DNA of 64,000 nt, from positions 96,001 through 160,000 of the forward strand of contig CAVSMN010000010.1 of NCBI GenBank assembly GCA_963729045.1. The letters run 5' to 3'. Source of the stretch: an uncultured Nitrososphaeraceae archaeon (GTDB taxonomy: Archaea > Thermoproteota > Nitrososphaeria > Nitrososphaerales > Nitrososphaeraceae). The notes beneath the pieces were generated by a model. That model ran no database searches and was not told the DNA's origin. It saw nothing but the letters and a program-made list of their open reading frames with translations. Numbering within the stretch: position 1 is the stretch's first letter; each line of letters begins with the position of its first letter. The translations under genes were made by a program, and so were the position numbers. Of this stretch, positions 1-64,000 are shown piece by piece.

Positions 1-1469
1 ATTACATCATTTCTCATATTTTGAATAATATCAATCAAGTTTGCAGAATATTCATCTAATTTGTATGCGGATAGATTGATATTTATTAAAGTATCCAATT
101 GTAGTTTGGCTAGGCTCTGGTGATCTTTTTTTAGATTCTCTAGTTTATGCTCCAAGGTATCGGTACTACCATCAATATCAAAATCATAATTTAATAGAGT
201 ACGCTCTGCAGATATTATATTTTTCTCCTTCCTCTTGAATTCCATCTCCTCTTTGTTTAGTTTGGAAATTTCAGAGAGTATAGACTGTTTCTCTTTAATC
301 TTTTTGTTGAGTTCAAAATTAATATGAGAAATATCAAACATTTGGTTAAGCGACATGATTTCAGAGTTACAAACAGGACATTTGCCATCTTTAATTTGGA
401 TTTTTTGAGCACATTCTGTAAATCCTCTTAACTTTCCTATCTCCCCCTCTACTTTGATAACTCTACTGTTTAATTCATCTAATTCGGAATTGACCATCTG
501 AATAGTGATATAGACTTCGTCTTTGTCCCTCAAAAATCTAACAGCACTTTTTATGTCCACAATCATTCTTTGTGATCTATCAATTTCTGTTTTCAAAGAA
601 TTTGATCGTTCTCGGAAATATTTTAATAAAGTATTTTCTAAAGATCTGATCTCAGAAAGTTTAGCTATTTTTGGCTCAAGAATTTCGATTTGTTTTTCCA
701 ATTCATTTAATGTTTCTGTTTTTTGAGATAATTGTACGAGGACGGTATTTAACGTTTGTTTTGATTGCAAGAGTCTAGATTCATTATCTTTAGTTTTCTT
801 AATGAGAATGTTTATTTGATTATCGTCATAACCTTGGGTTTTTTCTCGTAGTATTTTTCTAAATTCTTCAATAACAGTATGCATATTATTGAAAGATTTA
901 TCCAATCTATCTAATCCAATCATGTTATTTAGTAATTCTTTAAATTCCCTAGGTTGTGAATCTATTATTTTACTAATTTCACCTTGTTGAATAATGCCAG
1001 CTATTTGCAATTTAGTATAGTTAATCCCCATTATAGACTCCGTTTCATGGATTACTGATTCACCAAGTTGCTTTCGTTCACCAGAGATCATTGGTCTGTA
1101 GATGGATTTGTTATTTTGATCCATCTCCAAATTATTGTTGCCACTTTTAATCACCTGTTCTAATTTAACCGAAGTCAATCGGCCTTGGCTATCTATTTGT
1201 CTTTTGATCCTATAATTTGTGGACCCAATAGAGAATTCTAAAATAACATACGATCCCGTTTCATTATTAACATATCCACCCATTCCTCTTGTTAGCAAAT
1301 TCTTGTTAGATTTGCGAGTGTGTTCATCGAATAGGGCAAAAGTTATAGAATCGATAATACTGGATTTACCTGAACCGTTGTGCCCCACAAAAACTGTAAT
1401 GCCAGGATGAAACTCAAGAATAGTATCGGTGTGTGACAAAAAGTTGTTTAAAACAATCCTTTTTATCAA
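1..1469 (-). CDS. rad50: DNA double-strand break repair ATPase Rad50 (5' part, runs off window)
   Basis: Manual translation from TTG at 1469: LIKRIVLNNFLSHTDTILEFHPGITVFVGHNGSGKSSIID (Walker A). Coiled coil follows, with zinc hook GKCPVC near 370-390. Directly downstream of mre11. Confidence 0.93.
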   Translation of the reverse strand, partial: MIKRIVLNNFLSHTDTILEFHPGITVFVGHNGSGKSSIIDSITFALFDEHTRKSNKNLLTRGMGGYVNNETGSYVILEFSIGSTNYRIKRQIDSQGRLTSVKLEQVIKSGNNNLEMDQNNKSIYRPMISGERKQLGESVIHETESIMGINYTKLQIAGIIQQGEISKIIDSQPREFKELLNNMIGLDRLDKSFNNMHTVIEEFRKILREKTQGYDDNQINILIKKTKDNESRLLQSKQTLNTVLVQLSQKTETLNELEKQIEILEPKIAKLSEIRSLENTLLKYFRERSNSLKTEIDRSQRMIVDIKSAVRFLRDKDEVYITIQMVNSELDELNSRVIKVEGEIGKLRGFTECAQKIQIKDGKCPVCNSEIMSLNQMFDISHINFELNKKIKEKQSILSEISKLNKEEMEFKRKEKNIISAERTLLNYDFDIDGSTDTLEHKLENLKKDHQSLAKLQLDTLININLSAYKLDEYSANLIDIIQNMRNDV

Positions 1470-1471
1470 TC

Positions 1472-2725
1472 TTAATCACCTTTCCCATCTATGTTTGATT
1501 CATTCAAATTTTGATAGGTTGATTTGTTATTTTCAAAAAACTTCCAAACGTAATTGGCAATTTGATTATTTTTACCTTTATCAAAATTGTTATTATCGTT
1601 GGGGTCATCCGGATTATGAAACATATTGATTAAGTCTAATGATAGATGAGTCAAAGGTTCAGAATGGAGAGATTTTAGAATTAATGAAGACATCTCTTTA
1701 TCCATGTCAAAATCTCCAGATCTATCATAAGAAAATCCAGTGGCGGAATCTTCGTCTAAAATACTCCAGTTATAATATAAAAATGAAGCCCCTAATTGTA
1801 ATAATTGTCTAGATAAGATTTTGGGATCTATATCTGCTCCACCTATTTTTAGATCAATAACAGGCTTCTTTGAGTATTGAGTAGATTCTTGTACGATATT
1901 ACCCAGTTTAGTATCCAATTCGGGATATTCTATTTGGTATTCAAATTGATGTCGTCTCTTTTCTAGCTTTATCCAATGAGTATTAACGTTTGCAGAGACT
2001 TCCGAAAGATCTACTAACAGAAATCCCTTCTCCACGTCTGAAATGGCTTCGTTATGTCCTAGATCAATGGAACCAGGATAAGCCACCATACCTTCGTTTA
2101 GAGTAGGAAATCTTTTCTCAATGTGGTCATGATAGTGACCCATAGCATAATAATCAAATCCGACTGGTAAATCATTAGAAAAAATTTCGCCTGCAAATTT
2201 GTTAAAATCATAGAGGCCTTGATGAAGAACAAGTATTTTTTTTAACCAATGATTTTGGACTGAATGTTTTTGGATGTCATTTTTCATGGTAGACTCTAAT
2301 TTTCTAAATGGTCTAATCAAACCGTTATCAATGTTGGAACGACGTTCCTTATTGAATCCATAAATTAGTAGATTTTCAATTTGAACCGGTGATTCGGGTT
2401 TGAGTCTTCTTGCTAATCCCAAATTATGAAATAGGTATGGCAGAGGTACATCATTGGACCTACTTATGTCATGCTCACCTAATACAAAAAATACTGGAAT
2501 TGATTTTTCTTTTAGTTTTTTTAATTCTCGGGCAAGCCTAATAATGGCCGCACCATTTGGTTTAGGATTATGAAATATATCACCCGCTAAAATGATAGCT
2601 TTTACGTGCTCACTAATGGATTTTTCAACGGCCTCTCCAAATACTTCGTAAAGATCTTCTTCTCGTTCTTGGAGATTGAATTGAGCATAGCCCAAATGAA
2701 TATCGGAAATATGAGATATAAGCAA
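1472..2725 (-). CDS. mre11: DNA repair nuclease Mre11
   Basis: Metallophosphoesterase motifs SDIHLG, AGDIFH, GEHD, GHYH and YPGS; adjacent to rad50. Confidence 0.93.
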   Translation of the reverse strand: MLISHISDIHLGYAQFNLQEREEDLYEVFGEAVEKSISEHVKAIILAGDIFHNPKPNGAAIIRLARELKKLKEKSIPVFFVLGEHDISRSNDVPLPYLFHNLGLARRLKPESPVQIENLLIYGFNKERRSNIDNGLIRPFRKLESTMKNDIQKHSVQNHWLKKILVLHQGLYDFNKFAGEIFSNDLPVGFDYYAMGHYHDHIEKRFPTLNEGMVAYPGSIDLGHNEAISDVEKGFLLVDLSEVSANVNTHWIKLEKRRHQFEYQIEYPELDTKLGNIVQESTQYSKKPVIDLKIGGADIDPKILSRQLLQLGASFLYYNWSILDEDSATGFSYDRSGDFDMDKEMSSLILKSLHSEPLTHLSLDLINMFHNPDDPNDNNNFDKGKNNQIANYVWKFFENNKSTYQNLNESNIDGKGD

Positions 2726-2796
2726 CTATGGTTCAAAAGATCAATGCCATATTTTATTTATTAATTGAAATCATTCTTAAAAAAATGCATCTTAAC

Positions 2797-2970
2797 TTAA
2801 CCGCCACCTGCTCCACCTCCCAATGTACCCCATTGAACTTCTTGATAATTATCAATTAACTCATTTAACAAATCATTGATATCCTTATCTTGTTGTTTTG
2901 AAGAAATATACTCGCTTAGCAGTGATTGGAGTCTCTTATAAGTAATGTCATCTATTTGTAGATTTCTCAT
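2797..2970 (-). CDS. Small 57-aa protein, possible ribbon-helix-helix fold, C-terminal GGGAGGG
   Basis: Manual translation MRNLQIDDITYKRLQSLLSEYISSKQQDKDINDLLNELIDNYQEVQWGTLGGGAGGG; below the ORF-track cutoff. Confidence 0.6.
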   Translation of the reverse strand: MRNLQIDDITYKRLQSLLSEYISSKQQDKDINDLLNELIDNYQEVQWGTLGGGAGGG

Positions 2971-3072
2971 TTCTACCTAGACTATCATGAGAATTTAATT
3001 ATAGATATAGATTTGCACCTGTGTTCAAAGAAAGATTTAACAGTAATACGATTTACCTTAAAATCATAAATA

Positions 3073-3411
3073 ATGTCGATTAATTATCCTACGGAGATTT
3101 TTTCGAACACACTTGGAAGAAAGTTTCTCCTAAATATACTAAGATTTGATAACGGTTATTTTATTTCAATATCAGAGAATGAATCAAAGCTTGGATCTAT
3201 ATCGGTATCTTTAGCTGTGACAAACAAATCAAATACGGCCAGAGTGATTCAAGACAAGAATGATCAATTATTCATTGACACCCTTTCTACCAGAATTTCC
3301 TTGATGAAAAATGGAATCTGCATAATATCAATGTTCACAAAAAATAAATTACATTTAGATGACATGAAAGTAATTAATGAAAAGATCCTTTCGGCAATAG
3401 AGGAGAAGTAA
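3073..3411 (+). CDS. Conserved hypothetical protein, possibly proteasome assembly chaperone 4-like
   Basis: Clean 112-aa ORF abutting the UbiD gene; family assignment is from recalled resemblance only. Confidence 0.5.
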   Translation: MSINYPTEIFSNTLGRKFLLNILRFDNGYFISISENESKLGSISVSLAVTNKSNTARVIQDKNDQLFIDTLSTRISLMKNGICIISMFTKNKLHLDDMKVINEKILSAIEEK

Positions 3412-4882
3412 ATGGTAAAAAAAGAACAAAACAACAAGGATCGAAAGGTTATTTTGAAGAACAACAATTCTAGTAACTCTTCAAAGTCCAAACAAAAGAA
3501 TGTTGAAAATAACATCAGAAAAGATGACTCAGAATTAAAGCATGAATATGATTTAAGAAGCTTTTTATCAAACCTCGAGAAAAGAGGCGAATTAATAACA
3601 ATACACAAGAAAGTAAAAAAGAAGTTTGAACTTGCTGCAATAATAAGTAAATTCGATAAGAAAGAGGCGGTAATGTTTACCAACGTCGACGAATCTAAAT
3701 TCAAAGTTGTTTCAAATATCTTGGGAACTAGGGAACGCTTTTTTTATGGGATTGAGTCTTCAACCCCAACTAGCAAAATCGATTTATCTAACTTAGGAAA
3801 CATTGGATCAGAATATTATCCAAAAGAATTTTCAAATGATGCACTATTTAATAATAATAGTACTAGAAATCTTTATGATCTTCCAATCATAAGTCATTTT
3901 GAAAAAGATGCGGGCCCATTTATCACCTCATCTACAGTATATGTAAAAGACCAAGAGAATGGAAATCAAAATTCTTCAGTTCACAGAATGTTACTGCTTA
4001 ATAATAGCCAAATGGTAATAAGAATGGTAGAGGGCAGGCATCTTCATAAATGCTTCGTTTACGCTAAAGAGCATAAAGAAGATTTGAAAATTAATGTTGT
4101 AGTTGGAGTGCATCCAGCTCTAAATATTGCAGCAGCATATCAAGCAGCATATGGAATTGATGAAATTGCAATTGCAAATTATCTCTTGAATGGAAATCTA
4201 AAGCTTGCAAAGAATGATTATTCTGATTTAATGATACCAAAGCACAGCGAAATAGTAATAGAAGGCAAGATACTTCATGACGAAGTATCCGAAGAATGGA
4301 TGGTCGAGATGCTGAGGACATATGACTTTAAACGAAAACAACCAGTTTTTGAAATTAATAAAATTTGGTACAGGGATAATCCCATATATTATGATATATT
4401 GCCTGGATACACAGAACACAGGTTATTAATGGGATTGCCCATCGAAGCCAAAATTTTTAGTTACGTTAAGAATACTGTTCCCTCTACTAGAACTGGTACA
4501 CTTATCCGATGGAGGGAGTAACTGGTTAACCGCAATCGTACAAATTAAGAAGAGACTAGAGGGTGAACCAAAAAATGCAATTTTAACTGCATTTGCAGCA
4601 CACCCGTCTCTTAAGACTGCAATTATAGTTGATGAAGATATTAATCCCTGGAATCCTGTAGAAGTTGATTATGCCGTTTCAACTAGAACCCAAGCGGATA
4701 AAGATTTTCTAATAATAACAAATGCAAAGGGTTCAAGTTTAGATCCCTCCAGTGATCAAACCAATCTATTAACTACAAAATTGGGAATAGACGCTACGAT
4801 TTCTCTTCTCAAAGATAAAGAGAGATTTGAGATTGCTAAAATACCTGGTGCGGATAATATCGATATCAAAAAGTATGTATAA
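3412..4882 (+). CDS. UbiD-family decarboxylase (probable anhydromevalonate phosphate decarboxylase), frameshift near 4490
   Basis: UbiD motifs (DLPI..HFEKDAGPFIT, SVHRM, EIVIEG). A second frame continues LVHLSDGGSNWL...IVDEDI...GSSLDPS...KLGIDAT to TAA at 4880-4882. Confidence 0.88.
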
Positions 4883-5010
4883 AAAGAAAAAGATAGTTAC
4901 ATAAAATCATGAAGTTCTAAATCTGTGTATTCTTAGACAGAAATCTTTTGGCAGAGATTAATTCAAAAGGATCAGAAGTACTCTAAATTAAGCAAGAATG
5001 AAAAAGAAAT

Positions 5011-5469
5011 TTAGAAAATCTGCATTATAAGAACAGATAGAATCGCACCATACAATAAGTGGCCAATTAAACTTGTGATGGACGGACCAAGTCCTAATGG
5101 ATGTTTAAATGGATCAATTCCGGTTATGGGTTTGTGAATTGGCAGTAGCGTTAGAACCCATAAAACTAGACCATATATGATGCCTACGAAAAACACCATA
5201 GTGCTTAAGAATGGAACCAAAGTCAGTAAAAAATAAAATCCAATTCCCCCCAATCCGCCATTTACAAAATGAAGAAAAAAAAGTCCAGGAAAATTAATCT
5301 GCGTTCCATCAGTTCTAAAAAATTTGCTATATAACACCTGATTTTCATGCCATTCAAGAACCCCTTCTAGTCCCCACTTTCTCCAAAAAGGAAATTCGAA
5401 AATAGACATCATCAGTGTAGAAAATAATCCAGCCAGTAAACTTAAAAACATGGAATAATATTCCACCAT
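5011..5469 (-). CDS. Multi-pass membrane protein
   Basis: 152 aa with about four hydrophobic segments; LHF and GHLLYG motifs. Confidence 0.75.
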   Translation of the reverse strand: MVEYYSMFLSLLAGLFSTLMMSIFEFPFWRKWGLEGVLEWHENQVLYSKFFRTDGTQINFPGLFFLHFVNGGLGGIGFYFLLTLVPFLSTMVFFVGIIYGLVLWVLTLLPIHKPITGIDPFKHPLGLGPSITSLIGHLLYGAILSVLIMQIF

Positions 5470-5699
5470 GCGGTTATACCCAGGTTATATGGAATATAAT
5501 GTATTATCTGAATTGCAAATTAGTTGGCATTAGATAGAAAACAGAGGATTCTAGGAAACAAGTAGACTCCGGTAATTATCATTTTAGCATTGTAAGACAT
5601 ATGGTCTGAATATTATATTGAACCTCAAGCCAAAATATCAAGAGGTCTTATGTTAATATGCATCGGCAAAGAGAACCTGCCTTTATCAATCAGCCAGCC

Positions 5700-5730
5700 C
5701 ATCTCATCTCATCTCATCTTATCTTATCTC
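5700..5730 (+). repeat. Short pentamer tandem repeat (catct/tatct)n
   Basis: catctcatctcatctcatcttatcttatctc. Confidence 0.6.
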
Positions 5731-6090
5731 ACCAAAACAAATCATGGAGAAATGTTTGATATTCCATCGGAATCAAACGCACCTACAAAAATCACATGTC
5801 TTTGTTTGACAAGTCTCTACAAATTATCACCTATATGGTATTTACAGCAGAAATGATTCACAATCAGAACTTTAATACATCTATGGGCTTTCAAATATAC
5901 AAATTATTGATTGCTTGCGGGCTTTATAGAAGGATTGAATCCATATAACCTTAGCAAAATCAAGTTTTAACCAATCAAGTATCAACTAAAGTAATATCAA
6001 AAACAATAGCAGAAGCAAAAAACTGTATCATAGGTGAACAAATATGAGAGTAATATAGAAGAATAAATACTAGGAAATTAATAGTTTAGT

Positions 6091-6294
6091 ATGAACCGCC
6101 TGATAGTCGAATCCTACACCAACTCGACAATAAACACAATTTTAGATGACATATCTAAAAAGTATCAAATCGATACATCCAAAGAGCAGCTTGATGAGGA
6201 TATTCCGATTAATGAAATTAAATTCAAATATAGAACTTATTCTGAAGTGGTTAAAATGCTCTACAAGAGTGCAGGCGTAGTCAACGCAATTTAG
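6091..6294 (+). CDS. Small hypothetical protein
   Basis: 67-aa ORF with plausible composition. Confidence 0.4.
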   Translation: MNRLIVESYTNSTINTILDDISKKYQIDTSKEQLDEDIPINEIKFKYRTYSEVVKMLYKSAGVVNAI

Positions 6295-6449
6295 GTTCTA
6301 ACTTTCATTAGTTTTATATGACCAGTAGTACAGGCTTCTGAACCTTCTTCATGTTCGTGCAAAAGCTTTTTTGCATTTTCCTCAGGTAATTTTTCTGTTG
6401 AAATATAACCACATTTTTCACAAATAACAATATAGCTCCAGCCAACCAA
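6291..6449 (-). CDS. Small putative zinc-finger protein (52 aa)
   Basis: Manual translation MVGWSYIVICEKCGYISTEKLPEENAKKLLHEHEEGSEACTTGHIKLMKVRT (CxxC plus H/C/H). Confidence 0.6.
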   Translation of the reverse strand: MVGWSYIVICEKCGYISTEKLPEENAKKLLHEHEEGSEACTTGHIKLMKVRT

Positions 6450-6742
6450 ATAGATTTCATTGTAGTTATTAGCCTTCGATATTTATCTATATGTGCAAAT
6501 TACCAGATAAGAATCTGGATGATTACCACATTCATGATTTGAAAAAGAAAATACAATTTAAACCAAAAGAATAGGGATTAAAAATTTTGGAAATCTTTGT
6601 AAATCAGAATTCATTTTTTTGAACTGGATAATAAATAATGACCTTTTGATTGAAAATGATAGAGGGAATAGAATTACAAAAGACAGTGGTTTCAATTTAA
6701 TCGAGTTTTGAATCAATAGATGATAAAATCTTAAATAGAGAT

Positions 6743-7413
6743 TTGAGTCTGCTATGTGTAATGAGTTGCAAAGATAGTTTTATTCGATATCCCCTACTTA
6801 TTGTCACAATAATTATAGGAACAGGGATAGTATTGATATTTCAAAATTCAACTGTAATAGAAGCAGATGCGACAACCTTAACACAAGATAATTCAAACAT
6901 CACCACTTCCACTTCCACTTCCACTTCACTCTACCAACGGGACGGCCACTACATCTACTTTGAATAATACATTCCATCATGATTCTGTCCGGGAAATTAA
7001 TAAACTAACATCGGCATTTGGATTACCATTTTATGAACTAACGGATGCCAAAGATACAGGTAAAGAAGTACTGAAATATTGATCCGCAACAAACCAAGGA
7101 CTCTTACATAGCTCAGGGCAATATGAAAGGAATAGGCAATGTTACTGAATATGGTACATATATATCAACTTATTCATCACCTGAAATTAGCAGCATTGGT
7201 AAAGGGATGATAGTTCAAAATGATAATGTAGCAACATTTACTGCTGAGGATACTGGGAAATATGACAGCGACGGGAATTTACTATTGAAAGGAACTATGT
7301 TCTTCCAATCGGATGATAAGAAAATGGAAAACATTGATGGAAAGGTAGGGCTTTATCTTTACTGGAAAGATACTAACGGTACCGACTGGACAAAAACATG
7401 GTTATGGAAATAG
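6743..7413 (+). pseudogene. Secreted beta-rich hypothetical protein split by frameshifts
   Basis: Signal-like ORF 6743-6967 followed by ORF 7123-7413; the latter resembles the 10038 protein in style. Confidence 0.5.
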
Positions 7414-7942
7414 ACAAAGTTACTGACAAGATATTTGAGTTTATAGAAAGATGGAGTCTAAAGACAACTAATACAATTTTTTTATTTCTAGTTAATAAAA
7501 CCAATCGATTTCTTTTAGATTATCTTAATTAGTAGGTTTGGTGATCTAAATAATTATGTGATAAACTATGAATGCAAAAATGGGTTCTCGTTTAATAATT
7601 TCAAATCTCTTTATGAAATAATGTCGAGGATGATCAAAGAGTTATTATCATCTTTTTAAAAACAAATTCTCAACAAGTTGTAATTTATCCTATTATACTA
7701 TATTTATGATAATCAAAGTAATGCCATCTTGAGCTCGATATCAAAAATTGGGCAATCGTCTAGTAAAATTAGTAATATGATTTTTTGGTGGTAGGTGCTA
7801 GACATATTTTACATTTTACATTTTTGTGGATATCATATGAAATTAAGTTTCTGGAGCGGTGCTTTTCATCAGGATCAAAATTGTATAATGTATAAGTACA
7901 TCACAAAATAGTGCATACGATTACACGAGAAACGCCCTGGTT

Positions 7943-8996
7943 ATGTATATCTTTTTTTCTAAAGTTCATATGGAAAGCATAGACCTCGCAAAAATAATTC
8001 CTCGCAAAAAGACCCTGCAAGCATTATCAATGATAATGTTACTTTCTTTTTCATCTGCAATTGTCTCGGGTTTCAACTTAGAAAATAGAATAACCATGGC
8101 AAGTCAACAAACCCAAAAAACAAAAGAATTTACATTAATAGCAGAAGAAACAACCCTAAACATCTCTCCGAGCAAAAGAATTAATGCATGGACCTATAAT
8201 GGTACCATTCCTGGTCCGACTATTCGTGTTACCGAAGGAGATAAAGTTGTTGTGCATTTCATAAACAATCTAAAGATATCATACACAGTTCACTTTCATG
8301 GTGGTCATAATGGAACGGTGGATGGAGTTTTTGAAATAGTTCCTCCAAATCAAACATTTACGTACGAGTTTATAACTACTCCGGCTGGTGCTTTGATGTA
8401 TCATTGCCACGTCATGCCAGTGGTTGAACACGTAAGAATGGGGCTATACGGAGCATTTATTATGGATCCCAAAGTTCCTTTACCTCCAGCAAAGGAATTT
8501 TTGCTTGTATTTGGAGATTATGATTCGACCAATATACTCACCAATGATCCAGAAAGCACTGTTTTTCAATGGATATGAAAACATTCACTATGATAATCCC
8601 CTTCCAGTATATGAAAATGAAACAGCAAGAGTTTATTTAATAAATTTGGCTCAACTTCCCGCATACGGATATCATGTGCATGGAACGTTATTTAAGACGT
8701 GGATTTCTGGAATTCTTATGAATGATCCTATTTATACTCAAACTTGGGCTACTGCATCAGGTGATGCGGCGGTTTTTGAATTGAAATGGCCTTGGACTGG
8801 AAATTTTCTCTTTCATATGCATGGAATTCCTGAGGAACGAGGATCTATGGGATATTTCAATGTCTCCTTGCCAAATGAAAACATGGTAGACGGAAAAGAT
8901 ATAGCGATTACAAAGTCAGTCAGCATGATAGACTGGCAACAGAATCTGACAAAAACGCTGCAAAACGCTACTGCCATAACAAATCAAACAAAATAA
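7943..8996 (+). CDS. Two-domain multicopper oxidase (NirK/small-laccase-like), frameshift near 8560
   Basis: WTYNGTIPGPTIRVTEGD, VHFHG and MYHCH..H..MGLYG in domain 1. YHVHG and FLFHMH in the overlapping ORF 8505-8996. Confidence 0.88.
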
Positions 8997-9502
8997 TTTT
9001 TCTTTTTATTAAGATGAAATTAACATAAGATTTATTCCATTACTGCAATAAATAGATATTATTCATAAAAGACATAAAACACAGGAGATCACTAATTTGA
9101 CAATAGAAAGGAAGAGACAGACAGAGAGAGAAGAAAATGATAAAGGTATGATGTCGATAAGAATTATTCAAAATTGAAATTACCATTTATTATCCAATTA
9201 CAATAGCAATAAATGGTATTGATTGTCATAATAAATAGCATGTCAAACAATATACTAATACTTTCTGAACGCTAATGATTTTTTCACGAATTTCTATTCC
9301 CTAAATTTTCATAAATAATATGCAGTTAGAGGTAGCATCGCTAAAAGAATGAGAAAAATTTTGTAGAATAATTAATAATTACTAAAACATTAGTATGCTA
9401 TTAGTAAAATAATCACAAAAAAAAATAAAATATTGATCATCCTTTTGTAATAAGAAAGCTAGATAACTATTTGAAGCAAGTGGTAAATATCATATCTTTT
9501 CA

Positions 9503-9835
9503 TTGGAAAACATGGGTAAATTAATTACTGGAATTCTTTCAGTTTTTATAGTAACAGGCATATTGGGTGTTTATATCCCAAATGCTTTGGCAACACTAGG
9601 CACACCATTGGAAATTTGTAGTGGAAATAGTGCAGCAGGCCAAGCAGGTAATAGTGCTGCTGAACAGGAAACAGAACTAGGACAGAGCGGTGACACAGGA
9701 GCACAATCTGTTTCGCCAGAATTTAATGCGTTAACAGGAAATAACCTTGGTGTTGAAGCACATCAAAATGGTGAATGCATACCAACTTTTGAACAACCAC
9801 CCACCGATTCAACAGTACCAACTCCTCGAAATTAA
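9503..9835 (+). CDS. Secreted Q/N/G-rich small protein
   Basis: Signal peptide; AEQ...GQS...AQSVS...GNNLG motif shared with the 16616 and 20849 ORFs. Confidence 0.7.
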   Translation: MENMGKLITGILSVFIVTGILGVYIPNALATLGTPLEICSGNSAAGQAGNSAAEQETELGQSGDTGAQSVSPEFNALTGNNLGVEAHQNGECIPTFEQPPTDSTVPTPRN

Positions 9836-10037
9836 AGAGATAGATTAAGGCACAAAGCCAACTCATTTAATAAATGCGCCCAATCTTCTTTTTTTCTTTT
9901 TTTGTATCAATTACTAAATCAATTCTAAAGAATATAGTTGGATATTCATAACTTGCCAACATACCAATAATGGGATTAAAGATCTCAATTATTCTAACAC
10001 AACATGTTTTAAAAGATGTGAAAGAGATATGTGAACA

Positions 10038-10448
10038 ATGATAAATATTTGGAAAAAAATATTTGATGAAATAGATGTTCCAACCAATAGCAGAATAATT
10101 TCAGAGGATAAAGATAAATCAATAATCGAAAGAGAAAGCAGCTGGACAGGCAACATTAAAGGAATAGATTCGTTTCCAAATGGTACTGTAGAGGGTCATG
10201 GGCGTTCAGTTATTTTTGAAAATGGTGTCTCCATATCCAACTGGCAAGGTATTTTGACCATAGAAAACGGGCAAGAAATATCCTTTGTTGGAAAAGATAC
10301 AAGCAAGAATGGCAAATACTATGTACTAAGAACGTACTTTACTCACAATGAAGAGCTAAAAGATCTTGACGGCATGGTTTGTTTCTTAGACGGAGTATTT
10401 GATTCCAAAAACAAATCATATACTTGTAGTGGATACAGATTAATCTAG
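10038..10448 (+). CDS. Hypothetical beta-rich protein
   Basis: Clean 136-aa ORF. Confidence 0.65.
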   Translation: MINIWKKIFDEIDVPTNSRIISEDKDKSIIERESSWTGNIKGIDSFPNGTVEGHGRSVIFENGVSISNWQGILTIENGQEISFVGKDTSKNGKYYVLRTYFTHNEELKDLDGMVCFLDGVFDSKNKSYTCSGYRLI

Positions 10449-10673
10449 AAATGCACCTGAGTTGCAGCTTCACTCGTGTGATGACGACAGCAGGTATTCT
10501 ATATTATTATCTAGATCAATAAATAATCTCAAGGTAAGCAAGTGTTTGACAAATTAATGCTCAAATAATGAACGTTTTTTTTCTGATTATTTGTCTTGAC
10601 TTTTATCGTCTTTGCTATCTCAAGATCAAGAAATTATCATCGTATTAGCAATTCTAGACCGGTCTGAATCACA

Positions 10674-10814
10674 TCATAATGTAAAATTAGGACAATTACA
10701 TCCCTCAACCTTGCAAAAAGGTGGAGCATTGCCCATACCCATGGCTACATGAACGGATTTCGGATGGTTGCATACTTTACATGTTACAAAATCTTCAGGT
10801 CTACTAATGCTCAT
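10674..10814 (-). CDS. Small Cys/His-rich putative metal-binding protein (46 aa)
   Basis: Manual translation MSISRPEDFVTCKVCNHPKSVHVAMGMGNAPPFCKVEGCNCPNFTL. Confidence 0.6.
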   Translation of the reverse strand: MSISRPEDFVTCKVCNHPKSVHVAMGMGNAPPFCKVEGCNCPNFTL

Positions 10815-10942
10815 GTATATTGATTAGTTATTATTTTATAAAAAGCATAACTATTTCAGGTATAATCTACCAAGTCTATTAACCATAAATTGTGGTGCAG
10901 ATCAATAAACCACAAAAAAAATATGGTTGTTCTTGTGTTCTC

Positions 10943-11317
10943 CTATCTATTTTCCTGGTATAGCCCGAACATGTTGCCCTCACTATCTAAATATATTTCA
11001 TAATACCCCATATTCGGGATTTCTGTTTTTGGTACAATGATCTTACCTCCTGCCTGTTCAATTTTTTGCATATATTCCGCTATTGAATTAACAGTAATGT
11101 AATTAGTAACTTTGTGTTCCTGAGATTGTCTTTTCATCATTCCTCCACTCAATCCTTTGTTCCCATTCTCATCTTTTGTCTCAACAAACCAGTAATCTTT
11201 ATCAGGGTTTTCAGGATTTCCCCACTTCTCCATTTCCCATCCAAATACCTCTTTATAGAATTTCCTTGCCCTTTCTACATCACCAGCAGGAAATTCAAAG
11301 TGTTGGATATTAGGCAT
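10943..11317 (-). CDS. VOC/glyoxalase family protein
   Basis: HFEFPAGDVERARKFY..VFGW; AGGKIIVPKTEIP; DSEGN.FGL. Confidence 0.9.
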   Translation of the reverse strand: MPNIQHFEFPAGDVERARKFYKEVFGWEMEKWGNPENPDKDYWFVETKDENGNKGLSGGMMKRQSQEHKVTNYITVNSIAEYMQKIEQAGGKIIVPKTEIPNMGYYEIYLDSEGNMFGLYQENR

Positions 11318-11875
11318 TGTAGTCCTGTCTCATTTACCATCGACATTGTAATTTTCTTTTTATGTAATGAAGAATTGTTCAAGTAATTTTTACAAAATCA
11401 ATACTATAAAAATTAGTATGGGATCAAAGGTATAGCAATTAGAATAATACAAATTCCCATGCATCATAACATTCCCCAACACCTACTCAAAGATCTTGAA
11501 GTTAGCTTTGTTCCAGATGGTTTATGTTCAAACCAATTCATTGAGCTTCCTTATTTATTTTAGTTTTTTACATAAAATACTAAAAGGGAATATACTATAG
11601 GACTAGTTTAAAAAAAATTTGCTCGATAAGTCGGGTAAATATCAAATTCCAAGATTAGATCCTCTCCTCAATCTTTTTATTCCGTTATGTTGTTTTCTTT
11701 CAGGAAAAAGGACCTTTAGGTGTCATCGCCGAACTTTTCAAACACCATCAAAAGGGTCTAGCTTGGATGATTCCTTATTGGAAATATTCTCTCAACAATA
11801 TTTTATTGAGTTGAGTATACATTGTGAAAATTATATGACAAACGAAATTTTAAGATGTAAAGTATATGATACTCT

Positions 11876-12403
11876 ATGGAAAATGTAAATCCTATTCCAA
11901 CTGGATACGACAGAATAATTCCTCATATTTTTGTGCCTGATTCTGCAGCTGCCATCGAATTTTATACTAAAGTATTTGGTGCAGTTGAAGAGTACCGTCA
12001 TTCGATTCCTGGAGATAAGAGTAAAGGAAATAAAGAAAAGATTGTTCATGCGGTGATAAACATAGGAAAGTCAAAAATCATGCTGGCTGATGAATTTCCA
12101 GAAATGTGTAATGAACACGTCAAGGTGGGCGAAAAAATAGGGGCACCTAGTACGATAGGAGGTAATTCAGTATTTCTTAACATGTATTTTGAGAATGTTG
12201 ATGATATCTTTGAAAGAGCTAAAATGGAGGGAGCAACTGTGATTATGCCTTTAACGGACGCGTTTTGGGGAGATAGATATGGTCAATTTAAAGATCCATT
12301 TGGACATATTTGGGAAGTTGCCACGCACAAAAAAGATATGACAAACAAGGAATTAGAAAATGCAGCTAAAGAATTCTTTGAAAAAATGGGAAATATGAGC
12401 TAA
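11876..12403 (+). CDS. VOC family protein (PhnB-like)
   Basis: AAIEFYTKVFGA, IMLADEFP, FWGDRYGQFKDPFGHIW. Confidence 0.9.
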   Translation: MENVNPIPTGYDRIIPHIFVPDSAAAIEFYTKVFGAVEEYRHSIPGDKSKGNKEKIVHAVINIGKSKIMLADEFPEMCNEHVKVGEKIGAPSTIGGNSVFLNMYFENVDDIFERAKMEGATVIMPLTDAFWGDRYGQFKDPFGHIWEVATHKKDMTNKELENAAKEFFEKMGNMS

Positions 12404-12691
12404 GGAACATATTTTTTACCTCAGGCATAATAGCAACAATAACAACAATCCATCACAGACAATACGCATAAAGGATTATTTTAAACCAATCCTTTCTTGT
12501 CGCAAGTTTTAAACAAATATAACATTACGCTAAGAAAATGCTTGGGAAATAAAGCGAGATGACATTTCTCCCCTCAAATAGACAGAACAAGTAGTAAACG
12601 CAAGTACCATTGAGATAGAAATAATGATTTGCCAGTATGGAAAAAGTTAAAAAAGGAATTAGATCCAAAAGCTTTTTTTCTGATCTAATAA

Positions 12692-12904
12692 TTATGCGGA
12701 GGCAGTAGTTACTGCAGGTTGACTATCAAAAAAGAGAGCCGACGAAGAAGATAAACATTCTCTCTCAGCACCATCGCCACTTTCAACTGCATTGACTTGT
12801 TGAATTGTAGAAGAAATATCGATTGTTCCCGGGGTTACTGCAACTATTGAGAACAATGCTACGGCTGCCAGAAGGCCAAGCCCCAAAATTTTTGGACTAT
12901 TCAT
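12692..12904 (-). CDS. Small secreted hypothetical protein
   Basis: N-terminal signal-like hydrophobic stretch. Confidence 0.5.
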   Translation of the reverse strand: MNSPKILGLGLLAAVALFSIVAVTPGTIDISSTIQQVNAVESGDGAERECLSSSSALFFDSQPAVTTASA

Positions 12905-13104
12905 TATATAAATACACTCATGCCAATATTTAAAATTGATGGCAACTGAAATAGGGTCTCCGACCTACTTGGATGCTATAAATTTCTAAATAATTATTTT
13001 ATCTGATAAATGATAAATGATAAGTGGTATTATGACTCTTTGAGTTTCCTCACATAAGCAATATTTATTACAAATTATGACACCAAACATACAAAGTCCA
13101 GGGT

Positions 13105-13719
13105 TCATTCTAGCTGTTTTAGTCGGGAAATGAAATCGGATAGTCTGAAGGGCATGGTTAGAATATCCTCCTCATCTATCATTGCAGACCTTAAGACATT
13201 CTTTGGTAAGTATTCCACCGGAGTTGTTGTAACCATAAGTATTCTTTGGGTAGGTTTTATATCGTGTATCTTTTTTGCTAGGTCAAGGCCACCTAAACCT
13301 TTTAGGTGAGTATCCAATACGACCACGTCGTACGGTCTACCCTTGTTTTCATTCTCAAGAAAAACTTCAAGGGCCACCTCACCATCAGCGACTGTAGCCG
13401 ATTTTACTCCCAGAGTTTCCAGAAATGTCTTAAACAAGGATAGAATATCTGGTTCTGGTTCTGCAATTAAGATTTGGTCTGGTTCAAATTCTTTTGATAA
13501 GGAATTATTGGACTTACTATCTTCAACTTTGCTTGATGTTCTTTTGTATTCATTGGATAAGCTGGAATCTGCAACGGATGCAGCTGAACTATATGTTTTG
13601 TCTTTAAACCAAGTAATTTCAGCATAATCTTTATAAGGTTTGTCCACAGGTTTTTCAAATGGTTGTTCCTGTTCCCGTTGGATTTCAGATTCTTCAAAGT
13701 TCATAACCATTTCATTCAC
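13105..13719 (-). CDS. Response regulator receiver protein with N-terminal extension
   Basis: ILIAEPEPD, YDVVVLDTHL..LGGLDLA, ILMVT, MPF (atypical). Confidence 0.8.
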   Translation of the reverse strand: MNEMVMNFEESEIQREQEQPFEKPVDKPYKDYAEITWFKDKTYSSAASVADSSLSNEYKRTSSKVEDSKSNNSLSKEFEPDQILIAEPEPDILSLFKTFLETLGVKSATVADGEVALEVFLENENKGRPYDVVVLDTHLKGLGGLDLAKKIHDIKPTQRILMVTTTPVEYLPKNVLRSAMIDEEDILTMPFRLSDFISRLKQLE

Positions 13720-14334
13720 CTTAGACTACAAAGATATAATCAACATAGCTTAAATACATCGTTTTAAGCCAAATCATCTAATTTGTTCTGATAGCATACT
13801 GCCAAGGGTGAGGATTACTTTTATGGTGGCATTGAATACCCATACCCAAATTTTTGACATACTTCAATACATCATAATCTTTCAAACCACACTTAGACAT
13901 AACATCAATCTTAAAATTGATAAAGCGAAATGAATAAGCATTTTAATACCTCAATTGAATAACACTAGCAAACTAATTTACCAAATCCTTCGGTGAAGAT
14001 TAGTTATATGACTTTAAATGCCCAAAGTTTACACCAACTTGATGGGTTTGCAATCAAAAAAAATAATAATTTGATTTACTACCGCATTCATACAAGTGAC
14101 CATTATTACAAAGACCTTATGAACTTAATTTCAGTCTTATTCTACACAAACAAACATGTGCTATGTTGCTCCAAACCTCAACTATCATGATAAAATTGAT
14201 CAAAATATAATGCTTGAATCAACATGAAGATACATTTTCCATTCTAGACAGATATTTCCCAGTTGGATAGATACAGAAATAACCACAAAATAAGATAAAT
14301 AATTATGTGTAGACCACCAAAATAATTTAGATCT

Positions 14335-14706
14335 GTGAATAAAGACTTAGAAATAACAAAAAGTATAATGACCCATATACATCTGATCTTAGGAAACGAA
14401 CCTAAGAAAAATCATACATTTAATTCCATACAGGAGTTATATGATAAAATAGATGCGAGACTTGAACCCAATGATACAACCAAAGGGACAAGTTATCATA
14501 GAAAGGAACTATTATATACATTTGACAAAAACATTGAATGGATGAAAGTTAGAAAAATAATTATTTTTGATCACGATAAGAAAAGTGGCATTCTAGGTAT
14601 TAAAATAGATAAAGAAAAGTTGGTGAAATACATTGTAGATCCTGAGACGCCTTTGATAGAAACAAATGAAGATAATGATAGACAAAATGGACAAAATATG
14701 GTATAG
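14335..14706 (+). CDS. Hypothetical protein
   Basis: 123-aa ORF. Confidence 0.5.
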   Translation: MNKDLEITKSIMTHIHLILGNEPKKNHTFNSIQELYDKIDARLEPNDTTKGTSYHRKELLYTFDKNIEWMKVRKIIIFDHDKKSGILGIKIDKEKLVKYIVDPETPLIETNEDNDRQNGQNMV

Positions 14707-14765
14707 TCATAATCATTACAAATGCAATATCATGAATTTGTTGATGCTTTACACCACAAAATGTA

Positions 14766-15608
14766 CTATCTTTTTGCAATGGTCAATAGGTAACCTAATC
14801 CTATACTATTGTCAAAGACATATGGATCTATTGCTTTCAAGAAATCATCTCTAAGTGAATCGGTTTCATAAGAATCACCACGTTTCTTTAATATTTGAAT
14901 AGTATTAATCAATGGTCCATATTTTGTACTCATAAATTCCCAAAAGTGATTTGGACTAAGAATTGGGAAAAGTACCGTTCCTCGTTCAAATTGCACTTTT
15001 GTTACTTCATTTAATCTTTTTTCTATTACTTCAGGAACACCCCACAGTATTGGGGAGGGCGAACTATTGACTGGTCTAGGTAAATGTTTCCCATTTACTT
15101 TAAATATTGATCCAATCGCAAGTTCGGGTGGCCAAGTTGCGAATCCTATTCTACCACCTTTCTTTGTTACTCGAATCATTTCTTTGGCAACGAGGTCTGC
15201 CTGAGGGGCAAACATATGTCCAAAGGTTGAAAGAACGACATCAAAGGATTCGTCCTCAAATGGTAGATTCTGGGCATCACCCTCTTTCCAAGTTATCCCG
15301 TCGACCTGTGCTATTTTCGCTTCTTCTGCGGCGAGATCTAAAAGTTCAGTCGTTATATCAATTCCGGTTACATTTGCACCCATTCTCCGGGCCGTAATTG
15401 CAGTGTTACCATTTCCGCATGCGATATCAAGAACATCCTCTCCAGATCGAATATTTATTGATCTCACCAGGTGAGAGGAAATTGAAGGAAGCATTGTAGA
15501 AATAGTACGGTAATCACCTAGTTTCCATACATTCTCTGTTTTGGTTTTTTTCAAACTTTCTTTGTCACTTGCTTCATTCTCTTTATTTGATAGATTTAGT
15601 TGACTCAT
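14766..15608 (-). CDS. Class I SAM-dependent methyltransferase
   Basis: VLDIACGNG, GDAQNLPFEDESFDVVLS; paralog of 17488-18300. Confidence 0.9.
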   Translation of the reverse strand: MSQLNLSNKENEASDKESLKKTKTENVWKLGDYRTISTMLPSISSHLVRSINIRSGEDVLDIACGNGNTAITARRMGANVTGIDITTELLDLAAEEAKIAQVDGITWKEGDAQNLPFEDESFDVVLSTFGHMFAPQADLVAKEMIRVTKKGGRIGFATWPPELAIGSIFKVNGKHLPRPVNSSPSPILWGVPEVIEKRLNEVTKVQFERGTVLFPILSPNHFWEFMSTKYGPLINTIQILKKRGDSYETDSLRDDFLKAIDPYVFDNSIGLGYLLTIAKR

Positions 15609-15702
15609 ATTGTGATATCACGATATCACTTTATAAATAGTTTTCTATTGATGATATCTAGATATCAGAACTTATATTGCTCTGGAGGCATCATAATAGG
15701 AT

Positions 15703-16362
15703 ATGGCTCGTAACATGATAATCCGAGGCTTCGACGATGAGATTCATTCTCAACTGGGCGATCAATCAAAAAAGAAGGGTGTTTCCATAAATTCAATTGT
15801 AAAGGACGCCGTAGATCAATGGCTAAAAAAACAGGACGAAATCCCAAAACGACATCATTTACTTCTATATGATAATACAGAGTCTGTTATCCGAATGATC
15901 AAGTCATTAGATAAATTGGCCAAGGAAGGTGAATGGTTTAGATGTTTCGTCTCTTCATCAAATTCTTCACTTACCGAGGTGTTAGAAAAACTAGACTGGT
16001 TTGACGGGACAATAACACCGTACAAGTCGTCCCAAAAAGATCCCCTGAAACACATTAAAGACATATTGCAAAACATTTCCCAGAATTCTAATAATAAAGA
16101 AATATGTTTGCTTGATTTCCTCATTAATGATATTGCAGACTCGTCAGTCAACGAAGCATGTTATCTTGAAAAAGAATATGACAAGAATAGATTAGAGGGT
16201 CTGGTATTTTGTGCGTATGAGTTAAATAATCTATTTAAAGCTTCTACAACAGAAATGATAGAAATGTTCGAGTTACATGATCAGGTATTTATCCTCAATA
16301 ATGATCAAATTTACAAAATGCATTTGACCAAAGAAAATATGCATAAACTTTTCTTGAGTTAG
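15703..16362 (+). CDS. Ribbon-helix-helix plus MEDS-like domain regulator
   Basis: N-terminal IIRGFDDEIH...GVSINSIVKDAV (RHH); HHLLLYD and FCAYE are MEDS-like. Confidence 0.65.
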   Translation: MARNMIIRGFDDEIHSQLGDQSKKKGVSINSIVKDAVDQWLKKQDEIPKRHHLLLYDNTESVIRMIKSLDKLAKEGEWFRCFVSSSNSSLTEVLEKLDWFDGTITPYKSSQKDPLKHIKDILQNISQNSNNKEICLLDFLINDIADSSVNEACYLEKEYDKNRLEGLVFCAYELNNLFKASTTEMIEMFELHDQVFILNNDQIYKMHLTKENMHKLFLS

Positions 16363-16615
16363 TAATATACACGAATAAGAATTAAACGTTCCTTATTATC
16401 GATCCGATATGAATGAAAAAGAAGTTAGCGCAGAAATCAAATATAAAACATTAAGGTGTAATCGATAATTAAAATTATCATATTTGATCTAAACATTTTA
16501 GAATACCATTATTTAGAAATAGTAAACCATTATTGTTGGAATGTTAATTCAATACAAATATCAAAGATCAGAAAATTCAATGATTTTTAATAGATGGTAA
16601 AAGCAAAAAAAAGAT

Positions 16616-16891
16616 TTATTGTTGGCCTAATGCCAAATCGCCTAATTGTTCTTGCAATTGTATTCCTACATTGTTACATGATGCGAAGGTGATTTCACCA
16701 GATACACATTGTGCATTCTGTTCGTTTGATTGTCCTTGTTCGATTCCCTGCTCTGCTTCGTTATGTTTACCTGTTGCAAAGGCCATGTTATCACCAAAGG
16801 CTACGACTGAACCAACGAGAGCTGCAGCGATAAACATCATTGCAAATATTCCAATCTTACTAGTTTTTGTTATGTTACTCATTATAATCAT
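16616..16891 (-). CDS. Secreted Q/N-rich small protein
   Basis: Signal peptide then AEQGIEQGQSNEQNAQCVSG...SCNNVGIQLQ. Confidence 0.75.
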   Translation of the reverse strand: MIIMSNITKTSKIGIFAMMFIAAALVGSVVAFGDNMAFATGKHNEAEQGIEQGQSNEQNAQCVSGEITFASCNNVGIQLQEQLGDLALGQQ

Positions 16892-17139
16892 AATGTATAG
16901 ATGAAATTTATTATATCATAGTTTGGATACTCATTCCTGTCATATTTCTATAAAATACTTAACCAGTAAAATATTCTGATATATAATTTTGTGAAAATAT
17001 ACGGACGATAATGCAACATAGATACATCGAATAGTCACACTCTATCAAATCAGCATACCAAAGAAAAGTAAATTGAAGAACTCCAATTTAGGTTTCATTA
17101 CTGCTAATTTGAGACTGCCTCAGGCTAGTTTTATAAATT

Positions 17140-17403
17140 ATGATCGCAATACTATATCATATAATGGAATTAACGAAAGTCGAGAGAGAAAATAAAGTGT
17201 ATGTAAATGATAAAGCAATAGTTCTGGACAAGAATACCATTACTGCATCTGAATTATTGGAATTAGCTGGATTTTCATCTCTAGCGTACAATATCTACCT
17301 AGTTCTAGATAGAAAGAGGAAGAAGATCAAATTGTTGGGCGAAAATAAGAAAATTAAGATTGAAACAGGAATGCGTTTTGATGCAGCCTTAAAACAGAAT
17401 TAG
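17140..17403 (+). CDS. Multiubiquitin-domain-like (beta-grasp) protein
   Basis: VYVNDK...ITASELLELAG...Y...IKIETGMRF pattern. Confidence 0.55.
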   Translation: MIAILYHIMELTKVERENKVYVNDKAIVLDKNTITASELLELAGFSSLAYNIYLVLDRKRKKIKLLGENKKIKIETGMRFDAALKQN

Positions 17404-17487
17404 TTATGGCAATCATGATAAGATGAGAACATGCTTTAGTTCCAGTATTTTTTCTATTCAAGTTATATAAGAAAAATTAGATTATAA

Positions 17488-18300
17488 TTATACCTTTGTT
17501 GCTATAGTCAGCAAATAACCTAATCGCACTATATTATCATGTATGTATGGTTCCAAGGTTTTAAGATAGTCTTGTCTAATCAATTCTATTTTTTCTATTT
17601 TATTCTCCTTCTCAAGTCCCCGAATTAATTGAATCATTGATCCTGATTTTGTTGCCATCTCCTGCCAATAGTGATTTGGACTAAGGATAGGATATTCAAT
17701 GGTATCCCTTTCAAAAAATATATCCTTAACGTCGAATAATAGTTCTTGGATGTTGCTTGGGATTCCCCACTGCATAGGGGACAGAGGAGGTGCTAGTGAT
17801 TGGTTGTTTTGAACGGTGGGTAAATACTTTGAGATCGTTGCATACATTCTTCCCCATGCAAGTTCTGGAGACCAGGTAGCAAATCCCATGCGTCCACCTT
17901 CCTTGAGAACCCTTTGCATCTCATTTGCCGTTGCTTTTTGATTTAATGCAAACATGTGACCAAATGTTGATAATACAATATCAAATGATTCATCTTCAAA
18001 TGGAAGGCTTTCAACGTTACCCTCTCTCCATTCAATCCCGCTGACTTTTGCTATAGACTCCTCCTCTTTTGCTTGTGTTAAAAGTTCAGGTGTAATGTCT
18101 ATGCCTGTCACCTTTGCACCGGCTCTGCGTGCAGTTATTGCAGTGTTACCAAATCCGCACGCCACATCTAAAACAGAATCTACAGGTTTAACATTAACAA
18201 GTCTTACTAGCTTAGCAGAGACTGGAGAAATTACCTTGCCAATACTTCTATAATCACCTAAGGTCCATCTTTCTCTGATGCTCTGGTCTGAATTATTCAA
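17488..18300 (-). CDS. Class I SAM-dependent methyltransferase
   Basis: VLDVACGFG, LPFEDESFDIVLSTFGHMFA. Confidence 0.9.
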   Translation of the reverse strand: MNNSDQSIRERWTLGDYRSIGKVISPVSAKLVRLVNVKPVDSVLDVACGFGNTAITARRAGAKVTGIDITPELLTQAKEEESIAKVSGIEWREGNVESLPFEDESFDIVLSTFGHMFALNQKATANEMQRVLKEGGRMGFATWSPELAWGRMYATISKYLPTVQNNQSLAPPLSPMQWGIPSNIQELLFDVKDIFFERDTIEYPILSPNHYWQEMATKSGSMIQLIRGLEKENKIEKIELIRQDYLKTLEPYIHDNIVRLGYLLTIATKV

Positions 18301-18371
18301 TCTAAAACCATACCTCAGTTTAGTCTGATAAACTTTAATATTGTATTTATGACGATATATAGTAAGAGAGT

Positions 18372-19569
18372 CTATACCATATATTCGTGATTTAATTTTC
18401 CATTGCTATCTACAATTACATCATGGTTATGAATGAGTCTTGAAAGGAATGCATTAAATGGATATTGATCAAGTAATGACTTTGGGTATGGGACATACAT
18501 AGGAACCGTCAAAAGGTTTTTCGTGCCACCAGTTCTCCAGATTTATGCATTCCTCAAAATGCTTGTTCTTAAGCAGCAATGTAGCACAATCTGCGGTTAA
18601 ACGTATATGCTTATCTTTTCTGTTTGTGTCTTTATTGGCCTTAAAAATCATTTCTTCTTTTAATTTATTAAAAGATTCTAAATGTCCTACCATCGCATTA
18701 ACATAATAGGGTACCAAGTCAACAACAATCAGATTTCCTTTTTCTAGGTTTTCTTGATAATTTGTGATCTGTGATGAAAAGTTTTTTAAATAGCCTTCAT
18801 TTGCTAAACTAACAGAGGCATGAACGCATATCTGACCTCGCTTTAAGCCTTCATTAATATATGCCGAAATTGCCTTGTCTAAATCATCTTGTTTATCATA
18901 CAAAAGTATGACATGCATGTTGGTACTAGGAGTAATCAAAGCATCGTAGTTCATTTCATTTATTAGAGTATGATTCTTTACTAATGTCCTAAATGCTTCT
19001 GGACTTATCTCTTGCATCAACCCTATTTCATAAGCACACAAAGTATTTGCTGGACGGGAAGCACCTTCTTGTGTTAATTCATAATTGAGCAACGCATCGT
19101 AATATTTCCTCTCAAAAAATGGTTTCATATCGTAAAAAGCTCGAAATATTTTTTTGCCTTCCTTTGGTAAAATAAAATGATTACACTCACTATTATCTTT
19201 ATTCTCAATTTTAGTATCTTTGTGAATCGGGGAAAGACTTTTACTCACTGTTATTCCTCCAGAGGACGACACCCTACCCATTTCTAACATGTCGTCAGAA
19301 AAATACCACTGGGTACTCGACAAGATAGTAATTGTCCCATCATTTACTAAGGTAGAGATATTGAATCGATATTGACAAATCTTTTTTAGTCTTTCTATAA
19401 TTTCTTCTTTAGGAAGATCATCTGTTACAAACAAAACAGATTCATCATTTTCCAAACCCTCAATCAAATATTTAAAACCAGCATCTAATTTCTCTTGACT
19501 ATTAGAATAAATGGAAAATGTATGTGAGATAATATCACTCTTTTTGGGTTTATATACATTAATTGTCAA
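18372..19569 (-). CDS. Tandem MEDS-domain protein, frameshift near 18490
   Basis: Two H...Y...Y..EGL motifs and LCAY/YVCP. The alternate frame continues YPKSLLDQYPF...HNHDVIV. Confidence 0.75.
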
Positions 19570-19682
19570 GATTATACACTATTCTATTATGATCATGAAG
19601 TATATGAGTATTATTAAGAATAAAAAAATTAGATTCGAGAATGCTAGAAAAACTAAGTGACCTAGCATACCCTTAACTATGT

Positions 19683-20504
19683 TTACTTTTCAATACTCGC
19701 GTTATTATACGCCTTCGCCAGAGCTTGACTATTCAAAAGATCCCCTTGATTTAGATTTTGACTTGGATTTCCAATAGTTGAAGGAAGACTGGTAACCTGT
19801 GTTTGGTTCGTTATTATGCTACCAAAAGGAACAAGCGTATTGTCTGGAATTTCAACTCCTATCACAATGCTGCCAAGCCTTATGACAACATTATTACCTA
19901 TTTTTGAATCAAGTACTGCACTTTTTACACCTACTATGGTGTTATTTCCAATCCAAACAGGTCCGTGGACTATTGAATCATGTGCTAGACTCACATTGCC
20001 ACTGATGAAAATAGCATATCCCTGATCGAACCTCGTATCATTCCCCAGTAATCGTTCCCCATTCTGAGAGAACCTTTTGTTATCATTATTTACGCCATCT
20101 TTAACAGCATCAATGGCATGTAGTATGACCCCATCTTGTACGTTAGAATAATCTCCGACATGAATTGGAACACCTTCATCGGCCCTGCAAACTGCCGTTG
20201 GAGCCATTAATACTTCCTTACCTATAAAACAATCACCTATGACAACTGCAAAAGGATGTATAAAAGCTGAATCATCTATTTTAGGAGAGGAAACATTTGA
20301 AACTACAAATGTTTTTACATTAGACATTATGTTTGGCCATTGGTTTGTTGCTCTCGTGTCATTAGTTTCTTTACCTATTGCTAGTGGTCCCTGATGACCA
20401 ACAAAGACAACTATCCCCATTACTATTAGCAAGGTCATGACTGTTACCCGTATAGTAATATTCTTGTTTGTATTAATTCTCATTAGATCAATTGTATGTT
20501 TCAA
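19683..20504 (-). CDS. Gamma-class carbonic anhydrase (Cam-like) with N-terminal signal/anchor
   Basis: Hexapeptide repeats; RADEG, NVQDGVILH, SLAHDSIVHGP. Confidence 0.88.
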   Translation of the reverse strand: MKHTIDLMRINTNKNITIRVTVMTLLIVMGIVVFVGHQGPLAIGKETNDTRATNQWPNIMSNVKTFVVSNVSSPKIDDSAFIHPFAVVIGDCFIGKEVLMAPTAVCRADEGVPIHVGDYSNVQDGVILHAIDAVKDGVNNDNKRFSQNGERLLGNDTRFDQGYAIFISGNVSLAHDSIVHGPVWIGNNTIVGVKSAVLDSKIGNNVVIRLGSIVIGVEIPDNTLVPFGSIITNQTQVTSLPSTIGNPSQNLNQGDLLNSQALAKAYNNASIEK

Positions 20505-20848
20505 ATGTATATAAACAAATGAGTTTTGACGGATTATTGATTAAATAATACATTTCCGTTTTTAGAATTGTTCGCCTCACCCTTTTTCATTCTCATAATC
20601 TGGATCCTTAAAAAATAGGAAAAGTCTTTTTTATTGGTATGGTAATCAAAGTAAAAATTCCTATATAAAAAATTACATGCAGAATTTGAACCAAAATTAT
20701 CAAATAATCAGGAAATAGGATATCTTGATCGATCATAATACTACTGGCGATCTAGTTATCTATGATGATCAAAATGATAAATTATTAGTCTCAATCAATA
20801 CTACCTTTTATTCAAAATCGATATTAGATTCATTATGTCCAAAATCTT

Positions 20849-21413
20849 ATGAAAATACAAAAAGGATTTATTGCATTATGCATCTTGGTCTCCTCCGTAT
20901 TTGTGATTGCGAATGAGTTGAGTCCAGTTGAACTGATTTTTGCTCAGAATGAAGATAACAATGTAATTGGACAAGAAGGGGATGGAAATGACGCATCTCA
21001 AAGTGAAGAAGATTCTCAAGAAACAGATCAAAATAGTCAATGTGTTTCTGGAGACAGTAATTTCTTTGGTTGTAACGATGGGAGTTCAAACAGTATCGAT
21101 ACAAATGAACAAGGAACACCGGGAATGGGATTTCCAGTAATCATCAGTAATGACAATATTTATGTTCGGGATGGAAATCGAGATACTGCTACTGGTCCTG
21201 ATACAGCCCTTTCAACCGTAGCATGTGATGCCGGGGATGCTTTGATAAGTGGAACCTCTAATTATGAACTATCGGATGGATCGGCATTGGCATCTGATAA
21301 ATCATTTTCTAAGACATCTTGGATTTTCTTGGAATGTTCAAGGTACAGCTCAGGATAACGGAGAGATCACTGTTACTGCTAAGATTTTATGCTATAACAA
21401 TCCCTCCCCATAA
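20849..21413 (+). CDS. Secreted protein with QCVSG motif, frameshift near C-terminus
   Basis: Signal peptide; QETDQNSQCVSG..GCN; C-terminal ACDAGDALISG. The alternate frame ends ILCYNNPSP* at 21413. Confidence 0.65.
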
Positions 21414-21916
21414 TTTTATCTTTTTTAGTAAATGACTTTTTTGGTGATTTCTTTATGAATAGTCCCTAAGGAAGAAATTCTTGAATTGTGACAAAGGAAT
21501 CTTCTATTACCAATTGACAATCTAACACATAATACCAATCAACTAATAGTAATTTATTAACAGATCTAAAATATTCTATTTTCATTAGTAAGTTTAAAAT
21601 TCACTCTTTATGTTTAAGATCATTTCAAAACATCATCACCATCTGATGGATACGCATATAATGATTCTAGCGTCAAATATAAGCAACATATATAAATATC
21701 AAATTTGGGTGTCACCTTTTTTTTGAAATAATACTCAATTTTTTTAAAGTAATTATAGTTTTTAGTACATGGAAGCCAGTAAATTAATCATTTATAGGTC
21801 AATTAATGATATTTAGTGTGATTTTTTTTTGAATTCTTCTTAATTATTGTATATTAACGGCTAGAACAATGTTGTCTTAAATGAAAATACTTATTTACCT
21901 AGGACTTGGATAAACC

Positions 21917-22290
21917 GTGATGAACAAAATTAGAAATTTAAGCATCTTTATTGTAGCATTTTCTGTACTGATGATTGGCGCATCAGCAGCATCTACCATA
22001 GGTTCAATTAGTCCAGTATTTGCTAGTACAGACAATTCTAACAATGATGATCAATCTAACAATGATGATCAATCTAACATGATGATCAATCTAACATGAT
22101 GATCAATCTAACAATGATCAATCTAGTTCAAGTCAAACAGCTAATGAACAACCATCTTTAGAAACTGTAGACACTCATTTGGAAAGTTGTATTCAACAGA
22201 TAGCAAAATGATAACACTGATGAGGCCTTAAATGATTGTCAAAATGCTGATGATGAGTTAGACAGATTATTAGCTAATGCAACTGGATGA
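21917..22290 (+). pseudogene. Secreted protein with SNNDDQ repeats, frameshifted
   Basis: Signal peptide; the frame breaks within the tandem repeat. Confidence 0.55.
22037..22125 (+). repeat. Tandem repeat (tctaacaatgatgatcaa)n, about 5 imperfect units
   Basis: Directly visible; some units lack one base. Confidence 0.85.
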
Positions 22291-22689
22291 TGATGTATAA
22301 GGTTCGAAATATAACAAATTCGTCTTAACTGAATGAAATCAACTACAACACATTCCTTAATTTTTTTTATTACCAATCAGAGTTTATGATTATTAAAATT
22401 TATAAAATGCCTGCATACCTACTAAACTAGAAATATTAAGGTAACACTATTAGATTTGATCAAAAATGGTACTTTATTACAAGGGAACGATAATGATCCA
22501 AATGATACTTTTTTCCAGTAATCAATCTATAATTGAAACCTTAAATTCTGACAAAGTGTCGAATAACTCGACAGATTTGTTTGAATCTGAATTAATTTTC
22601 ATAAGCATAGAAACAAAGTTATCCTATAGGAAAAATTCGAAGTCAAATAATTGATAAAGTACAAATATTAAATTGAATTTGGATAAACA

Positions 22690-23025
22690 CTTAAGTTTCG
22701 TTTGAGTCAAATTATTATTGTGATTCCTTCAAACTTTGTATTTTTATTGGTAACATTGATCCCAATGTTCCACAATGATTTCCAGTAACGGAAAATCGAC
22801 AGACAATTTTGTTTTTTTCCTTTAGAATATTTAGGATTAATATTTGTGACCTGGAAAATACAGACCAAATGCTTGATAAAAATTCCTTAAACTTTCAATT
22901 CCAGGTCTAACTCCTGGAAATCCTTGTGCATCGATTTTTTGATTATATGTTTGCATATAACCGTCGAGACCTTGAGCATTCATCTTTCAATTATTTCATG
23001 TAAAACATCCTCATATTGATTCAAT
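22690..23025 (-). pseudogene. Degraded SnoaL-like ester cyclase gene
   Basis: Fragments GFPGVRPGIESLRNFYQAF, KIVCRFSVTGNHCG and FEGITII, with stops and frameshifts. Confidence 0.5.
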
Positions 23026-23307
23026 TTGATTAGTTGAAAACAACAGGATCAATTAAATATTTTGAGGACGATTAGCTAAAGATTGATAAAATCATCAGAT
23101 CTTACAAAAATATATTAAGAATAAAATGCAACGTGAAGGATTTGAGCTTGACTACAATCTGACTGCAAATATTAATTATTTAAAGGATCATTATTCGGGA
23201 GAGCAAAGAATACCAATCAAATCTAGAATACGATATACGATGACTACATTTACTAAAACAAGATACAGATGGATATTTATTGCCAAAATAACAAAAGAAT
23301 TTGTTCT

Positions 23308-23571
23308 CTACATGCATTCATTTAAAACTATATCTATTTTGTCCTTTATTTGAAAAAGATTTTTCTTATTGACGGTAATACTATGAGATTCGATAAAGTT
23401 TTCGCCCCCATAAACTTGATGAACTATTGAATACTGATTCTCAAACATATTGTCTCCTTTATGTTGCTTGTAAAGATCATTAACTTCAATAATCCAACGG
23501 ATTTTATTTTCTTCTCCTGATGTACTTTCTTGTGAGATCACGAACGATATTGTAAGGTGGCTAAACTTCAT
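23308..23571 (-). CDS. Hypothetical protein
   Basis: 87-aa ORF. Confidence 0.35.
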   Translation of the reverse strand: MKFSHLTISFVISQESTSGEENKIRWIIEVNDLYKQHKGDNMFENQYSIVHQVYGGENFIESHSITVNKKNLFQIKDKIDIVLNECM

Positions 23572-23655
23572 TTATTTGTATCCACCCAAAGATCTTTATT
23601 TTCATAATCAATATGAACCAATTTTACTGATTATAATGTCCTATCTATTCTATCC

Positions 23656-23684
23656 AAAAGTGCAAAGTACAGGATTTGAAGCCG
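23656..23684 (-). repeat. tRNA 3'-end (T-arm/acceptor) repeat, degenerate copy
   Basis: + strand aaaagtgcaaagtacaggatttgaagccg. Confidence 0.75.
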
Positions 23685-23864
23685 ATCCTTCCTGCAGTAT
23701 TCGTTATCTAATTAAGTATTTCTTTAAGAAGGTGTATATTCTTGATATGGTAGTATTTGATTCTAGAGTATTAAACAAAATGATCTGAAACCACATAGAT
23801 ATATCCATTTGGTCTAGAACCATCTAAATTGTTGATTTTAGTAAAAAAAGATGGAATAAATTAT

Positions 23865-24281
23865 TTACTTGCAGTGACCTTTTGACCAGCCAACACTGTA
23901 TCCTTTAGCATAATCCCCTGATCCTGGAGAATATCCCCAGCAGTGATTATGATCCCACCAGCCCTGTTGGCATCCTTTTATCCAATTCTGAGACTTTCCA
24001 GAGTATTCTGTGCAATAATGGGGTGAGCTTTTGCATTCTCCTTTATTCCATCCAACTTTGTATCCCTTGGCTACCTCGCCGGTCCCTGGGTTGTAACTTT
24101 TGCAATGGTCATGATCATACCAACCTTGTTTACATCCTTCTACCCATGCGTTTGACTTTCCTATTTCATCTGCACAATAATGTGAAGCAGCATCTACAGA
24201 TTTATTGACGACCAATGATGGAGCGACGGCGATTGATATTGCAACAAGTGCTATTGCGAGTATCTTTATATTAGTATCCAT
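23865..24281 (-). CDS. Secreted Cys/Trp/His-rich protein with two tandem ~52-aa repeats
   Basis: Signal peptide (likely start MDTNIK). Repeat SHYC...W..GC.QGW.DH.HC..Y.PG.G..AKGY.VGW.KG.CK occurs twice. Confidence 0.8.
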   Translation of the reverse strand: MDTNIKILAIALVAISIAVAPSLVVNKSVDAASHYCADEIGKSNAWVEGCKQGWYDHDHCKSYNPGTGEVAKGYKVGWNKGECKSSPHYCTEYSGKSQNWIKGCQQGWWDHNHCWGYSPGSGDYAKGYSVGWSKGHCK

Positions 24282-24491
24282 TAAATTGTTCATATAATTT
24301 GGGCATATAAAAGCATTTTTGGGTCCTTTTGAATTATACATGTCATCTGATGTTACTCCAATTCTCAAAGATGTTGTAAATATGATAGAGTATGGAAGTC
24401 CACAAGGTTATGAATATCATTTAGATTATCAGCAATTGTTTGGATCCAATATGTGGTAAGAATAGAAAAAGTCCAATAAATAAAGAAAATT

Positions 24492-24545
24492 ATAGTATTG
24501 ATTTTTCCTCTGGATCAACAAGGATGAACCCTTTATTTGAACCCG
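24492..24545. repeat. Type-B element fused to the tRNA T-loop
   Basis: atagtattgatttttcctctggatcaacaaggatgaaccctttatttgaacccg; matches the copies at 34277, 53086 and 60273. Confidence 0.75.
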
Positions 24546-24629
24546 ATTCTTTTTTATTCATATCAAATGAACAATGACTATTGCCTTGTATTATTTCATG
24601 AATCATTAAATCTTAATTTTGGAAATTAT

Positions 24630-25090
24630 TGACAATTCTTAAATAATTCATTTGGCTAGAGTTAAAATACAATCAATAAAACAAATTCTGGTAGCATTCT
24701 AACTCTCATAATAGTAGCAATAGTAGTAGCGATTATGTCGACAATGATCATCACAAGTCCGATGAAAATTGCTAACGTAGATACGCAAAATATGGATACT
24801 TATAGTCACACTCTATATGGTAATAATGTAGTATGATACTGTTTAATTGACCTTGATACTGCGAAAAAGTGGTATAGTACATATTGAAATAATAATACTA
24901 ACCTACCAAGTGCGTACATACCGACTTCGGAAGAAAATACCGATGGCTGAGATAACACTAATCCAAAGGACGGTGGAGGAGTACAAGTAACCTACATTTA
25001 GAGCAATTCGTGTGGCTCAAAAGGAGGTGTTGATTCGGACAAAATCAATAGCGGTGCAATTTTTGATTAAAAAGAATATCGCAAAAACAT
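24630..25090 (+). pseudogene. Decayed paralog of the secreted-protein cassette at 48340-48890
   Basis: Shares upstream sequence and the 3' end gattc.(g/a)acaaaatcaatagcggtgca...aagaatatcgca. Confidence 0.65.
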
Positions 25091-25138
25091 TGGAATAAAC
25101 AACATTTTTTTATTTTAATAATCTAAAAAATATAAAGA

Positions 25139-25154
25139 GCGGGATTTGAGCCCC
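25139..25154 (-). repeat. tRNA T-arm repeat, short copy
   Basis: gcgggatttgagcccc. Confidence 0.6.
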
Positions 25155-25161
25155 GTAAATG

Positions 25162-25509
25162 TCATAAATTCCTTATCTTGTCAATTAGATCTAGTGAATT
25201 AGATCCAACATCAGTAGTGATATAGAGCAAGTGACTCTCGTCAAATGGCATGGTTATACGCTTTATCTTTTCGTACTCCGCTAGAACATATTTTCCTTTT
25301 CCTATCTTTGAAGCCAATTTACTTCGTGTTTTCCATGCGTTAATGGCCAACTGCAAGGATTCCTGACTCTCTTCTTTTGATAATAAATTTGTAGTTCCGG
25401 GATTATGCTCCGAATACAGGATCTTTTCATCCTTTGTATCAAATATTGTTACAAACCTTATTGCAGAATCCATACCCAATATCCTTTTTCCTAGTTCATT
25501 GTATTCCAA
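25162..25509 (-). CDS. Conserved thaumarchaeal protein (DUF6659-like)
   Basis: IRFVTI, IGKGKYVLAEYEKIKRITMP pattern. Confidence 0.7.
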   Translation of the reverse strand: MEYNELGKRILGMDSAIRFVTIFDTKDEKILYSEHNPGTTNLLSKEESQESLQLAINAWKTRSKLASKIGKGKYVLAEYEKIKRITMPFDESHLLYITTDVGSNSLDLIDKIRNL

Positions 25510-25760
25510 TAGTACAACTTTGTATCATACTTTTTTATAAACATTCTCTAAATAATATATATTTTTAATTAATAACATCTAAAATAAGTATTATTTGTAA
25601 ATTTCATATAAATATTTGTAAAAATAATAATATGATTGAAAATACATTACTAATTCATTTTTTATTTCGATTTAATTGCAATTTATTGAATCTAGTAATA
25701 AAGTAAAATTTCAACACCAAAATCATACATAATTAAGAAAAATCAAATCATAAACTAAAG

Positions 25761-25800
25761 ATGCAAAGGTGTTGGATTTGAACCCGCGATCCCTTAAGAT
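25761..25800 (-). repeat. tRNA 3' fragment extending into the putative variable arm
   Basis: atgcaaaggtgttggatttgaacccgcgatcccttaag; reverse complement ...gggatc-gcgggttcaaat. Confidence 0.7.
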
Positions 25801-26624
25801 CTCTTTGACTAGATAATCGATCAACACCTTGCGATTAGACATTCAAGATATGCATTACCAATAAGTAGTAAGTAGTAATATACAATTTTGTTCAAAGTCA
25901 TATGCTAAAGGAAGCTGAAGACAATACATCTCATCTCTACGGTAACTGACAATATGATAATCTCCCCTTATGATCACGAGTTATCATATGTTGATTTTGT
26001 ACTGAAATTATTAAAAGTAAAAGATATCTTGATATTATTGACCGTTACAGATCAGAGTTGGTGCTGAAATCCACACACCATTGAGTCCATCCTGTTGAAA
26101 AGGGAAGTGTGGAAAGAGTTACGGGCAATTGACATTAAGCAATAACGCGACTATAGAAGGAGCAATAGAATTCCAGATCAAAGAATCAAGCTACATTGAG
26201 GAAATCATGTTTGAATTTGTTATAGAATATTCTCATACTCGATATAGAATATATGACTCCACTTTAAGCTTCTAGAGAATATCACATGCAATTGCTTATA
26301 CTATTCGATTAGCAGCGGAATGACTGGACAAGTTAGACTATTTGAGATATAATTGCACTGGAAATATGAAACTAATCCTGAGATTTTTATATAACGAATT
26401 ATAGTAACAAAGTTATGAAAATGAATGCCAAGATGATCTCCTCGCATTTTATATCCTATATTATGAGCGCTAATGATTAGGACATCATAAAGAATAAGTT
26501 ACTATGGTAAGAATCTAAAAGTATGAGACATTTAGTTATCATTATCTATACCCCAAATGAAACAAAGATAAATGAACAAAATAAAGTAAAAAGTATATAC
26601 GAAACTTATTCTTTAATGCTATGC

Positions 26625-26780
26625 ATGGCAAAAATGATCAGTTGCCCATGTGGTTGGACACTTATATCTCCCCAAGGAAATGACGATATAAAAAAGCACA
26701 TACAAATACATGCTAAGGATCATCATCCTGGCTTAACCGAGACAGAGGATGAAGTTGAAAAGATGATTAAAACAGTTTAA
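26625..26780 (+). CDS. Small metal-binding protein (DUF1059-like)
   Basis: MAKMISCPCGWTL...HAKDHH. Confidence 0.7.
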   Translation: MAKMISCPCGWTLISPQGNDDIKKHIQIHAKDHHPGLTETEDEVEKMIKTV

Positions 26781-26845
26781 TGTTTAGCCAATGATGGACC
26801 GTGGATAGTATTATGACATCAAATTGCCTTCACGAACTGCAAATT

Positions 26846-27787
26846 TTATCTAGATTTTGACTCAGTCATGATTTTCTGATCTATCAAGTCGTCCATCCAA
26901 TTTTGCCTTTTCGGTTCGACAATTTCTTTAAATATAAAAAGGGAGCAAGATCTAACACCTTCTAGTTTCAATACGTTTACATATGCTTCTTCAGGCTCTG
27001 CAAGAGTAAAAGCAAAAAGATTAGCAAGCAAGATCTTCTCTGCTATGGTTCGTACAGACCAAAGCTTATCTGCATATATTTCCCTTAAATGCTTGATAAT
27101 TTTGTATCGGCTTGCTGCATCGACTGACAACTCCAGTTCATAAAATATTAAACCTTGTTGTTTCTGGCTATTTATTATTGCTCGTACTATTAACATATCC
27201 GAACCCAAGAGTTTTGTAATCCTATATCGAACCATCCTCGGAGTAATTGATAATGAGTCAGAGATCTCGTTGATTCCGGATAGTGCATTATATCGAAGCT
27301 TTTGAATAAGTTTCCAGTCTAACTTGTCCGGAATGATTAGTGGTTTTTTTATTGCACAACTTCCAAGCCTCCACTTAAATAATTCAAATCTATTGGCTAT
27401 TTCTATGGCTACTTGATCTATCTCCTCAGAGGAACCGCCTGTGATACTAATAGATACTATATTCCCTAGATAGTCAACTATATCGACAATAAATGGAAGT
27501 CCATGAGCATATTTTATAACTCCGTGTTTGGTGGCAATATTTAACGCTTCGAATCGATAGGTATTAATATTTTTGAATTCAAAGAAGCCCAGCCTGGGCA
27601 TAGCCTGATAGTATTTTATAAATCCGTCATTTTCCATTTTCTTTACTCTTGATCGAACTGTCTTCTCATCTAATCCAAGCTTCCTTCCAATCGCTGAAGG
27701 ACTAACTCTCCTATCTGTAAACGAGTCATAATCGATTCCTTTGAATGCTATTTCGCAGAAGATCCATACGTCTTTGGCATCCATCAA
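26846..27787 (-). CDS. Duplicated Lrp/AsnC-type winged-helix regulator
   Basis: Two HTHs (IGRKLGLDEKTVRSRVKKM; ISDSLSITPRMVRYRITKL), each followed by a ferredoxin-like region. Confidence 0.8.
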   Translation of the reverse strand: MMDAKDVWIFCEIAFKGIDYDSFTDRRVSPSAIGRKLGLDEKTVRSRVKKMENDGFIKYYQAMPRLGFFEFKNINTYRFEALNIATKHGVIKYAHGLPFIVDIVDYLGNIVSISITGGSSEEIDQVAIEIANRFELFKWRLGSCAIKKPLIIPDKLDWKLIQKLRYNALSGINEISDSLSITPRMVRYRITKLLGSDMLIVRAIINSQKQQGLIFYELELSVDAASRYKIIKHLREIYADKLWSVRTIAEKILLANLFAFTLAEPEEAYVNVLKLEGVRSCSLFIFKEIVEPKRQNWMDDLIDQKIMTESKSR

Positions 27788-28058
27788 TTTTCCCTGAACT
27801 ACCTGGCTAAAAAATTTAAATAAAAATTGTTATCCATGATTGATGCATTGGCGATAGACGCAATGTCTATCAATTAATATGTAAAATACGGGTGTCAAGC
27901 TCCCGGCATTTATTTACCAATCTTGCACCTTGTATCTATATAATGAAACAAGAAACAATATCATCGGTACCCTTTCAATTGGAGATGGTCGAATCTCTTA
28001 AAAGGGCACCTAAGTATCACACAAGGTTCTGTTAATTATACAGGAGAAGTGGAAACAA

Positions 28059-29117
28059 ATGGTAGTAAATGAAATAAAGTTGCAGGAATTCATTGGAAGG
28101 ATCATAAATGACTGGGGAGCTGCAGAAGGAGCTTTGATCACTTTTGTTGGCGACAGGCTTGGATTGTTTAAAGCTATGGCGGGAGAAGGTGAACTGGCAC
28201 CTGAAGAACTAGCAAAGAAGACAAACACACATCCACGAATGATTAGAGAATGGCTAGCCAGTCAAGCTGCTGGAGGTTATGTCATTTACAACAGTAACAC
28301 CAGGAAATTCTTTTTGCCCGAAGAACATGCACTGGCACTGACTGATGAAAATAGTCCTGCATATGTCTCTGGATTTTACCAATCAATAGTAAGTCTTTTC
28401 AAAGATGAGGAAAAAATTATAGAGGCATTCAAGACTGGAAAAGGTCTAGGATGGGGGGATCATCATCATTACTTGTTTGAAGGAACTGAAAGGTTTTTCA
28501 AACCTAATTACATAGCGAATCTAACACAAAAATGGATTCCAGCTCTTGATGATGTCGAAATCAAGCTAAAAAATAGAAAATGCAAGATAGCGGATGTGGG
28601 ATGTGGTCATGGAGCATCAACAATCATGATGGCAAAAGCATATCCAAATTCAAGTGTTATAGGATTTGATTCACATAAGCCATCTATTGAATGGGCCAAA
28701 AAGCGGGCAGTAGAAGAGGGTATAATGAACATTACATTTGAAGTGGCAAAATCATCAGATTATCCAGGAGACGATTATGATTTGGTTACCTTCTTTGACT
28801 GCTTCCACGACATGGGTGATCCATTAGGTGCAGCCAAACATGTTTGTCAAACCTTAAAGAAAAAGGCAGGCACATGGATGCTAGTAGAACCATTTGCCAA
28901 TAATCAATTAGAGGATAATCTAAATCCTCTTGGAAGGGTGTTTTATTCGGCATCTTCTCTGATTTGCGTTCCGGCATCTTTGAACGAAAATGGACCGGCA
29001 TTGGGAGCTCAAGCGGGTGAACAAAAAACAATGGAGATAATGAAAACGGCAGGATTCTCAAAGATCCGTTGTGCTACTCAAACACCATTCAACTTGGTCC
29101 TAGAGGCACGACCATAA
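28059..29117 (+). CDS. SAM-dependent methyltransferase with N-terminal wHTH (Rv2258c-like)
   Basis: GDRLGLFKAM, REWLASQAAGGY, ADVGCGHG, FDCFHDMGDP, TPFNLVLEARP. Confidence 0.9.
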   Translation: MVVNEIKLQEFIGRIINDWGAAEGALITFVGDRLGLFKAMAGEGELAPEELAKKTNTHPRMIREWLASQAAGGYVIYNSNTRKFFLPEEHALALTDENSPAYVSGFYQSIVSLFKDEEKIIEAFKTGKGLGWGDHHHYLFEGTERFFKPNYIANLTQKWIPALDDVEIKLKNRKCKIADVGCGHGASTIMMAKAYPNSSVIGFDSHKPSIEWAKKRAVEEGIMNITFEVAKSSDYPGDDYDLVTFFDCFHDMGDPLGAAKHVCQTLKKKAGTWMLVEPFANNQLEDNLNPLGRVFYSASSLICVPASLNENGPALGAQAGEQKTMEIMKTAGFSKIRCATQTPFNLVLEARP

Positions 29118-29944
29118 TCCACCTATTCCTTTCAATATTTGGAGAGTAATAGGACAATCAACCAAGAAGGGGTATTGATAATGACGATCGGAAAATAGCC
29201 TAGGATAAATTGATCTTTCTTCGAGAGCAACAGTGATGAACCTCTCTATTGGAATCCGCAATCTGTGACTAGAAAGAACCTTATATGAATAACGTTCCAG
29301 ATTTAGATTCCAAATCATCAAAAGGTTTTATGAAATATCTGGAGTTTCGAAAGATTGAACCAAAGACAATTAATAAAACTATTTAGAAATACTCTAAAAT
29401 ATCATATCATATATTTTATGAAAGAAATGGAGTTGAACTTACTACTTATTACATCCAATCTAGCAAATATCGATTCAAAAGTTCTGAATAGATGCACCAT
29501 AGCAAATATTTTTGAATTCATGTTAGAGTAGACTCATCCCAGGGTTAAACCACTACCAAGTCTTAAAGTTGAGACAAACAAAACAATGTAGTTTTCTATT
29601 GTGGAGAGATTCTTTAAGTTTAAATTCTGTATTGCATTTGTCACAAATCAATTATATTGCCAATTAAAAACAATTATCAACAATATTAATCTTATTAATA
29701 ATGTGACTGATTAATCAAGTAGTCAAATAAGAAATAATCGTCAAATATGTAGTCAAGAGATGAAAATGACAGGAATGGTACTATTACATCATTTTTAAAA
29801 TCTATAATTGTTTATGCTGTGGATTCACTTCACCATCGTCATAACAGTTAAAAGTGATTATATGGGGTTTCTGGTTTATTTCTAACCTCTTTAAGTAGTT
29901 TCTTAATACTATAGAGCTGTTGTTTTAATTAAGTACTATATATT

Positions 29945-30133
29945 TTAGGAGCCAACCAATCGCTTACCGCAATAAGGACAAAACATTAAAGGTGCGCTGG
30001 CAATATTGCCTTCAAACATTAGATAGTAAACTCCTTTATGATCTCCTGAATACTTAAAAATCTCTGTATCATGTCTAATGCATTCACTTTCATATTCTTC
30101 TTTAAATTTCTCACAACAAAATTCTCTAGTCAT
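29945..30133 (-). CDS. Small zinc-ribbon protein
   Basis: MTREFCCEKF...FCPYCGKRL. Confidence 0.6.
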   Translation of the reverse strand: MTREFCCEKFKEEYESECIRHDTEIFKYSGDHKGVYYLMFEGNIASAPLMFCPYCGKRLVGS

Positions 30134-30485
30134 TCTTCCTTGCTCACTCCACAGAATGGACAAAACTTTAGGAGTATATAAACAAGATTGCAAATCTCTT
30201 TTTTGATATACGAGTAGAAAATTAACCAGGACTCCAAAGTCAGTAATCATTCTAAGAACAAAGAGTGGAAAGTGTGGACTAGTCAAACATTAATCAATCT
30301 TATTAAATAAAATAGAAAGTGAGTTTGGTTTGGTTTGATAGTAGGCTTTTGTAAATATACCATATCTTATTCAAATTAATAACAATTCAGATATACAAAT
30401 GATTTTGGTGTAACTATTATTGTTCTAAGAAATTAGTATAGAAGGCTATTTTGGGATTGGGGAAGCCATAGGAATTATTGGTACT

Positions 30486-30890
30486 TTGTTTGTCGTTCTT
30501 TATTTTTCTAGAAAACAAATGCAAAGCCTATCGGTTGATCTTGAAGCAAAAATTCTACATGATTTGGATGATAAGATAAATGGATTAACAAGAATGATGG
30601 TGGATGATCCAGAACTAATCAAGATTGTGAGTAAATCGGAATCACATTTTACACCAGATTTAGCATTTAGTTACCATGTGTTATATACATTTGCACATGT
30701 TTTTCATATGCGACAACGTGGAGTAGTTAGGGATAATGAATGGACTGGATGGAGTAGATATATAACATCTGCATTTCAACATGGTAATATATATGAAATA
30801 TGGAAAAATAACATAGAATTAGAAAAATGGTTCGACCCTGATTTTCAAAAATTCATTAATGATGAAATAATCCCTGCCATTAGGAAGTAG
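30486..30890 (+). CDS. Membrane-anchored hypothetical protein (true start may be slightly upstream)
   Basis: The frame extends upstream as a TM helix (EAIGIIGTLFVVLYF). Confidence 0.65.
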   Translation: MFVVLYFSRKQMQSLSVDLEAKILHDLDDKINGLTRMMVDDPELIKIVSKSESHFTPDLAFSYHVLYTFAHVFHMRQRGVVRDNEWTGWSRYITSAFQHGNIYEIWKNNIELEKWFDPDFQKFINDEIIPAIRK

Positions 30891-31255
30891 ATAATTTGAA
30901 AATTTTTTTAATTCAATTATCTAAAAAGTAAAATCTCCTTATTTAAACCCACTTGATATTATCCTAGAGAGCCTGACGTGGGTAACATTAAGAATACTAT
31001 TTAAGATCTAAATCGTACATTAGGGTTTTTTCTTTTAGATGTTGTATAGACAGGACACAGAAATGTTGTAAGAAAACTTATCTTTTAGTCTTTAGAAAAA
31101 TCAAAGTTTATTGATTTAGTTATATTTATTTTGTAATGCGGTATTTGTTTATTAATTCATTAATAAGATTGTTTTCGGTTTTATTATTCATTATTAAGTG
31201 TCTAGATGATTTGTTTGTTCAGGATTTATATAACCATCAAACAGTGTGGGACTAT

Positions 31256-31643
31256 ATGATCTCCCCCGCATCCGTAATGGTGGTGGATGATGAAAAAGAC
31301 CAGACAATTCTTTTTAGTCTATTTCTGGCGAGATTTGGATTTGACTCAATTACGTTTAACGATCCATTAGTAGCACTCAAACATTATGGCCAATATAACA
31401 AAAGATACTCATTGGTACTTGTAGATTGGAATATGCCTAAAGATCGACGGATTAGGGCTTGCTAGAAAAATAAGAGAACATAATTCCAAAGTGAAAATCA
31501 TTTTGATTACAGCCTACTTTATTGGCGACATTTTTGCAAAGGATGAGTTTAAAGAAGTTAAAATAGCAGACGTAATTCAAAAGCCGATAGTACTTACGGA
31601 ATTTGGACGACGAATAAACTTGCTTTATCCAAAGAAGAAATAG
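31256..31643 (+). CDS. Single-domain response regulator, frameshift near 31440
   Basis: VMVVDDE, LVLVDWNMP; the other frame continues DGLGLARKI..VKIILITA..IQKP. Confidence 0.8.
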
Positions 31644-31695
31644 ATTTACTAATAGCAACCCGATGGACAAACAGATTATCAGAGGGGAACAAATT

Positions 31696-31797
31696 GGTTC
31701 AAATCCCATAGCATATTTTCAAATTCTTTATGTAAGTTTATTAAGTGAGATGTGGGGAATTTGAATCCCCAATGCTTGTCGCCTCAGGATTCTAAGC
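31696..31797. repeat. Inverted T-loop copy plus degenerate tRNA 3' half
   Basis: ggttcaaatccca at 31696; gtgagatgtggggaatttgaatcccc at 31745. The reverse complement includes an anticodon-like loop cttagaa. Confidence 0.55.
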
Positions 31798-32145
31798 GAT
31801 TAGGAGGCATTAGTATAAAGACTATTAATGCAGGTGAAATGATATACTATAGTCAAAAGACCTCAGAAATATGGTACTTGACAATGGCAATGATAACATC
31901 AATACTGATTGGCAGTAACAACGAAGAATAGTTCAAATGATGAAGTTAACGATGCAACTCAACTCAAAGATTAGGTCGGTCACAATCAACCAATGAATAA
32001 AACTTTGAATAATAATTAAGTATCATACGGAATAGTTAGCAAATCTTATTCTCATTTCGTATTTTAATATCCGACGTTTTTATTCAATCCATTTCCCTTA
32101 CATATACCCAATTCTCCATACGTTATTGCTAATAGTTTATATATA

Positions 32146-32661
32146 TTGTCTTTTAATCACAAAATAATGAATAAACTAGGTATAATATTAACTGCAATCG
32201 CGTTGCTTAGTGCAATTGCTTTGGTTATACAACTCTCGGAACCAATATCGGCACAACAACAGGAACAATCTACTCCCTTTGTAGTACAAACTACAAAACA
32301 GTCTATGCAAGATCCTCTGCCAGGTCATGAATCACATCAAGTTGTGATTGCAGCTCCACTCAGAGATGACGGAAAGATTTATTCAGGTATAGTTTCATTT
32401 ACTGCAAGTCAACCCATCGAGGTGGTAATACTACATAAGTACAATCTGGTATCAAATTCATCTATAATTGCAGAACCATTGAAGACATCAGTTGATGATG
32501 GCAAATTTGCAGCATCAGTGATGAAGCAATTCACAGAATCCCCGTTTAATGCAGGATCATTTGTATTTGCAGGTAACGCTTTAGCATTCCACAATTTAGA
32601 AGGAAAACCCTTCGTCATAACATATACAATAGATGGAGATGTCAGTTCCTTAACACAATAA
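32146..32661 (+). CDS. Secreted hypothetical protein (thaumarchaeal family)
   Basis: Signal peptide; QDPLPGHESHQ, FAGNALAFH. Confidence 0.75.
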   Translation: MSFNHKIMNKLGIILTAIALLSAIALVIQLSEPISAQQQEQSTPFVVQTTKQSMQDPLPGHESHQVVIAAPLRDDGKIYSGIVSFTASQPIEVVILHKYNLVSNSSIIAEPLKTSVDDGKFAASVMKQFTESPFNAGSFVFAGNALAFHNLEGKPFVITYTIDGDVSSLTQ

Positions 32662-32690
32662 AGATGACAGCTATGTCAAATACCTAGGAT

Positions 32691-32719
32691 AAAAATGCAA
32701 AGTGTTGGATTTGAACCCG
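32691..32719 (-). repeat. tRNA 3'-end repeat
   Basis: aaaaatgcaaagtgttggatttgaacccg. Confidence 0.75.
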
Positions 32720-33116
32720 TCATGTCGTGATTCTGTTATGCGGCCATATATCCCTTCAAAATATCGTTTACTTTTGAATATCGGTTTTCTGATTCTTGTA
32801 TTTACAGATAAAGGAGCAACAGAAGCAGCATTTTACCTTTAATGCCAATCATTCAAATCAGATAATGAGTTTTAGATTTCAACCATTCATCAAGTGTAAG
32901 AATATTTTCGTACAAAATTGTTACGGTTACAAAACATTTTGAATAAAATTTTCCATAACAAGTTTGGCATATGATAATTTGAGTTCCAGTAAACAAGTTG
33001 CTTTTAGTAGACAATTATCAAGACGCTTAGAACAATAGGTATTCAAGTCATCTATAATAAAGACATGTTCCTACCTTGAAATTTTTATTTAAATAAGATT
33101 AATTAATATAAAATAC

Positions 33117-33527
33117 ATGCAAGTCACTCATGAACTAACAGATTCGGCCCTTGGACTATTAAGAGGGAAGAATATTGCTTTTGTAGCATCTTTAATGAAG
33201 GACGGTGGACCACAAATCACCCCTGTCTGGATTGATTACGATGGAGAATTCATATTAATTAATACCGCAGAAGGGAGAGTAAAACAGAAAAATTTTCAAC
33301 GAGACCCAAGAGTAGCCATCTCTATAATCGATCCGACCAACCCGTACAATACAGTTAGTATTAGAGGAAATGTAAAAGAACAAAACTCAGATGGTGCAGA
33401 TGATCATATCGATAGACTTGCAAAAAAATATCTAGGAGTAGATAAATACCCGTTTAGATCTCCGGAAGAAAAACGAATTATTCTAAGAATAAAACCTGAA
33501 AAAGTGTTTCATATTTCGAATGAATAA
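33117..33527 (+). CDS. PPOX-class F420-dependent oxidoreductase
   Basis: DGGPQITPVW, GRVKQKN..RDPRVAISI, RLAKKYLG. Confidence 0.88.
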   Translation: MQVTHELTDSALGLLRGKNIAFVASLMKDGGPQITPVWIDYDGEFILINTAEGRVKQKNFQRDPRVAISIIDPTNPYNTVSIRGNVKEQNSDGADDHIDRLAKKYLGVDKYPFRSPEEKRIILRIKPEKVFHISNE

Positions 33528-33684
33528 AATATATCGTGATACTCTTACATCAGAGATTTATTTACACTGCATTACTGGGTAAAAATATTCGAGTAATCAT
33601 TTCAGTCCATCGCCCTTGATAATGGATGAACATTATATCAAATTCAATTAGTCATGTACACGGAATATTTTGTTGTCAAAATTA

Positions 33685-33711
33685 AAAAGTGCTTAATGCA
33701 GGATTCGAACC
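33685..33711 (-). repeat. tRNA 3'-end repeat, degenerate
   Basis: aaaagtgcttaatgcaggattcgaacc. Confidence 0.65.
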
Positions 33712-33763
33712 AGACTCCTAATATAGATTAGCCGGGCTTTTTATCATACCAAACGAAATAGAC

Positions 33764-34219
33764 ATGGGACTCCCCTTAGGGAACAATTCCTTTTATTTCA
33801 TGTTTGAACATAAGATGATAATCATGGAATCATCGAAAAACAATAAAGATACTAAAAATTATGTGGAATTTGTCTTTTATCGAGTCCTCAAGAAAAATCA
33901 TGAGTCATTATTACAAGTTACAAATCGATTGATCGAGTTGCTTAAAAAAGAGGAGGTGACATATGACTGCTTTGGTTTAATTAGTGCTGAAAAAATAGCC
34001 GGATTCACTAGCATAACCAAAATCATACCTATCAACCCCGAAGAAGAAGATATATGGATAAATATAGTAACATACAAAGACCGGCAACACCGTTCTGAAG
34101 TTGTAGAGAAAATATCAAATGATAAAGAATGTCGAGATATTTACGAAGAGTTTATGAAGTTAATTACTCCAAATACGGAATTTATCAACGGTGAATTTAG
34201 AAATTTATTGAGCAGTTAA
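33764..34219 (+). CDS. DUF1428-like dimeric alpha/beta barrel protein
   Basis: YV.F..YRV.KKNH, YKDRQHR.EV, GEF pattern. Confidence 0.6.
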   Translation: MGLPLGNNSFYFMFEHKMIIMESSKNNKDTKNYVEFVFYRVLKKNHESLLQVTNRLIELLKKEEVTYDCFGLISAEKIAGFTSITKIIPINPEEEDIWINIVTYKDRQHRSEVVEKISNDKECRDIYEEFMKLITPNTEFINGEFRNLLSS

Positions 34220-34276
34220 TGACTAGGTGTAAGATACTCAAATCCCTACCTATAAAATTCATAATCGTGATTAGAA

Positions 34277-34320
34277 TGATCTTTCCTCAGGATCAATGAT
34301 GAATCGCTTTATTCGAACCC
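34277..34320. repeat. Type-B element fused to the T-loop
   Basis: tgatctttcctcaggatcaatgatgaatcgctttattcgaaccc. Confidence 0.75.
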
Positions 34321-34344
34321 ACTTACTGGGAAAAAAGGTCAAAT

Positions 34345-34449
34345 ATGTCAAAGGTTGGTATGATCATAACCATTGTTTGTCATACAACCCAGGGACCGGC
34401 GAGGTAGCCAAGGGATATAAAGTCGGTTGGTCAAAGGGCAGTTGCTAAT
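34345..34449 (+). pseudogene. 3' fragment of the Cys/Trp-repeat gene (paralog of 23865-24281)
   Basis: Translates KGWYDHNHCLSYNPGTGEVAKGYKVGWSKGSC*. Confidence 0.8.
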
Positions 34450-34471
34450 AACTTATTTTTTTATTGTTGAT

Positions 34472-34741
34472 TTATAAATTAGATAGTCTTTTTATTTCTA
34501 AATTCTGTTCTATTAGTGTAGCCATTAGTGTTGAAAGTAGCAGTTCCGTATCACTTTCAGATTTTGTTTGTATGGCCTTGCGCCGCTTGTAATAAACCTT
34601 TGATACCATTTCGAATAGCAGTTCCTTATCCTTTGATGAAGAAAATCTAGCCATAAAACCATCAAGATTCTTTTTGATTCTGTTATATGCTTCATCTTTT
34701 ATCAAATGAGAATTATCAGAGGCATCAATATAACGATACAT
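34472..34741 (-). CDS. Hypothetical helical protein
   Basis: 89-aa ORF. Confidence 0.55.
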   Translation of the reverse strand: MYRYIDASDNSHLIKDEAYNRIKKNLDGFMARFSSSKDKELLFEMVSKVYYKRRKAIQTKSESDTELLLSTLMATLIEQNLEIKRLSNL

Positions 34742-34932
34742 GAAAATTACTAAAGTTAAAAATATTTAAGTTAATATATTTACTATCTATAATATTTGAA
34801 TCCTTTGAATTTCCAATTAACTTAAACAAGAAGTTTAGCACAAATTAATGGTCATCACATCCATTGGATGATCCAACATTTAGTGGGTCAAAGGAATCCA
34901 TATAACGCAATTCATGTTATGTAATAAAATCT

Positions 34933-35709
34933 ATGACTACCGTGATATCCATAAAATCTAAAGATGGAATTGTTTTAGCAAGTGACAGCCAAGGCACATC
35001 ATCAAAAGTCAAAACCACTATAAAAAAAGTTTTCAAAATAAATAGTCATGCAGGAATAGGTGCCTCTGGAGATAGTTCACAAATTGAATTATTTGTTGAT
35101 GAACTCAAGCAAAACTTACAAAACGAAATTGAATTAGAATCAGGATTTAGAACCCAAATGTATAGTATTATGGCGAATTTGCATCGAATATACAACTACA
35201 ACCATTCATTTCTATGTGGATATAGTGGAGCACGATTGTTTTTTACTCCAGTCTCACTAGTAGCTGTAAAACCAAAAAACGGAGATTCTTATCTCTACCG
35301 TATGGGTTTTGGAATAACCGGGAAAAATAATGAAGTATCTCCGTATCTATACAAGGTAAATAATGATTATGTGTCAATAGGTTCTGGTTCCACTTATGCA
35401 CGTTTGGTTCTTGCACAACAAGACAGACTTAATTCCACAATAAACAGGAAATTATCTGATTTATCCACAGAAGACAATGTCGGGATAGCAGCATACATTA
35501 TTAATGAAGTGAAGCAATTGGACCTAGAAACAGGGGGAAAGACACAGGTTTCAATAGTTGATCGTGAAGGCTATAGGGAACTTTCATATGATGAGCAAGC
35601 CAAATGTCATCAAATGATGACCGCTAATCTATTTTCCTCTTTGAACGAATACTTTTCAAATAAGGATAAAACAAGCAAAATTATTGAATATCTTTTTCCA
35701 TACGACTGA
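34933..35709 (+). CDS. Stand-alone proteasome-beta-like Ntn hydrolase
   Basis: MTTVISIKSKDGIVLASDSQ, KVFKI, GIGASG, SIGSGS and D..TGG; no propeptide. Confidence 0.8.
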   Translation: MTTVISIKSKDGIVLASDSQGTSSKVKTTIKKVFKINSHAGIGASGDSSQIELFVDELKQNLQNEIELESGFRTQMYSIMANLHRIYNYNHSFLCGYSGARLFFTPVSLVAVKPKNGDSYLYRMGFGITGKNNEVSPYLYKVNNDYVSIGSGSTYARLVLAQQDRLNSTINRKLSDLSTEDNVGIAAYIINEVKQLDLETGGKTQVSIVDREGYRELSYDEQAKCHQMMTANLFSSLNEYFSNKDKTSKIIEYLFPYD

Positions 35710-36311
35710 ACCATATTTGATTACCACTAATTTAAATTCCATAATGGATGAGTTAATATTTGACGATCTTATGACAACAACCCCTCCGTCACAATGTATT
35801 TTTTGTTGTTGCCTTAATCCTCCATTATCAAGTGCATATAATGATTGCAATGCATAATGAATGAATTTTGTATCATGTTTTGCTTGAAACCCTAAAAAGG
35901 ACCAGTGAACAAAGCAAATGACAATGCGAGATCAAGACAAGTCATTTCAAAATAAAAGTAACCTCTATTCCGTTTATCTTTGTTTTTCTTGTCCAAAACA
36001 AAAATGGAATAGATATTAGCGCCGCCCTTAGGGCTTTGTACAACGACGATTATCAAAAAGATACTACAAGTCGACCGCTCCATCACCACGCAGTCAAACT
36101 CGATACAATGGATTCTTCTTTTATCATTACTGCACAGTTCAGGATCTCCAAAGATTCATTCCCCGGCTTTTACAATTGATCTACTTCTTATCAGCTATTA
36201 GCGTAAATGTATGATTTTGGTTGGTATTTACAATATATAACAATATTTATAAATATGGGTACCAATTATAATATATGGTTAAAAGCAATAAGACTTTACT
36301 AAATATTAAAA

Positions 36312-36746
36312 GTGTTAAGGCTATACCAAGAATTGTATAAGATTAATATACCTTTAATAGTTGTTGTCTTGTTTGCCATAGCTTTTTCAATAGTTAATGG
36401 CATACTCTTTTTACCCATCTATTGTCATCCGAATCCTTTATCCTATGAACCACAACCCAATCAGATAATTGATTTGATACAAACGCTGCCCGACAAAGTA
36501 GCTATCACTTTTACAGAGAGACCAGAATTAAAAGCTAGCAGCATACGTGTTATGAATTTAAATAACGAGAGGATAGACAACCATGATCTCAAATTAGCAG
36601 GGTCTGATAAATCACTTTCTGTCTCTTTAGATAAATCGAAACTAATATCTGGTGATTATACCATAAAATGGTTAGTCTTATCTAAAGATGATGGTTTTAT
36701 TACTAAAGGATCATACATTTTTTCAATTGGTAGAACGAAAAGTTAG
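36312..36746 (+). CDS. copC: Copper resistance protein CopC family
   Basis: Signal then H-P-N-P, ITFTERPE, GDYTIKWLVLSKDDG. Confidence 0.75.
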   Translation: MLRLYQELYKINIPLIVVVLFAIAFSIVNGILFLPIYCHPNPLSYEPQPNQIIDLIQTLPDKVAITFTERPELKASSIRVMNLNNERIDNHDLKLAGSDKSLSVSLDKSKLISGDYTIKWLVLSKDDGFITKGSYIFSIGRTKS

Positions 36747-36943
36747 GATCAAAAATGAGAGTAACGTCTGTCATAATGATGGAGTTTGTATGAATCTTTA
36801 TTGAATCCAATACTAGAAATTATTAATTAATAGTATATTGTTACTTATGGTAAAGTAATTTAATAGAAACAAGTATCAAGAAAAGTTACCTCGAAGACAC
36901 TTGTTTCTATTTGAACTTGCTTATTCAGTATATGTTGAATGAT

Positions 36944-37522
36944 TTAATTTTCACTAATTCGAACTGTTTTCAGAGCTTTTCCCCAAACAATAACTTCATC
37001 TAACATGGCATTGACCGATTTTTCATGTACTGAATGAGGTTTAAACCTTGTAAAGTTTTCAAAATCAGTATACAGAGAAAGTTGTACTTGAGCTCGAACA
37101 GTAGCAACCTTAACCTCTGCCATAACCAAACGCAATTGCTCAACTGCTCTTACACCTCCTGCACTTCCATAACTAACAAACCCTGCTACCTTGTTGTTCC
37201 ATTCTTTGAAGAGAAAATCAATAGCGTTTTTTAAAGCGCCAGGAATTCCATGATTATATTCAGCAGTCACAAACACAAATGCATCAAATGAGTTGATTTT
37301 CGCAGCCCATCGTTTTGTGTGATCCTTTGTATATTGACCTATCAAAGGCGGAATTGGTTCATCCAATAGCGGTAGATTGTAATCTACTATATCAATTAGT
37401 TCAAAATCGGCATCTTCTCGGTTCTTTGCGAGGTCATATATCCATTGACTTACTGCTTCACCATTTCGACCAGGTCTAGTGCTGCCAAGTATGATTGCGA
37501 TCTTAAGCATTTGATTGATCAT
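36944..37522 (-). CDS. NADPH-dependent FMN reductase
   Basis: GSTRPGR, AEYNHGIPGALKNAID, SYGSAGG. Confidence 0.92.
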   Translation of the reverse strand: MINQMLKIAIILGSTRPGRNGEAVSQWIYDLAKNREDADFELIDIVDYNLPLLDEPIPPLIGQYTKDHTKRWAAKINSFDAFVFVTAEYNHGIPGALKNAIDFLFKEWNNKVAGFVSYGSAGGVRAVEQLRLVMAEVKVATVRAQVQLSLYTDFENFTRFKPHSVHEKSVNAMLDEVIVWGKALKTVRISEN

Positions 37523-37931
37523 GAAATAATTAGATCAATAAAGTTCTTATATATCGAAGTATTTTGCGGTATCCTAGTAGAATTATTATATAATTATTGA
37601 ACATATTTTAAGTCGAGCTAGGTTTTTTAATACTGTTAGATTGTTTTCAGAGGCAATTGATCGCTGTTTTTTCAATTATGGTTGTTCAAAATTGAATCGT
37701 AACCATAGCGAAACATGATGGTCAAGGATTCAATATCGCTTTATGGTTCTTCCCTGTAATTTTTCCTCATTTTCCAGCTACGAAAAGATTATGTTTATAA
37801 TATATTGTAACATCGCGGTCAATATGGATTCTTATCTTGTTTCATAAAATTCTCAACGCTACACCATTTCTGTCCATCTACATATCTAGATGGAATATAC
37901 TTCATTCAAAACATCAGGTTACATTGTTTGC

Positions 37932-38843
37932 CTAAAATAAACTAATATTATCCATTACAAATTCTTCAAATCTATGGGGTTTTCTTCCTATAATGCCTTC
38001 CACCGTGTCTGTAGTTCTGGAAGTCTTTCCTGACCTAGTAATGTTATGTAACTCAATTATTGCGTCGACTAACCACTTCTTCATACCTAGCTTTTCCATA
38101 TTAACCCGAGCCTCATTTTCTGGAATATCTATGTATGATATTTTCCGGCCAACAATATTTGAAATAATTTCTGCAGCCTGACCGTAGGATAATGCTTCTG
38201 GACCAGTAAGATTAAACGATTGGTTTTCATATTGTTCACGTTCTGCGCTGTGGGATAGCATCATTGTAGCTGCTACTGTTGCAATATCTCTGGAGTCCAC
38301 AAAACTCACTCTACCATCCCCCGCAGGAGCATAAAATACATTTTGTGTTCTTATAGTGTATCTGTAAAACGTTACAAAGTTTTGCATAAATCCAGTAGGA
38401 CATAAGAAAGTATGCGGAATTCCAAATTCCTCAATTATTTTCTCTTCCTGCTTGTGTAACCGTCCGAGTATTGTCTTGGGTTCTGAATCCATAGTTTCCT
38501 GAACTGATAGTTTTACTATATACGATACTCCGTTATCCTTTGCTAGATTAATCACACCTGTGAAGTTATCCATAGAATCAGGATTTGGGATAGTTAGCAA
38601 AAAGAGGTTGTCGACATTTCTAAATGCCTTAGCGACCGTGTCAGGCTTATCATAATCTAAGTCGACTATTTTCAGCCCCGAATAATTGCTCAATTTTTCT
38701 GCACCGTCTTTTGAGTGAACTCCGGCTATGATGTTATGATTTGTTAAAGGGGTTGAAGCAAGGAGTTGTTTTACCAGTTCATGGCCAACAGTTCCGCTTG
38801 CACCAGTTACTAATAAATTCGGCGTTATGTCTGAATTATCCAT
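37932..38843 (-). CDS. NmrA-like atypical SDR
   Basis: VTGASGTVG, FMQNF, VDSRDIA, LTGPEALSY. Confidence 0.9.
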   Translation of the reverse strand: MDNSDITPNLLVTGASGTVGHELVKQLLASTPLTNHNIIAGVHSKDGAEKLSNYSGLKIVDLDYDKPDTVAKAFRNVDNLFLLTIPNPDSMDNFTGVINLAKDNGVSYIVKLSVQETMDSEPKTILGRLHKQEEKIIEEFGIPHTFLCPTGFMQNFVTFYRYTIRTQNVFYAPAGDGRVSFVDSRDIATVAATMMLSHSAEREQYENQSFNLTGPEALSYGQAAEIISNIVGRKISYIDIPENEARVNMEKLGMKKWLVDAIIELHNITRSGKTSRTTDTVEGIIGRKPHRFEEFVMDNISLF

Positions 38844-38997
38844 TTATTTGTATAAAGTCAAACCGTAGATTATAAGATAGATAGTTTACAAATTATATAA
38901 AATATTTCTAATTTCTTAACTCTGGCAATTCGTTCAACACCGATCTTATCTTTTTAGTAATAATTCGTATCTATTAGAATTATAAGGACTTGTATAC

Positions 38998-39321
38998 CTA
39001 TTCTTTTGAATCTGTAAAAACTACATCGTACAAATTACCATCTGCTTTTGCCATAGACAATACTTTATTCATGTGGATTATTGCCTCCGGATTATCAAGT
39101 CTCTTATCGAATGCTTCTTTACCTTTGTACTGTACGTAATTTACTACCTTCTTTCGATCCTTACTCTTATGAATACTTGCTGAAATGAATCCATCTTGTA
39201 AACGCCATACTTGTCTTGTGGTTTCGATAAGAGCATCTACTAGTTGTTGTTGCCTCGAAGGATCGACGGTAAATACATTAATCAAAGTAATAATGTCCTT
39301 ATCTACCTTTATCGTTGTCAT
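38998..39321 (-). CDS. Antibiotic biosynthesis monooxygenase (ABM) family
   Basis: LINVFTVDP..QQQLV, GFISASIHKS. Confidence 0.85.
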   Translation of the reverse strand: MTTIKVDKDIITLINVFTVDPSRQQQLVDALIETTRQVWRLQDGFISASIHKSKDRKKVVNYVQYKGKEAFDKRLDNPEAIIHMNKVLSMAKADGNLYDVVFTDSKE

Positions 39322-39596
39322 ACTTTTTAATATTGTTAATTATAGCCAATAGAATAAAAATATAGTTGTCAGGAGAGGTTATTGTAGACATAAATCATTA
39401 CCAAAATCAAGGGCTATCAAAGGATTATCAGACCATATCTTTTATCTTAAAAGGGTATACTTGTTAAATGTTCATATGTAGAAACACCTTCGATGTCAAT
39501 GTTAGGTCAAACTCGATTTATCATAAACATATATCGGCCTTGCTTAAAGCGTATATATCAAACCTACTAATCGCGGTATAAAGTTAAGTCTTCATA

Positions 39597-39625
39597 GAAA
39601 AGTGCAAAGTGCGGGATTGAACCCG
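39597..39625 (-). repeat. tRNA 3'-end repeat
   Basis: gaaaagtgcaaagtgcgggattgaacccg. Confidence 0.85.
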
Positions 39626-39633
39626 TCATTTTG

Positions 39634-40419
39634 TCATTTCTTATTTTTATGAATTTCATTCACGACATATTGTATATAATCGACTATTTCAATTTCAGTC
39701 ATTGACGGTTCAACTCCTGATGCTTCTTCTATTTCATTCTCAAGATTCTTAGCAACAGTCAATACTCTAGATTCTAATTCTTTATTTCTATGAGCAGTGC
39801 CAATACTACCAAGGAAATTGGCTTGTTCAGTTACAGAGTTCTTGATAGATCTAAGAAGTACAAGATCTTGAGAAACAATTTGAGCTGCCGAACAAAGTCC
39901 TGAATATATAAGGTAGCAAGATAGGCCAATAAGCGAAACTGAAATTAAGCCAAATGGTGGGTATGCGGCTTGTGCAGCAGTCGCAGACGCTGTAATATAG
40001 AAAAGAAGAAATCCATATGCAGTCAAGATTAACTGAGTTCTGATAACAGAATTTGTCTTTAAAGTTCTTGCTACATACAAAAAAGAAATACCAAAGATAA
40101 TACCTGAAATGATTCCTCCAAAAGAAAATATCAGGATATTTAGTAACGCATTTTCATCATTGACTGTAGATTTTTGAACATCAACTTTGGTCTTTTGAGA
40201 AATTTCATCAGGATGTGTAAGTGTCAGATTCATTACTATCGGGTTAGAACAATATTGAACAAAATCACAAACCAAAATCTCATAATTTGTTTTTGAATTA
40301 TTCTGAGCAAACACATTGGTCATGTGAGAAAATGGAATTAGCAAGATGGTCAAAATAAGAAACGTTAACAAATAACAAGATACTGAAGATATCCAGAACG
40401 ACCCCTTTGTTCTTTTCAC
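39634..40419 (-). CDS. Membrane protein, apparently a chimera of a secreted-protein N-terminus and a membrane-protein C-terminus
   Basis: Signal peptide plus CDFVQYC, then abruptly TM helices and YPPFGL...SIG.A. Confidence 0.6.
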   Translation of the reverse strand: MKRTKGSFWISSVSCYLLTFLILTILLIPFSHMTNVFAQNNSKTNYEILVCDFVQYCSNPIVMNLTLTHPDEISQKTKVDVQKSTVNDENALLNILIFSFGGIISGIIFGISFLYVARTLKTNSVIRTQLILTAYGFLLFYITASATAAQAAYPPFGLISVSLIGLSCYLIYSGLCSAAQIVSQDLVLLRSIKNSVTEQANFLGSIGTAHRNKELESRVLTVAKNLENEIEEASGVEPSMTEIEIVDYIQYVVNEIHKNKK

Positions 40420-40731
40420 AATTCTCTAATTTGAATTAGTCATATAACAATCACCATTAATTTTACTTCTAGATATTAGTGTGTCAACATTCTCGACTAT
40501 TGTCATAGGAAAATAATAAGCAATTAAATAACAAAACACTCTAAATTGACTATATTTCAATCTTACTTATCTACTCAAGCATAAAAAATTATCCTTATAA
40601 AACACCTGTGAAATTGAAAATGCAGAATTAGTGTCAGAAGTTTGATAGGCAGTTAGAAATGTCTTCAATCTGATGAAAAACAAATTAAATTGTTTTAATC
40701 CTAAGGTATAAGAACATCCTACACACTACAA

Positions 40732-41277
40732 TTACAAAATAATGTTCTGATCTTTTAGATATTCTTCATATTTCTTTAATATTTCTTGTTGTCTATCTTT
40801 ATGGGGAACCCTTTTGCGTAATTCTAAAACTTTTTTTAAAGCTGCTTCCATAGGTATTTTTTCGGTTTTCATCAAATAAGCAGTAACTAAGACTCCGGTC
40901 CTTCCGTGACCTGCATTACAGTGAATTAGAACCGGTTTACCCTGCTCAATATGTTGATCCATATAGTCAATTGTTTTGATCAAGACATCAAGGTCTGGAG
41001 CATCATGATCATCAACCTTAATGTGCAGATAGTCTATGACTATATTTTTGCCTTCGCTTTTTTCCTTTTTTGAACTTTCAAAATATTTTCTAGGCAAAGG
41101 AATTTCTCTGATCGTTACAATACTTCTGATTCCTTGTTTCACAACCCACTCGAATTCATTGTGAGTTTTAACTAGACCAGAACCGGCAAGTCGACTAGGA
41201 ATGACCCATGAGAAATTTGATGGCTTCCGAAATAGTCTGCCATATATCCATCTATAAAAATCACCAAGTATAGCCAT
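40732..41277 (-). CDS. Dual-specificity protein phosphatase
   Basis: NFSWVIP, HCNAGHGRTG (CX5R). Confidence 0.9.
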   Translation of the reverse strand: MAILGDFYRWIYGRLFRKPSNFSWVIPSRLAGSGLVKTHNEFEWVVKQGIRSIVTIREIPLPRKYFESSKKEKSEGKNIVIDYLHIKVDDHDAPDLDVLIKTIDYMDQHIEQGKPVLIHCNAGHGRTGVLVTAYLMKTEKIPMEAALKKVLELRKRVPHKDRQQEILKKYEEYLKDQNIIL

Positions 41278-41833
41278 ACTTAGAATATTGTTAATTATAG
41301 CTTATATCCATCATATATTTATTAAAATTGATTTCAAGGTACAAGATAGAACCCAATAGTCACAGCGAAGAAAATCATGCTAGCATTCTCCATGAACCTT
41401 TTTCCTTTCCAATTCGTATTGCAAAAAAACAACAAGAGAAATACGAGGAAAAATAATTACTAATCCAAATAAAGACCAGTGGGAATTTCATTCCTATCTT
41501 AATTGAGGCAAGAACAATTATTGGCAAATACAAACAGTCCCGATTAAGAGGATATGCCAGCAACTATTCCCAAGTGTTTAGTAATATCTTAATCCACAGT
41601 AGACAAATTATATGATTAGTGATTTGTTATCATCTATTTGTGATTGTATTTAGGTTCATGAAACTTTAAGAGGGAAATTCTTACAATCAATTGAAAGTTC
41701 CTCTTCCAGATATTGTTTGAATTATGCTAAAGTCCACAATTCTTACACTTTTGTTAAGTCAACAAGGTCTTAGTGAGGCATGACCATCTAATGTGATGGT
41801 AGGATTCATATTGGCTTTTTCGGTTCATCACGG

Positions 41834-42898
41834 CTATTCTTTAATATTTATACATAATGGAAAAACTTTGAAATACGATGGTAAAATGCCGATTGGTTCC
41901 CCGTCCACCGATACCGTAATGTTATTTTCAAGGTCTGATAATAATGCTACAGCTTGTGATTGACCATAATAAATTCCATCTTGGTTATCAATAGACTCCT
42001 CCCCCCTTTTTATATCCACAAGTTTATCAAGTATTTTGAAACTACTTGAATCTTTTACTATTATAGTATCAAGTAATCCGTCGTTCATTTCGGCTCTTGT
42101 TGCCGCATTAAAACCTCCTCCCATAATACTGCCGTTTGATACCATCGCCATCGTCATCTTGGTCAAAAGCTTTTTTACGTTTATATTATCAGTATCGCCT
42201 AAAAATTCAATCAATTCACAAACATTGCTCTGATATGTTGGTATTGTTGCAAGTATTCCTGTAATGGTTGATAGCAGACGACTGCTGATTCTGTCTCTTA
42301 CCATTTTAGACCTGTTTATTACTTCTGCCCCAATTCCTATTTCGGCAGCATTTAAAATAACCCTACTGACATAATCTTCTTTTACTTCTTGGTCATTTAT
42401 CTTATTGTGCACAATTGCTGTGATAACATCTATTTTCTTGAAGTTATCTGTTGAAGTTACTACCTTGCAGCATTCTTCAATTTCTGATGGCAACCCCAAT
42501 GACTTTACTAGAACATTTCTAGTTCCACCTGGTAGAACTGTTAGTATTGCTTCGGGATTAATGACATCCATATGAACAAATTTTGATAAATTTTTATCAT
42601 CCTTCATGTTTTCTAAATTAAAGTCTTTATCTATTTCAATTTTAAAAAATCCATTAGCAACTTCATTTATCATTCCGTCACCTCCTATTGGAATTATATT
42701 GTTATAGCCTTTTTCGAGATATTCTAGTGTTAGAATGGTGCCATCATTGGCTTTCTTTGTAAATATGTATTCGATGTCTTCTCCAAAATATTTTTTTAAA
42801 ATAACATACAAGGAATCCCAATTTTTTCCTGTTTGACCTCCACTTGAATTTGGATTTACTATTACTATGGACTTTTTGGTCATTGTTATAATCTTCAA
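41834..42898 (-). CDS. Diacylglycerol/lipid kinase family protein
   Basis: IVNPNSSGG, GGDGMINEVANG, PGGTRN, VDGE. Confidence 0.9.
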   Translation of the reverse strand: MKIITMTKKSIVIVNPNSSGGQTGKNWDSLYVILKKYFGEDIEYIFTKKANDGTILTLEYLEKGYNNIIPIGGDGMINEVANGFFKIEIDKDFNLENMKDDKNLSKFVHMDVINPEAILTVLPGGTRNVLVKSLGLPSEIEECCKVVTSTDNFKKIDVITAIVHNKINDQEVKEDYVSRVILNAAEIGIGAEVINRSKMVRDRISSRLLSTITGILATIPTYQSNVCELIEFLGDTDNINVKKLLTKMTMAMVSNGSIMGGGFNAATRAEMNDGLLDTIIVKDSSSFKILDKLVDIKRGEESIDNQDGIYYGQSQAVALLSDLENNITVSVDGEPIGILPSYFKVFPLCINIKE

Positions 42899-42973
42899 AG
42901 TATATATTCATATTGATTAATGTGTCGGTGTGCCTACCTACAATTGTTGTGAATATTTATGTTTTACTTTTTA

Positions 42974-43957
42974 TTACTTTGATTTGATTTCCTTATCGTA
43001 GGAAAATATCCATTTTTTCTTCCAAAATACAAATAACGATACTATAGTTATGACTAACATCACTAATACCAAAAAGCCTAGATACCTTGGTATTGTGTCT
43101 AGGTTGTTTAAATCAAATCCCTGCAAGCCTAATACACCTATCAAAAGTGTGAGAGGTAATACGATAGCAGAGAAAATCGTCAATACTCGCATTGTCTCGT
43201 TTATCTGTAAAGATATACTACTCGAAAATAGATCTCTTGTAGAATTTATTGTATCCTGATAGGATTGGATCATTTCTATGAGCTGGTTAATATTATTGAA
43301 TACAATCTGGAGATATTTTATATCATCTTTGTCTTTTTCCATAGTAACATGATAGTTTATTATATTCCTAGCATCCCAGAAATATCGTCGAAGGGTAATG
43401 ACCTGTCTTGATAACGTATCCAAATAGGTGAGCACTCGTTTGGATGGTCTATATTGTGCGTCTTTTTCAATATCAAATACTTTGAGCTCTATTGCTGTCA
43501 AAAGTTGTTCGTAATCTTCTATGATATCTGAAATTATACTATAGTAGAGTGCATCGATTGAAGATTCCAAAATTGTTTTTCTATCTGCGAGAATTGTTTT
43601 TACTTTCGTTACCAAATCTATTTTATTTGAATGAATAGTTATCAGCCACCTATCTCCTACAAAAAAGTATAGTGGAGAAGATTCAAGATGTTGTAGATTA
43701 TTAAATTTTAGGTCTAGTAAAATGGTGAACTTACTATCATGTTCTATTTCTTTTACCACAGGTTTTTTTGATTTTTGTCTAATTCGATCTAATGCTTTTT
43801 TGTTTAGTGAAAACTTATTTTCCAAATTTGTAATATCTTCATCTGTGGGATCTGAAATATCGATCCAAAGATTATGGTTTTCTTTTAGATCCCCATTTAA
43901 TTCATTTTTCTCTTCTACCATTCCCTTTTGATTATAATAGAAGATAGTTTTTTGCAC
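42974..43957 (-). CDS. corA: CorA-family divalent cation transporter (atypical signature)
   Basis: WIDISDP, INETMRVLTIFSAIVLPLTL and two C-terminal TMs; GMN motif replaced by GLQ. Confidence 0.82.
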   Translation of the reverse strand: MQKTIFYYNQKGMVEEKNELNGDLKENHNLWIDISDPTDEDITNLENKFSLNKKALDRIRQKSKKPVVKEIEHDSKFTILLDLKFNNLQHLESSPLYFFVGDRWLITIHSNKIDLVTKVKTILADRKTILESSIDALYYSIISDIIEDYEQLLTAIELKVFDIEKDAQYRPSKRVLTYLDTLSRQVITLRRYFWDARNIINYHVTMEKDKDDIKYLQIVFNNINQLIEMIQSYQDTINSTRDLFSSSISLQINETMRVLTIFSAIVLPLTLLIGVLGLQGFDLNNLDTIPRYLGFLVLVMLVITIVSLFVFWKKKWIFSYDKEIKSK

Positions 43958-44657
43958 TATATTTGATGTTGTTTTAAAGTATTAATGTCTATTTCATATT
44001 ACAGCAGATCCATCAACCAAGCATTCTTGAAGATCAATTTATTCGGCAAGAGGGTTTAATTTGTTTCAAATTGTATAATTTAAACATTTGACTAACTCTA
44101 AGGTTATGGCTGCACCATCATTTGAAAAAGACGGGATCTCAAAATAAATTTGATAAATTTGTAATAATAGACAGAGCAAAAATTACTCTAATAAAAGTAA
44201 GACACTCTTTTGTTATTCTGTTCAGTTGATTGTTCCTTAAGGATTGGAGAGTCACTAATGAAAAACTAGCAACGCTCGCGTGTGTTTGTGATGTTGATAA
44301 GTCATAACCTTTCTTAAGCACAACTAGAGGGCATACTTATCGTGAATTTGATACTAATCGAAGTTTTGTATATCCATTACTTTAATATTTCAATATTCAG
44401 GTCAAATGGCAGGAAGATGTAATTTATTCTTGTTAGAGAGAATGAAATCTAGAATTACCGCATATTCTTTCCTAGAATCTAATTTATAGATCACCTTTTA
44501 TTTAACAAAATATATAAAACTTGTAATTTTGAGGATATGAAAGTATGACATCGCTTTGCACGTTCAAAAAAGAATATTATGATTTTCAAAATAGACAAAT
44601 GAAGACAGTTTCATGCGAATATGAATCTTTGAAATAGAAAAATGATAAAACTGGTCA

Positions 44658-45340
44658 TTAAGAATTAGGGTAGAAAAGAAGAAAAGGTAAAGCAATATTT
44701 AACATTTCTATAGGCGGCACATCTGTGAAATAACAACTACACAGTATTACCAATCCTATTTGTTTGTCTGGATTGAATCCGACAAATGAACTATAACCGT
44801 CTATACCTCCATTATGCCAAATTACCTGATTTCCTAAATCAGTTGTGCTAAACCACGACAATCCGATATATCCATAGTGGAACGATTCAAATCCTGAAGG
44901 ATCATCAAATGGAACTTGTACTTCAGTAAACGGATGTCTAATCAAGTGACTTGTCTCCATTGCGTTATTGAGCTTTGTATCCATCAATCCCATGTTAGCT
45001 GAGACATACTTTAGTAAATCATTAACTGTTGAGTACATCGCACCTGCACCTTGTACTTTTTGAGGGAGAAATATTAATTCACTTTCATTTCCTACCATGT
45101 GGCCTTTTGCAAATTTAGATACAATATTCTCAGAGTACTGATATACTTGTTGCATTCATTGCAAATCCTGTACTATTCATTCCTAATACATTCCCTATTC
45201 TATCCTTAAGCAGTTGATCCAGGGGAATACCTGTTAATGACAGGACATGTCCTACCAGACCCAATCCTATATTTGAATAAGCAGATTTAGTTCCTGGTTC
45301 AGTTGCTAGTGTTGAATTCGAAAGAAAATCATAAGATTTC
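44658..45340 (-). pseudogene. Serine hydrolase (beta-lactamase class C-like), 5'-truncated and frameshifted
   Basis: GAGAMYSTVNDL and WHNGGIDGYSS. The upstream frame has PGTKSAYSNIGLGL and LGMNST; no SxxK region is seen. Confidence 0.75.
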
Positions 45341-46146
45341 TCCGGTAGAATGAAGGATTATACTCTACCAAAAATCGAATACAATGAAAGTTCACTCAAT
45401 TTCAAGGAGAAAAAAAAGAAATCGCTAAACTATTAAGAACAGATAGACATGAGATCCTACTGTTCAAATCAGAAAATATTAGCACAAATCCAGATGAAAT
45501 TCCAGAGGATGAAACTGCGATCACCGATAATATAATTAATTATGATTAATGGGTCAACTCGGTCTATTAAATAGTTTTCAGAATAAAGCCAGATCGTGTA
45601 CGGTTCATGTTAGACTAGATAAACTAAACACAAATTCAGACTTGGGTAAAATCATTAGCAACCTTATCTGTATCAGACAAAGGTATTGTTACTTCTCGTA
45701 CGTTAGCAAGAAATGATGAAGTAATAATAGGAATATCAGGTTACCACATAGAAACTGAGACTAAAGAGGAGCATATCTGTATCTATTGGAAGTGAAATGT
45801 TGAATTAACACGCATGGACATATACCATACCCATATTCTCGTGCTCCAGTAGAGTGGGATCATAAAACTAGGTATGGAGGATATGTTTAAGACAGAAATT
45901 TCGGAACTCGATGCCAACAAGATGAAATCAAGGTTAAGAAAGAGAAAGATAACTTGTTTATGAATCCGAGTTTGGGACTCTTAAAGTCTTTGATTATGTC
46001 GATTATTTCTTTTCATCTAAATACGTTAGTGCAATTTTACGATGGAATCTCCTGACATATTACTGCTATAATCCCAAACGGACTAAAATCCTCAGATCTA
46101 TCCAAATTATTCTAATTTAAATATGCAATAGGACCTTAAACAACCG

Positions 46147-46470
46147 ATGAACGCATCACATAAACTTTTTGGAATATTCGCAATCCATAGCCCAGAGTCT
46201 TGTCCGCTTAATAATACTAAAAGTAAAGAGATCTTTAAAGAAATACACAAGAAGCTAAAATCAAATGCTGTAAAATATGGAGTCAAAGAAATTAATGGAT
46301 TTTATATGTCCGTACTAGAGCATGAATGGTTTATTCTGGTTCAATCAAATAATGCTCATGATATTGAACAGCTATGTATCGAATCTGGGATATCATCTTT
46401 TAATACAGTAAAGATTGTGCCTCTGACAGACTATCAAGATGTCCTAAGCAGAATTAATCAGAATCAATAA
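46147..46470 (+). CDS. GYD/DUF3303-like small protein
   Basis: HSPESCP, LEHEWF, VKIVPL. Confidence 0.65.
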   Translation: MNASHKLFGIFAIHSPESCPLNNTKSKEIFKEIHKKLKSNAVKYGVKEINGFYMSVLEHEWFILVQSNNAHDIEQLCIESGISSFNTVKIVPLTDYQDVLSRINQNQ

Positions 46471-46536
46471 ATGGATATTTACTATCTTTATTTTCATCCT
46501 TTGTGGCTTTTTATATTCGTATAAATGCTAGACTAA

Positions 46537-46731
46537 CTATACTAATTTCATTTTGTCATGCGAGAATTTATGCTGAAAATAGATAATAATAGCACTAACT
46601 GCTGTATAGGTTTTACCACTCCCAGTCGCCTTTTGAATCAAGGCGCTGGATCTATTGTCTGATAATGACTGTTCTAAATTCTTTATTGCCTCCATTTGTC
46701 TTAAATTTAGAGCGATGCATTTTGAAACCAA
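46537..46731 (-). pseudogene. Fragment of a type I restriction (HsdR-like) DEAD helicase
   Basis: Q.EAIKNLEQSL..NR..ALIQ.ATGSGKTYTAVS. Confidence 0.65.
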
Positions 46732-46799
46732 CCTAGATAAGTAGGTTCAATTTTAGATTTGAAAGTAAGATATTACTTGACTATTCCGCTCTTTAGATT

Positions 46800-47290
46800 G
46801 TCCTTGGAAAATATGAGAGTCAGAATACTTTTCTCCAAAACCAGATTGTGCACCTACATTATTACCAGAGTTTTCTTGAACCTAGATATTGATGTTGTTG
46901 CCTGAATCAATTATTCCTTCAAAATTAGAACCCACGGTTATGGTGACGCTATCGGGTTTACTTACCAAACCCTGCTTGTTTGTCACAACCAGTTCAAAAT
47001 GCAAATGTATGTTGGAATATGGTTCGGGGTGCTGTGAAGATTCAATTTACTGCTGTTGAGTTACTCAGAGTGACTCCAAGTCCGTTTGATCGAGTCCACT
47101 ATTAAGTCAGTGTTTCATTCCTTGGGTCAGTACCACCATGGCCTTCTAAATGCACTGTCACACCAGAGTCTACAGTTTGGTCAAGTCCGTCATCTGCAAT
47201 CGGCACTATTGACCCAATTACAGAGACAGGGTTTGAATTTGTGCTTGCTGCATACATGTTACCATTATCCTAATTGTAGGCTGTTACCTG
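46800..47290 (-). pseudogene. Remnant of a YVTN beta-propeller + PKD-like + Q/N-motif surface protein
   Basis: Manual translation AYN*DNGNMY..SNPVSVI; PIADDGLDQTV..TDP..TLT**W; LHFELVVTNKQG..PDSVTITV; SGNNINI*VQENSGNNVGAQ. Confidence 0.7.
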
Positions 47291-47360
47291 TGGAGACCCT
47301 CAAACTGGGTATGGTTCATAATACCTCATTAGTATCTGAATCTAGGTTCTTTTACAAACA

Positions 47361-48098
47361 TTATTTTGGTGGAAGTTTTTCCTCTTCCTGCTCCTCTTCA
47401 GTATGAAGCAATTTGTACACTCCTGCTGCTATTAGTCCACCAGCAATTGGTGCTACCCAATAAATCCACTGATAAGCAAAATCCCAAGTTATTAAGGCAG
47501 GGCCAAAGGAGCGAGCTGGATTTAATGACCCTCCAGTAATTGAGCCTCCGAATATAACATTGAATCCGAGAGTAAAACCTATGGCTATTCCAGCCAATGG
47601 AACTATCTTAAAGTTTTTTGAAGTGGTTGTGGCCAATACAACATATACCAATGTAAATGTCATTACTGTTTCTAAGATAAGGGCTCTTACAATGTTACCG
47701 TCGGAAGGCAATGTTACACTAGCTGACATTTCAGAGCCAAAAATTGAATAGACAACTGCAGCTGCAAGCACGGCACCAATAATCTGAGCAATGATGTACA
47801 CAACTGCTTCCTTTCTACCAATTTTCTTGGCCACTAAGAGACCTATTGTAACTGCAGGATTGACCTGTGCACCAGAACGATATCCTATGGCATATACAAT
47901 AGCTGTTAAGACTAGAGCATGAACCAAACCTATTCCAATTACTCCTAATTGTCCACTATCAGAATAGACGGTTGCAGCAGAAGCAATTGCATATACTAAA
48001 ATAAAAGTACCTACAATCTCTACCAAAAATTTGTTTCTTAAAGACGGTCGGAAAATCTTTTGAACGTCTTTATCCATGTTCCTTACTAATAGTCGCAA
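47361..48098 (-). CDS. Aquaporin (MIP family)
   Basis: Two NPA motifs: SGAQVNPAVT and GGSLNPARSFGP. Confidence 0.95.
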   Translation of the reverse strand: MRLLVRNMDKDVQKIFRPSLRNKFLVEIVGTFILVYAIASAATVYSDSGQLGVIGIGLVHALVLTAIVYAIGYRSGAQVNPAVTIGLLVAKKIGRKEAVVYIIAQIIGAVLAAAVVYSIFGSEMSASVTLPSDGNIVRALILETVMTFTLVYVVLATTTSKNFKIVPLAGIAIGFTLGFNVIFGGSITGGSLNPARSFGPALITWDFAYQWIYWVAPIAGGLIAAGVYKLLHTEEEQEEEKLPPK

Positions 48099-48206
48099 AT
48101 ATATTTAAATGATGGTATAATCCCAATTTTAGAGAATCAATGTCTTTTGAGTTGAGATAATTGATAAAATTAGAACATCATATTCTTATGATTATTATTC
48201 ATGTGA

Positions 48207-48247
48207 TCAAATCCCGCTTGAAAAGTGCAAAGTGCGGGATTTGAACC
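48207..48247. repeat. Composite inverted T-arm repeat (type C)
   Basis: tcaaatcccgc-ttgaaaagtgcaaagt-gcgggatttgaacc. Confidence 0.85.
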
Positions 48248-48379
48248 ATAGTCTTTTGGCATCCTTTTATAACAAATGATTAAAAATCATTATCATGTAT
48301 TAATTCACAAATTAATTCACAAATTATAAGAATCTTGGAATCTTACAAATTGTTGAAAATTCTCAAATAATTCAATTGC

Positions 48380-48865
48380 CATGACTTAAAATACGACTAA
48401 CAAAATAAAATTCAAAATGCAGTGCTCCCTATGACATTATTACCACTGATTTCAATGATAAATTTAAGCACTATGACTATAGGTAATGTAGATGCACGAA
48501 AAATGGATACTGCTACATGTACCAGTAATAATGATGGAACCGTCGGTACGGTAACTTGTTGAGCATTAGATCAGGACACTATGGTTCAATGGTGTACTAC
48601 CTGTGTTAATACTAAACCCCCTAGTAACTGTTCAGAAGCAGAACAGCAATTTCATACCAAGGGTGGCGAAAATGCGAATCCAAACAATGGTGGGGTACTA
48701 AGTAGCGACGACTCAAGCAATCAAGGCGGCTCAAATACTGTTGATCCAGACAAGATTATTGATGGAGGAACATTCAATGATGATGGCGGTTCAAGCAATT
48801 CGGGTGACTCAAATGGAGGGATTGATTCGAACAAAATCAATAGCGGTGCAGTATTTAATCAATAA
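48380..48865 (+). pseudogene. Secreted Cys-containing, G/N/S-rich protein, disrupted 5' end
   Basis: ORF 48581-48865 with upstream in-frame stops; paralog remnant at 24630-25090. Confidence 0.55.
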
Positions 48866-48920
48866 GAATATCGCAGGAATCATATATAAATAACGTTATC
48901 TTATTTTACTTATCTATGAA

Positions 48921-48938
48921 GGTGCGGGATTTGAACCG
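48921..48938 (-). repeat. tRNA T-arm repeat
   Basis: ggtgcgggatttgaaccg. Confidence 0.8.
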
Positions 48939-49104
48939 TATATTGTATCAGACAAACACTAGTCAATTATTGACAATATCATGAAATACTTAATTACAGG
49001 CCATTAGAAGGGTTCTAATGAATAAAGTTTGGGTTATGCATCTAGCCTATTGAAAACTGAAAAACAAAATTAAGACAAATAAGATATACTTGCTTTAGAA
49101 TCAA

Positions 49105-49482
49105 ATGATCATGTCTGAAAATATCCATATCAGAGCTGAATTCATCATAGAAAAAGATAATGTAGAACAATTTAGAAAACTGATAAGAGAAATGAGCAAT
49201 GTTGTTGAGACCAACGAACCAAACACATTAGTGTATCAGTTCTATCTTAACGGAGATGGAACAAAATGTATGGTCCATGAAACATATGTAGATTCCAAGG
49301 CTGTTTTATCTCACAATGATAGCACGGCTTCAAAAACAATTCTCCCTAGAATATTTAACATAGCCAAACTAAGAACACTTGACGTTTATGGTAATCCCAA
49401 TAATGAATTGAAAAAGTTGTTGGCAGGTTTCAATTCACAGATATTTAATTTGTATATAGGATTCAATCGGAAAAACGAATAA
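49105..49482 (+). CDS. ABM/quinol monooxygenase-like protein
   Basis: NEPNTLVYQFY, HETYVDS.A..H, VYGNP. Confidence 0.8.
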   Translation: MIMSENIHIRAEFIIEKDNVEQFRKLIREMSNVVETNEPNTLVYQFYLNGDGTKCMVHETYVDSKAVLSHNDSTASKTILPRIFNIAKLRTLDVYGNPNNELKKLLAGFNSQIFNLYIGFNRKNE

Positions 49483-49556
49483 TATGCTTCTCAATATACT
49501 AAATATTTATTTTCAATCACAATCACTTTATATGCTAACGCTTATTGTTATAGTTA

Positions 49557-50771
49557 GTGTTTTTAATCAAATCAAAATCAGCACCATTTATAGTTTTAAG
49601 CGTATTTTTTGGTGCATTCATGATTTTATCATCATATTCAACGTCATTCAATATATCCTTAATTTCTGAGACTTTGGCCCAGTCGGATCTTCAGATTGTC
49701 AAATATAGAAATTTAATCCTAGATTTGGGTGATGGAGTAAAGACTAATGCTCAATTATCTTATCCTGCGATAGGTAAAGGACCATTTCCGGCAGTGTTGC
49801 TTATTCCTGGCTCTGGCGCAGTTGACATGAACGAAACCTTGGGCGAAAATATCAAACCATTCTGGCAAATATCTCAATATCTTTCTGAGAGGGGATTTGC
49901 GGTACTAAAGTACGATAAAAGAGGTGTTGGTGAAAGTTTCACTATTTTGAACCCAAATGTATGGGGAAATAATACAGTCGATGATCAAATTCAAGATAGC
50001 GAGAAAGCCTTGAATGTTCTCGTACATCAGCCTGAAGTAGATCCAAATAGGATAAGTATAATTGGCCATAGCGAAGGTACACTTTATGCTCCAAGAGTAG
50101 CGGTTGATAATTCGACAAAGATAAGCAACATTATACTTATGGGTGTCCTAGCCCAAAACCCTTTAAAAGATGTAGAGTACTATCAAGACGTTTCCTTACC
50201 ATTAGAATACGCTATGCAAGTATTAGATAAAAATCACACCGGATTGATATCCATACAACAAATAGTAACGGATCCTTTATTAAAGAACTTTTTGCTGCCT
50301 TCTTCAGTTTTGCATACTAATGATACCAAAGACATGACTAATACGTTAATTAAGGAATTTGGTACTAGTGGGTACATAAATATTGATGAACAACTTAAAC
50401 CTTTTCTGACAAAAGGCTATGAAAACATTACAGCATTCAATTTGCTAAAATGCAATACTCTTGGAGTATGTCCTATATTATGGAAATCTTTATCTAATAT
50501 GACAACAAATTTCAGCTTCATTGGTAACGTATCTAACTCTACAGGCATTCTAATACTTAATGGGGAAAATGATGCTCAAACACCAGTTCAACAAGCATTT
50601 TTATTGCATCAGAAGCTTAATGAAGTAAATCATACTGACCATACATTAATAACATACCCCGACCTTGGACACGTTTTTTATCCATCATCAAAATGGCAAA
50701 CAGGGATCGGACCTATCAAACCTAATGTTTTGGCAGATTTATATTCATGGTTGGAGTCCCATTCAAGATAG
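49557..50771 (+). CDS. Secreted alpha/beta hydrolase
   Basis: GSGAVD, YDKRGVG, GHSEG, GENDAQTP, YPDLGH. Confidence 0.88.
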   Translation: MFLIKSKSAPFIVLSVFFGAFMILSSYSTSFNISLISETLAQSDLQIVKYRNLILDLGDGVKTNAQLSYPAIGKGPFPAVLLIPGSGAVDMNETLGENIKPFWQISQYLSERGFAVLKYDKRGVGESFTILNPNVWGNNTVDDQIQDSEKALNVLVHQPEVDPNRISIIGHSEGTLYAPRVAVDNSTKISNIILMGVLAQNPLKDVEYYQDVSLPLEYAMQVLDKNHTGLISIQQIVTDPLLKNFLLPSSVLHTNDTKDMTNTLIKEFGTSGYINIDEQLKPFLTKGYENITAFNLLKCNTLGVCPILWKSLSNMTTNFSFIGNVSNSTGILILNGENDAQTPVQQAFLLHQKLNEVNHTDHTLITYPDLGHVFYPSSKWQTGIGPIKPNVLADLYSWLESHSR

Positions 50772-50925
50772 TAAATGGAGTTTTATTTCGCTTTTTATCA
50801 GACAGGACAATGTATTGTCATAAACCTTCGTTCTTTAGCAATAACCTATTAAAATGAATTGAATGGCATAAAAACATGCTACTAAGAAAATTATATTGTC
50901 AATAAACAGTTAATTTGAGCATAAT

Positions 50926-51019
50926 AAAGTGCGAAGTGCGGGATTTGAACCCGTTTCTATGACATGATTAGCCAAGGTTTAATTTACTATAGTTAATAAC
51001 AATAAGGAACGGGTTCAAA
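50926..51019. repeat. tRNA 3'-end repeat with downstream inverted T-loop copy
   Basis: aaagtgcgaagtgcgggatttgaacccgtt at 50926; aacgggttcaaa at 51008. Confidence 0.85.
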
Positions 51020-51248
51020 ATTATATATGCTTTAATGTTTTCATACTAATCGACTTTCGAGTATTCATCATTTTCTCTCTATTGTGTGCTATACACACTA
51101 ATTGAATTTTTTCAGTTGCGGTGCGGAAACGAAAAAAAAGAATCAAGATAAACAGATGAAAATAATTTATTCTATCAATATTAGAAAAATAATTATTCAA
51201 TGTCCCCCTTATGGTTCTATTTAAATTGATGAATTAGACTATTATAGT

Positions 51249-52421
51249 ATGAAATATTATCTTTTAGGCAAGAGCGGCCTTAGAGTTTCAGAGATTTGTC
51301 TTGGTACAATGACATTTGGTAAAGAATGGGGATGGGGCGCCTCTAAAGAAGAATCTCGCAAGATCTTTGATGCATACGTAGATTCTGGTGGTAATTTTAT
51401 TGACTCTGCTAATATATACACGGACGGAACAAGTGAAAAATATGTTGGAGATTTTGTTTCTTATGATAGAGATAGATTTGTTATTGCAACTAAGTATACT
51501 TCTAATACAAGAGCAGGAGATCCCAATGCTGGGGGAAACCATCGAAAGAACATGGTACAATCGTTAGAGGCGAGTTTGAGGAGGCTAAATACGGACTACA
51601 TTGATCTTTATTGGGTGCATGCATGGGATCAAACAACCCCAATAGAAGAGATGATGAGAGCACTAGATGACATGGTCAAATCAGGTAAGATCCTGTACAT
51701 CGGAATTTCAGATGCTCCAGCATGGATAGTCTCACAGGCTAATACTCTTGCAAATCTTAAAGGATGGACAGAGTTTGCGAGCATTCAGATTGAATATAGT
51801 TTGATTGAAAGGACTTCGGAGCGGGAATTACTTCCTATGGCAAATGCCCTTGATATAGGAATAACAGCATGGTCTCCGTTAGGAAGTGGAGTCCTGACAG
51901 GAAAATATAACAAATCAAGTAATAAAGAGCATAAAAATAATACAGTAAATAAAGATTACAAACAGAAAGAGAATACAACTAATGATGTTAATACTAGTAC
52001 TAGTTCATCATCATCAAAGTTCGATCAGCAGACTAGTAATAGACTAAATGTAGCAAATTTTTCAGAATTGTCAAATACTTTACTCAAAGAAAGAAATTTG
52101 AGAATTGCTGAAGAGGTTGTAAATATTGCTCAGGAGATTAAGCGTACTCCTTCACAAGTTGCACTTAATTGGATAAGACAGTCGAAAAAGATAGTTCGAA
52201 ATAAGATAATACCAATAATAGGAGCAAAAGACCTTTTACAGATAAATGATAACTTGGCATGTATGGAATTTGTGTTATCTGATGATCATATACAAAGATT
52301 AAATGAAGTAAGTAAGATAGAACTTGGCTTTCCGCATGATTTCCTATCCTCTGATGCAATTAGGAATATAATTTACGGAGGAACTTACTCGTCAATATAT
52401 AATCATAGAAAATTCAATTAA
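51249..52421 (+). CDS. Aldo/keto reductase
   Basis: LGKSGLRVSEICLGTMTFG, DSANIY, SLRRLNTDYIDLYWVH, WSPLGSG. Confidence 0.93.
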   Translation: MKYYLLGKSGLRVSEICLGTMTFGKEWGWGASKEESRKIFDAYVDSGGNFIDSANIYTDGTSEKYVGDFVSYDRDRFVIATKYTSNTRAGDPNAGGNHRKNMVQSLEASLRRLNTDYIDLYWVHAWDQTTPIEEMMRALDDMVKSGKILYIGISDAPAWIVSQANTLANLKGWTEFASIQIEYSLIERTSERELLPMANALDIGITAWSPLGSGVLTGKYNKSSNKEHKNNTVNKDYKQKENTTNDVNTSTSSSSSKFDQQTSNRLNVANFSELSNTLLKERNLRIAEEVVNIAQEIKRTPSQVALNWIRQSKKIVRNKIIPIIGAKDLLQINDNLACMEFVLSDDHIQRLNEVSKIELGFPHDFLSSDAIRNIIYGGTYSSIYNHRKFN

Positions 52422-52609
52422 AGCAAGAGTTTGGACAGTTTTGGTTGTTCTTGATTGGGGGATTGGTGGTTCAGTCTCCTCAATTCTTTTTTTACTCATT
52501 CTCGCTCAAGTTGTTTCTACCCTCCTATTATCTATTTCAGTTAATGTTCCTATGTAATTCATATATGGATGATAATACCTCTTAAATATAATTATGTAAT
52601 TTTATACTC

Positions 52610-52966
52610 ATGGAGAAAAAAGCCATTATCGTTTCTACATTTGCAATATTGTTAACTACTGGAATTTCAGCATCAATCCCTGTTAATATGACATACGCCA
52701 AACTAAACTGTACCGAACAAAAATGTACAGGTGGACAAGGAGGACAAGGAGGTGGAGCAGTAGGCAATTTTGCAATTGAAGATAACACTTTTACTCAATC
52801 TGGCGGTGGAGGTTCCTCATTTTTGCCAGGAGGAGGTGGCGGACACCTTGAATCTAATTCTGAAACCGGCGATTTTTCCAGAAGTGGCGGTAGTTCTGAT
52901 ACAGGAGGAGGACGATGTACTGGTAACCTAAATGAAGGAGAACTTGAGTGCACGGGGAAAGATTAA
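52610..52966 (+). CDS. Secreted glycine-rich protein with paired cysteines
   Basis: Signal peptide; C-x4-C-TGG...GGG repeats...C-x9-C. Confidence 0.7.
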   Translation: MEKKAIIVSTFAILLTTGISASIPVNMTYAKLNCTEQKCTGGQGGQGGGAVGNFAIEDNTFTQSGGGGSSFLPGGGGGHLESNSETGDFSRSGGSSDTGGGRCTGNLNEGELECTGKD

Positions 52967-53085
52967 ATTATTTTTATTTTTATTCACAAATCCCTTAATT
53001 TTTGATTTAGAATTGTATGGATTTATGAATATTCAAAGTTCTTGATGATGAATAAATTGGAAATAATATTGATTTATTATTTATT

Positions 53086-53125
53086 TTGATTTTTTCGCAT
53101 GATCAAGGATGAATCGTCTTATTTG
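53086..53125. repeat. Type-B element, degenerate
   Basis: ttgattttttcgcatgatcaaggatgaatcgtcttatttg. Confidence 0.6.
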
Positions 53126-53233
53126 GGTACTCAGGCTAATTAATTCTAGAAGATAGTCGATCAGTTCTAGAATCTACTAACGTCTAAATTTAGACTAGTA
53201 ATCCAAAATATGAGGTATTACAAAACTATTATT

Positions 53234-53340
53234 TTCAAATCCCGCTTGAAAAGTGCGAAGTGCGGGATTTGAACCCGCTTCTTCTTTTGTCCAGTTCAAA
53301 TCCCTTTGTTCAGTGAGGGAGAAAGAGAACCCGCAATCCC
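53234..53340. repeat. Composite inverted T-arm repeat (type C) plus two further fragments
   Basis: ttcaaatcccgcttgaaaagtgcgaagtgcgggatttgaacccgctt; gttcaaatccc at 53294; gaacccgcaatccc at 53327. Confidence 0.88.
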
Positions 53341-53558
53341 TCTATCTTTAGTTGTTGGTTATAGAGTAGGGATAATTTGACCAAGATAATCTTCTTACAA
53401 GATTACACCCTCTTTATATACTTCCTTGAGTGAATTTGGTTATGAATAATAATAGACAGGTAAGAAAAGAATTATCTTTTCCATTATAGTATTCATTTCT
53501 ATACTCTAATTTTCTCAAGTATGACCATGAATCTAATGGTGCTTTACTAATATAGTGG

Positions 53559-54482
53559 ATGGGATCAAACAAATTTACCCAGACCAATTCAAGCAATACC
53601 ACGAATTTGGTAAATACCCAAGACATTCCATTAGAAAAAGTCCATGTTGGAGATATTGAAATGGCGTATAAAATGTTTGGTAAAGGAGATCCCTTGATAC
53701 TTCACAATGGTGCTTCTGATAATATGGATGCATGGGATCCAGCCCTTTTAAGCAGACTAGCGTCAAATAACACAGTAATTGTGTTTGATAGTCGTGGAAT
53801 AGGAAATACTACTGCAGGTACCGAACCGTATTCTATTCAGTTACTTGGTAATGATACTGCGGGTTTAATGGACGCTTTGAAAATACAACAAGCAAACGTT
53901 CTTGGATATTCTCTAGGTACATTTACAACCCAACAATTTGCAATTACGCATCCTGATAAGGTTAGTAGTATTATACTTATTGCTGGAACCTGTGGTGGGA
54001 AAGATGGTATACCTAAACCGACTGAGTTTATGAAATCGATGTCCGAAATGGCAAATAAGTCTTCAAACAATGAATCCATGACTCAGGAGGATTTCAAATC
54101 CCTTGTAACTGCCTCATTAGGATCGGGATGGGTAAAACTGCATCCTGAATCTGCTGATATTCCAGAAAATATGACATTAGCAGCAGCAAAGCCTGGTCTT
54201 TCTCCTGAAGCAATGAACAATCAGATGAACGCTGGATTTGCTTGGGAGGCAACCAACTGGAATGGTGTTTGTGACAACCTTGCGAAAATAGACAAGCCCC
54301 TGTTAGTTATAACAGGAACAGACGACAATGAATATGTCCCACATGAAAACTCTTTAGTCATTGCAAACAAGGTTCCAGGAGCATGGCTTGTACAGATAAA
54401 GGATGCTGGTCATGCAGTTCCGGATCAATATCCTGATGAAGTCGGTAACATAATAGAAACATTTTTGTCGACTGTAAAATAG
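53559..54482 (+). CDS. Alpha/beta hydrolase
   Basis: FDSRGIG, GYSLG, GTDD, DAGH. Confidence 0.88.
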   Translation: MGSNKFTQTNSSNTTNLVNTQDIPLEKVHVGDIEMAYKMFGKGDPLILHNGASDNMDAWDPALLSRLASNNTVIVFDSRGIGNTTAGTEPYSIQLLGNDTAGLMDALKIQQANVLGYSLGTFTTQQFAITHPDKVSSIILIAGTCGGKDGIPKPTEFMKSMSEMANKSSNNESMTQEDFKSLVTASLGSGWVKLHPESADIPENMTLAAAKPGLSPEAMNNQMNAGFAWEATNWNGVCDNLAKIDKPLLVITGTDDNEYVPHENSLVIANKVPGAWLVQIKDAGHAVPDQYPDEVGNIIETFLSTVK

Positions 54483-54530
54483 TAGGAGACTAATCAGGAA
54501 AGAAGAATTAGATATTAATTTCGTACGCGA

Positions 54531-54599
54531 TGTAGACAAGCGGGTTCAAATCCTTATCTGAAGAAAGGAGAAGAAGTGCGAGGTGCGGGATTTGAACCC
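54531..54599. repeat. Composite inverted T-arm repeat (type D)
   Basis: tgtagacaagcgggttcaaatcc...gtgcgaggtgcgggatttgaaccc. Confidence 0.88.
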
Positions 54600-54822
54600 T
54601 AAGTGATTATTATGATCTTGTTTTCACAAAAATTGAAACCAAATAGATGAAAAATTCTGCCATTCTGATTCTTAGATTTGCTATCATTCTTCCTGTATCA
54701 TTTGTTAAATTAATTGCATGTAATCCATTTAGATTGGATTATCTATGCTCAATTCGAGTGGGATTAATATCGATTCCAGTACAGGTCTTAACAAAAAGGG
54801 GTAATTTTTTGGATATTTTCCT

Positions 54823-56376
54823 TTAGGTTTGGAAATTGCACTGAGCTCTCGTATCTACACTTCCTCGATTTATTAAATCATTTATTGTTTTTCTTGAGAA
54901 ATCAAAGGCCTTCCCATTAATGTCATCGCTACTCTCTAGAGATTGACCCTCTCCATATCCTATTCTTTGTAGTTTGTTTATTGTTACTCTTCCCTCAATT
55001 AGTTTTCTTATTTCTCTTGGATTGCCACTTCTACTCATGCTAACTAACTTGTTTGCTAATGGTTTTTCCAACTCTCTATAGATAGAGTCGTTTGATGAAT
55101 AATTGCGGTCTGACCTAATCATGTCCATTAAAGAATTTATTATGTTAATATAATCAGATACCATTGATGTTACCTTTTCATCATGCTTTGATTTATCATG
55201 AAATAACACATTCTGGACCCGGTTATTGATAGAATCCGGGTCCTCAGGGACTCCCTGTTCTTTGGTGGGGTACAAAATACCTATATACACCTCTAAGGAT
55301 GGAACATTATCTAAGCCTTTAACCTTATACCAATAGTCCCTGTGTGATTGAATAACTTCTCTTAAAGGCGTATTACTAAGGTAATAACCATCCATAAATA
55401 TTCTATTATACTGTTTTCCTTCCGGAATTTTATCATCAATGACTTCACCTGTAATAGCTGGCAGTTCTGGGAATTTGTATCTTAGATGAGAAGACATGGT
55501 GGTTAGGAGATGCTCCATCTTTATTCCATCCGGATATTTTATTACATGCTTTGATTTACTATCCTCATCGCCATATACGGACATTCTTTGGTTGTACTTC
55601 TTTGGATAGCTATCAAATGTTATGGTTGTTGCATCTTGTACATCTACGCCTACCAATAACAATCTTGGTTCCCCTTCATCGGTCTTTATTGGATTTTTTG
55701 AATCATCCCAAAACTTTCGAATTGTTTCTACAATAGGTGAATTATCAAACCGTAGTATGTAATTAAAAGGATTTAGAAATCTAAAATCCGGTTGGTATAT
55801 CGGAGGAGACAGAACCTTATGAGTTCCCCAAGGAAGATAAGCAAATTGATACCATGACCAATATCTTCTGAATGCCTCACCTGAGGCTAATCTACCCAAT
55901 TTATCTGGCCACAAATAATAGTAAGACAACAATGGTGATTGTTCCCTCATAGTGCCAAATATGTTATCAAAGGGCTTTAGGGTATTAACCCAAAAGTTGT
56001 TGACTCCTTCTCTTAGCTTGGATGAGGCGTATAGCCAGCCTTGCAGAAATGGATTTTCATATTGAGGTGTGTCTATTGATACCTCTTGCCAAAATCGATA
56101 AAGGGTCTCGTCTGACCCCTTCCAAGGATTTTCCTCTTCCTTATTTTGTAGAACGTGATTGACTATCAGGGTTGCGTTTATTGCACCTGCGGAGGTACCA
56201 GCAACGATATCAAATAAGGGTCTTTTTTCATTTATTTCCCACTTAAGACCTTCATACAGTGACTTATAAATTCCGGCCTCGTAGGCTCCCAATGCCCCTC
56301 CTCCTTGGAATACAAGAGCTCTTTGTTGTAGCGGTCCGGAATTGCTATGTTTACTGTCTGTTGGAAAATTTGACAT
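54823..56376 (-). CDS. Patatin-like phospholipase
   Basis: GGGALGAYEAG, GTSAG, DGY.LSNTP, FDFS. Confidence 0.9.
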   Translation of the reverse strand: MSNFPTDSKHSNSGPLQQRALVFQGGGALGAYEAGIYKSLYEGLKWEINEKRPLFDIVAGTSAGAINATLIVNHVLQNKEEENPWKGSDETLYRFWQEVSIDTPQYENPFLQGWLYASSKLREGVNNFWVNTLKPFDNIFGTMREQSPLLSYYYLWPDKLGRLASGEAFRRYWSWYQFAYLPWGTHKVLSPPIYQPDFRFLNPFNYILRFDNSPIVETIRKFWDDSKNPIKTDEGEPRLLLVGVDVQDATTITFDSYPKKYNQRMSVYGDEDSKSKHVIKYPDGIKMEHLLTTMSSHLRYKFPELPAITGEVIDDKIPEGKQYNRIFMDGYYLSNTPLREVIQSHRDYWYKVKGLDNVPSLEVYIGILYPTKEQGVPEDPDSINNRVQNVLFHDKSKHDEKVTSMVSDYINIINSLMDMIRSDRNYSSNDSIYRELEKPLANKLVSMSRSGNPREIRKLIEGRVTINKLQRIGYGEGQSLESSDDINGKAFDFSRKTINDLINRGSVDTRAQCNFQT

Positions 56377-56461
56377 ACCCTACAAAGAAGGATCCTAAAA
56401 ATAAAGGTTTTGGTAATAAATTACAATGATCTTCACTTAAATAAAAATCCACCATGAGGTG

Positions 56462-56948
56462 TTATATCAAATACTTTTTTGATAACCGGTGCCTATTCCT
56501 ACTTAATGTATTTGGTTGCAATTGATTGTTATTTTGAAGTTTCAGATCTTGTGAAGATTCGGTGCTTGTCCCCTGAGAGTCAGTCGTTGTTGTTTGAGTA
56601 GGGACGGGACATCCCTCTGGTATATCATCAGATTGATCCTCCAGAACAGGACATAATCCGGGACAACCATTTTCATCAATAAAACTAGTCCCTTCAATTC
56701 GTTTCATTTGAACAAGCATTGTTTTGCTCGGATTGGGTATCAGATGATTGATCATTATTATCAGTCAACTCTTCGTCAGTATTACTATCTTGTGATTGAT
56801 CCTCCTTGGATATATCATCACTGTTGTTTGAAGTGGTTGCAAAAACCGATGAAAAAGTCATGAATTGAGAAGGGATTACTAAAGTTGGTTTAAGAAAAAT
56901 AAGAGTCGTACAGATAAGAACAGAAAAATGCTGGGTTTTAAGACACAA
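56462..56948 (-). pseudogene. Secreted low-complexity protein split by a frameshift
   Basis: Signal-bearing ORF 56694-56948 continues in ORF 56462-56755. Confidence 0.5.
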
Positions 56949-57379
56949 GAATTACCAAAAGATTTTCTCAAAGGTGAATTTTTCAACGTATGTGCAATAC
57001 AGATGATATTATTAAAGATATTGCAATAGTTGTATCAAATTCTTCAATCTTACAATTATTTTGTAAGTCATTGTAAAATTAAGCAATAAATGATAAACAA
57101 TATCGATATATTATTAGCCTCTCCAAAGCATTGATCTTAGACGATAGGTTTCTCATACTACTTAAACTTCTATAGGAGCGATATATAAGAAAAACCTCCC
57201 TTGAAATTTTATGATTAGTTAATTGTAGTTTTCAATTTTGGTATTCATGTAGAACTGTGCTTGTTAAATGGATCAGCCTGTTCCTATAACTCAACTCCAC
57301 AAAACGGACAATGATTATATCATAATTATAAAGTTTGGATCCTTTCTCAATTCTATGGATCCATCATGCTCTACCATCT

Positions 57380-59040
57380 CTATCCAGCCTTATTTAATGG
57401 CAAAGTAAAGGTAAATGTTGCTCCTGTATCATCCTTGTTATTTTCTGCCCATAAGTCTCCATCGTGTGCCACAACAATCTTTTTTGAGATATACAATCCC
57501 AAACCCATACCTTGATACGAGTTAGTGGTAAACGTGGTAAATAATTTCTGAAAAATCTCTTTATCAATCCCGACACCTGCATCCTTTACTTTCAAAATAA
57601 CCATTTCCTTACTGCTTGCATTATGCATATTGATTACCTTACTTTCAGCTTTTATTGATATTGAAACCAAGTCGGAGGAAAACTTTATTGAATTACTAAT
57701 CAAATTAGAAATAACTTGGCTTATCCTACTTTTATCTCCAAAAACGACCAAAGTATCAGGGATTTCATATGTGATTTTTATATTTTTATTATCAGTACAA
57801 TTTTGATAATCTCTTATCATATCTGGTATTATTTCCTTAAATGTAAAATTTTCTTTAATGAGCGTAAGAGAATTACTTTCAATTTTTGCTACGTCTAAGA
57901 TATCTTCGGATAGTTTCTTTAATCTTTTTGCATTTCTGTTTAAGATATCGAGAAATTCCCTAAGTTCATGATCTTTTATTCTACTTTTAACGAAGTCCGA
58001 TACATTAATTATTGGCTGTATTGGTGTTCTTAATTCATGGGCGGCTACATTAATGAATTCCTTTTGCATCCTGTCATTGACTTGTAATTGTTCATACAAC
58101 TCTATTTGTTTCCAAATAACGTCGAATATTGCAGCATATGTTAATACAGTGGGTAAACTATTAGAATAAGTTGCAAACCCTATTGCTTCTGCAACTGTAT
58201 GCTTGGCATCATCCCTTAGCTCTGCAACTATCGAATACCTTCTATCAACCACCAAAATTGATACTTGAGATATTGGATCCATAAATCTAAAATGAATATT
58301 TAGATTGTTGGCTAGACCTTTACATGTTGCTTCTATTTCATTATCCTTAGGTATCAGCACTTTCATTTTTACATTGGGGTTAGAATCTGTTATTTCTTTA
58401 AGAATTCGTATAGATCCATTGTGCTCTAGTCTGTGAAAAGCATTAGCGGTAGAGAAGATAATTAAAATCTCCTCTTTTGTAGACCTCAAAAGATCAACGA
58501 GTTTGTTTTGTAAGACCACAGGGTCATTTATAGATTCAATGACTTCAGGAATTATACCCTCCTCGATTTCCTTTATTTTTTTCTCACCTGGAACTGCGTG
58601 TTCTCCATAAGGTATCAAAGATATATTGACCCTGTTCAATCACTTCTTTTACATTGCTATAGATAACTTGGGTAAGAGGAGTACTTTTCTTGAAGAACTG
58701 TGGTAGCCATATATTCTGACTCGCTGACGGCAACACCACCTCTAACGCCATCTAGATGCCGCAGTTCATCAACAAGATTTATCAGATCTTTACAGTTACC
58801 GACATTTTCTTTTGTAATCTCTGTAAATGCCCTTATCTTCCCTCCCCTGTTACGAATATTTAGATATCCATCTCTATATTCTTTAATCTCTACTACAATT
58901 GATGGAGCATTTTTGTCAAAATATATATCCATCTTTTCTTTGACGTTTTCCATAAAATATATTCCCCTCCCCACCGCTTTCTCGACGCCATAAAGAATCT
59001 CTGAGCTTTTATCCTTGGTTTGAGGGAAGGAAGGAATACC
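57380..59040 (-). CDS. Sensor histidine kinase with TrmB/PLD-like N-terminal domains, frameshifted near 58600-58680
   Basis: AAHELRTP, QVISNLISNSIKF, DAGVG and GMGLGLYI. The N-terminal part lies in ORF 58657-58974 (ELRHLDG). Confidence 0.85.
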
Positions 59041-59218
59041 CGTAATGTTTCATCTAAATATCATGTTTAAAATATAAAAATATGCCGCTGCAAACACTTT
59101 AGTACGAAACTGTCATAGTTCATTAATTCTCCTTTTTTCAAGTAACTTTTAATTAAAGAAGTTGCTTTGAGACATTTAGGCATAAATTTTTAATAAAATG
59201 GGCTTTTAATACAATATA

Positions 59219-60200
59219 GTGGATGATTTAACATTTAGACAATTGATGGAATCAAAATATTATCATCCAGAGGTTACAGATGTCATTTTTGATTCCGATA
59301 AAATGTTAGAAATGGGCATAGTTGCTATTAATAGTACTGAAAGAGGATTTGTTATAGTATGGGATAAAATAATGCTTGATTCCTTGTGGAAGTTTTATAA
59401 AGTTGGTATACTCCTTGCTGAAAAACATGCCAAAGAAAGGGGTATCAAATTTAGACTAATTGTTGAAATTACGAAAGAAAACATGGAGTCTGTTAAATCA
59501 TTCAAGTATTATGAAATAAAACATATTGATAATATAAGAAGTAACTTTGCTGTATTGGATAACAGGGCCTATATGGTGCAAATATTTCATAAGGAAAATG
59601 AGCCTCCTGCTCAGGCGTTATTTAGTAATACTAAAGCCCTAGTAGATAGTCAACAAGCACTATTTAACAGATTATGGGAAATTGCAACTCCAATAGCAAA
59701 CAGATTAAAAGAGATAGAATATCGTGATAAATTAAACTACCAGAGGATTTTAACAAATCATAAAGAAATTCATAATGAAATAGATTCTTTAACATAACAA
59801 TGTGAAAAAGAATTACTAATATTTTCGTCATTCAAATTAATTTATACTGTACTTAACAAGAATAACTTTGTAAATAATTTTAACTCATTGCTAAGAAAAG
59901 GTATTACAATTAAGATTCTCACCGACGATATTGATGAACATTTAATGAGTCATATTGCTCAAATAAAGGACAACAAATAAAGATAATCCGATGCAGTTTG
60001 GGTATAGCAACAAGTTGGGAGAATTTAATGAATTTATAATGTTAAGCGATAATAAGTATGTCTTGCAAATAAAATATGACCAACAAAATGAAATAGTTGC
60101 CTCATTTTCAAATGAAGAGCATAATGTAATGATTCAAGAGATTCTATTTGAAAAATATTGGAATGAAGTCAAGAGTCTTACAGTCATTAGCAATAATTAG
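59219..60200 (+). pseudogene. TrmB/PLD-like double-domain protein with two in-frame stops; paralog of 61065-62045
   Basis: Same frame continues past TAA at 59795 and 59978; collinear with the 326-aa paralog. Confidence 0.8.
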
Positions 60201-60272
60201 ATAGTTTTAGATTCAATAATTGAAGGTCATTAAAACAAGGATTGATAAAATGTTGAACGCAATGATGCGCTA

Positions 60273-60323
60273 ATAGTATTGATCTTTGCGCGGGATCAAG
60301 GACGAACCGCATTATTTGAACCC
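60273..60323. repeat. Type-B element fused to the T-loop
   Basis: atagtattgatctttgcgcgggatcaaggacgaaccgcattatttgaaccc. Confidence 0.8.
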
Positions 60324-60488
60324 ACTAACAATTATTAAATGACAATCTCGATGCTCTCAACATTAACCCTCTAATGTAATAGTAAGGTCATTGGACTAGA
60401 TAAGATGTGGATTTGCACAGAAACCTTTGAAAGACAATATAAAAATGATTTAAGGTAAATTAAATTCATATTAGATTTTGATGGTGTT

Positions 60489-60755
60489 CTAATTTAATAA
60501 TCCACCTAATAAGCCGGTTGCTTTTTCTGTTAGAGATGAGTCAGACGAGGTAGAATCATTTGTTGTTGATACTGAACTATTATTCGTTCTTTGACTATTA
60601 TCATTTCCTGTCAGTAACTTTGTTGCCTCATCTTTAAGAGTGGACAAATCCTGCGCTAATGCCGTCTGGCCTAATGAATTACTTACTAGCGATGCTGTCA
60701 ATACAAATGACAGAACAAAACTCGCGATTACTAAAATTTTCTTCATCTTTTTCAA
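60489..60755 (-). CDS. Small secreted protein
   Basis: Signal peptide and S/T/N-rich linker. Confidence 0.7.
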   Translation of the reverse strand: MKKMKKILVIASFVLSFVLTASLVSNSLGQTALAQDLSTLKDEATKLLTGNDNSQRTNNSSVSTTNDSTSSDSSLTEKATGLLGGLLN

Positions 60756-60921
60756 ATTGTATGTTCATCATATTATATAACAGATACAACATTGAGTAAG
60801 TTATAAACAGTATTTCATCCAGATATCAGAGTGGGAAGTTTTACAATACCAATAATAAATTTACCATTTTCAATTAGCGTGAGACCGAATGATTAGAAAA
60901 CAGAAACCATGTAGACAGATT

Positions 60922-60991
60922 TGTAGATAAGCGGGTTCAAATCTATCTTAAGAAAAGAAGAATGAGGTGCGAGATGCGGGATTTGAACCCG
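60922..60991. repeat. Composite inverted T-arm repeat (type D)
   Basis: tgtagataagcgggttcaaatc...gtgcgagatgcgggatttgaacccg. Confidence 0.88.
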
Positions 60992-61064
60992 AGTTAAGAG
61001 TTGTCAAGGATAAGAGACATGTCTAGGACAACTTTTTAATAAAATGGAGTTTTGATACAATACA

Positions 61065-62045
61065 GTGGATGATATAACATTTCGACAATTGAAAGAATCT
61101 GGCTATCATCATCCCGAGGTTACAGAAGTAATTTTTGATGCCAACCAAATGTTTGAAATGTCATTGCACTCGGTCAGTATTAGTGAAAAAGGCTACGATA
61201 TAGTATGGGACAAGGTTATGATAGATTTTCTGAGAAAATATTTCAAAGAGGGCCTGCAACTCCTTGAAGATTTGGCCAATAAAAGAGGATTAAGAAGAAG
61301 ATTAATTGCAGAGACTACCGCAGATAATATTGAATTTGTAAATTCACTAAGTTATTCTGAAATAAGACACCTTGATAATCTCAGAGGAAATTTTGGAATA
61401 TTTGATGAAAGGGCATATATTGTCCAAATTTTTCACAAGGATACAGAAAAACCAAATCAAGCATTTTGGAGTAATTCCATTACACTTGTAAGAAAACAAC
61501 AAGCCCTGTTCGACGATTTATGGAAAATGGCTATCCCATTGTCGGCCAGAAATAAAGAGTTAACGTATCATGTAAATCCAGAATATAGGAAAACTTTTAC
61601 TGATTATGATCACATATATCAAGAGGTAAAATCAATCCTTGAACAAAGTAGAAGGGAATTATTAATATTTGCATCTTTTAAAATTTTGAAGAGAATATTT
61701 CACAATAAGGATTGGATCAATACTATCGCTTCACTGCTAGCAAGAAGAGTGAATACTAGAATATTGACAGATGATATTGATGGAGATTCAGCAAGAAAAA
61801 TTATGCGGATCCAAAATGAAGATAAGGACAAAAGAATCCATTTTGGATATAATGACAAATTAGGAAATTTCAATGAACTGGTTATATTAAGTGATGAGAA
61901 GTATGCTTTGCAAATAAAGTATGACCATCAAAATAAACTAATAGCATCATTCACTAATGAAGAATCCAGTGTTATGATTCAAGAGATATTATTTGAGAAA
62001 TGCTGGAACGAAGTAAAGAGTCTCGAAGTTGTGAATAGCAATTAG
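61065..62045 (+). CDS. Kinase-less TrmB/PLD-like sensor-domain protein
   Basis: EIRHLDNLRGNFGIFD, QQALFDDLW and ILFEKCW; same domain type as the histidine kinase N-terminus. Confidence 0.75.
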   Translation: MDDITFRQLKESGYHHPEVTEVIFDANQMFEMSLHSVSISEKGYDIVWDKVMIDFLRKYFKEGLQLLEDLANKRGLRRRLIAETTADNIEFVNSLSYSEIRHLDNLRGNFGIFDERAYIVQIFHKDTEKPNQAFWSNSITLVRKQQALFDDLWKMAIPLSARNKELTYHVNPEYRKTFTDYDHIYQEVKSILEQSRRELLIFASFKILKRIFHNKDWINTIASLLARRVNTRILTDDIDGDSARKIMRIQNEDKDKRIHFGYNDKLGNFNELVILSDEKYALQIKYDHQNKLIASFTNEESSVMIQEILFEKCWNEVKSLEVVNSN

Positions 62046-62409
62046 ATTAATTACTATGAGGATAAAAATTTCAACATTATATAAATGAAAAATAAAGTCG
62101 ACTGGTCCAATAATATTGAATAAATTTAGAGTGGCTTTACAAATTCTTACTAATACTCAATCTAGTTTTTGCCTTTACTATCAGGAGAACAATCGCCGCT
62201 TTCTACGAGCCTTGTGATTTCTCGTTTTTATCGGCATTTTCTTCAGCATCTTTCAAGTTGTTTATCAATCTTTTGTCTGCCTTGGTGTCATTGCTTGTCC
62301 TTTTCCAAAACTTTCCTAATTTTCTAAATAGCACAGAGTCTTTCAACTAATTCTACATGTATACTATAGATGAATTTGCTTATAAAGAAAATAACGTCAT
62401 AAAAACAAG

Positions 62410-62472
62410 TGCGAGATGCAGGATTTGAACCCGCACTTCGCTCGTACCTTAACCAGGCTGGGCCAACCTCGC
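62410..62472 (-). tRNA. tRNA-Leu-like gene lacking anticodon and variable arms (pseudo-tRNA)
   Basis: Reverse complement GCGAGGT-TG-GCCCAGCCTGGTTAAGGT-ACGAGCGAAGT-GCGGG-TTCAAAT-CCTGC-ATCTCGC-A: 7-bp acceptor stem, D-arm, T-arm and discriminator A. Leu identity is inferred. Confidence 0.75.
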
Positions 62473-62495
62473 CTGAAATAAAATTAACAATACGG

Positions 62496-62504
62496 TATTA
62501 ATAA
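62496..62504 (-). promoter_or_regulatory. Candidate TATA box of the tRNA-like gene
   Basis: Reverse complement ttattaata, 24-32 nt upstream of G1; weak evidence in AT-rich DNA. Confidence 0.4.
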
Positions 62505-62519
62505 CTTAATGCTGGGCTG

Positions 62520-62804
62520 TTATTTGCAACTATTCCATATTTTCCCCTTTCTAAAAGCAATTTTTCTAGCAGAGCTAATGTCACGAATCCCACCTCGGTT
62601 TTTTTCCGTACCTTGTCTTATGGAGGTTCCGTATTCGTCTACAATTTCAATAATTACCTCGTCTTTGAAATACGATTTTAGAATTCCAGCTATTTGATGA
62701 GATAGAGCCAAGCTTCCATCACCGATTCTAACTATTTTAGTTGGAGACTCTATTGATGACAAAACAAAACTGATTTTTTCAACTGTAGAATTAACCGAAG
62801 ACAA
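62520..62804 (-). CDS. C-terminal part of a conserved archaeal RNase H-fold (YqgF-like) protein
   Basis: VRIGDG, IVDEYGT and RDISSARKIA.R.G motifs; 5' part apparently disrupted. Confidence 0.55.
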   Translation of the reverse strand: MSSVNSTVEKISFVLSSIESPTKIVRIGDGSLALSHQIAGILKSYFKDEVIIEIVDEYGTSIRQGTEKNRGGIRDISSARKIAFRKGKIWNSCK

Positions 62805-63295
62805 AATTGTTCTATGCAGGTTTGATTATAAGAGATATAACAACAGAGGAAAAATTATCAAGAACCAAAGTAAATACGATCAAATTAAGAATTAAAGAAA
62901 ACTCTAAACCAATGTAAATTAGATTTTTGAAATACACTTGTATGGTTAGATTCTATTGATACCAGGATTAGGCTCGCTTGTCTTTCCGCTCGAGGATTGA
63001 ATGAAATAATTAAATAGTGAGACTTTGTTCATCCTTGAATTATATCCCTGCGGACCGAGCAAAGTTAGACTACGGCTAATAGACAGGTCGTGTATTCATT
63101 TTTTGAGATACTTGCAATGCAATAAGTTATCGAATATGTTTGACTTACAAAAACAATTATTGTATAGATGCTGTACGATTTCAAAGTCTTTCAAATTCTC
63201 CACCATCCTAAAGTAATTGTTTCTCTTTGGGAATAATATACAATTTATTATTATATAAGATTCGTATATAAGAAAATTATCAAATAGATAATACA

Positions 63296-63670
63296 TTGAT
63301 TTACCCCATCAATTGTTACCTTTCAATGACTAATAACAGTATTAGGAAAAAAATACTTTATCAAATACCTGTATTATTGATAATACTTGCGATATCCGTT
63401 CCAATGGCCACTGCTTCAGGTTTATCCAATGTCTTTTTTTCTTCTCCTAGTATGTCAGTAAATCAACTTGTATATGCAGAAGATGAGGTTTCCAGTGGTG
63501 GAGATCATTTAACTTCATCAACTACTACTGACCCAGTCTTAGGACACAGTCTAATAGGCTTAACAGTCACTAAAGAAAATGCTAATCCTTCTTTAGTTGA
63601 AGAGACTGAAGAACAAGATCTTGATTGTAGATACGTTTCAGAAAAGAATTTCAAAGTATCAGAGGAATGA
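63296..63670 (+). CDS. Secreted hypothetical protein, ends at the composition junction
   Basis: Signal peptide; stop codon at the AT/GC boundary. Confidence 0.5.
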   Translation: MIYPINCYLSMTNNSIRKKILYQIPVLLIILAISVPMATASGLSNVFFSSPSMSVNQLVYAEDEVSSGGDHLTSSTTTDPVLGHSLIGLTVTKENANPSLVEETEEQDLDCRYVSEKNFKVSEE

Positions 63671-63674
63671 TGAC

Positions 63675-64000
63675 ATGCCGCAATTTGTTCCAAACCAATT
63701 GAATCCCGGCCACGACGGAGGAGAGAAGGTCGCCGAGTTGCGCCCGCTCGCACAAGGGCAGCCTGATCTGAACGGAGTTTGCGGCCTCAGCCGTCCTCAA
63801 AGTATAGTACGCGAGCATGCAAGCAATTCAATTCGCTGGGCTCCTGACGAGCGGCTCAATCATCTTCTCGAGGAAGCCTGCGTCCGCTTCGCGACGAACG
63901 ATGCCGTCATTGGAAGCGGCATCGTTCTGAGTTATCGCGATTTCGACCGCCGTGCCAATCAGCTCGCGCGTCATCTGCTCGCACACGGAATCAAGTCCGG
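63675..64000 (+). CDS. Start of an NRPS-like adenylation-domain protein (bacterial, GC-rich), partial
   Basis: ATG at 63675 opens ...RWAPDERLNHLLEEACVRF..NDAVI...LSYRDFDRRANQLARHLLAHGIKS (A1-type motif). Confidence 0.8.
   Translation, partial: MPQFVPNQLNPGHDGGEKVAELRPLAQGQPDLNGVCGLSRPQSIVREHASNSIRWAPDERLNHLLEEACVRFATNDAVIGSGIVLSYRDFDRRANQLARHLLAHGIKS

Follow-up and report, generated by a model that had tools for sequence, protein, structure and literature searches.

The tRNA-derived repeats of the window

The window, a stretch of 64,000 nucleotides from an uncultured Nitrososphaeraceae archaeon, contains 14-16 copies of a tRNA-Gly(CCC) 3' end within 39 kb. Every copy is on the minus strand, in the region from 23.1 to 62.4 kb, and shuffled sequences give about none. 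Each repeat comprises the T-arm, the acceptor 3' strand and a CTTTT trailer. In the aligned copies, identity begins with the final 2-5 nt of the 5' T-stem, takes in the T-loop, the 3' T-stem, the acceptor strand and the discriminator, and extends to the trailer. The shared sequence is a 24-30-nt tRNA 3' end, and the flanks are unconserved across copies except in arm subfamilies. The first-pass annotation had claimed at least 14 co-oriented copies of a tRNA 3' end; all 14 sites that it listed are the last 24-30 nt of tRNA-Gly(CCC) in minus-strand orientation. They are clustered 3' of the window's own copy of this tRNA, which agrees with its reading of the repeats as attachment-site (att) copies of one tRNA.

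A 16-nt T-arm pattern, with at most 2 mismatches allowed, gave 10 matches, none of them on the plus strand, and not one of 100 shuffles contained a match. An independent probe was taken from the intact tRNA-Gly(CCC) of a relative (24-mer of locus L031). With up to 7 mismatches, it gave 14 minus-strand matches in the window (62409, 60967, 60300, 54576, 53253, 50929, 48915, 48225, 39602, 33689, 32695, 31745, 25130 and 23660), compared with 0.125 matches per sequence in 200 mononucleotide shuffles. On the plus strand it matched once, at the mirror arm that belongs to copy 62410. The probe recovered 13 of the 14 previously listed positions; the other, at 25761, has a 1-nt insertion and was found by the T-arm pattern and by model R1 (24.3 bits). 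This model was built from 13 window copies, which match it by construction for that reason, and was applied to the entire window with filters disabled. In that run R1 added the most distal copy, a degenerate one at 23123-23147 on the minus strand that was absent from the earlier list (13.7 bits, E=0.005), and gave no full-length plus-strand copy and nothing significant left of 23.1 kb.

The copies at 60963-60992, 54572-54601 and 50925-50954 (2, 1 and 0 mismatches to the canonical 24-mer) were detected by pattern, R1 and probe alike, as were those at 32691-32720 (4 mismatches) and 25126-25155 (6 mismatches). The copies at 53249-53278 (0 mismatches) and 48221-48250 (2 mismatches) are accompanied by an inverted piece, GCGGGATTTGA, located 8 nt downstream at 53234-53245 in the former and at 48207-48217 in the latter. 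R1 and the probe found the copies at 48911-48940, with a diverged acceptor part, at 33685-33714 (6 mismatches) and at 23656-23685 (4 mismatches). R1 found the copy at 39598-39626, which has a 1-nt deletion in the T-loop, and pattern and R1 found that at 25757-25787, where the insertion is in the acceptor part. A degenerate copy at 60300-60325 (7 mismatches) has a well-preserved counterpart in L068 (9996-10023). The T-arm-like copy at 31741-31770 is weak (5 mismatches, different T-stem, R1 E=2.8) and its membership is uncertain. With 60300 left out, the six proximal copies are 0-3 of 24 nt off the canonical sequence, and distal copies have 4-7 mismatches. Accretion predicts an age gradient in which mismatches increase with distance from the tRNA. 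The trend is weak: across 14 copies rho=0.35 and p=0.22, and leaving out the two weakest gives rho=0.57 and p=0.053.

The copy nearest the tRNA (62405-62434) forms the 3' part of a pseudo-tRNA-Gly(CCC) at 62410-62472 (minus strand). Alignment with nine intact tRNA-Gly(CCC) genes of relatives revealed that the 5' half, T-arm and acceptor strand are kept and that GAAGT replaces 17 nt, covering the anticodon loop, the 3' anticodon stem and the variable region. In the Rfam tRNA match (35.6 bits), 2 nt stand for 13 model positions, and ARAGORN found no tRNA anywhere in the window. The pseudogene status is an observation beyond the first-pass annotation. A functional tRNA regenerated at attL was not found in the window, where the copy has lost its anticodon arm. 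The 5' neighbour, at 62523-62813 (minus strand), is truncated as well: by tblastn it corresponds to residues 120-216 of a 216-aa protein, the intact gene for which is the 5' neighbour of tRNA-Gly(CCC) across the Nitrososphaeraceae. Synteny with relatives stops around 62815, the point at which the blastn HSPs of L031, L079 and L052 break off. The array's true head may lie outside the window, and the window tRNA copy may not be that head. The repeats do derive from one tRNA, as first proposed, but the local tRNA copy is a pseudogene with a truncated neighbour.

Gene content of the array

Six or seven of the 13 inter-copy intervals hold a single ORF, in units of 0.5-1.5 kb. Four others are 5.9-8.6 kb long with several genes each. 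ORFs are present on both strands in mixed orientation, and the array includes a paralogous gene pair (59184-60202 and 61030-62047). The copies had been called strictly intergenic; this is true relative to every Pfam-supported ORF, but the copy at 23656-23685 overlaps one unsupported 70-aa ORF. The unit at 53279-54571 (plus strand), which lies at a distance of three att copies from the pseudo-tRNA copy, encodes an alpha/beta-hydrolase (53559-54482, Pfam) and has att copies on either side.

A Pfam search of the 77 window ORFs of at least 70 aa gave no recombinase and no transposase, and tblastn of the window with two integrases of relatives gave no integrase or integrase remnant (best E 2.4). 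This confirms the earlier statement that no integrase is seen in the window. Because the window has neither, our view of the origin of its units is drawn from relatives.

Integrase-bearing elements and arrays in relatives

Contigs of Nitrosocosmicus and other Nitrososphaeraceae that carry the repeat were used as relatives, with flanks retrieved for 80 of the matching loci listed. The best identity to the window was 96% over 692 nt, and the source genome is not among these loci. ARAGORN identified an intact tRNA-Gly(ccc), alignable to the window copy, in 11 of the 20 relatives' loci examined.

A tyrosine recombinase, which the first-pass annotation had suggested seeking elsewhere, is indeed present in relatives. 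Directly 3' of the intact tRNA-Gly(CCC) lies a tyrosine integrase of the archaeal family PF16795 ('archaeal phage integrase'), which matched at E=1.9e-12 (47.8 bits) for L015:10341-11495 and at E=2.4e-6 (28 bits, cut-off 27) for L041:8754-9845. By tblastn, homologues occupy the same position in L079, L053, L032, L109 and L056, the last three being cut by the locus end. The attL-adjacent integrase is thus present in L015, L041, L079, L053, L032, L109 and L056 and absent from the window. In relatives it is not a fixed platform gene but part of ordinary 15-26-kb integrative elements, in which it stands beside attL. In Nitrosocosmicus sp. FF01, a 33-nt perfect direct repeat is shared by the tRNA and a copy 25.6 kb downstream. 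Between the repeats, near the tRNA end, are the integrase gene and one for a PriX-like primase.

Co-oriented arrays with units of 1.3-2.4 kb occur in at least five further contigs (L031, L034, L063, L068 and L065/L041). In L031, four copies come after an intact tRNA, with units of 1.3-2.4 kb and no integrase. A repeat-profile scan of related genomes, proposed earlier as a check, gave such arrays: in five loci searched with filters off, 19 of 19 matches with E<0.001 were co-oriented within their own locus.

Units that are common to several genomes stand in different orders, and homology repeatedly stops at the repeats. HSP ends were located within 10 nt of an att copy in 27 of 94 cases versus 1.6 expected under uniform placement, a test that is biased because the compared loci were fetched for containing the repeat. 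The repeat-bounded homology and the differing orders agree with the first-pass interpretation. The att1964 junction in L063 is recombinant, joining the flank of window copy 39598 to that of copy 33685. The alpha/beta-hydrolase unit is the window unit most widely found in relatives, with homologues in L068 (two), L034 (two), L031 (two), L007, L089 and L119. It directly follows the intact tRNA in L007; L031, L034 and L068 each have it twice, at internal positions.

Element arms and integrase remnants

The arms of integrase-bearing elements consist of 4-5 iterated motifs of 8-12 nt each. Of the TGTCTACA-type arm, only the initial 1-2 motifs survive beside copies 60963 and 54572 of the window, as is also the case in the alpha/beta-hydrolase units of L007, L034, L068 and L119. 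The remnant downstream of copy 60963 (60910-60943, minus strand) has its homologue in the first part of the complete L118 arm. It contains a T-arm piece in inverted orientation at 60932-60943 and, at 60910-60918 and 60922-60930, two TGTCTACA-type motifs. The truncated arm at 54531-54553 (minus strand) has an inverted T-arm piece (54541-54553) and one exact TTGTCTACA (54531-54539); over the whole window this motif is not enriched (24 matches, 19.6 expected). Copies 48911 and 25126 have in common an 82-nt downstream arm of 87% identity (48794-48875 and 25002-25083, respectively).

Integrase remnants beside att copies were found in L068 only, where the last 30-40 integrase codons lie within about 10 nt after each of two att copies. 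Judged by these features, a number of the small units seem to descend from integrative elements by deletion. The truncated arms and the L068 remnants make tiny purpose-built cassettes superfluous as an explanation.

Origin of the island

The locus is probably a 39-kb flexible genomic island that formed by accretion at tRNA-Gly(CCC), through serial site-specific integration followed by loss of mobility genes. Its host is an ammonia-oxidising archaeon. Integrative elements with a PF16795 tyrosine recombinase and an attP mimicking the last 25-33 nt of the tRNA would enter the 3' end of the tRNA gene by site-specific recombination. Each integration would restore the tRNA end and leave a co-oriented copy at the far end of the element, and repeated integrations would push older elements away from the tRNA. 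Deletions would then take out the integrase and replication modules, which adjoin the tRNA-proximal att, so that cargo genes would remain between att copies. Recombination between att copies, site-specific or homologous, could delete, duplicate and reorder units. The repeats, with their single identity, clustering and common orientation, the same-site elements of relatives with perfect direct repeats, the arm and integrase remnants beside att copies and the homology blocks ending at att copies are in agreement with this scheme. Serial integration of the window's own units, deletion as the cause of integrase loss and integrase-mediated recombination between copies are suggested by the comparison with relatives. 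For the single-ORF units of 0.5-1.5 kb, accretion demands very thorough decay, or these units have a different origin.

Island building by serial insertion at one tRNA is a known route. In the survey of thaumarchaeal integrated elements, 39 of 68 are inserted at tRNA genes, with a single exception to the use of the 3' end. Their att sites are short, and re-use of one site is known to yield arrays (PMC6563490). In Prochlorococcus, serial integration has left islands that contain partial tRNAs and degenerate elements (10.1101/2020.12.28.424599). We found no description of such tRNA-scar islands for this archaeal group in the literature.

A strict integron-like system is an unlikely alternative. 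It would consist of one-gene non-autonomous cassettes with an att core and minimal arm sites, and an integrase encoded elsewhere would excise circles and re-insert them at any att copy, making the array an actively shuffled store. The att copies at both unit ends, the recurrence of units at other positions beside other neighbours, such as the alpha/beta-hydrolase unit that is tRNA-adjacent in L007 but internal, and present twice, in L031, L034 and L068, and the recombinant junction in L063 agree with such shuffling. So do L031, with its intact tRNA, four small units and no integrase, the conserved truncated arm kept beside the core in units, and the near-canonical state of the six proximal copies. 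On the other hand, truncated arms and integrase remnants suggest autonomous elements in decay, and the distal copies are so decayed that they are not maintained as sites. Mixed gene orientation, several genes in four intervals and the absence of attC-like structure, attI and Pc are further arguments against it. Moreover, any DNA flanked by directly repeated att copies could in principle be excised, and nothing integron-specific is needed for that. We consider it correspondingly doubtful that Nitrosocosmicus-type archaea keep a tRNA-Gly(CCC)-anchored store of one-gene modules, each with a 25-30-nt core and an arm stub, that co-resident PF16795 integrases move singly. If true, integron cassette shuffling would have a tRNA-based counterpart in archaea, one that arose via reduction of integrative elements.

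It is very improbable that the 30-nt tRNA-derived repeat is itself mobile, in the manner of a SINE, MITE or REP, and inserted between ordinary chromosomal genes. The copies are short and intergenic, and inverted T-arm pieces near several of them could form hairpins. However, all full copies share one orientation and one region, the aligned flanks lack terminal inverted repeats and target-site duplications, gene order between copies varies among genomes with homology stopping at the copies, and canonical integrase elements have the same sequence as att. A MITE- or SINE-like identity is thus disfavoured.

Hardly credible is a main role as transcription terminators or insulators (T-arm hairpin plus T-run) spread with genes by segmental duplication. 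CTTTT ends each copy, some copies form longer inverted repeats with neighbouring pieces (e.g., around 53234-53276 and 48207-48248) and the array has a paralogous pair. Such a role leaves unexplained, however, why the copies match the 3' end of one particular tRNA, why they all point the same way regardless of gene strand and why relatives have integrase elements at the same site. Termination could be a by-product because the tRNA's own terminator is part of att.

Accretion followed by decay is retained as the best explanation, and mobilisation of cassettes in trans, like their capture in trans, is possible.

Comparison with known systems

Integrons have an IntI-type tyrosine recombinase beside attI at the head of the array, and each cassette ends in an attC site, an imperfect palindrome some 60-140 nt long. 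Their cassettes are mostly promoterless, co-oriented and single-ORF, and are served by a common promoter. The window resembles them in its ordered, co-oriented recombination sites between small gene units, in the link to a tyrosine recombinase and in a plausible gradient with older units farther from the head. However, no resident IntI-type integrase was found among the 77 window ORFs or by tblastn, and there is no attI or Pc; the integrase of relatives belongs to incoming elements. The window sites are 24-30-nt tRNA ends and not structured attC sites. Promoterless co-oriented cassettes are lacking as well: either strand carries genes, which have expression signals of their own, and four intervals are multi-genic. 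The units also have remnants of autonomous elements. The analogy is loose, and the first-pass interpretation, with its archaeal functional analogue of an integron array, is supported in part.

CIMEs, known from the accretion-mobilisation model of streptococci, are att-flanked and non-autonomous, having lost integrase and transfer genes. They occur in tandem with autonomous elements at the 3' end of a tRNA or other gene, and the integrase of a neighbour potentially mobilises them. The window units are similarly att-flanked without their own integrase, as in the unit 53249-54601 with att at both ends. They differ in being much smaller and in not implying conjugation, and mobilisation is putative here, where the observation is that of differing positions among genomes.

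The tycheposon islands of Prochlorococcus, as outlined by Hackl et al. (preprint 10.1101/2020.12.28.424599), are likewise tRNA-adjacent, with newer integrations pushing older elements inward, and have scattered partial tRNAs, degenerate elements and adaptive metabolic cargo. The window, too, is a tRNA-adjacent island with scattered partial tRNAs and degenerate elements. The tycheposon system is described as bacterial, with other integrase and replication modules, whereas the integrase at tRNA-Gly(CCC) in relatives belongs to PF16795; in addition, the tRNA copy of the window is itself degraded.

Archaeal tandem arrays of elements that enter tRNA genes by means of tyrosine recombinases, the thaumarchaeal 'cryptic integrated elements' among them, share with the window 3' tRNA integration, short att direct repeats and metabolic and stress cargo (Krupovic et al., 2019; PMC6563490). 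As presented in that article's main text, which mentions neither Nitrosocosmicus nor tRNA-Gly, their integrase adjoins attL and stays intact after integration, and re-use of a single site leads to arrays. The window differs in having 14-16 att copies in 39 kb, many single-gene units and no integrase. The hallmark of a tandem accretion array, co-oriented direct repeats of the 3' part of a tRNA located 3' of the target, is found in the window and in its relatives.

Copies of the tRNA-Gly(CCC) 3' end

A 16-nt T-arm pattern with up to two mismatches matched the window at 10 positions, all on the minus strand, and gave no match in 100 shuffles. As an independent probe we used a 24-mer taken from tRNA-Gly(CCC) of L031, where the gene is intact (L-handles denote loci in other genomes, mostly relatives, that contain the repeat), allowing up to seven mismatches. 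This probe found 14 minus-strand sites in the window versus 0.125 per shuffle. Thirteen of them coincide with the 14 repeat positions listed in the first-pass annotation, and the site at 60300 is additional. The remaining listed position, 25761, has a 1-nt insertion and was recovered both with the 16-nt pattern and with R1, a sequence-only covariance model made from 13 copies. Scanning the whole window with R1, with filters off, revealed an extra distal copy at 23123-23147 (E=0.005). It gave no full-length copy on the plus strand and no significant match to the left of 23.1 kb. The shared unit has the consensus (C)GGG-TTCAAAT-CCCGC-ACYTYGC-A-CTTTT, and identity between copies, here called att copies and named by their start coordinate, fades within the 5' T-stem and right after the trailer. 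A short tandem repeat, four copies with a 17-18-nt period at 22044-22118, lies just beyond the att copy at the distal end.

The annotated origin of the repeat from a tRNA 3' end was borne out in relatives: of 20 loci examined, 11 had an intact tRNA-Gly(CCC) at the matching site according to ARAGORN. A degenerate 22-mer scan, with one genome per species, gave at least 122 stretches, per-genome counts being lower bounds, and among those listed almost all were from Nitrososphaeraceae. The 22-mer also matched a few bacterial contigs (Oscillospiraceae, Eubacteriales, Arcobacteraceae) and a Sysuiplasma contig (L001, L012, L093, L084), presumably at unrelated tRNA 3' ends. The tRNA 5' part is present in 74 and absent in 68 of the 142 copies catalogued in the window and loci by regular expressions, a catalogue that uses non-overlapping matching, under-counts window copies and serves for flank comparisons only.

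ARAGORN found no tRNA in the window because the anticodon arm is missing, as shown by the Rfam match (35.6 bits) to a pseudo-tRNA at 62410-62472 (minus strand), which includes the att copy nearest the tRNA end. Elsewhere in the window, the Rfam E-value scan produced only sub-threshold snoRNA-like noise. In the alignment, GAAGT replaces 17 nt, from the anticodon loop through the 3' anticodon stem to the variable region. The replacement produces a 12-bp near-palindrome that encloses the T-loop, the sole plus-strand match of the 24-mer probe. The junction (62405-62443) forms a near-perfect 12-bp inverted repeat, GCGAAGTGCGGG / TTCAAAT / CCTGCATCTCGC, whose left arm matches the reverse complement of canonical CCCGCACTTCGC exactly; its right arm is a variant form. 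Such a structure points to template-switch 'palindrome correction', or to an att-att event in inverted orientation, with the right arm exchanged later. An inverted GCGAAGTGCGG is also found 37-39 nt upstream of att in L037, L101 and L118.

In relatives, a conserved 216-aa gene precedes tRNA-Gly(CCC). The window retains its residues 120-216 (62523-62813), and synteny with relatives stops at 62815. Locus L068 has a comparable tRNA remnant with damage of a different kind and co-oriented att copies on both sides, and there the neighbouring gene is reduced to residues 186-216 (L068:10737-10829). Since this gene is truncated in the window and further in L068, the tRNA copies at both places look like relocated or internal pseudo-loci; the L068 remnant likewise indicates that the window 'tRNA' is probably an internal pseudo-copy. 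The array may have its true head past position 64000.

Integrases and element arms in relatives

The first-pass annotation saw no integrase in the window, and our searches agree: Pfam detected a recombinase or transposase in none of the 77 window ORFs, and tblastn with relatives' integrases at permissive settings returned noise only and no remnant. It proposed to look elsewhere for a tyrosine recombinase; in relatives' loci one is encoded 3' of the tRNA. In Nitrosocosmicus sp. FF01 (L015/L037), a 384-aa integrase starts about 320 nt past the tRNA; its assignment to PF16795 (E=1.9e-12) is from Pfam alone, since phmmer with the L015 protein against PDB sequences gave no match at E up to 0.01. 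The FF01 element has a PriX-like primase gene after the integrase and a KaiC-like ATPase gene near the far att, 25.6 kb downstream, and a 33-nt perfect direct repeat is common to both att copies. In L041, a 363-aa homologue occupies the same position, and the next att, 14.8 kb off, repeats the same arm, i.e., the element sequence adjoining the att core. An integrase directly 3' of the tRNA was also found with tblastn in L079, L053, L032, L109 and L056.

Downstream of the att core, elements that are full or bear an integrase have arms with four to five iterated motifs of 8-12 nt, which differ from lineage to lineage: TTGTCTACA in L056, L090, L099 and L118, ATTATTAATAT in L015, TGTTTACA in L079, TTGTTGAC in L041 and L065, and GGTTAACC in L105. 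Located 100-150 nt after the att core and often beside a GCTCGTA-like spacer, these motifs are probably arm-type binding sites of the integrase or an accessory protein. In the window, an inverted T-arm piece is kept at copy 60963 with two motif copies and at copy 54572 with one. The TTGTCTACA motif is not enriched window-wide (24 matches versus 19.6 expected); context gives meaning only to the three copies next to att 54572 and att 60963. The alpha/beta-hydrolase units (a unit being the DNA between two att copies) of L007, L034, L068 and L119 retain the same arm stub. In L068, tblastn placed the terminal 30-40 codons of the integrase, including the SAKHY segment, no more than about 10 nt past each of two att copies. 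We infer that these stubs and integrase remnants were left by deletions in which each element lost its integrase end.

A second arm family is represented by an 82-nt repeat (87% identity) at 25002-25083 and 48794-48875, on the same side of att copies 25126 and 48911, whose acceptor parts have diverged. Related sequence is present in L104, L101 and L038.

Unit order and gene content

In L031, the intact tRNA is followed by co-oriented copies at 11598, 13334, 15740 and 17073, with no integrase among the ORFs of the locus. Other co-oriented arrays occur in L034 (five copies), L063 and L068 (four copies each) and L065/L041 (tRNA and three copies). Window units reappear in relatives' arrays in changed order. 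The alpha/beta-hydrolase unit at 53249-54601 is found in two copies each in L068, L034 and L031, and directly after the intact tRNA in L007. An S9-type hydrolase and an ABM gene have one common interval in the window; in L063 an additional unit, along with att copies 8634 and 9996, lies between them. By alignment, att 1964 of L063 is a junction of window flanks, joining the flank of copy 39598 to that of copy 33685.

In line with the expectation that homology breakpoints lie at repeats, 27 of 94 HSP ends (47 HSPs) were no more than 10 nt from an att copy versus 1.6 expected under uniform placement, a figure that overstates the signal because loci were chosen for containing the repeat. Window segment 60956-62442 is absent from L068; this difference ends on one side at the 3' boundary of copy 60963 and on the other inside the pseudo-tRNA, 9 nt off the core. 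The closest match to the window among fetched loci was 96% over 692 nt. Two JACDCB01 contigs (L052, L075) from a MAG labelled Nitrosopumilus sp. carry sequence that is 92-98% identical to the Nitrosocosmicus-like window, and the label or binning of this MAG may be wrong.

That many intervals hold a single gene, as first annotated, is true of six or seven of the 13; the remainder contain up to about eight ORFs. Among the cargo of the island are hydrolases, oxidoreductases, transporters and regulators. Neighbouring units carry paralogous genes for 192 and 326 aa (59184-60202 and 61030-62047), which in blocks are 65-83% identical at the nucleotide level. At the amino-acid level, their homologues reach 96% in L075 and 44-45% in L031, and Pfam gave weak DUF matches only. 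A 165-aa ORF (44658-45155) matches only the C-terminal third (profile positions 216-310) of a beta-lactamase/transpeptidase-like family. It lies in the 8.6-kb interval and resembles a fragment of a gene. The multicopper oxidase at 7943-8996 is broken into two ORFs that overlap (7943-8578 and 8505-8996), which probably reflects a frameshift in the gene or an error in sequencing.

Window genes to the left of the final att copy that could be detected (segments 12692-12904, 16616-16891 and 23865-24368) have homologues in the FF01 island past its attR (L037:11973-19528). The flexible region may therefore continue leftward of 23.1 kb, where its att copies would have eroded.

Origin of the array

We consider it likely that the array arose by serial site-specific integration at tRNA-Gly(CCC), then decay and att-att recombination. 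Elements would insert one after another at this tRNA gene, inserted elements would decay with deletion of their integrase end, and att copies would recombine with one another. Counted against serial integration are the window's lack of an integrase trace, a divergence (age) gradient along the array that is only weak (rho=0.35, p=0.22), and the very small size of single-ORF units.

The integron reading of the first-pass annotation fails on three defining features: there is no platform integrase with attI, and attC sites and co-oriented promoterless cassettes are absent. As a function, the idea is a less likely possibility: once a gene lies between two direct att copies, an integrase acting in trans could excise and re-insert it. 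Recurrence of the same small unit at different positions is compatible with such mobilisation. A CRISPR-like array was rejected for its irregular spacing (intervals of 0.5-8.6 kb), and a MITE- or REP-like element because full-length copies in the window have one orientation only.

To our knowledge, gene gain in the soil and skin ammonia-oxidising archaea of Nitrosocosmicus is poorly understood. Serial integration at this locus would provide a concrete route, with one tRNA gene as landing pad and cargo building up there. The locus supplies a defined att core as well as an integrase family, either of which is open to in vitro testing, and the att sequence could serve as a probe for flexible islands in Nitrososphaeraceae MAGs. 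If small units prove singly mobilised, they would constitute a cassette system evolved independently of integrons.

Accretion islands anchored at a tRNA and scarred by partial tRNAs are a known kind of locus. In the openly accessible main texts searched, we found no published account for Nitrosocosmicus or tRNA-Gly(CCC), and among the papers listed for tRNA fragments and accretion none dealt with archaeal arrays of this type; the term 'tRNA' does not occur in a Nitrosocosmicus-related paper (PMC13245735). According to PMC6563490, 39 of 68 thaumarchaeal integrated elements occupy tRNA genes, and of these all except one use the 3' end; att sites are short, and arrays are known. Serial integration followed by decay fits this general behaviour and the island-building that a preprint describes in Prochlorococcus tycheposons (10.1101/2020.12.28.424599).

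What the first reader, a model, noticed from the sequence alone, without database searches (positions are those of the whole stretch)
23656..62440. Polarised decay gradient of the repeats away from the tRNA anchor
Seen: copies near the anchor match its acceptor stem (60967 gtgcgagatgcggg; 54576 gtgcgaggtgcggg). Intermediate copies read gtgcgaagtgcggg (53253, 50929), then gtgcaaagtgcggg (48225, 39602). Distal copies are most degenerate (gtgcttaatgcagg, atgcaaagtgttgg, gtgcaaagtacagg), and none is clear below ~23 kb. Inference: new cassettes enter next to the tRNA and push older ones outward, so the island is a chronological record like a CRISPR or integron array.
Basis: partly seen in the sequence, partly recalled or inferred. 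Interest (0 to 1): 0.75.

Follow-up and report, generated by a model that had tools for sequence, protein, structure and literature searches.

The report
tRNA-Gly-anchored gene cassette array
A soil ammonia-oxidising archaeon carries a roughly 39-kb island of gene cassettes separated by leftover copies of the end of a glycine tRNA gene, built by repeated site-specific insertion, a known way of growing genomic islands.

Summary
The repeats are real. At least 13 same-strand copies of a ~25-nt tRNA 3' end (acceptor strand plus T arm) lie between 23.6 and 62.4 kb, far above chance.

The "anchor" at 62410-62472 is not an intact tRNA. It is a 63-nt tRNA-Gly(CCC) remnant without an anticodon arm.

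A scan of 185,579 species genomes shows the normal tRNA-Gly(CCC) end reads GTGCGAAG. The anchor's GAGA variant occurs in 0 of 118 matches.

Identity does fall with distance:
- gapped scoring, rho about -0.7;
- conservative ungapped scoring with all weak copies, rho -0.50, p 0.06;
- three related arrays with intact tRNAs, pooled p 0.04.

Much of the variation is shared between copies, so it is inherited with cassettes rather than decayed in place.

Relatives (Ca. Nitrosocosmicus) encode a tyrosine integrase next to this tRNA end, and their cassettes recur in other orders. The window has no integrase.

The entry-at-the-tRNA model is already published for Prochlorococcus islands. Verdict: a new archaeal member of a known kind. 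The polarity is only partly chronological.

The parts
62410..62472 (-). Truncated tRNA-Gly(CCC), the 'anchor'. It has the native 5' 33 nt (acceptor 5' strand, D arm, start of the anticodon stem), then GAAGT, the T arm and the 3' acceptor strand. The 17 nt that hold the anticodon loop are missing.
   Evidence: Rfam RF00005 scores 35.6 bits with 13 model positions replaced by 2 nt. ARAGORN finds no tRNA. Alignment to 59 intact orthologues.
62409..62435 (+). att copy inside the anchor (GTGCGAGATGCAGGATTTGAACCCGCA). It is 23/27 to the canonical tRNA-Gly(CCC) end.
60967..60993 (+). att copy, GAGA variant, 24/27 to canonical.
60300..60326 (+). Degenerate att-like site that keeps only the ATTTGAACCC core (18/27). 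The homologous position in L040 holds a perfect copy.
54576..54599 (+). att copy, GAGG variant. It is the only variant that pairs perfectly with the anchor's 5' acceptor strand GCGAGGU.
53253..53279 (+). att copy identical to the canonical tRNA-Gly(CCC) 3' end (26/27).
50929..50955 (+). att copy, canonical (25/27).
48915..48941 (+). att copy lacking 7 nt of the acceptor part (..GAAGGTGCGGGATTTGAACCGT). The 25130 copy has the same form, and the cassette to its left is paralogous.
48225..48251 (+). att copy, AAAG variant (23/27).
39602..39627 (+). att copy, AAAG variant with a 1-nt deletion in the T loop.
33689..33715 (+). Decayed att copy (GTGCTTAATGCAGGATTCGAACCAG).
32695..32721 (+). att copy ATGCAAAGTGTTGG.., which shares three derived changes with the 25762 copy.
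31745..31771 (+). Weak att-like copy (20/27) with an inverted T-loop partner at 31696-31707.
25762..25789 (+). att copy ATGCAAAGGTGTTGG.. with a 1-nt insertion.
25130..25156 (+). Weak att copy of the 7-nt-deleted type.
23660..23686 (+). The most distal clear att copy, AAAG variant with three private changes.
60931..60943 (+). Inverted T-arm fragment (GCGGGTTCAAATC) that forms a 13-bp hairpin with the 60967 copy. Analogous partners lie at 54540-54553, 53234-53245 and 48207-48217.
   Evidence: The motif is enriched at orphan copies in relatives.
53280..54575 (+). Single-gene cassette (alpha/beta hydrolase, ORF 53559-54482) bounded exactly by two att copies. It recurs in 18 locus entries of relatives at 68-88% identity.
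48942..50928 (+). Cassette with an ABM monooxygenase (49105-49482) and an S9-type hydrolase (49557-50771). It recurs in L036/L062, L012 and L083, and in L083 it lies next to the intact tRNA.
60994..62408 (+). The anchor-proximal cassette, with ORF 61065-62045 (326 aa, no family match). A degraded paralogue lies at 59184-60202.
62520..62819 (-). Conserved ~100-aa gene that flanks the 5' side of tRNA-Gly(CCC) across Nitrososphaeraceae. It marks the anchor as the orthologous chromosomal tRNA locus, or a copy of it.

Best explanation
The region from about 23.6 to 62.4 kb is a genomic island at the tRNA-Gly(CCC) locus of a Nitrososphaeraceae archaeon, most likely Ca. Nitrosocosmicus.

How it was built. 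The island grew by repeated site-specific integration of circular elements into the 3' end of the tRNA gene. The enzyme is a tyrosine integrase of the archaeal phage-integrase family (Pfam PF16795). Relatives encode it directly beside this tRNA end.

What each integration leaves. Each event duplicates about 24-32 nt of the tRNA end. Strand exchange is inferred to occur in the T loop, between the symmetric T-stem arms. The element then loses its integrase, leaving small integrase-less cassettes of one to a few accessory genes separated by orphan att copies.

Why the copies differ. New elements mostly enter at the tRNA, so distal copies tend to be older and carry more private mutations. That gives a real but noisy gradient. 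The acceptor-strand part of each copy is inherited from the attP of the cassette on its distal side. So GAGA, GAGG, GAAG, AAAG and the 7-nt-deleted form are att alleles carried with cassettes, not steps of decay.

State of the anchor. In this window the tRNA is itself broken. Its anticodon region is replaced by an inverted copy of the canonical 3' acceptor strand. That looks like a template switch at the palindromic T arm.

Shown here: the copies, the tRNA identity, the integrase in relatives, cassette sharing and the broken anchor. Inferred: the crossover position, the allele-inheritance model and the template-switch origin.
For: 1. The repeats equal the 3' end of tRNA-Gly(CCC). Of 118 distinct matches to GTGCRARRTGCRGGATTTGAACC in the species-genome collection, 61 lie in intact tRNAs: 59 Gly(CCC) with GAAG, 1 Gly(CCC) with GAGG and 1 Gly(GCC). 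The other 57 are orphans, nearly all in Nitrososphaeraceae.
2. An integrase is tied to this site. PF16795 matches at E 1.9e-12. The cluster has 9 ORFs, all on the array side, 152-474 nt from a copy and transcribed away from it. Seven are at the intact tRNA and two at orphans. tblastn finds four further integrase matches beside tRNAs (L015, L032, L061, L100), and C-terminal remnants abut orphan copies in L040/L079.
3. Cassettes bounded exactly by copies recur in other genomes in other orders.
4. The crossover lies in the T loop. Window 60300 and L040 10001 share sequence only from ATTTGAACCC rightwards.
5. A gradient exists in the window and in three arrays with intact tRNAs.
6. Shared variants travel with cassettes. 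The 7-nt-deleted copies at 48915 and 25130 follow paralogous cassettes.
7. The anchor has the native 5' 33 nt followed by GAAGT in place of 17 nt. GCGAAGTGCGGG there is the reverse complement of the canonical end.
Against: - The window has no integrase or integrase remnant. Pfam was run on 59 ORFs, PHROGs and NCBIfam on 20, and tblastn with 9 integrases gave nothing below E 0.1. The mechanism is therefore imported from relatives.
- With conservative scoring the window's gradient is only marginal (rho -0.50, p 0.059).
- One relative array (CAVZZA3, 3 orphans) shows rho 0.
- The allele-inheritance model is not always obeyed. L104 and L056 share the same left flank but carry GAAG and GAGG respectively. 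The 32695 and 25762 copies share three changes without flank homology.
- The loci were fetched through exact 23-nt matches, so old arrays are under-sampled.
- The broken anchor could be an assembly error at a repeat. The window's provenance is unknown.
Confidence: 0.7

Rival explanations
1. Strict chronological register. Every new cassette enters at the tRNA, order equals age, and sequence differences between copies are in-situ decay from the anchor's sequence.
For: There is a negative identity-distance correlation. Seven of 9 integrases sit at the intact tRNA. The acceptor variants form a single-step series along the array, AAAG, GAAG, GAGG, GAGA.
Against: - The anchor is broken and derived. 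The canonical sequence is mid-array.
- Variants are shared by 2-5 copies.
- A degenerate copy lies 2.1 kb from the anchor.
- Cassette order is permuted in L090 and L062.
- Two of 9 integrases are at orphan copies.
- The distal segment 34351-35042 is 96% identical to L041, while that genome's tRNA flank (L069) is 88% identical.
Confidence: 0.12
2. Integron-like capture platform. The small cassettes are discrete mobile units that are excised and re-inserted in trans by a tRNA-Gly-specific integrase encoded elsewhere. Each uses a structured att made of the tRNA end plus an inverted T-arm motif.
For: - Single-gene cassettes with exact att boundaries recur in 18 locus entries in different contexts.
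- Conserved cassette ends include an inverted T-loop motif within 40 nt in 21 of 56 orphans, against 1.5% background.
- The motif forms hairpins of 11-14 bp.
- Short cassettes mostly carry + strand genes.
Against: - No circular or empty-site evidence is available.
- Integrase C-terminal remnants abutting copies in L040 show that at least some integrase-less units are deletion products.
- Shared cassettes could be spread by homologous recombination between arrays.
Confidence: 0.25
3. No age polarity. All differences between copies are att alleles brought by different elements or made by gene conversion, and the apparent gradient is a by-product of which copies were recognised.
For: Most variant states are shared by more than one copy. 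The gradient weakens to p 0.059 when all weak copies are scored ungapped.
Against: Private substitutions and indels are concentrated in distal copies. Three independent arrays with intact tRNAs trend the same way (pooled permutation p 0.039).
Confidence: 0.1
4. Chance similarity or assembly artefact: the copies or the broken anchor are not biological.
For: Repeats of this kind fragment short-read assemblies; many related contigs end at copies. The window's source is unknown.
Against: The copies exceed shuffles by more than tenfold. The same architecture is present in long contigs of relatives, including a truncated tRNA 5' remnant inside an array on a 1.46-Mb contig.
Confidence: 0.03

Closest known systems
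Tycheposon-driven tRNA islands of Prochlorococcus (Hackl et al., bioRxiv 10.1101/2020.12.28.424599; passages read)
   Same: [quoted passage not shown] Partial tRNA copies separate tandem elements. Newer arrivals push older ones into the island. Degenerated elements and further partial tRNAs are scattered distally. The cargo is niche-related accessory genes.
   Different: The host here is an archaeon and the tRNA is Gly(CCC). The integrase belongs to Pfam PF16795, and its relation to tycheposon recombinases was not tested. The window has no integrase, many units are single-gene, and the anchor tRNA is broken.
Integrated mobile elements of Thaumarchaeota (Krupovic et al. 2019, PMC6563490; passages and Table S2 searched)
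   Same: These are tyrosine-recombinase elements in the 3' parts of thaumarchaeal tRNA genes with short att sites. The paper notes that such elements can form arrays by re-using a site.
   Different: That survey does not mention Nitrosocosmicus (0 occurrences). A word search of its supplementary tables for 'Gly' gave tRNA-Gly(GCC) as the only tRNA-Gly target. The passages I read describe no multi-cassette array of this kind.
Tandem accretion of ICEs and cis-mobilisable elements (CIMEs) in Streptococcus
   Same: Integrase-less units flanked by att sites accumulate beside an integrative element at one site and may be mobilised in cis or trans.
   Different: Those are bacterial conjugative elements. 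No conjugation genes were seen here.
Integrons, including those reported in Archaea (Ghaly et al., bioRxiv 10.1101/2022.02.06.479319; search listing only)
   Same: An array of mostly single-gene accessory cassettes separated by recombination sites with inverted-repeat character.
   Different: The window has no IntI-type integrase and no attI. The sites are copies of a tRNA 3' end, not attC. Spacing reaches 8.6 kb and includes multi-gene segments.

Membership tests
tRNA-targeted tyrosine-recombinase integrative elements (tandem-integration island) | Direct repeats identical or near-identical to the 3' part of a tRNA gene bound the inserted DNA, all in the tRNA's orientation | tested here: met
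   At least 13 copies on one strand match the tRNA-Gly(CCC) end.
tRNA-targeted tyrosine-recombinase integrative elements (tandem-integration island) | An intact target tRNA gene at one end of the island | tested here: not met
   The anchor lacks the anticodon arm. Intact anchors are present in relatives.
tRNA-targeted tyrosine-recombinase integrative elements (tandem-integration island) | An integrase gene next to an att site | tested here: inconclusive
   None in the window. In relatives the feature is present: 9 PF16795 ORFs lie 152-474 nt from copies.
tRNA-targeted tyrosine-recombinase integrative elements (tandem-integration island) | Excision to a circle and an empty site in some cells or strains | not testable with these tools
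   Needs reads or experiments.
SSV-type (self-partitioning) archaeal integrases | The att site lies inside the integrase ORF, so integration splits the gene | tested here: not met
   No T-loop core lies inside 6 full-length integrase ORFs of relatives, and the ORFs beside the tRNA are whole.
Integron | IntI integrase with an adjacent attI and promoter | tested here: not met
   No integrase family appears in 59 ORFs of the window.
Integron | attC sites between cassettes | tested here: not met
   The inter-cassette repeats are copies of a tRNA 3' end. No attC model was run.
CRISPR array | Short regular repeat-spacer units and nearby cas genes | tested here: not met
   Spacing between successive listed copies is 534-8623 bp. 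No cas domains were found.
Tycheposons | The specific tyrosine or serine recombinase clades and replication modules that define the family | not tested
   Only the island model was compared. No tycheposon integrase sequences were compared.

The most novel reading that the evidence does not exclude
Ca. Nitrosocosmicus may carry an archaeal, tRNA-anchored counterpart of an integron. In this reading, a tRNA-Gly(CCC)-specific integrase captures, shuffles and exchanges between species small integrase-less gene cassettes. The recombination site of each cassette combines the tRNA 3' end with an inverted T-arm motif that can fold into a hairpin. The tRNA's own 3' strand is overwritten at each capture, which would explain mismatched or broken anchors.
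Probability: 0.25. Interest if true: 0.7.

Novelty: new member of a known kind. Interest (0 to 1): 0.42.

Why it matters
Ca. Nitrosocosmicus are widespread soil ammonia oxidisers, so how they gain accessory genes bears on niche adaptation in the nitrogen cycle.

- The island carries hydrolases, reductases, an aquaporin-type (MIP) channel, a CorA-type magnesium transporter and regulators.
- The tRNA-Gly(CCC) site appears to be a genus-wide hotspot. The same cassettes circulate between species there.
- This extends the tRNA-island growth model described for marine cyanobacteria to an archaeal lineage.
- It also gives a cautionary case: the tRNA end of such an island can itself be overwritten or destroyed. 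Distance-to-anchor identity is then a poor clock unless the family's canonical tRNA is used as the reference.

Tried and rejected
Only tRNA-Gly(CCC) carries these ends, apart from one Gly(GCC) in an unrelated Sysuiplasma genome. GAGA and AAAG occur in no intact tRNA among 118 matches.
- An integrase hidden in unknown ORFs of the window: not found with Pfam (59 ORFs), PHROGs, NCBIfam or tblastn with 9 integrases.
- SSV-type split integrase: rejected.
- Pooled gradient over all loci with an intact tRNA: uninformative. Of 26 loci with more than 3 kb downstream, most have no orphan copy; the 12 copies found give rho -0.05. Only Nitrosocosmicus arrays were then used.
- Coding density as a decay measure: 0.66 proximal against 0.52 distal, too small a difference to use.
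- Synteny to the right of the anchor: it stops after the ~100-aa gene at about 62.82 kb. I therefore could not decide whether the anchor is the true chromosomal locus or a pseudo-anchor like the one in L040.
- Whether proximal cargo is more strain-specific: not answerable. The loci were fetched by exact att matches, and the best identities show no trend.

Full report
**What is in the sequence.** They are about 24-27 nt long and read GTGCnnnnTGCGGGATTTGAACCCG on the + strand. This is the reverse complement of a tRNA's T arm plus its 3' acceptor strand.

They are far more frequent than chance:
- the 14-mer gives 8 matches against 0.57 expected;
- the T-arm 17-mer gives 13 against 0.05;
- at >=17/27 identity there are 18 sites against 0-3 in 20 shuffles.

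Sixteen of those 18 sites are on the + strand. The two on the - strand are palindromic T-arm partners. Clear copies start at 62409, 60967, 54576, 53253, 50929, 48225, 39602, 33689, 32695, 25762 and 23660. Weaker ones start at 60300, 48915, 31745, 25130 and 23126. Only marginal hits lie below 23 kb.

**The anchor is not an intact tRNA.** ARAGORN finds no tRNA anywhere in the 64 kb. Rfam's tRNA model matches 62410-62472 on the - strand at 35.6 bits, but 13 anticodon-arm positions are replaced by 2 nt.

Comparison with intact orthologues shows the following:
- The anchor keeps the native 5' 33 nt, GCGAGGTTGGCCCAGCCTGGTTAAGGTACGAGC.
- It then has GAAGT in place of the 17 nt TTCCCAAGCTCGGGATC.
- The T arm and ATCTCGCA follow.

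The stretch GCGAAGTGCGGG in the anchor is the reverse complement of the canonical 3' end. One search had already flagged it as a - strand match at 62430-62443. I read this as a template switch at the palindromic T arm, but that is an inference. Because the window's source is unknown, an assembly error at a repeat cannot be excluded.

A comparable truncated tRNA 5' remnant lies inside an array on a 1.46-Mb contig of a relative, at L040 10657-10690. The intact tRNA on that contig is 16.6 kb further on.

**Which tRNA, and which variant is original.** One scan of the species-genome collection used GTGCRARRTGCRGGATTTGAACC. It returned 105 loci, nearly all Nitrososphaeraceae and mainly Ca. Nitrosocosmicus. 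The window's 31-37% G+C in 2-kb windows does not conflict with that placement.

After removing duplicate contexts there are 118 matches:

| Class | Count | Variants |
|---|---|---|
| Inside intact tRNAs | 61 | 59 tRNA-Gly(CCC) GAAG; 1 tRNA-Gly(CCC) GAGG; 1 tRNA-Gly(GCC) GAGG (unrelated genome) |
| Orphan copies | 57 | 48 GAAG; 6 GAGG; 1 GAAA; 2 AAAG (one is a chance hit in a bacterium) |

The anchor's GAGA variant occurs 0 times. The anchor and its neighbour carry a derived form.

The 54576 copy (GAGG) is the only one that pairs perfectly with the anchor's 5' strand GCGAGGU. The other variants pair through G-U wobbles. This follows from the sequences.

**The gradient.**

| Scoring | Set | rho | p |
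|---|---|---|---|
| Gapped identity to the anchor | n 14 | -0.75 | 0.002 |
| Gapped identity to the canonical 27-mer | n 15 | -0.72 | 0.003 |
| Ungapped 24-nt identity to canonical, with 60300 and 48915 | n 15 | -0.50 | 0.059 |

The gapped set did not include 60300. The best copies are at 53253 and 50929, not at the anchor.

Three arrays in relatives have intact tRNAs. Their 27-nt identities, tRNA copy first, are:
- WHSX06: 27, 26, 25, 25, 24, 25, 21 over 15.7 kb.
- CAVWZU2: 27, 26, 26, 27, 26, 26, 25, 23 over 23.9 kb.
- CAVZZA3: 27, 26, 25, 24 over 24.5 kb.

On 24-nt scoring without the tRNA copy, the stratified permutation gives p 0.039 for these three and 0.003 with the window added. CAVZZA3 alone gives rho 0. 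A wider pool of 26 loci with intact tRNAs was uninformative, because most have no orphan copies.

**Decay versus inherited alleles.** Many differences are shared between copies:
- GAGA in 2 copies.
- GAAG in 2 copies.
- A at position 5 in 5 good distal copies. That change is rare among relatives' copies.
- ATGCAAAG..TGTTGG in 2 copies.
- A 7-nt deletion of the acceptor part in 48915 and 25130. Both of these follow paralogous cassettes (24615-25083 and 48339-48875, 77-87% identity).

Shared states cannot be independent decay. Private changes do rise with distance: 0-1 in the six proximal good copies against 1-6 in the distal ones (read). The gradient therefore mixes true ageing with att alleles that travel with cassettes.

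A simple recombination model explains the linkage. It assumes the crossover is in the T loop, which is supported by window 60300 and L040 10001 sharing sequence only from ATTTGAACCC onward. Under that model the acceptor part of each orphan copy comes from the attP of the cassette on its distal side. The model is not always obeyed: L104 and L056 share a left flank but carry different variants.

**Mechanism, from relatives.** The window has no integrase. Pfam was run on 59 ORFs, PHROGs and NCBIfam on 20 unassigned ORFs, and tblastn with 9 integrases gave nothing below E 0.1.

In relatives, a 363-384-aa ORF matching Pfam PF16795 (archaeal phage integrase, E 1.9e-12) forms a cluster of 9:
- all lie on the array side, 152-474 nt from a copy, transcribed away from it;
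- 7 are at the intact tRNA-Gly(CCC);
- 2 are at orphan copies.

tblastn adds four more integrase matches beside tRNAs (L015, L032, L061, L100). It also finds C-terminal remnants (residues 338-372) that directly abut orphan copies in L040/L079. At least some integrase-less units are therefore deletion products. No att core lies inside the intact ORFs, so these are not self-splitting SSV-type integrases.

**Cassettes.** The units between copies carry one to a few accessory genes. Pfam assigns an alpha/beta hydrolase, an aldo-keto reductase, ABM monooxygenases, an S9-type hydrolase, a MIP channel, CorA, a PNPOx-like protein, a patatin-like protein and a histidine kinase.

- The alpha/beta-hydrolase unit (53249-54599) is bounded exactly by copies. 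It recurs in 18 locus entries at 68-88% identity, once directly beside an intact tRNA (L004). Twice it occurs as tandem pairs, which are 83-86% identical to each other.
- Cassette order differs between genomes. In L090 the tail of the window's first cassette is followed by the 60.3-61.0 kb unit and then by the hydrolase unit. L062 has another order again.
- The distal segment 34351-35042 is 96% identical to L041. The tRNA flank of the same genome (L069) is 88% identical. Distal cargo is therefore not uniformly old.

**Comparison with known systems.** The tycheposon preprint states the same growth model for Prochlorococcus islands: integration at the tRNA at the proximal end, partial tRNAs between tandem elements, and newer elements pushing older ones inward (passages read).

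The thaumarchaeal mobile-element survey notes that tyrosine-recombinase elements can form arrays by re-using a site. It does not mention Nitrosocosmicus, and a word search of its supplementary tables for "Gly" gave tRNA-Gly(GCC) as the only tRNA-Gly target.

A search for Nitrosocosmicus, "genomic island" and tRNA together found 3 papers. Judged from titles and the starts of their abstracts, none is about this locus.

The array fails the defining features of integrons and CRISPR arrays.

**Verdict.** The repeats and a noisy outward decline are real, but the anchor is a broken tRNA and is not the reference state. Entry at the tRNA is the main route, but the array is not a strict chronological record. 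It is a new archaeal member of a known kind of tRNA-anchored island.

Noticed in passing
window 60931-60943, 54540-54553, 53234-53245, 48207-48217, 31696-31707; relatives' orphan copies: An inverted fragment of the T arm (such as AAGCGGGTTCAAATC) lies 15-36 nt to the distal side of many att copies and can form an 11-14 bp hairpin with the copy. TTCAAAT occurs within 40 nt in 21 of 56 orphan copies, against 4 of 60 intact tRNAs and 1.5% of background windows. Its role is unknown; it could be an integrase arm site, a terminator or a structured att.
   Followed up: partly
window 53253-53345; L012, L040, L059, L086 and L090 copies: To the proximal side of several copies, the copy stops at ..GAACCCGC. 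About 50 nt follow, containing GTTCAAATCCC, and then a second GAACCCGC(G)ATCCCT. It looks like a tiny insert flanked by an 8-nt duplication inside the att site.
   Followed up: no
L040 10657-10830 (and L079 3112-3285): A truncated tRNA-Gly(CCC) 5' 30 nt plus about 170 nt of its upstream flank lies inside an array, 16.6 kb from the intact tRNA on the same contig. This suggests that flanking DNA was captured or duplicated into the island.
   Followed up: partly
L040 9875-9991 and 17435-17536: Integrase C-terminal remnants (about 35 aa, including the ..SISAKHY.. segment) directly abut two orphan copies. They have identical 40-nt flanks, so a segment is duplicated within that array.
   Followed up: partly
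window 59184-60202 vs 61030-62047: Two neighbouring cassettes hold paralogous genes at 73-83% DNA identity. The proximal ORF is 326 aa. The distal one is cut to 192 aa, although it is 92% identical to a 335-aa ORF in L044, so it is probably a pseudogene. No family match was found for this protein.
   Followed up: partly
window 7943-8578 and 8505-8996: Two overlapping ORFs both match multicopper-oxidase domains, as if one gene were split by a frameshift.
   Followed up: no
window 44658-45155: A 165-aa ORF matches only profile positions 216-310 of the 329-position beta-lactamase-fold family model. A full-length 408-aa relative is in L055. It is probably a truncated gene within the island.
   Followed up: no
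window 14766-15608 and 17488-18300: Two paralogous class I methyltransferase genes lie 2.7 kb apart on the same strand. A 60-nt stretch within them aligns at 75%. Weak att-like hits at 14451 and 20677 leave open whether the island extends below 23 kb.
   Followed up: no
window 3-2725: An SMC/Rad50-like ATPase and a calcineurin-like (Mre11-type) phosphoesterase lie side by side at the left end of the window. They are probably core repair genes outside the island.
   Followed up: no
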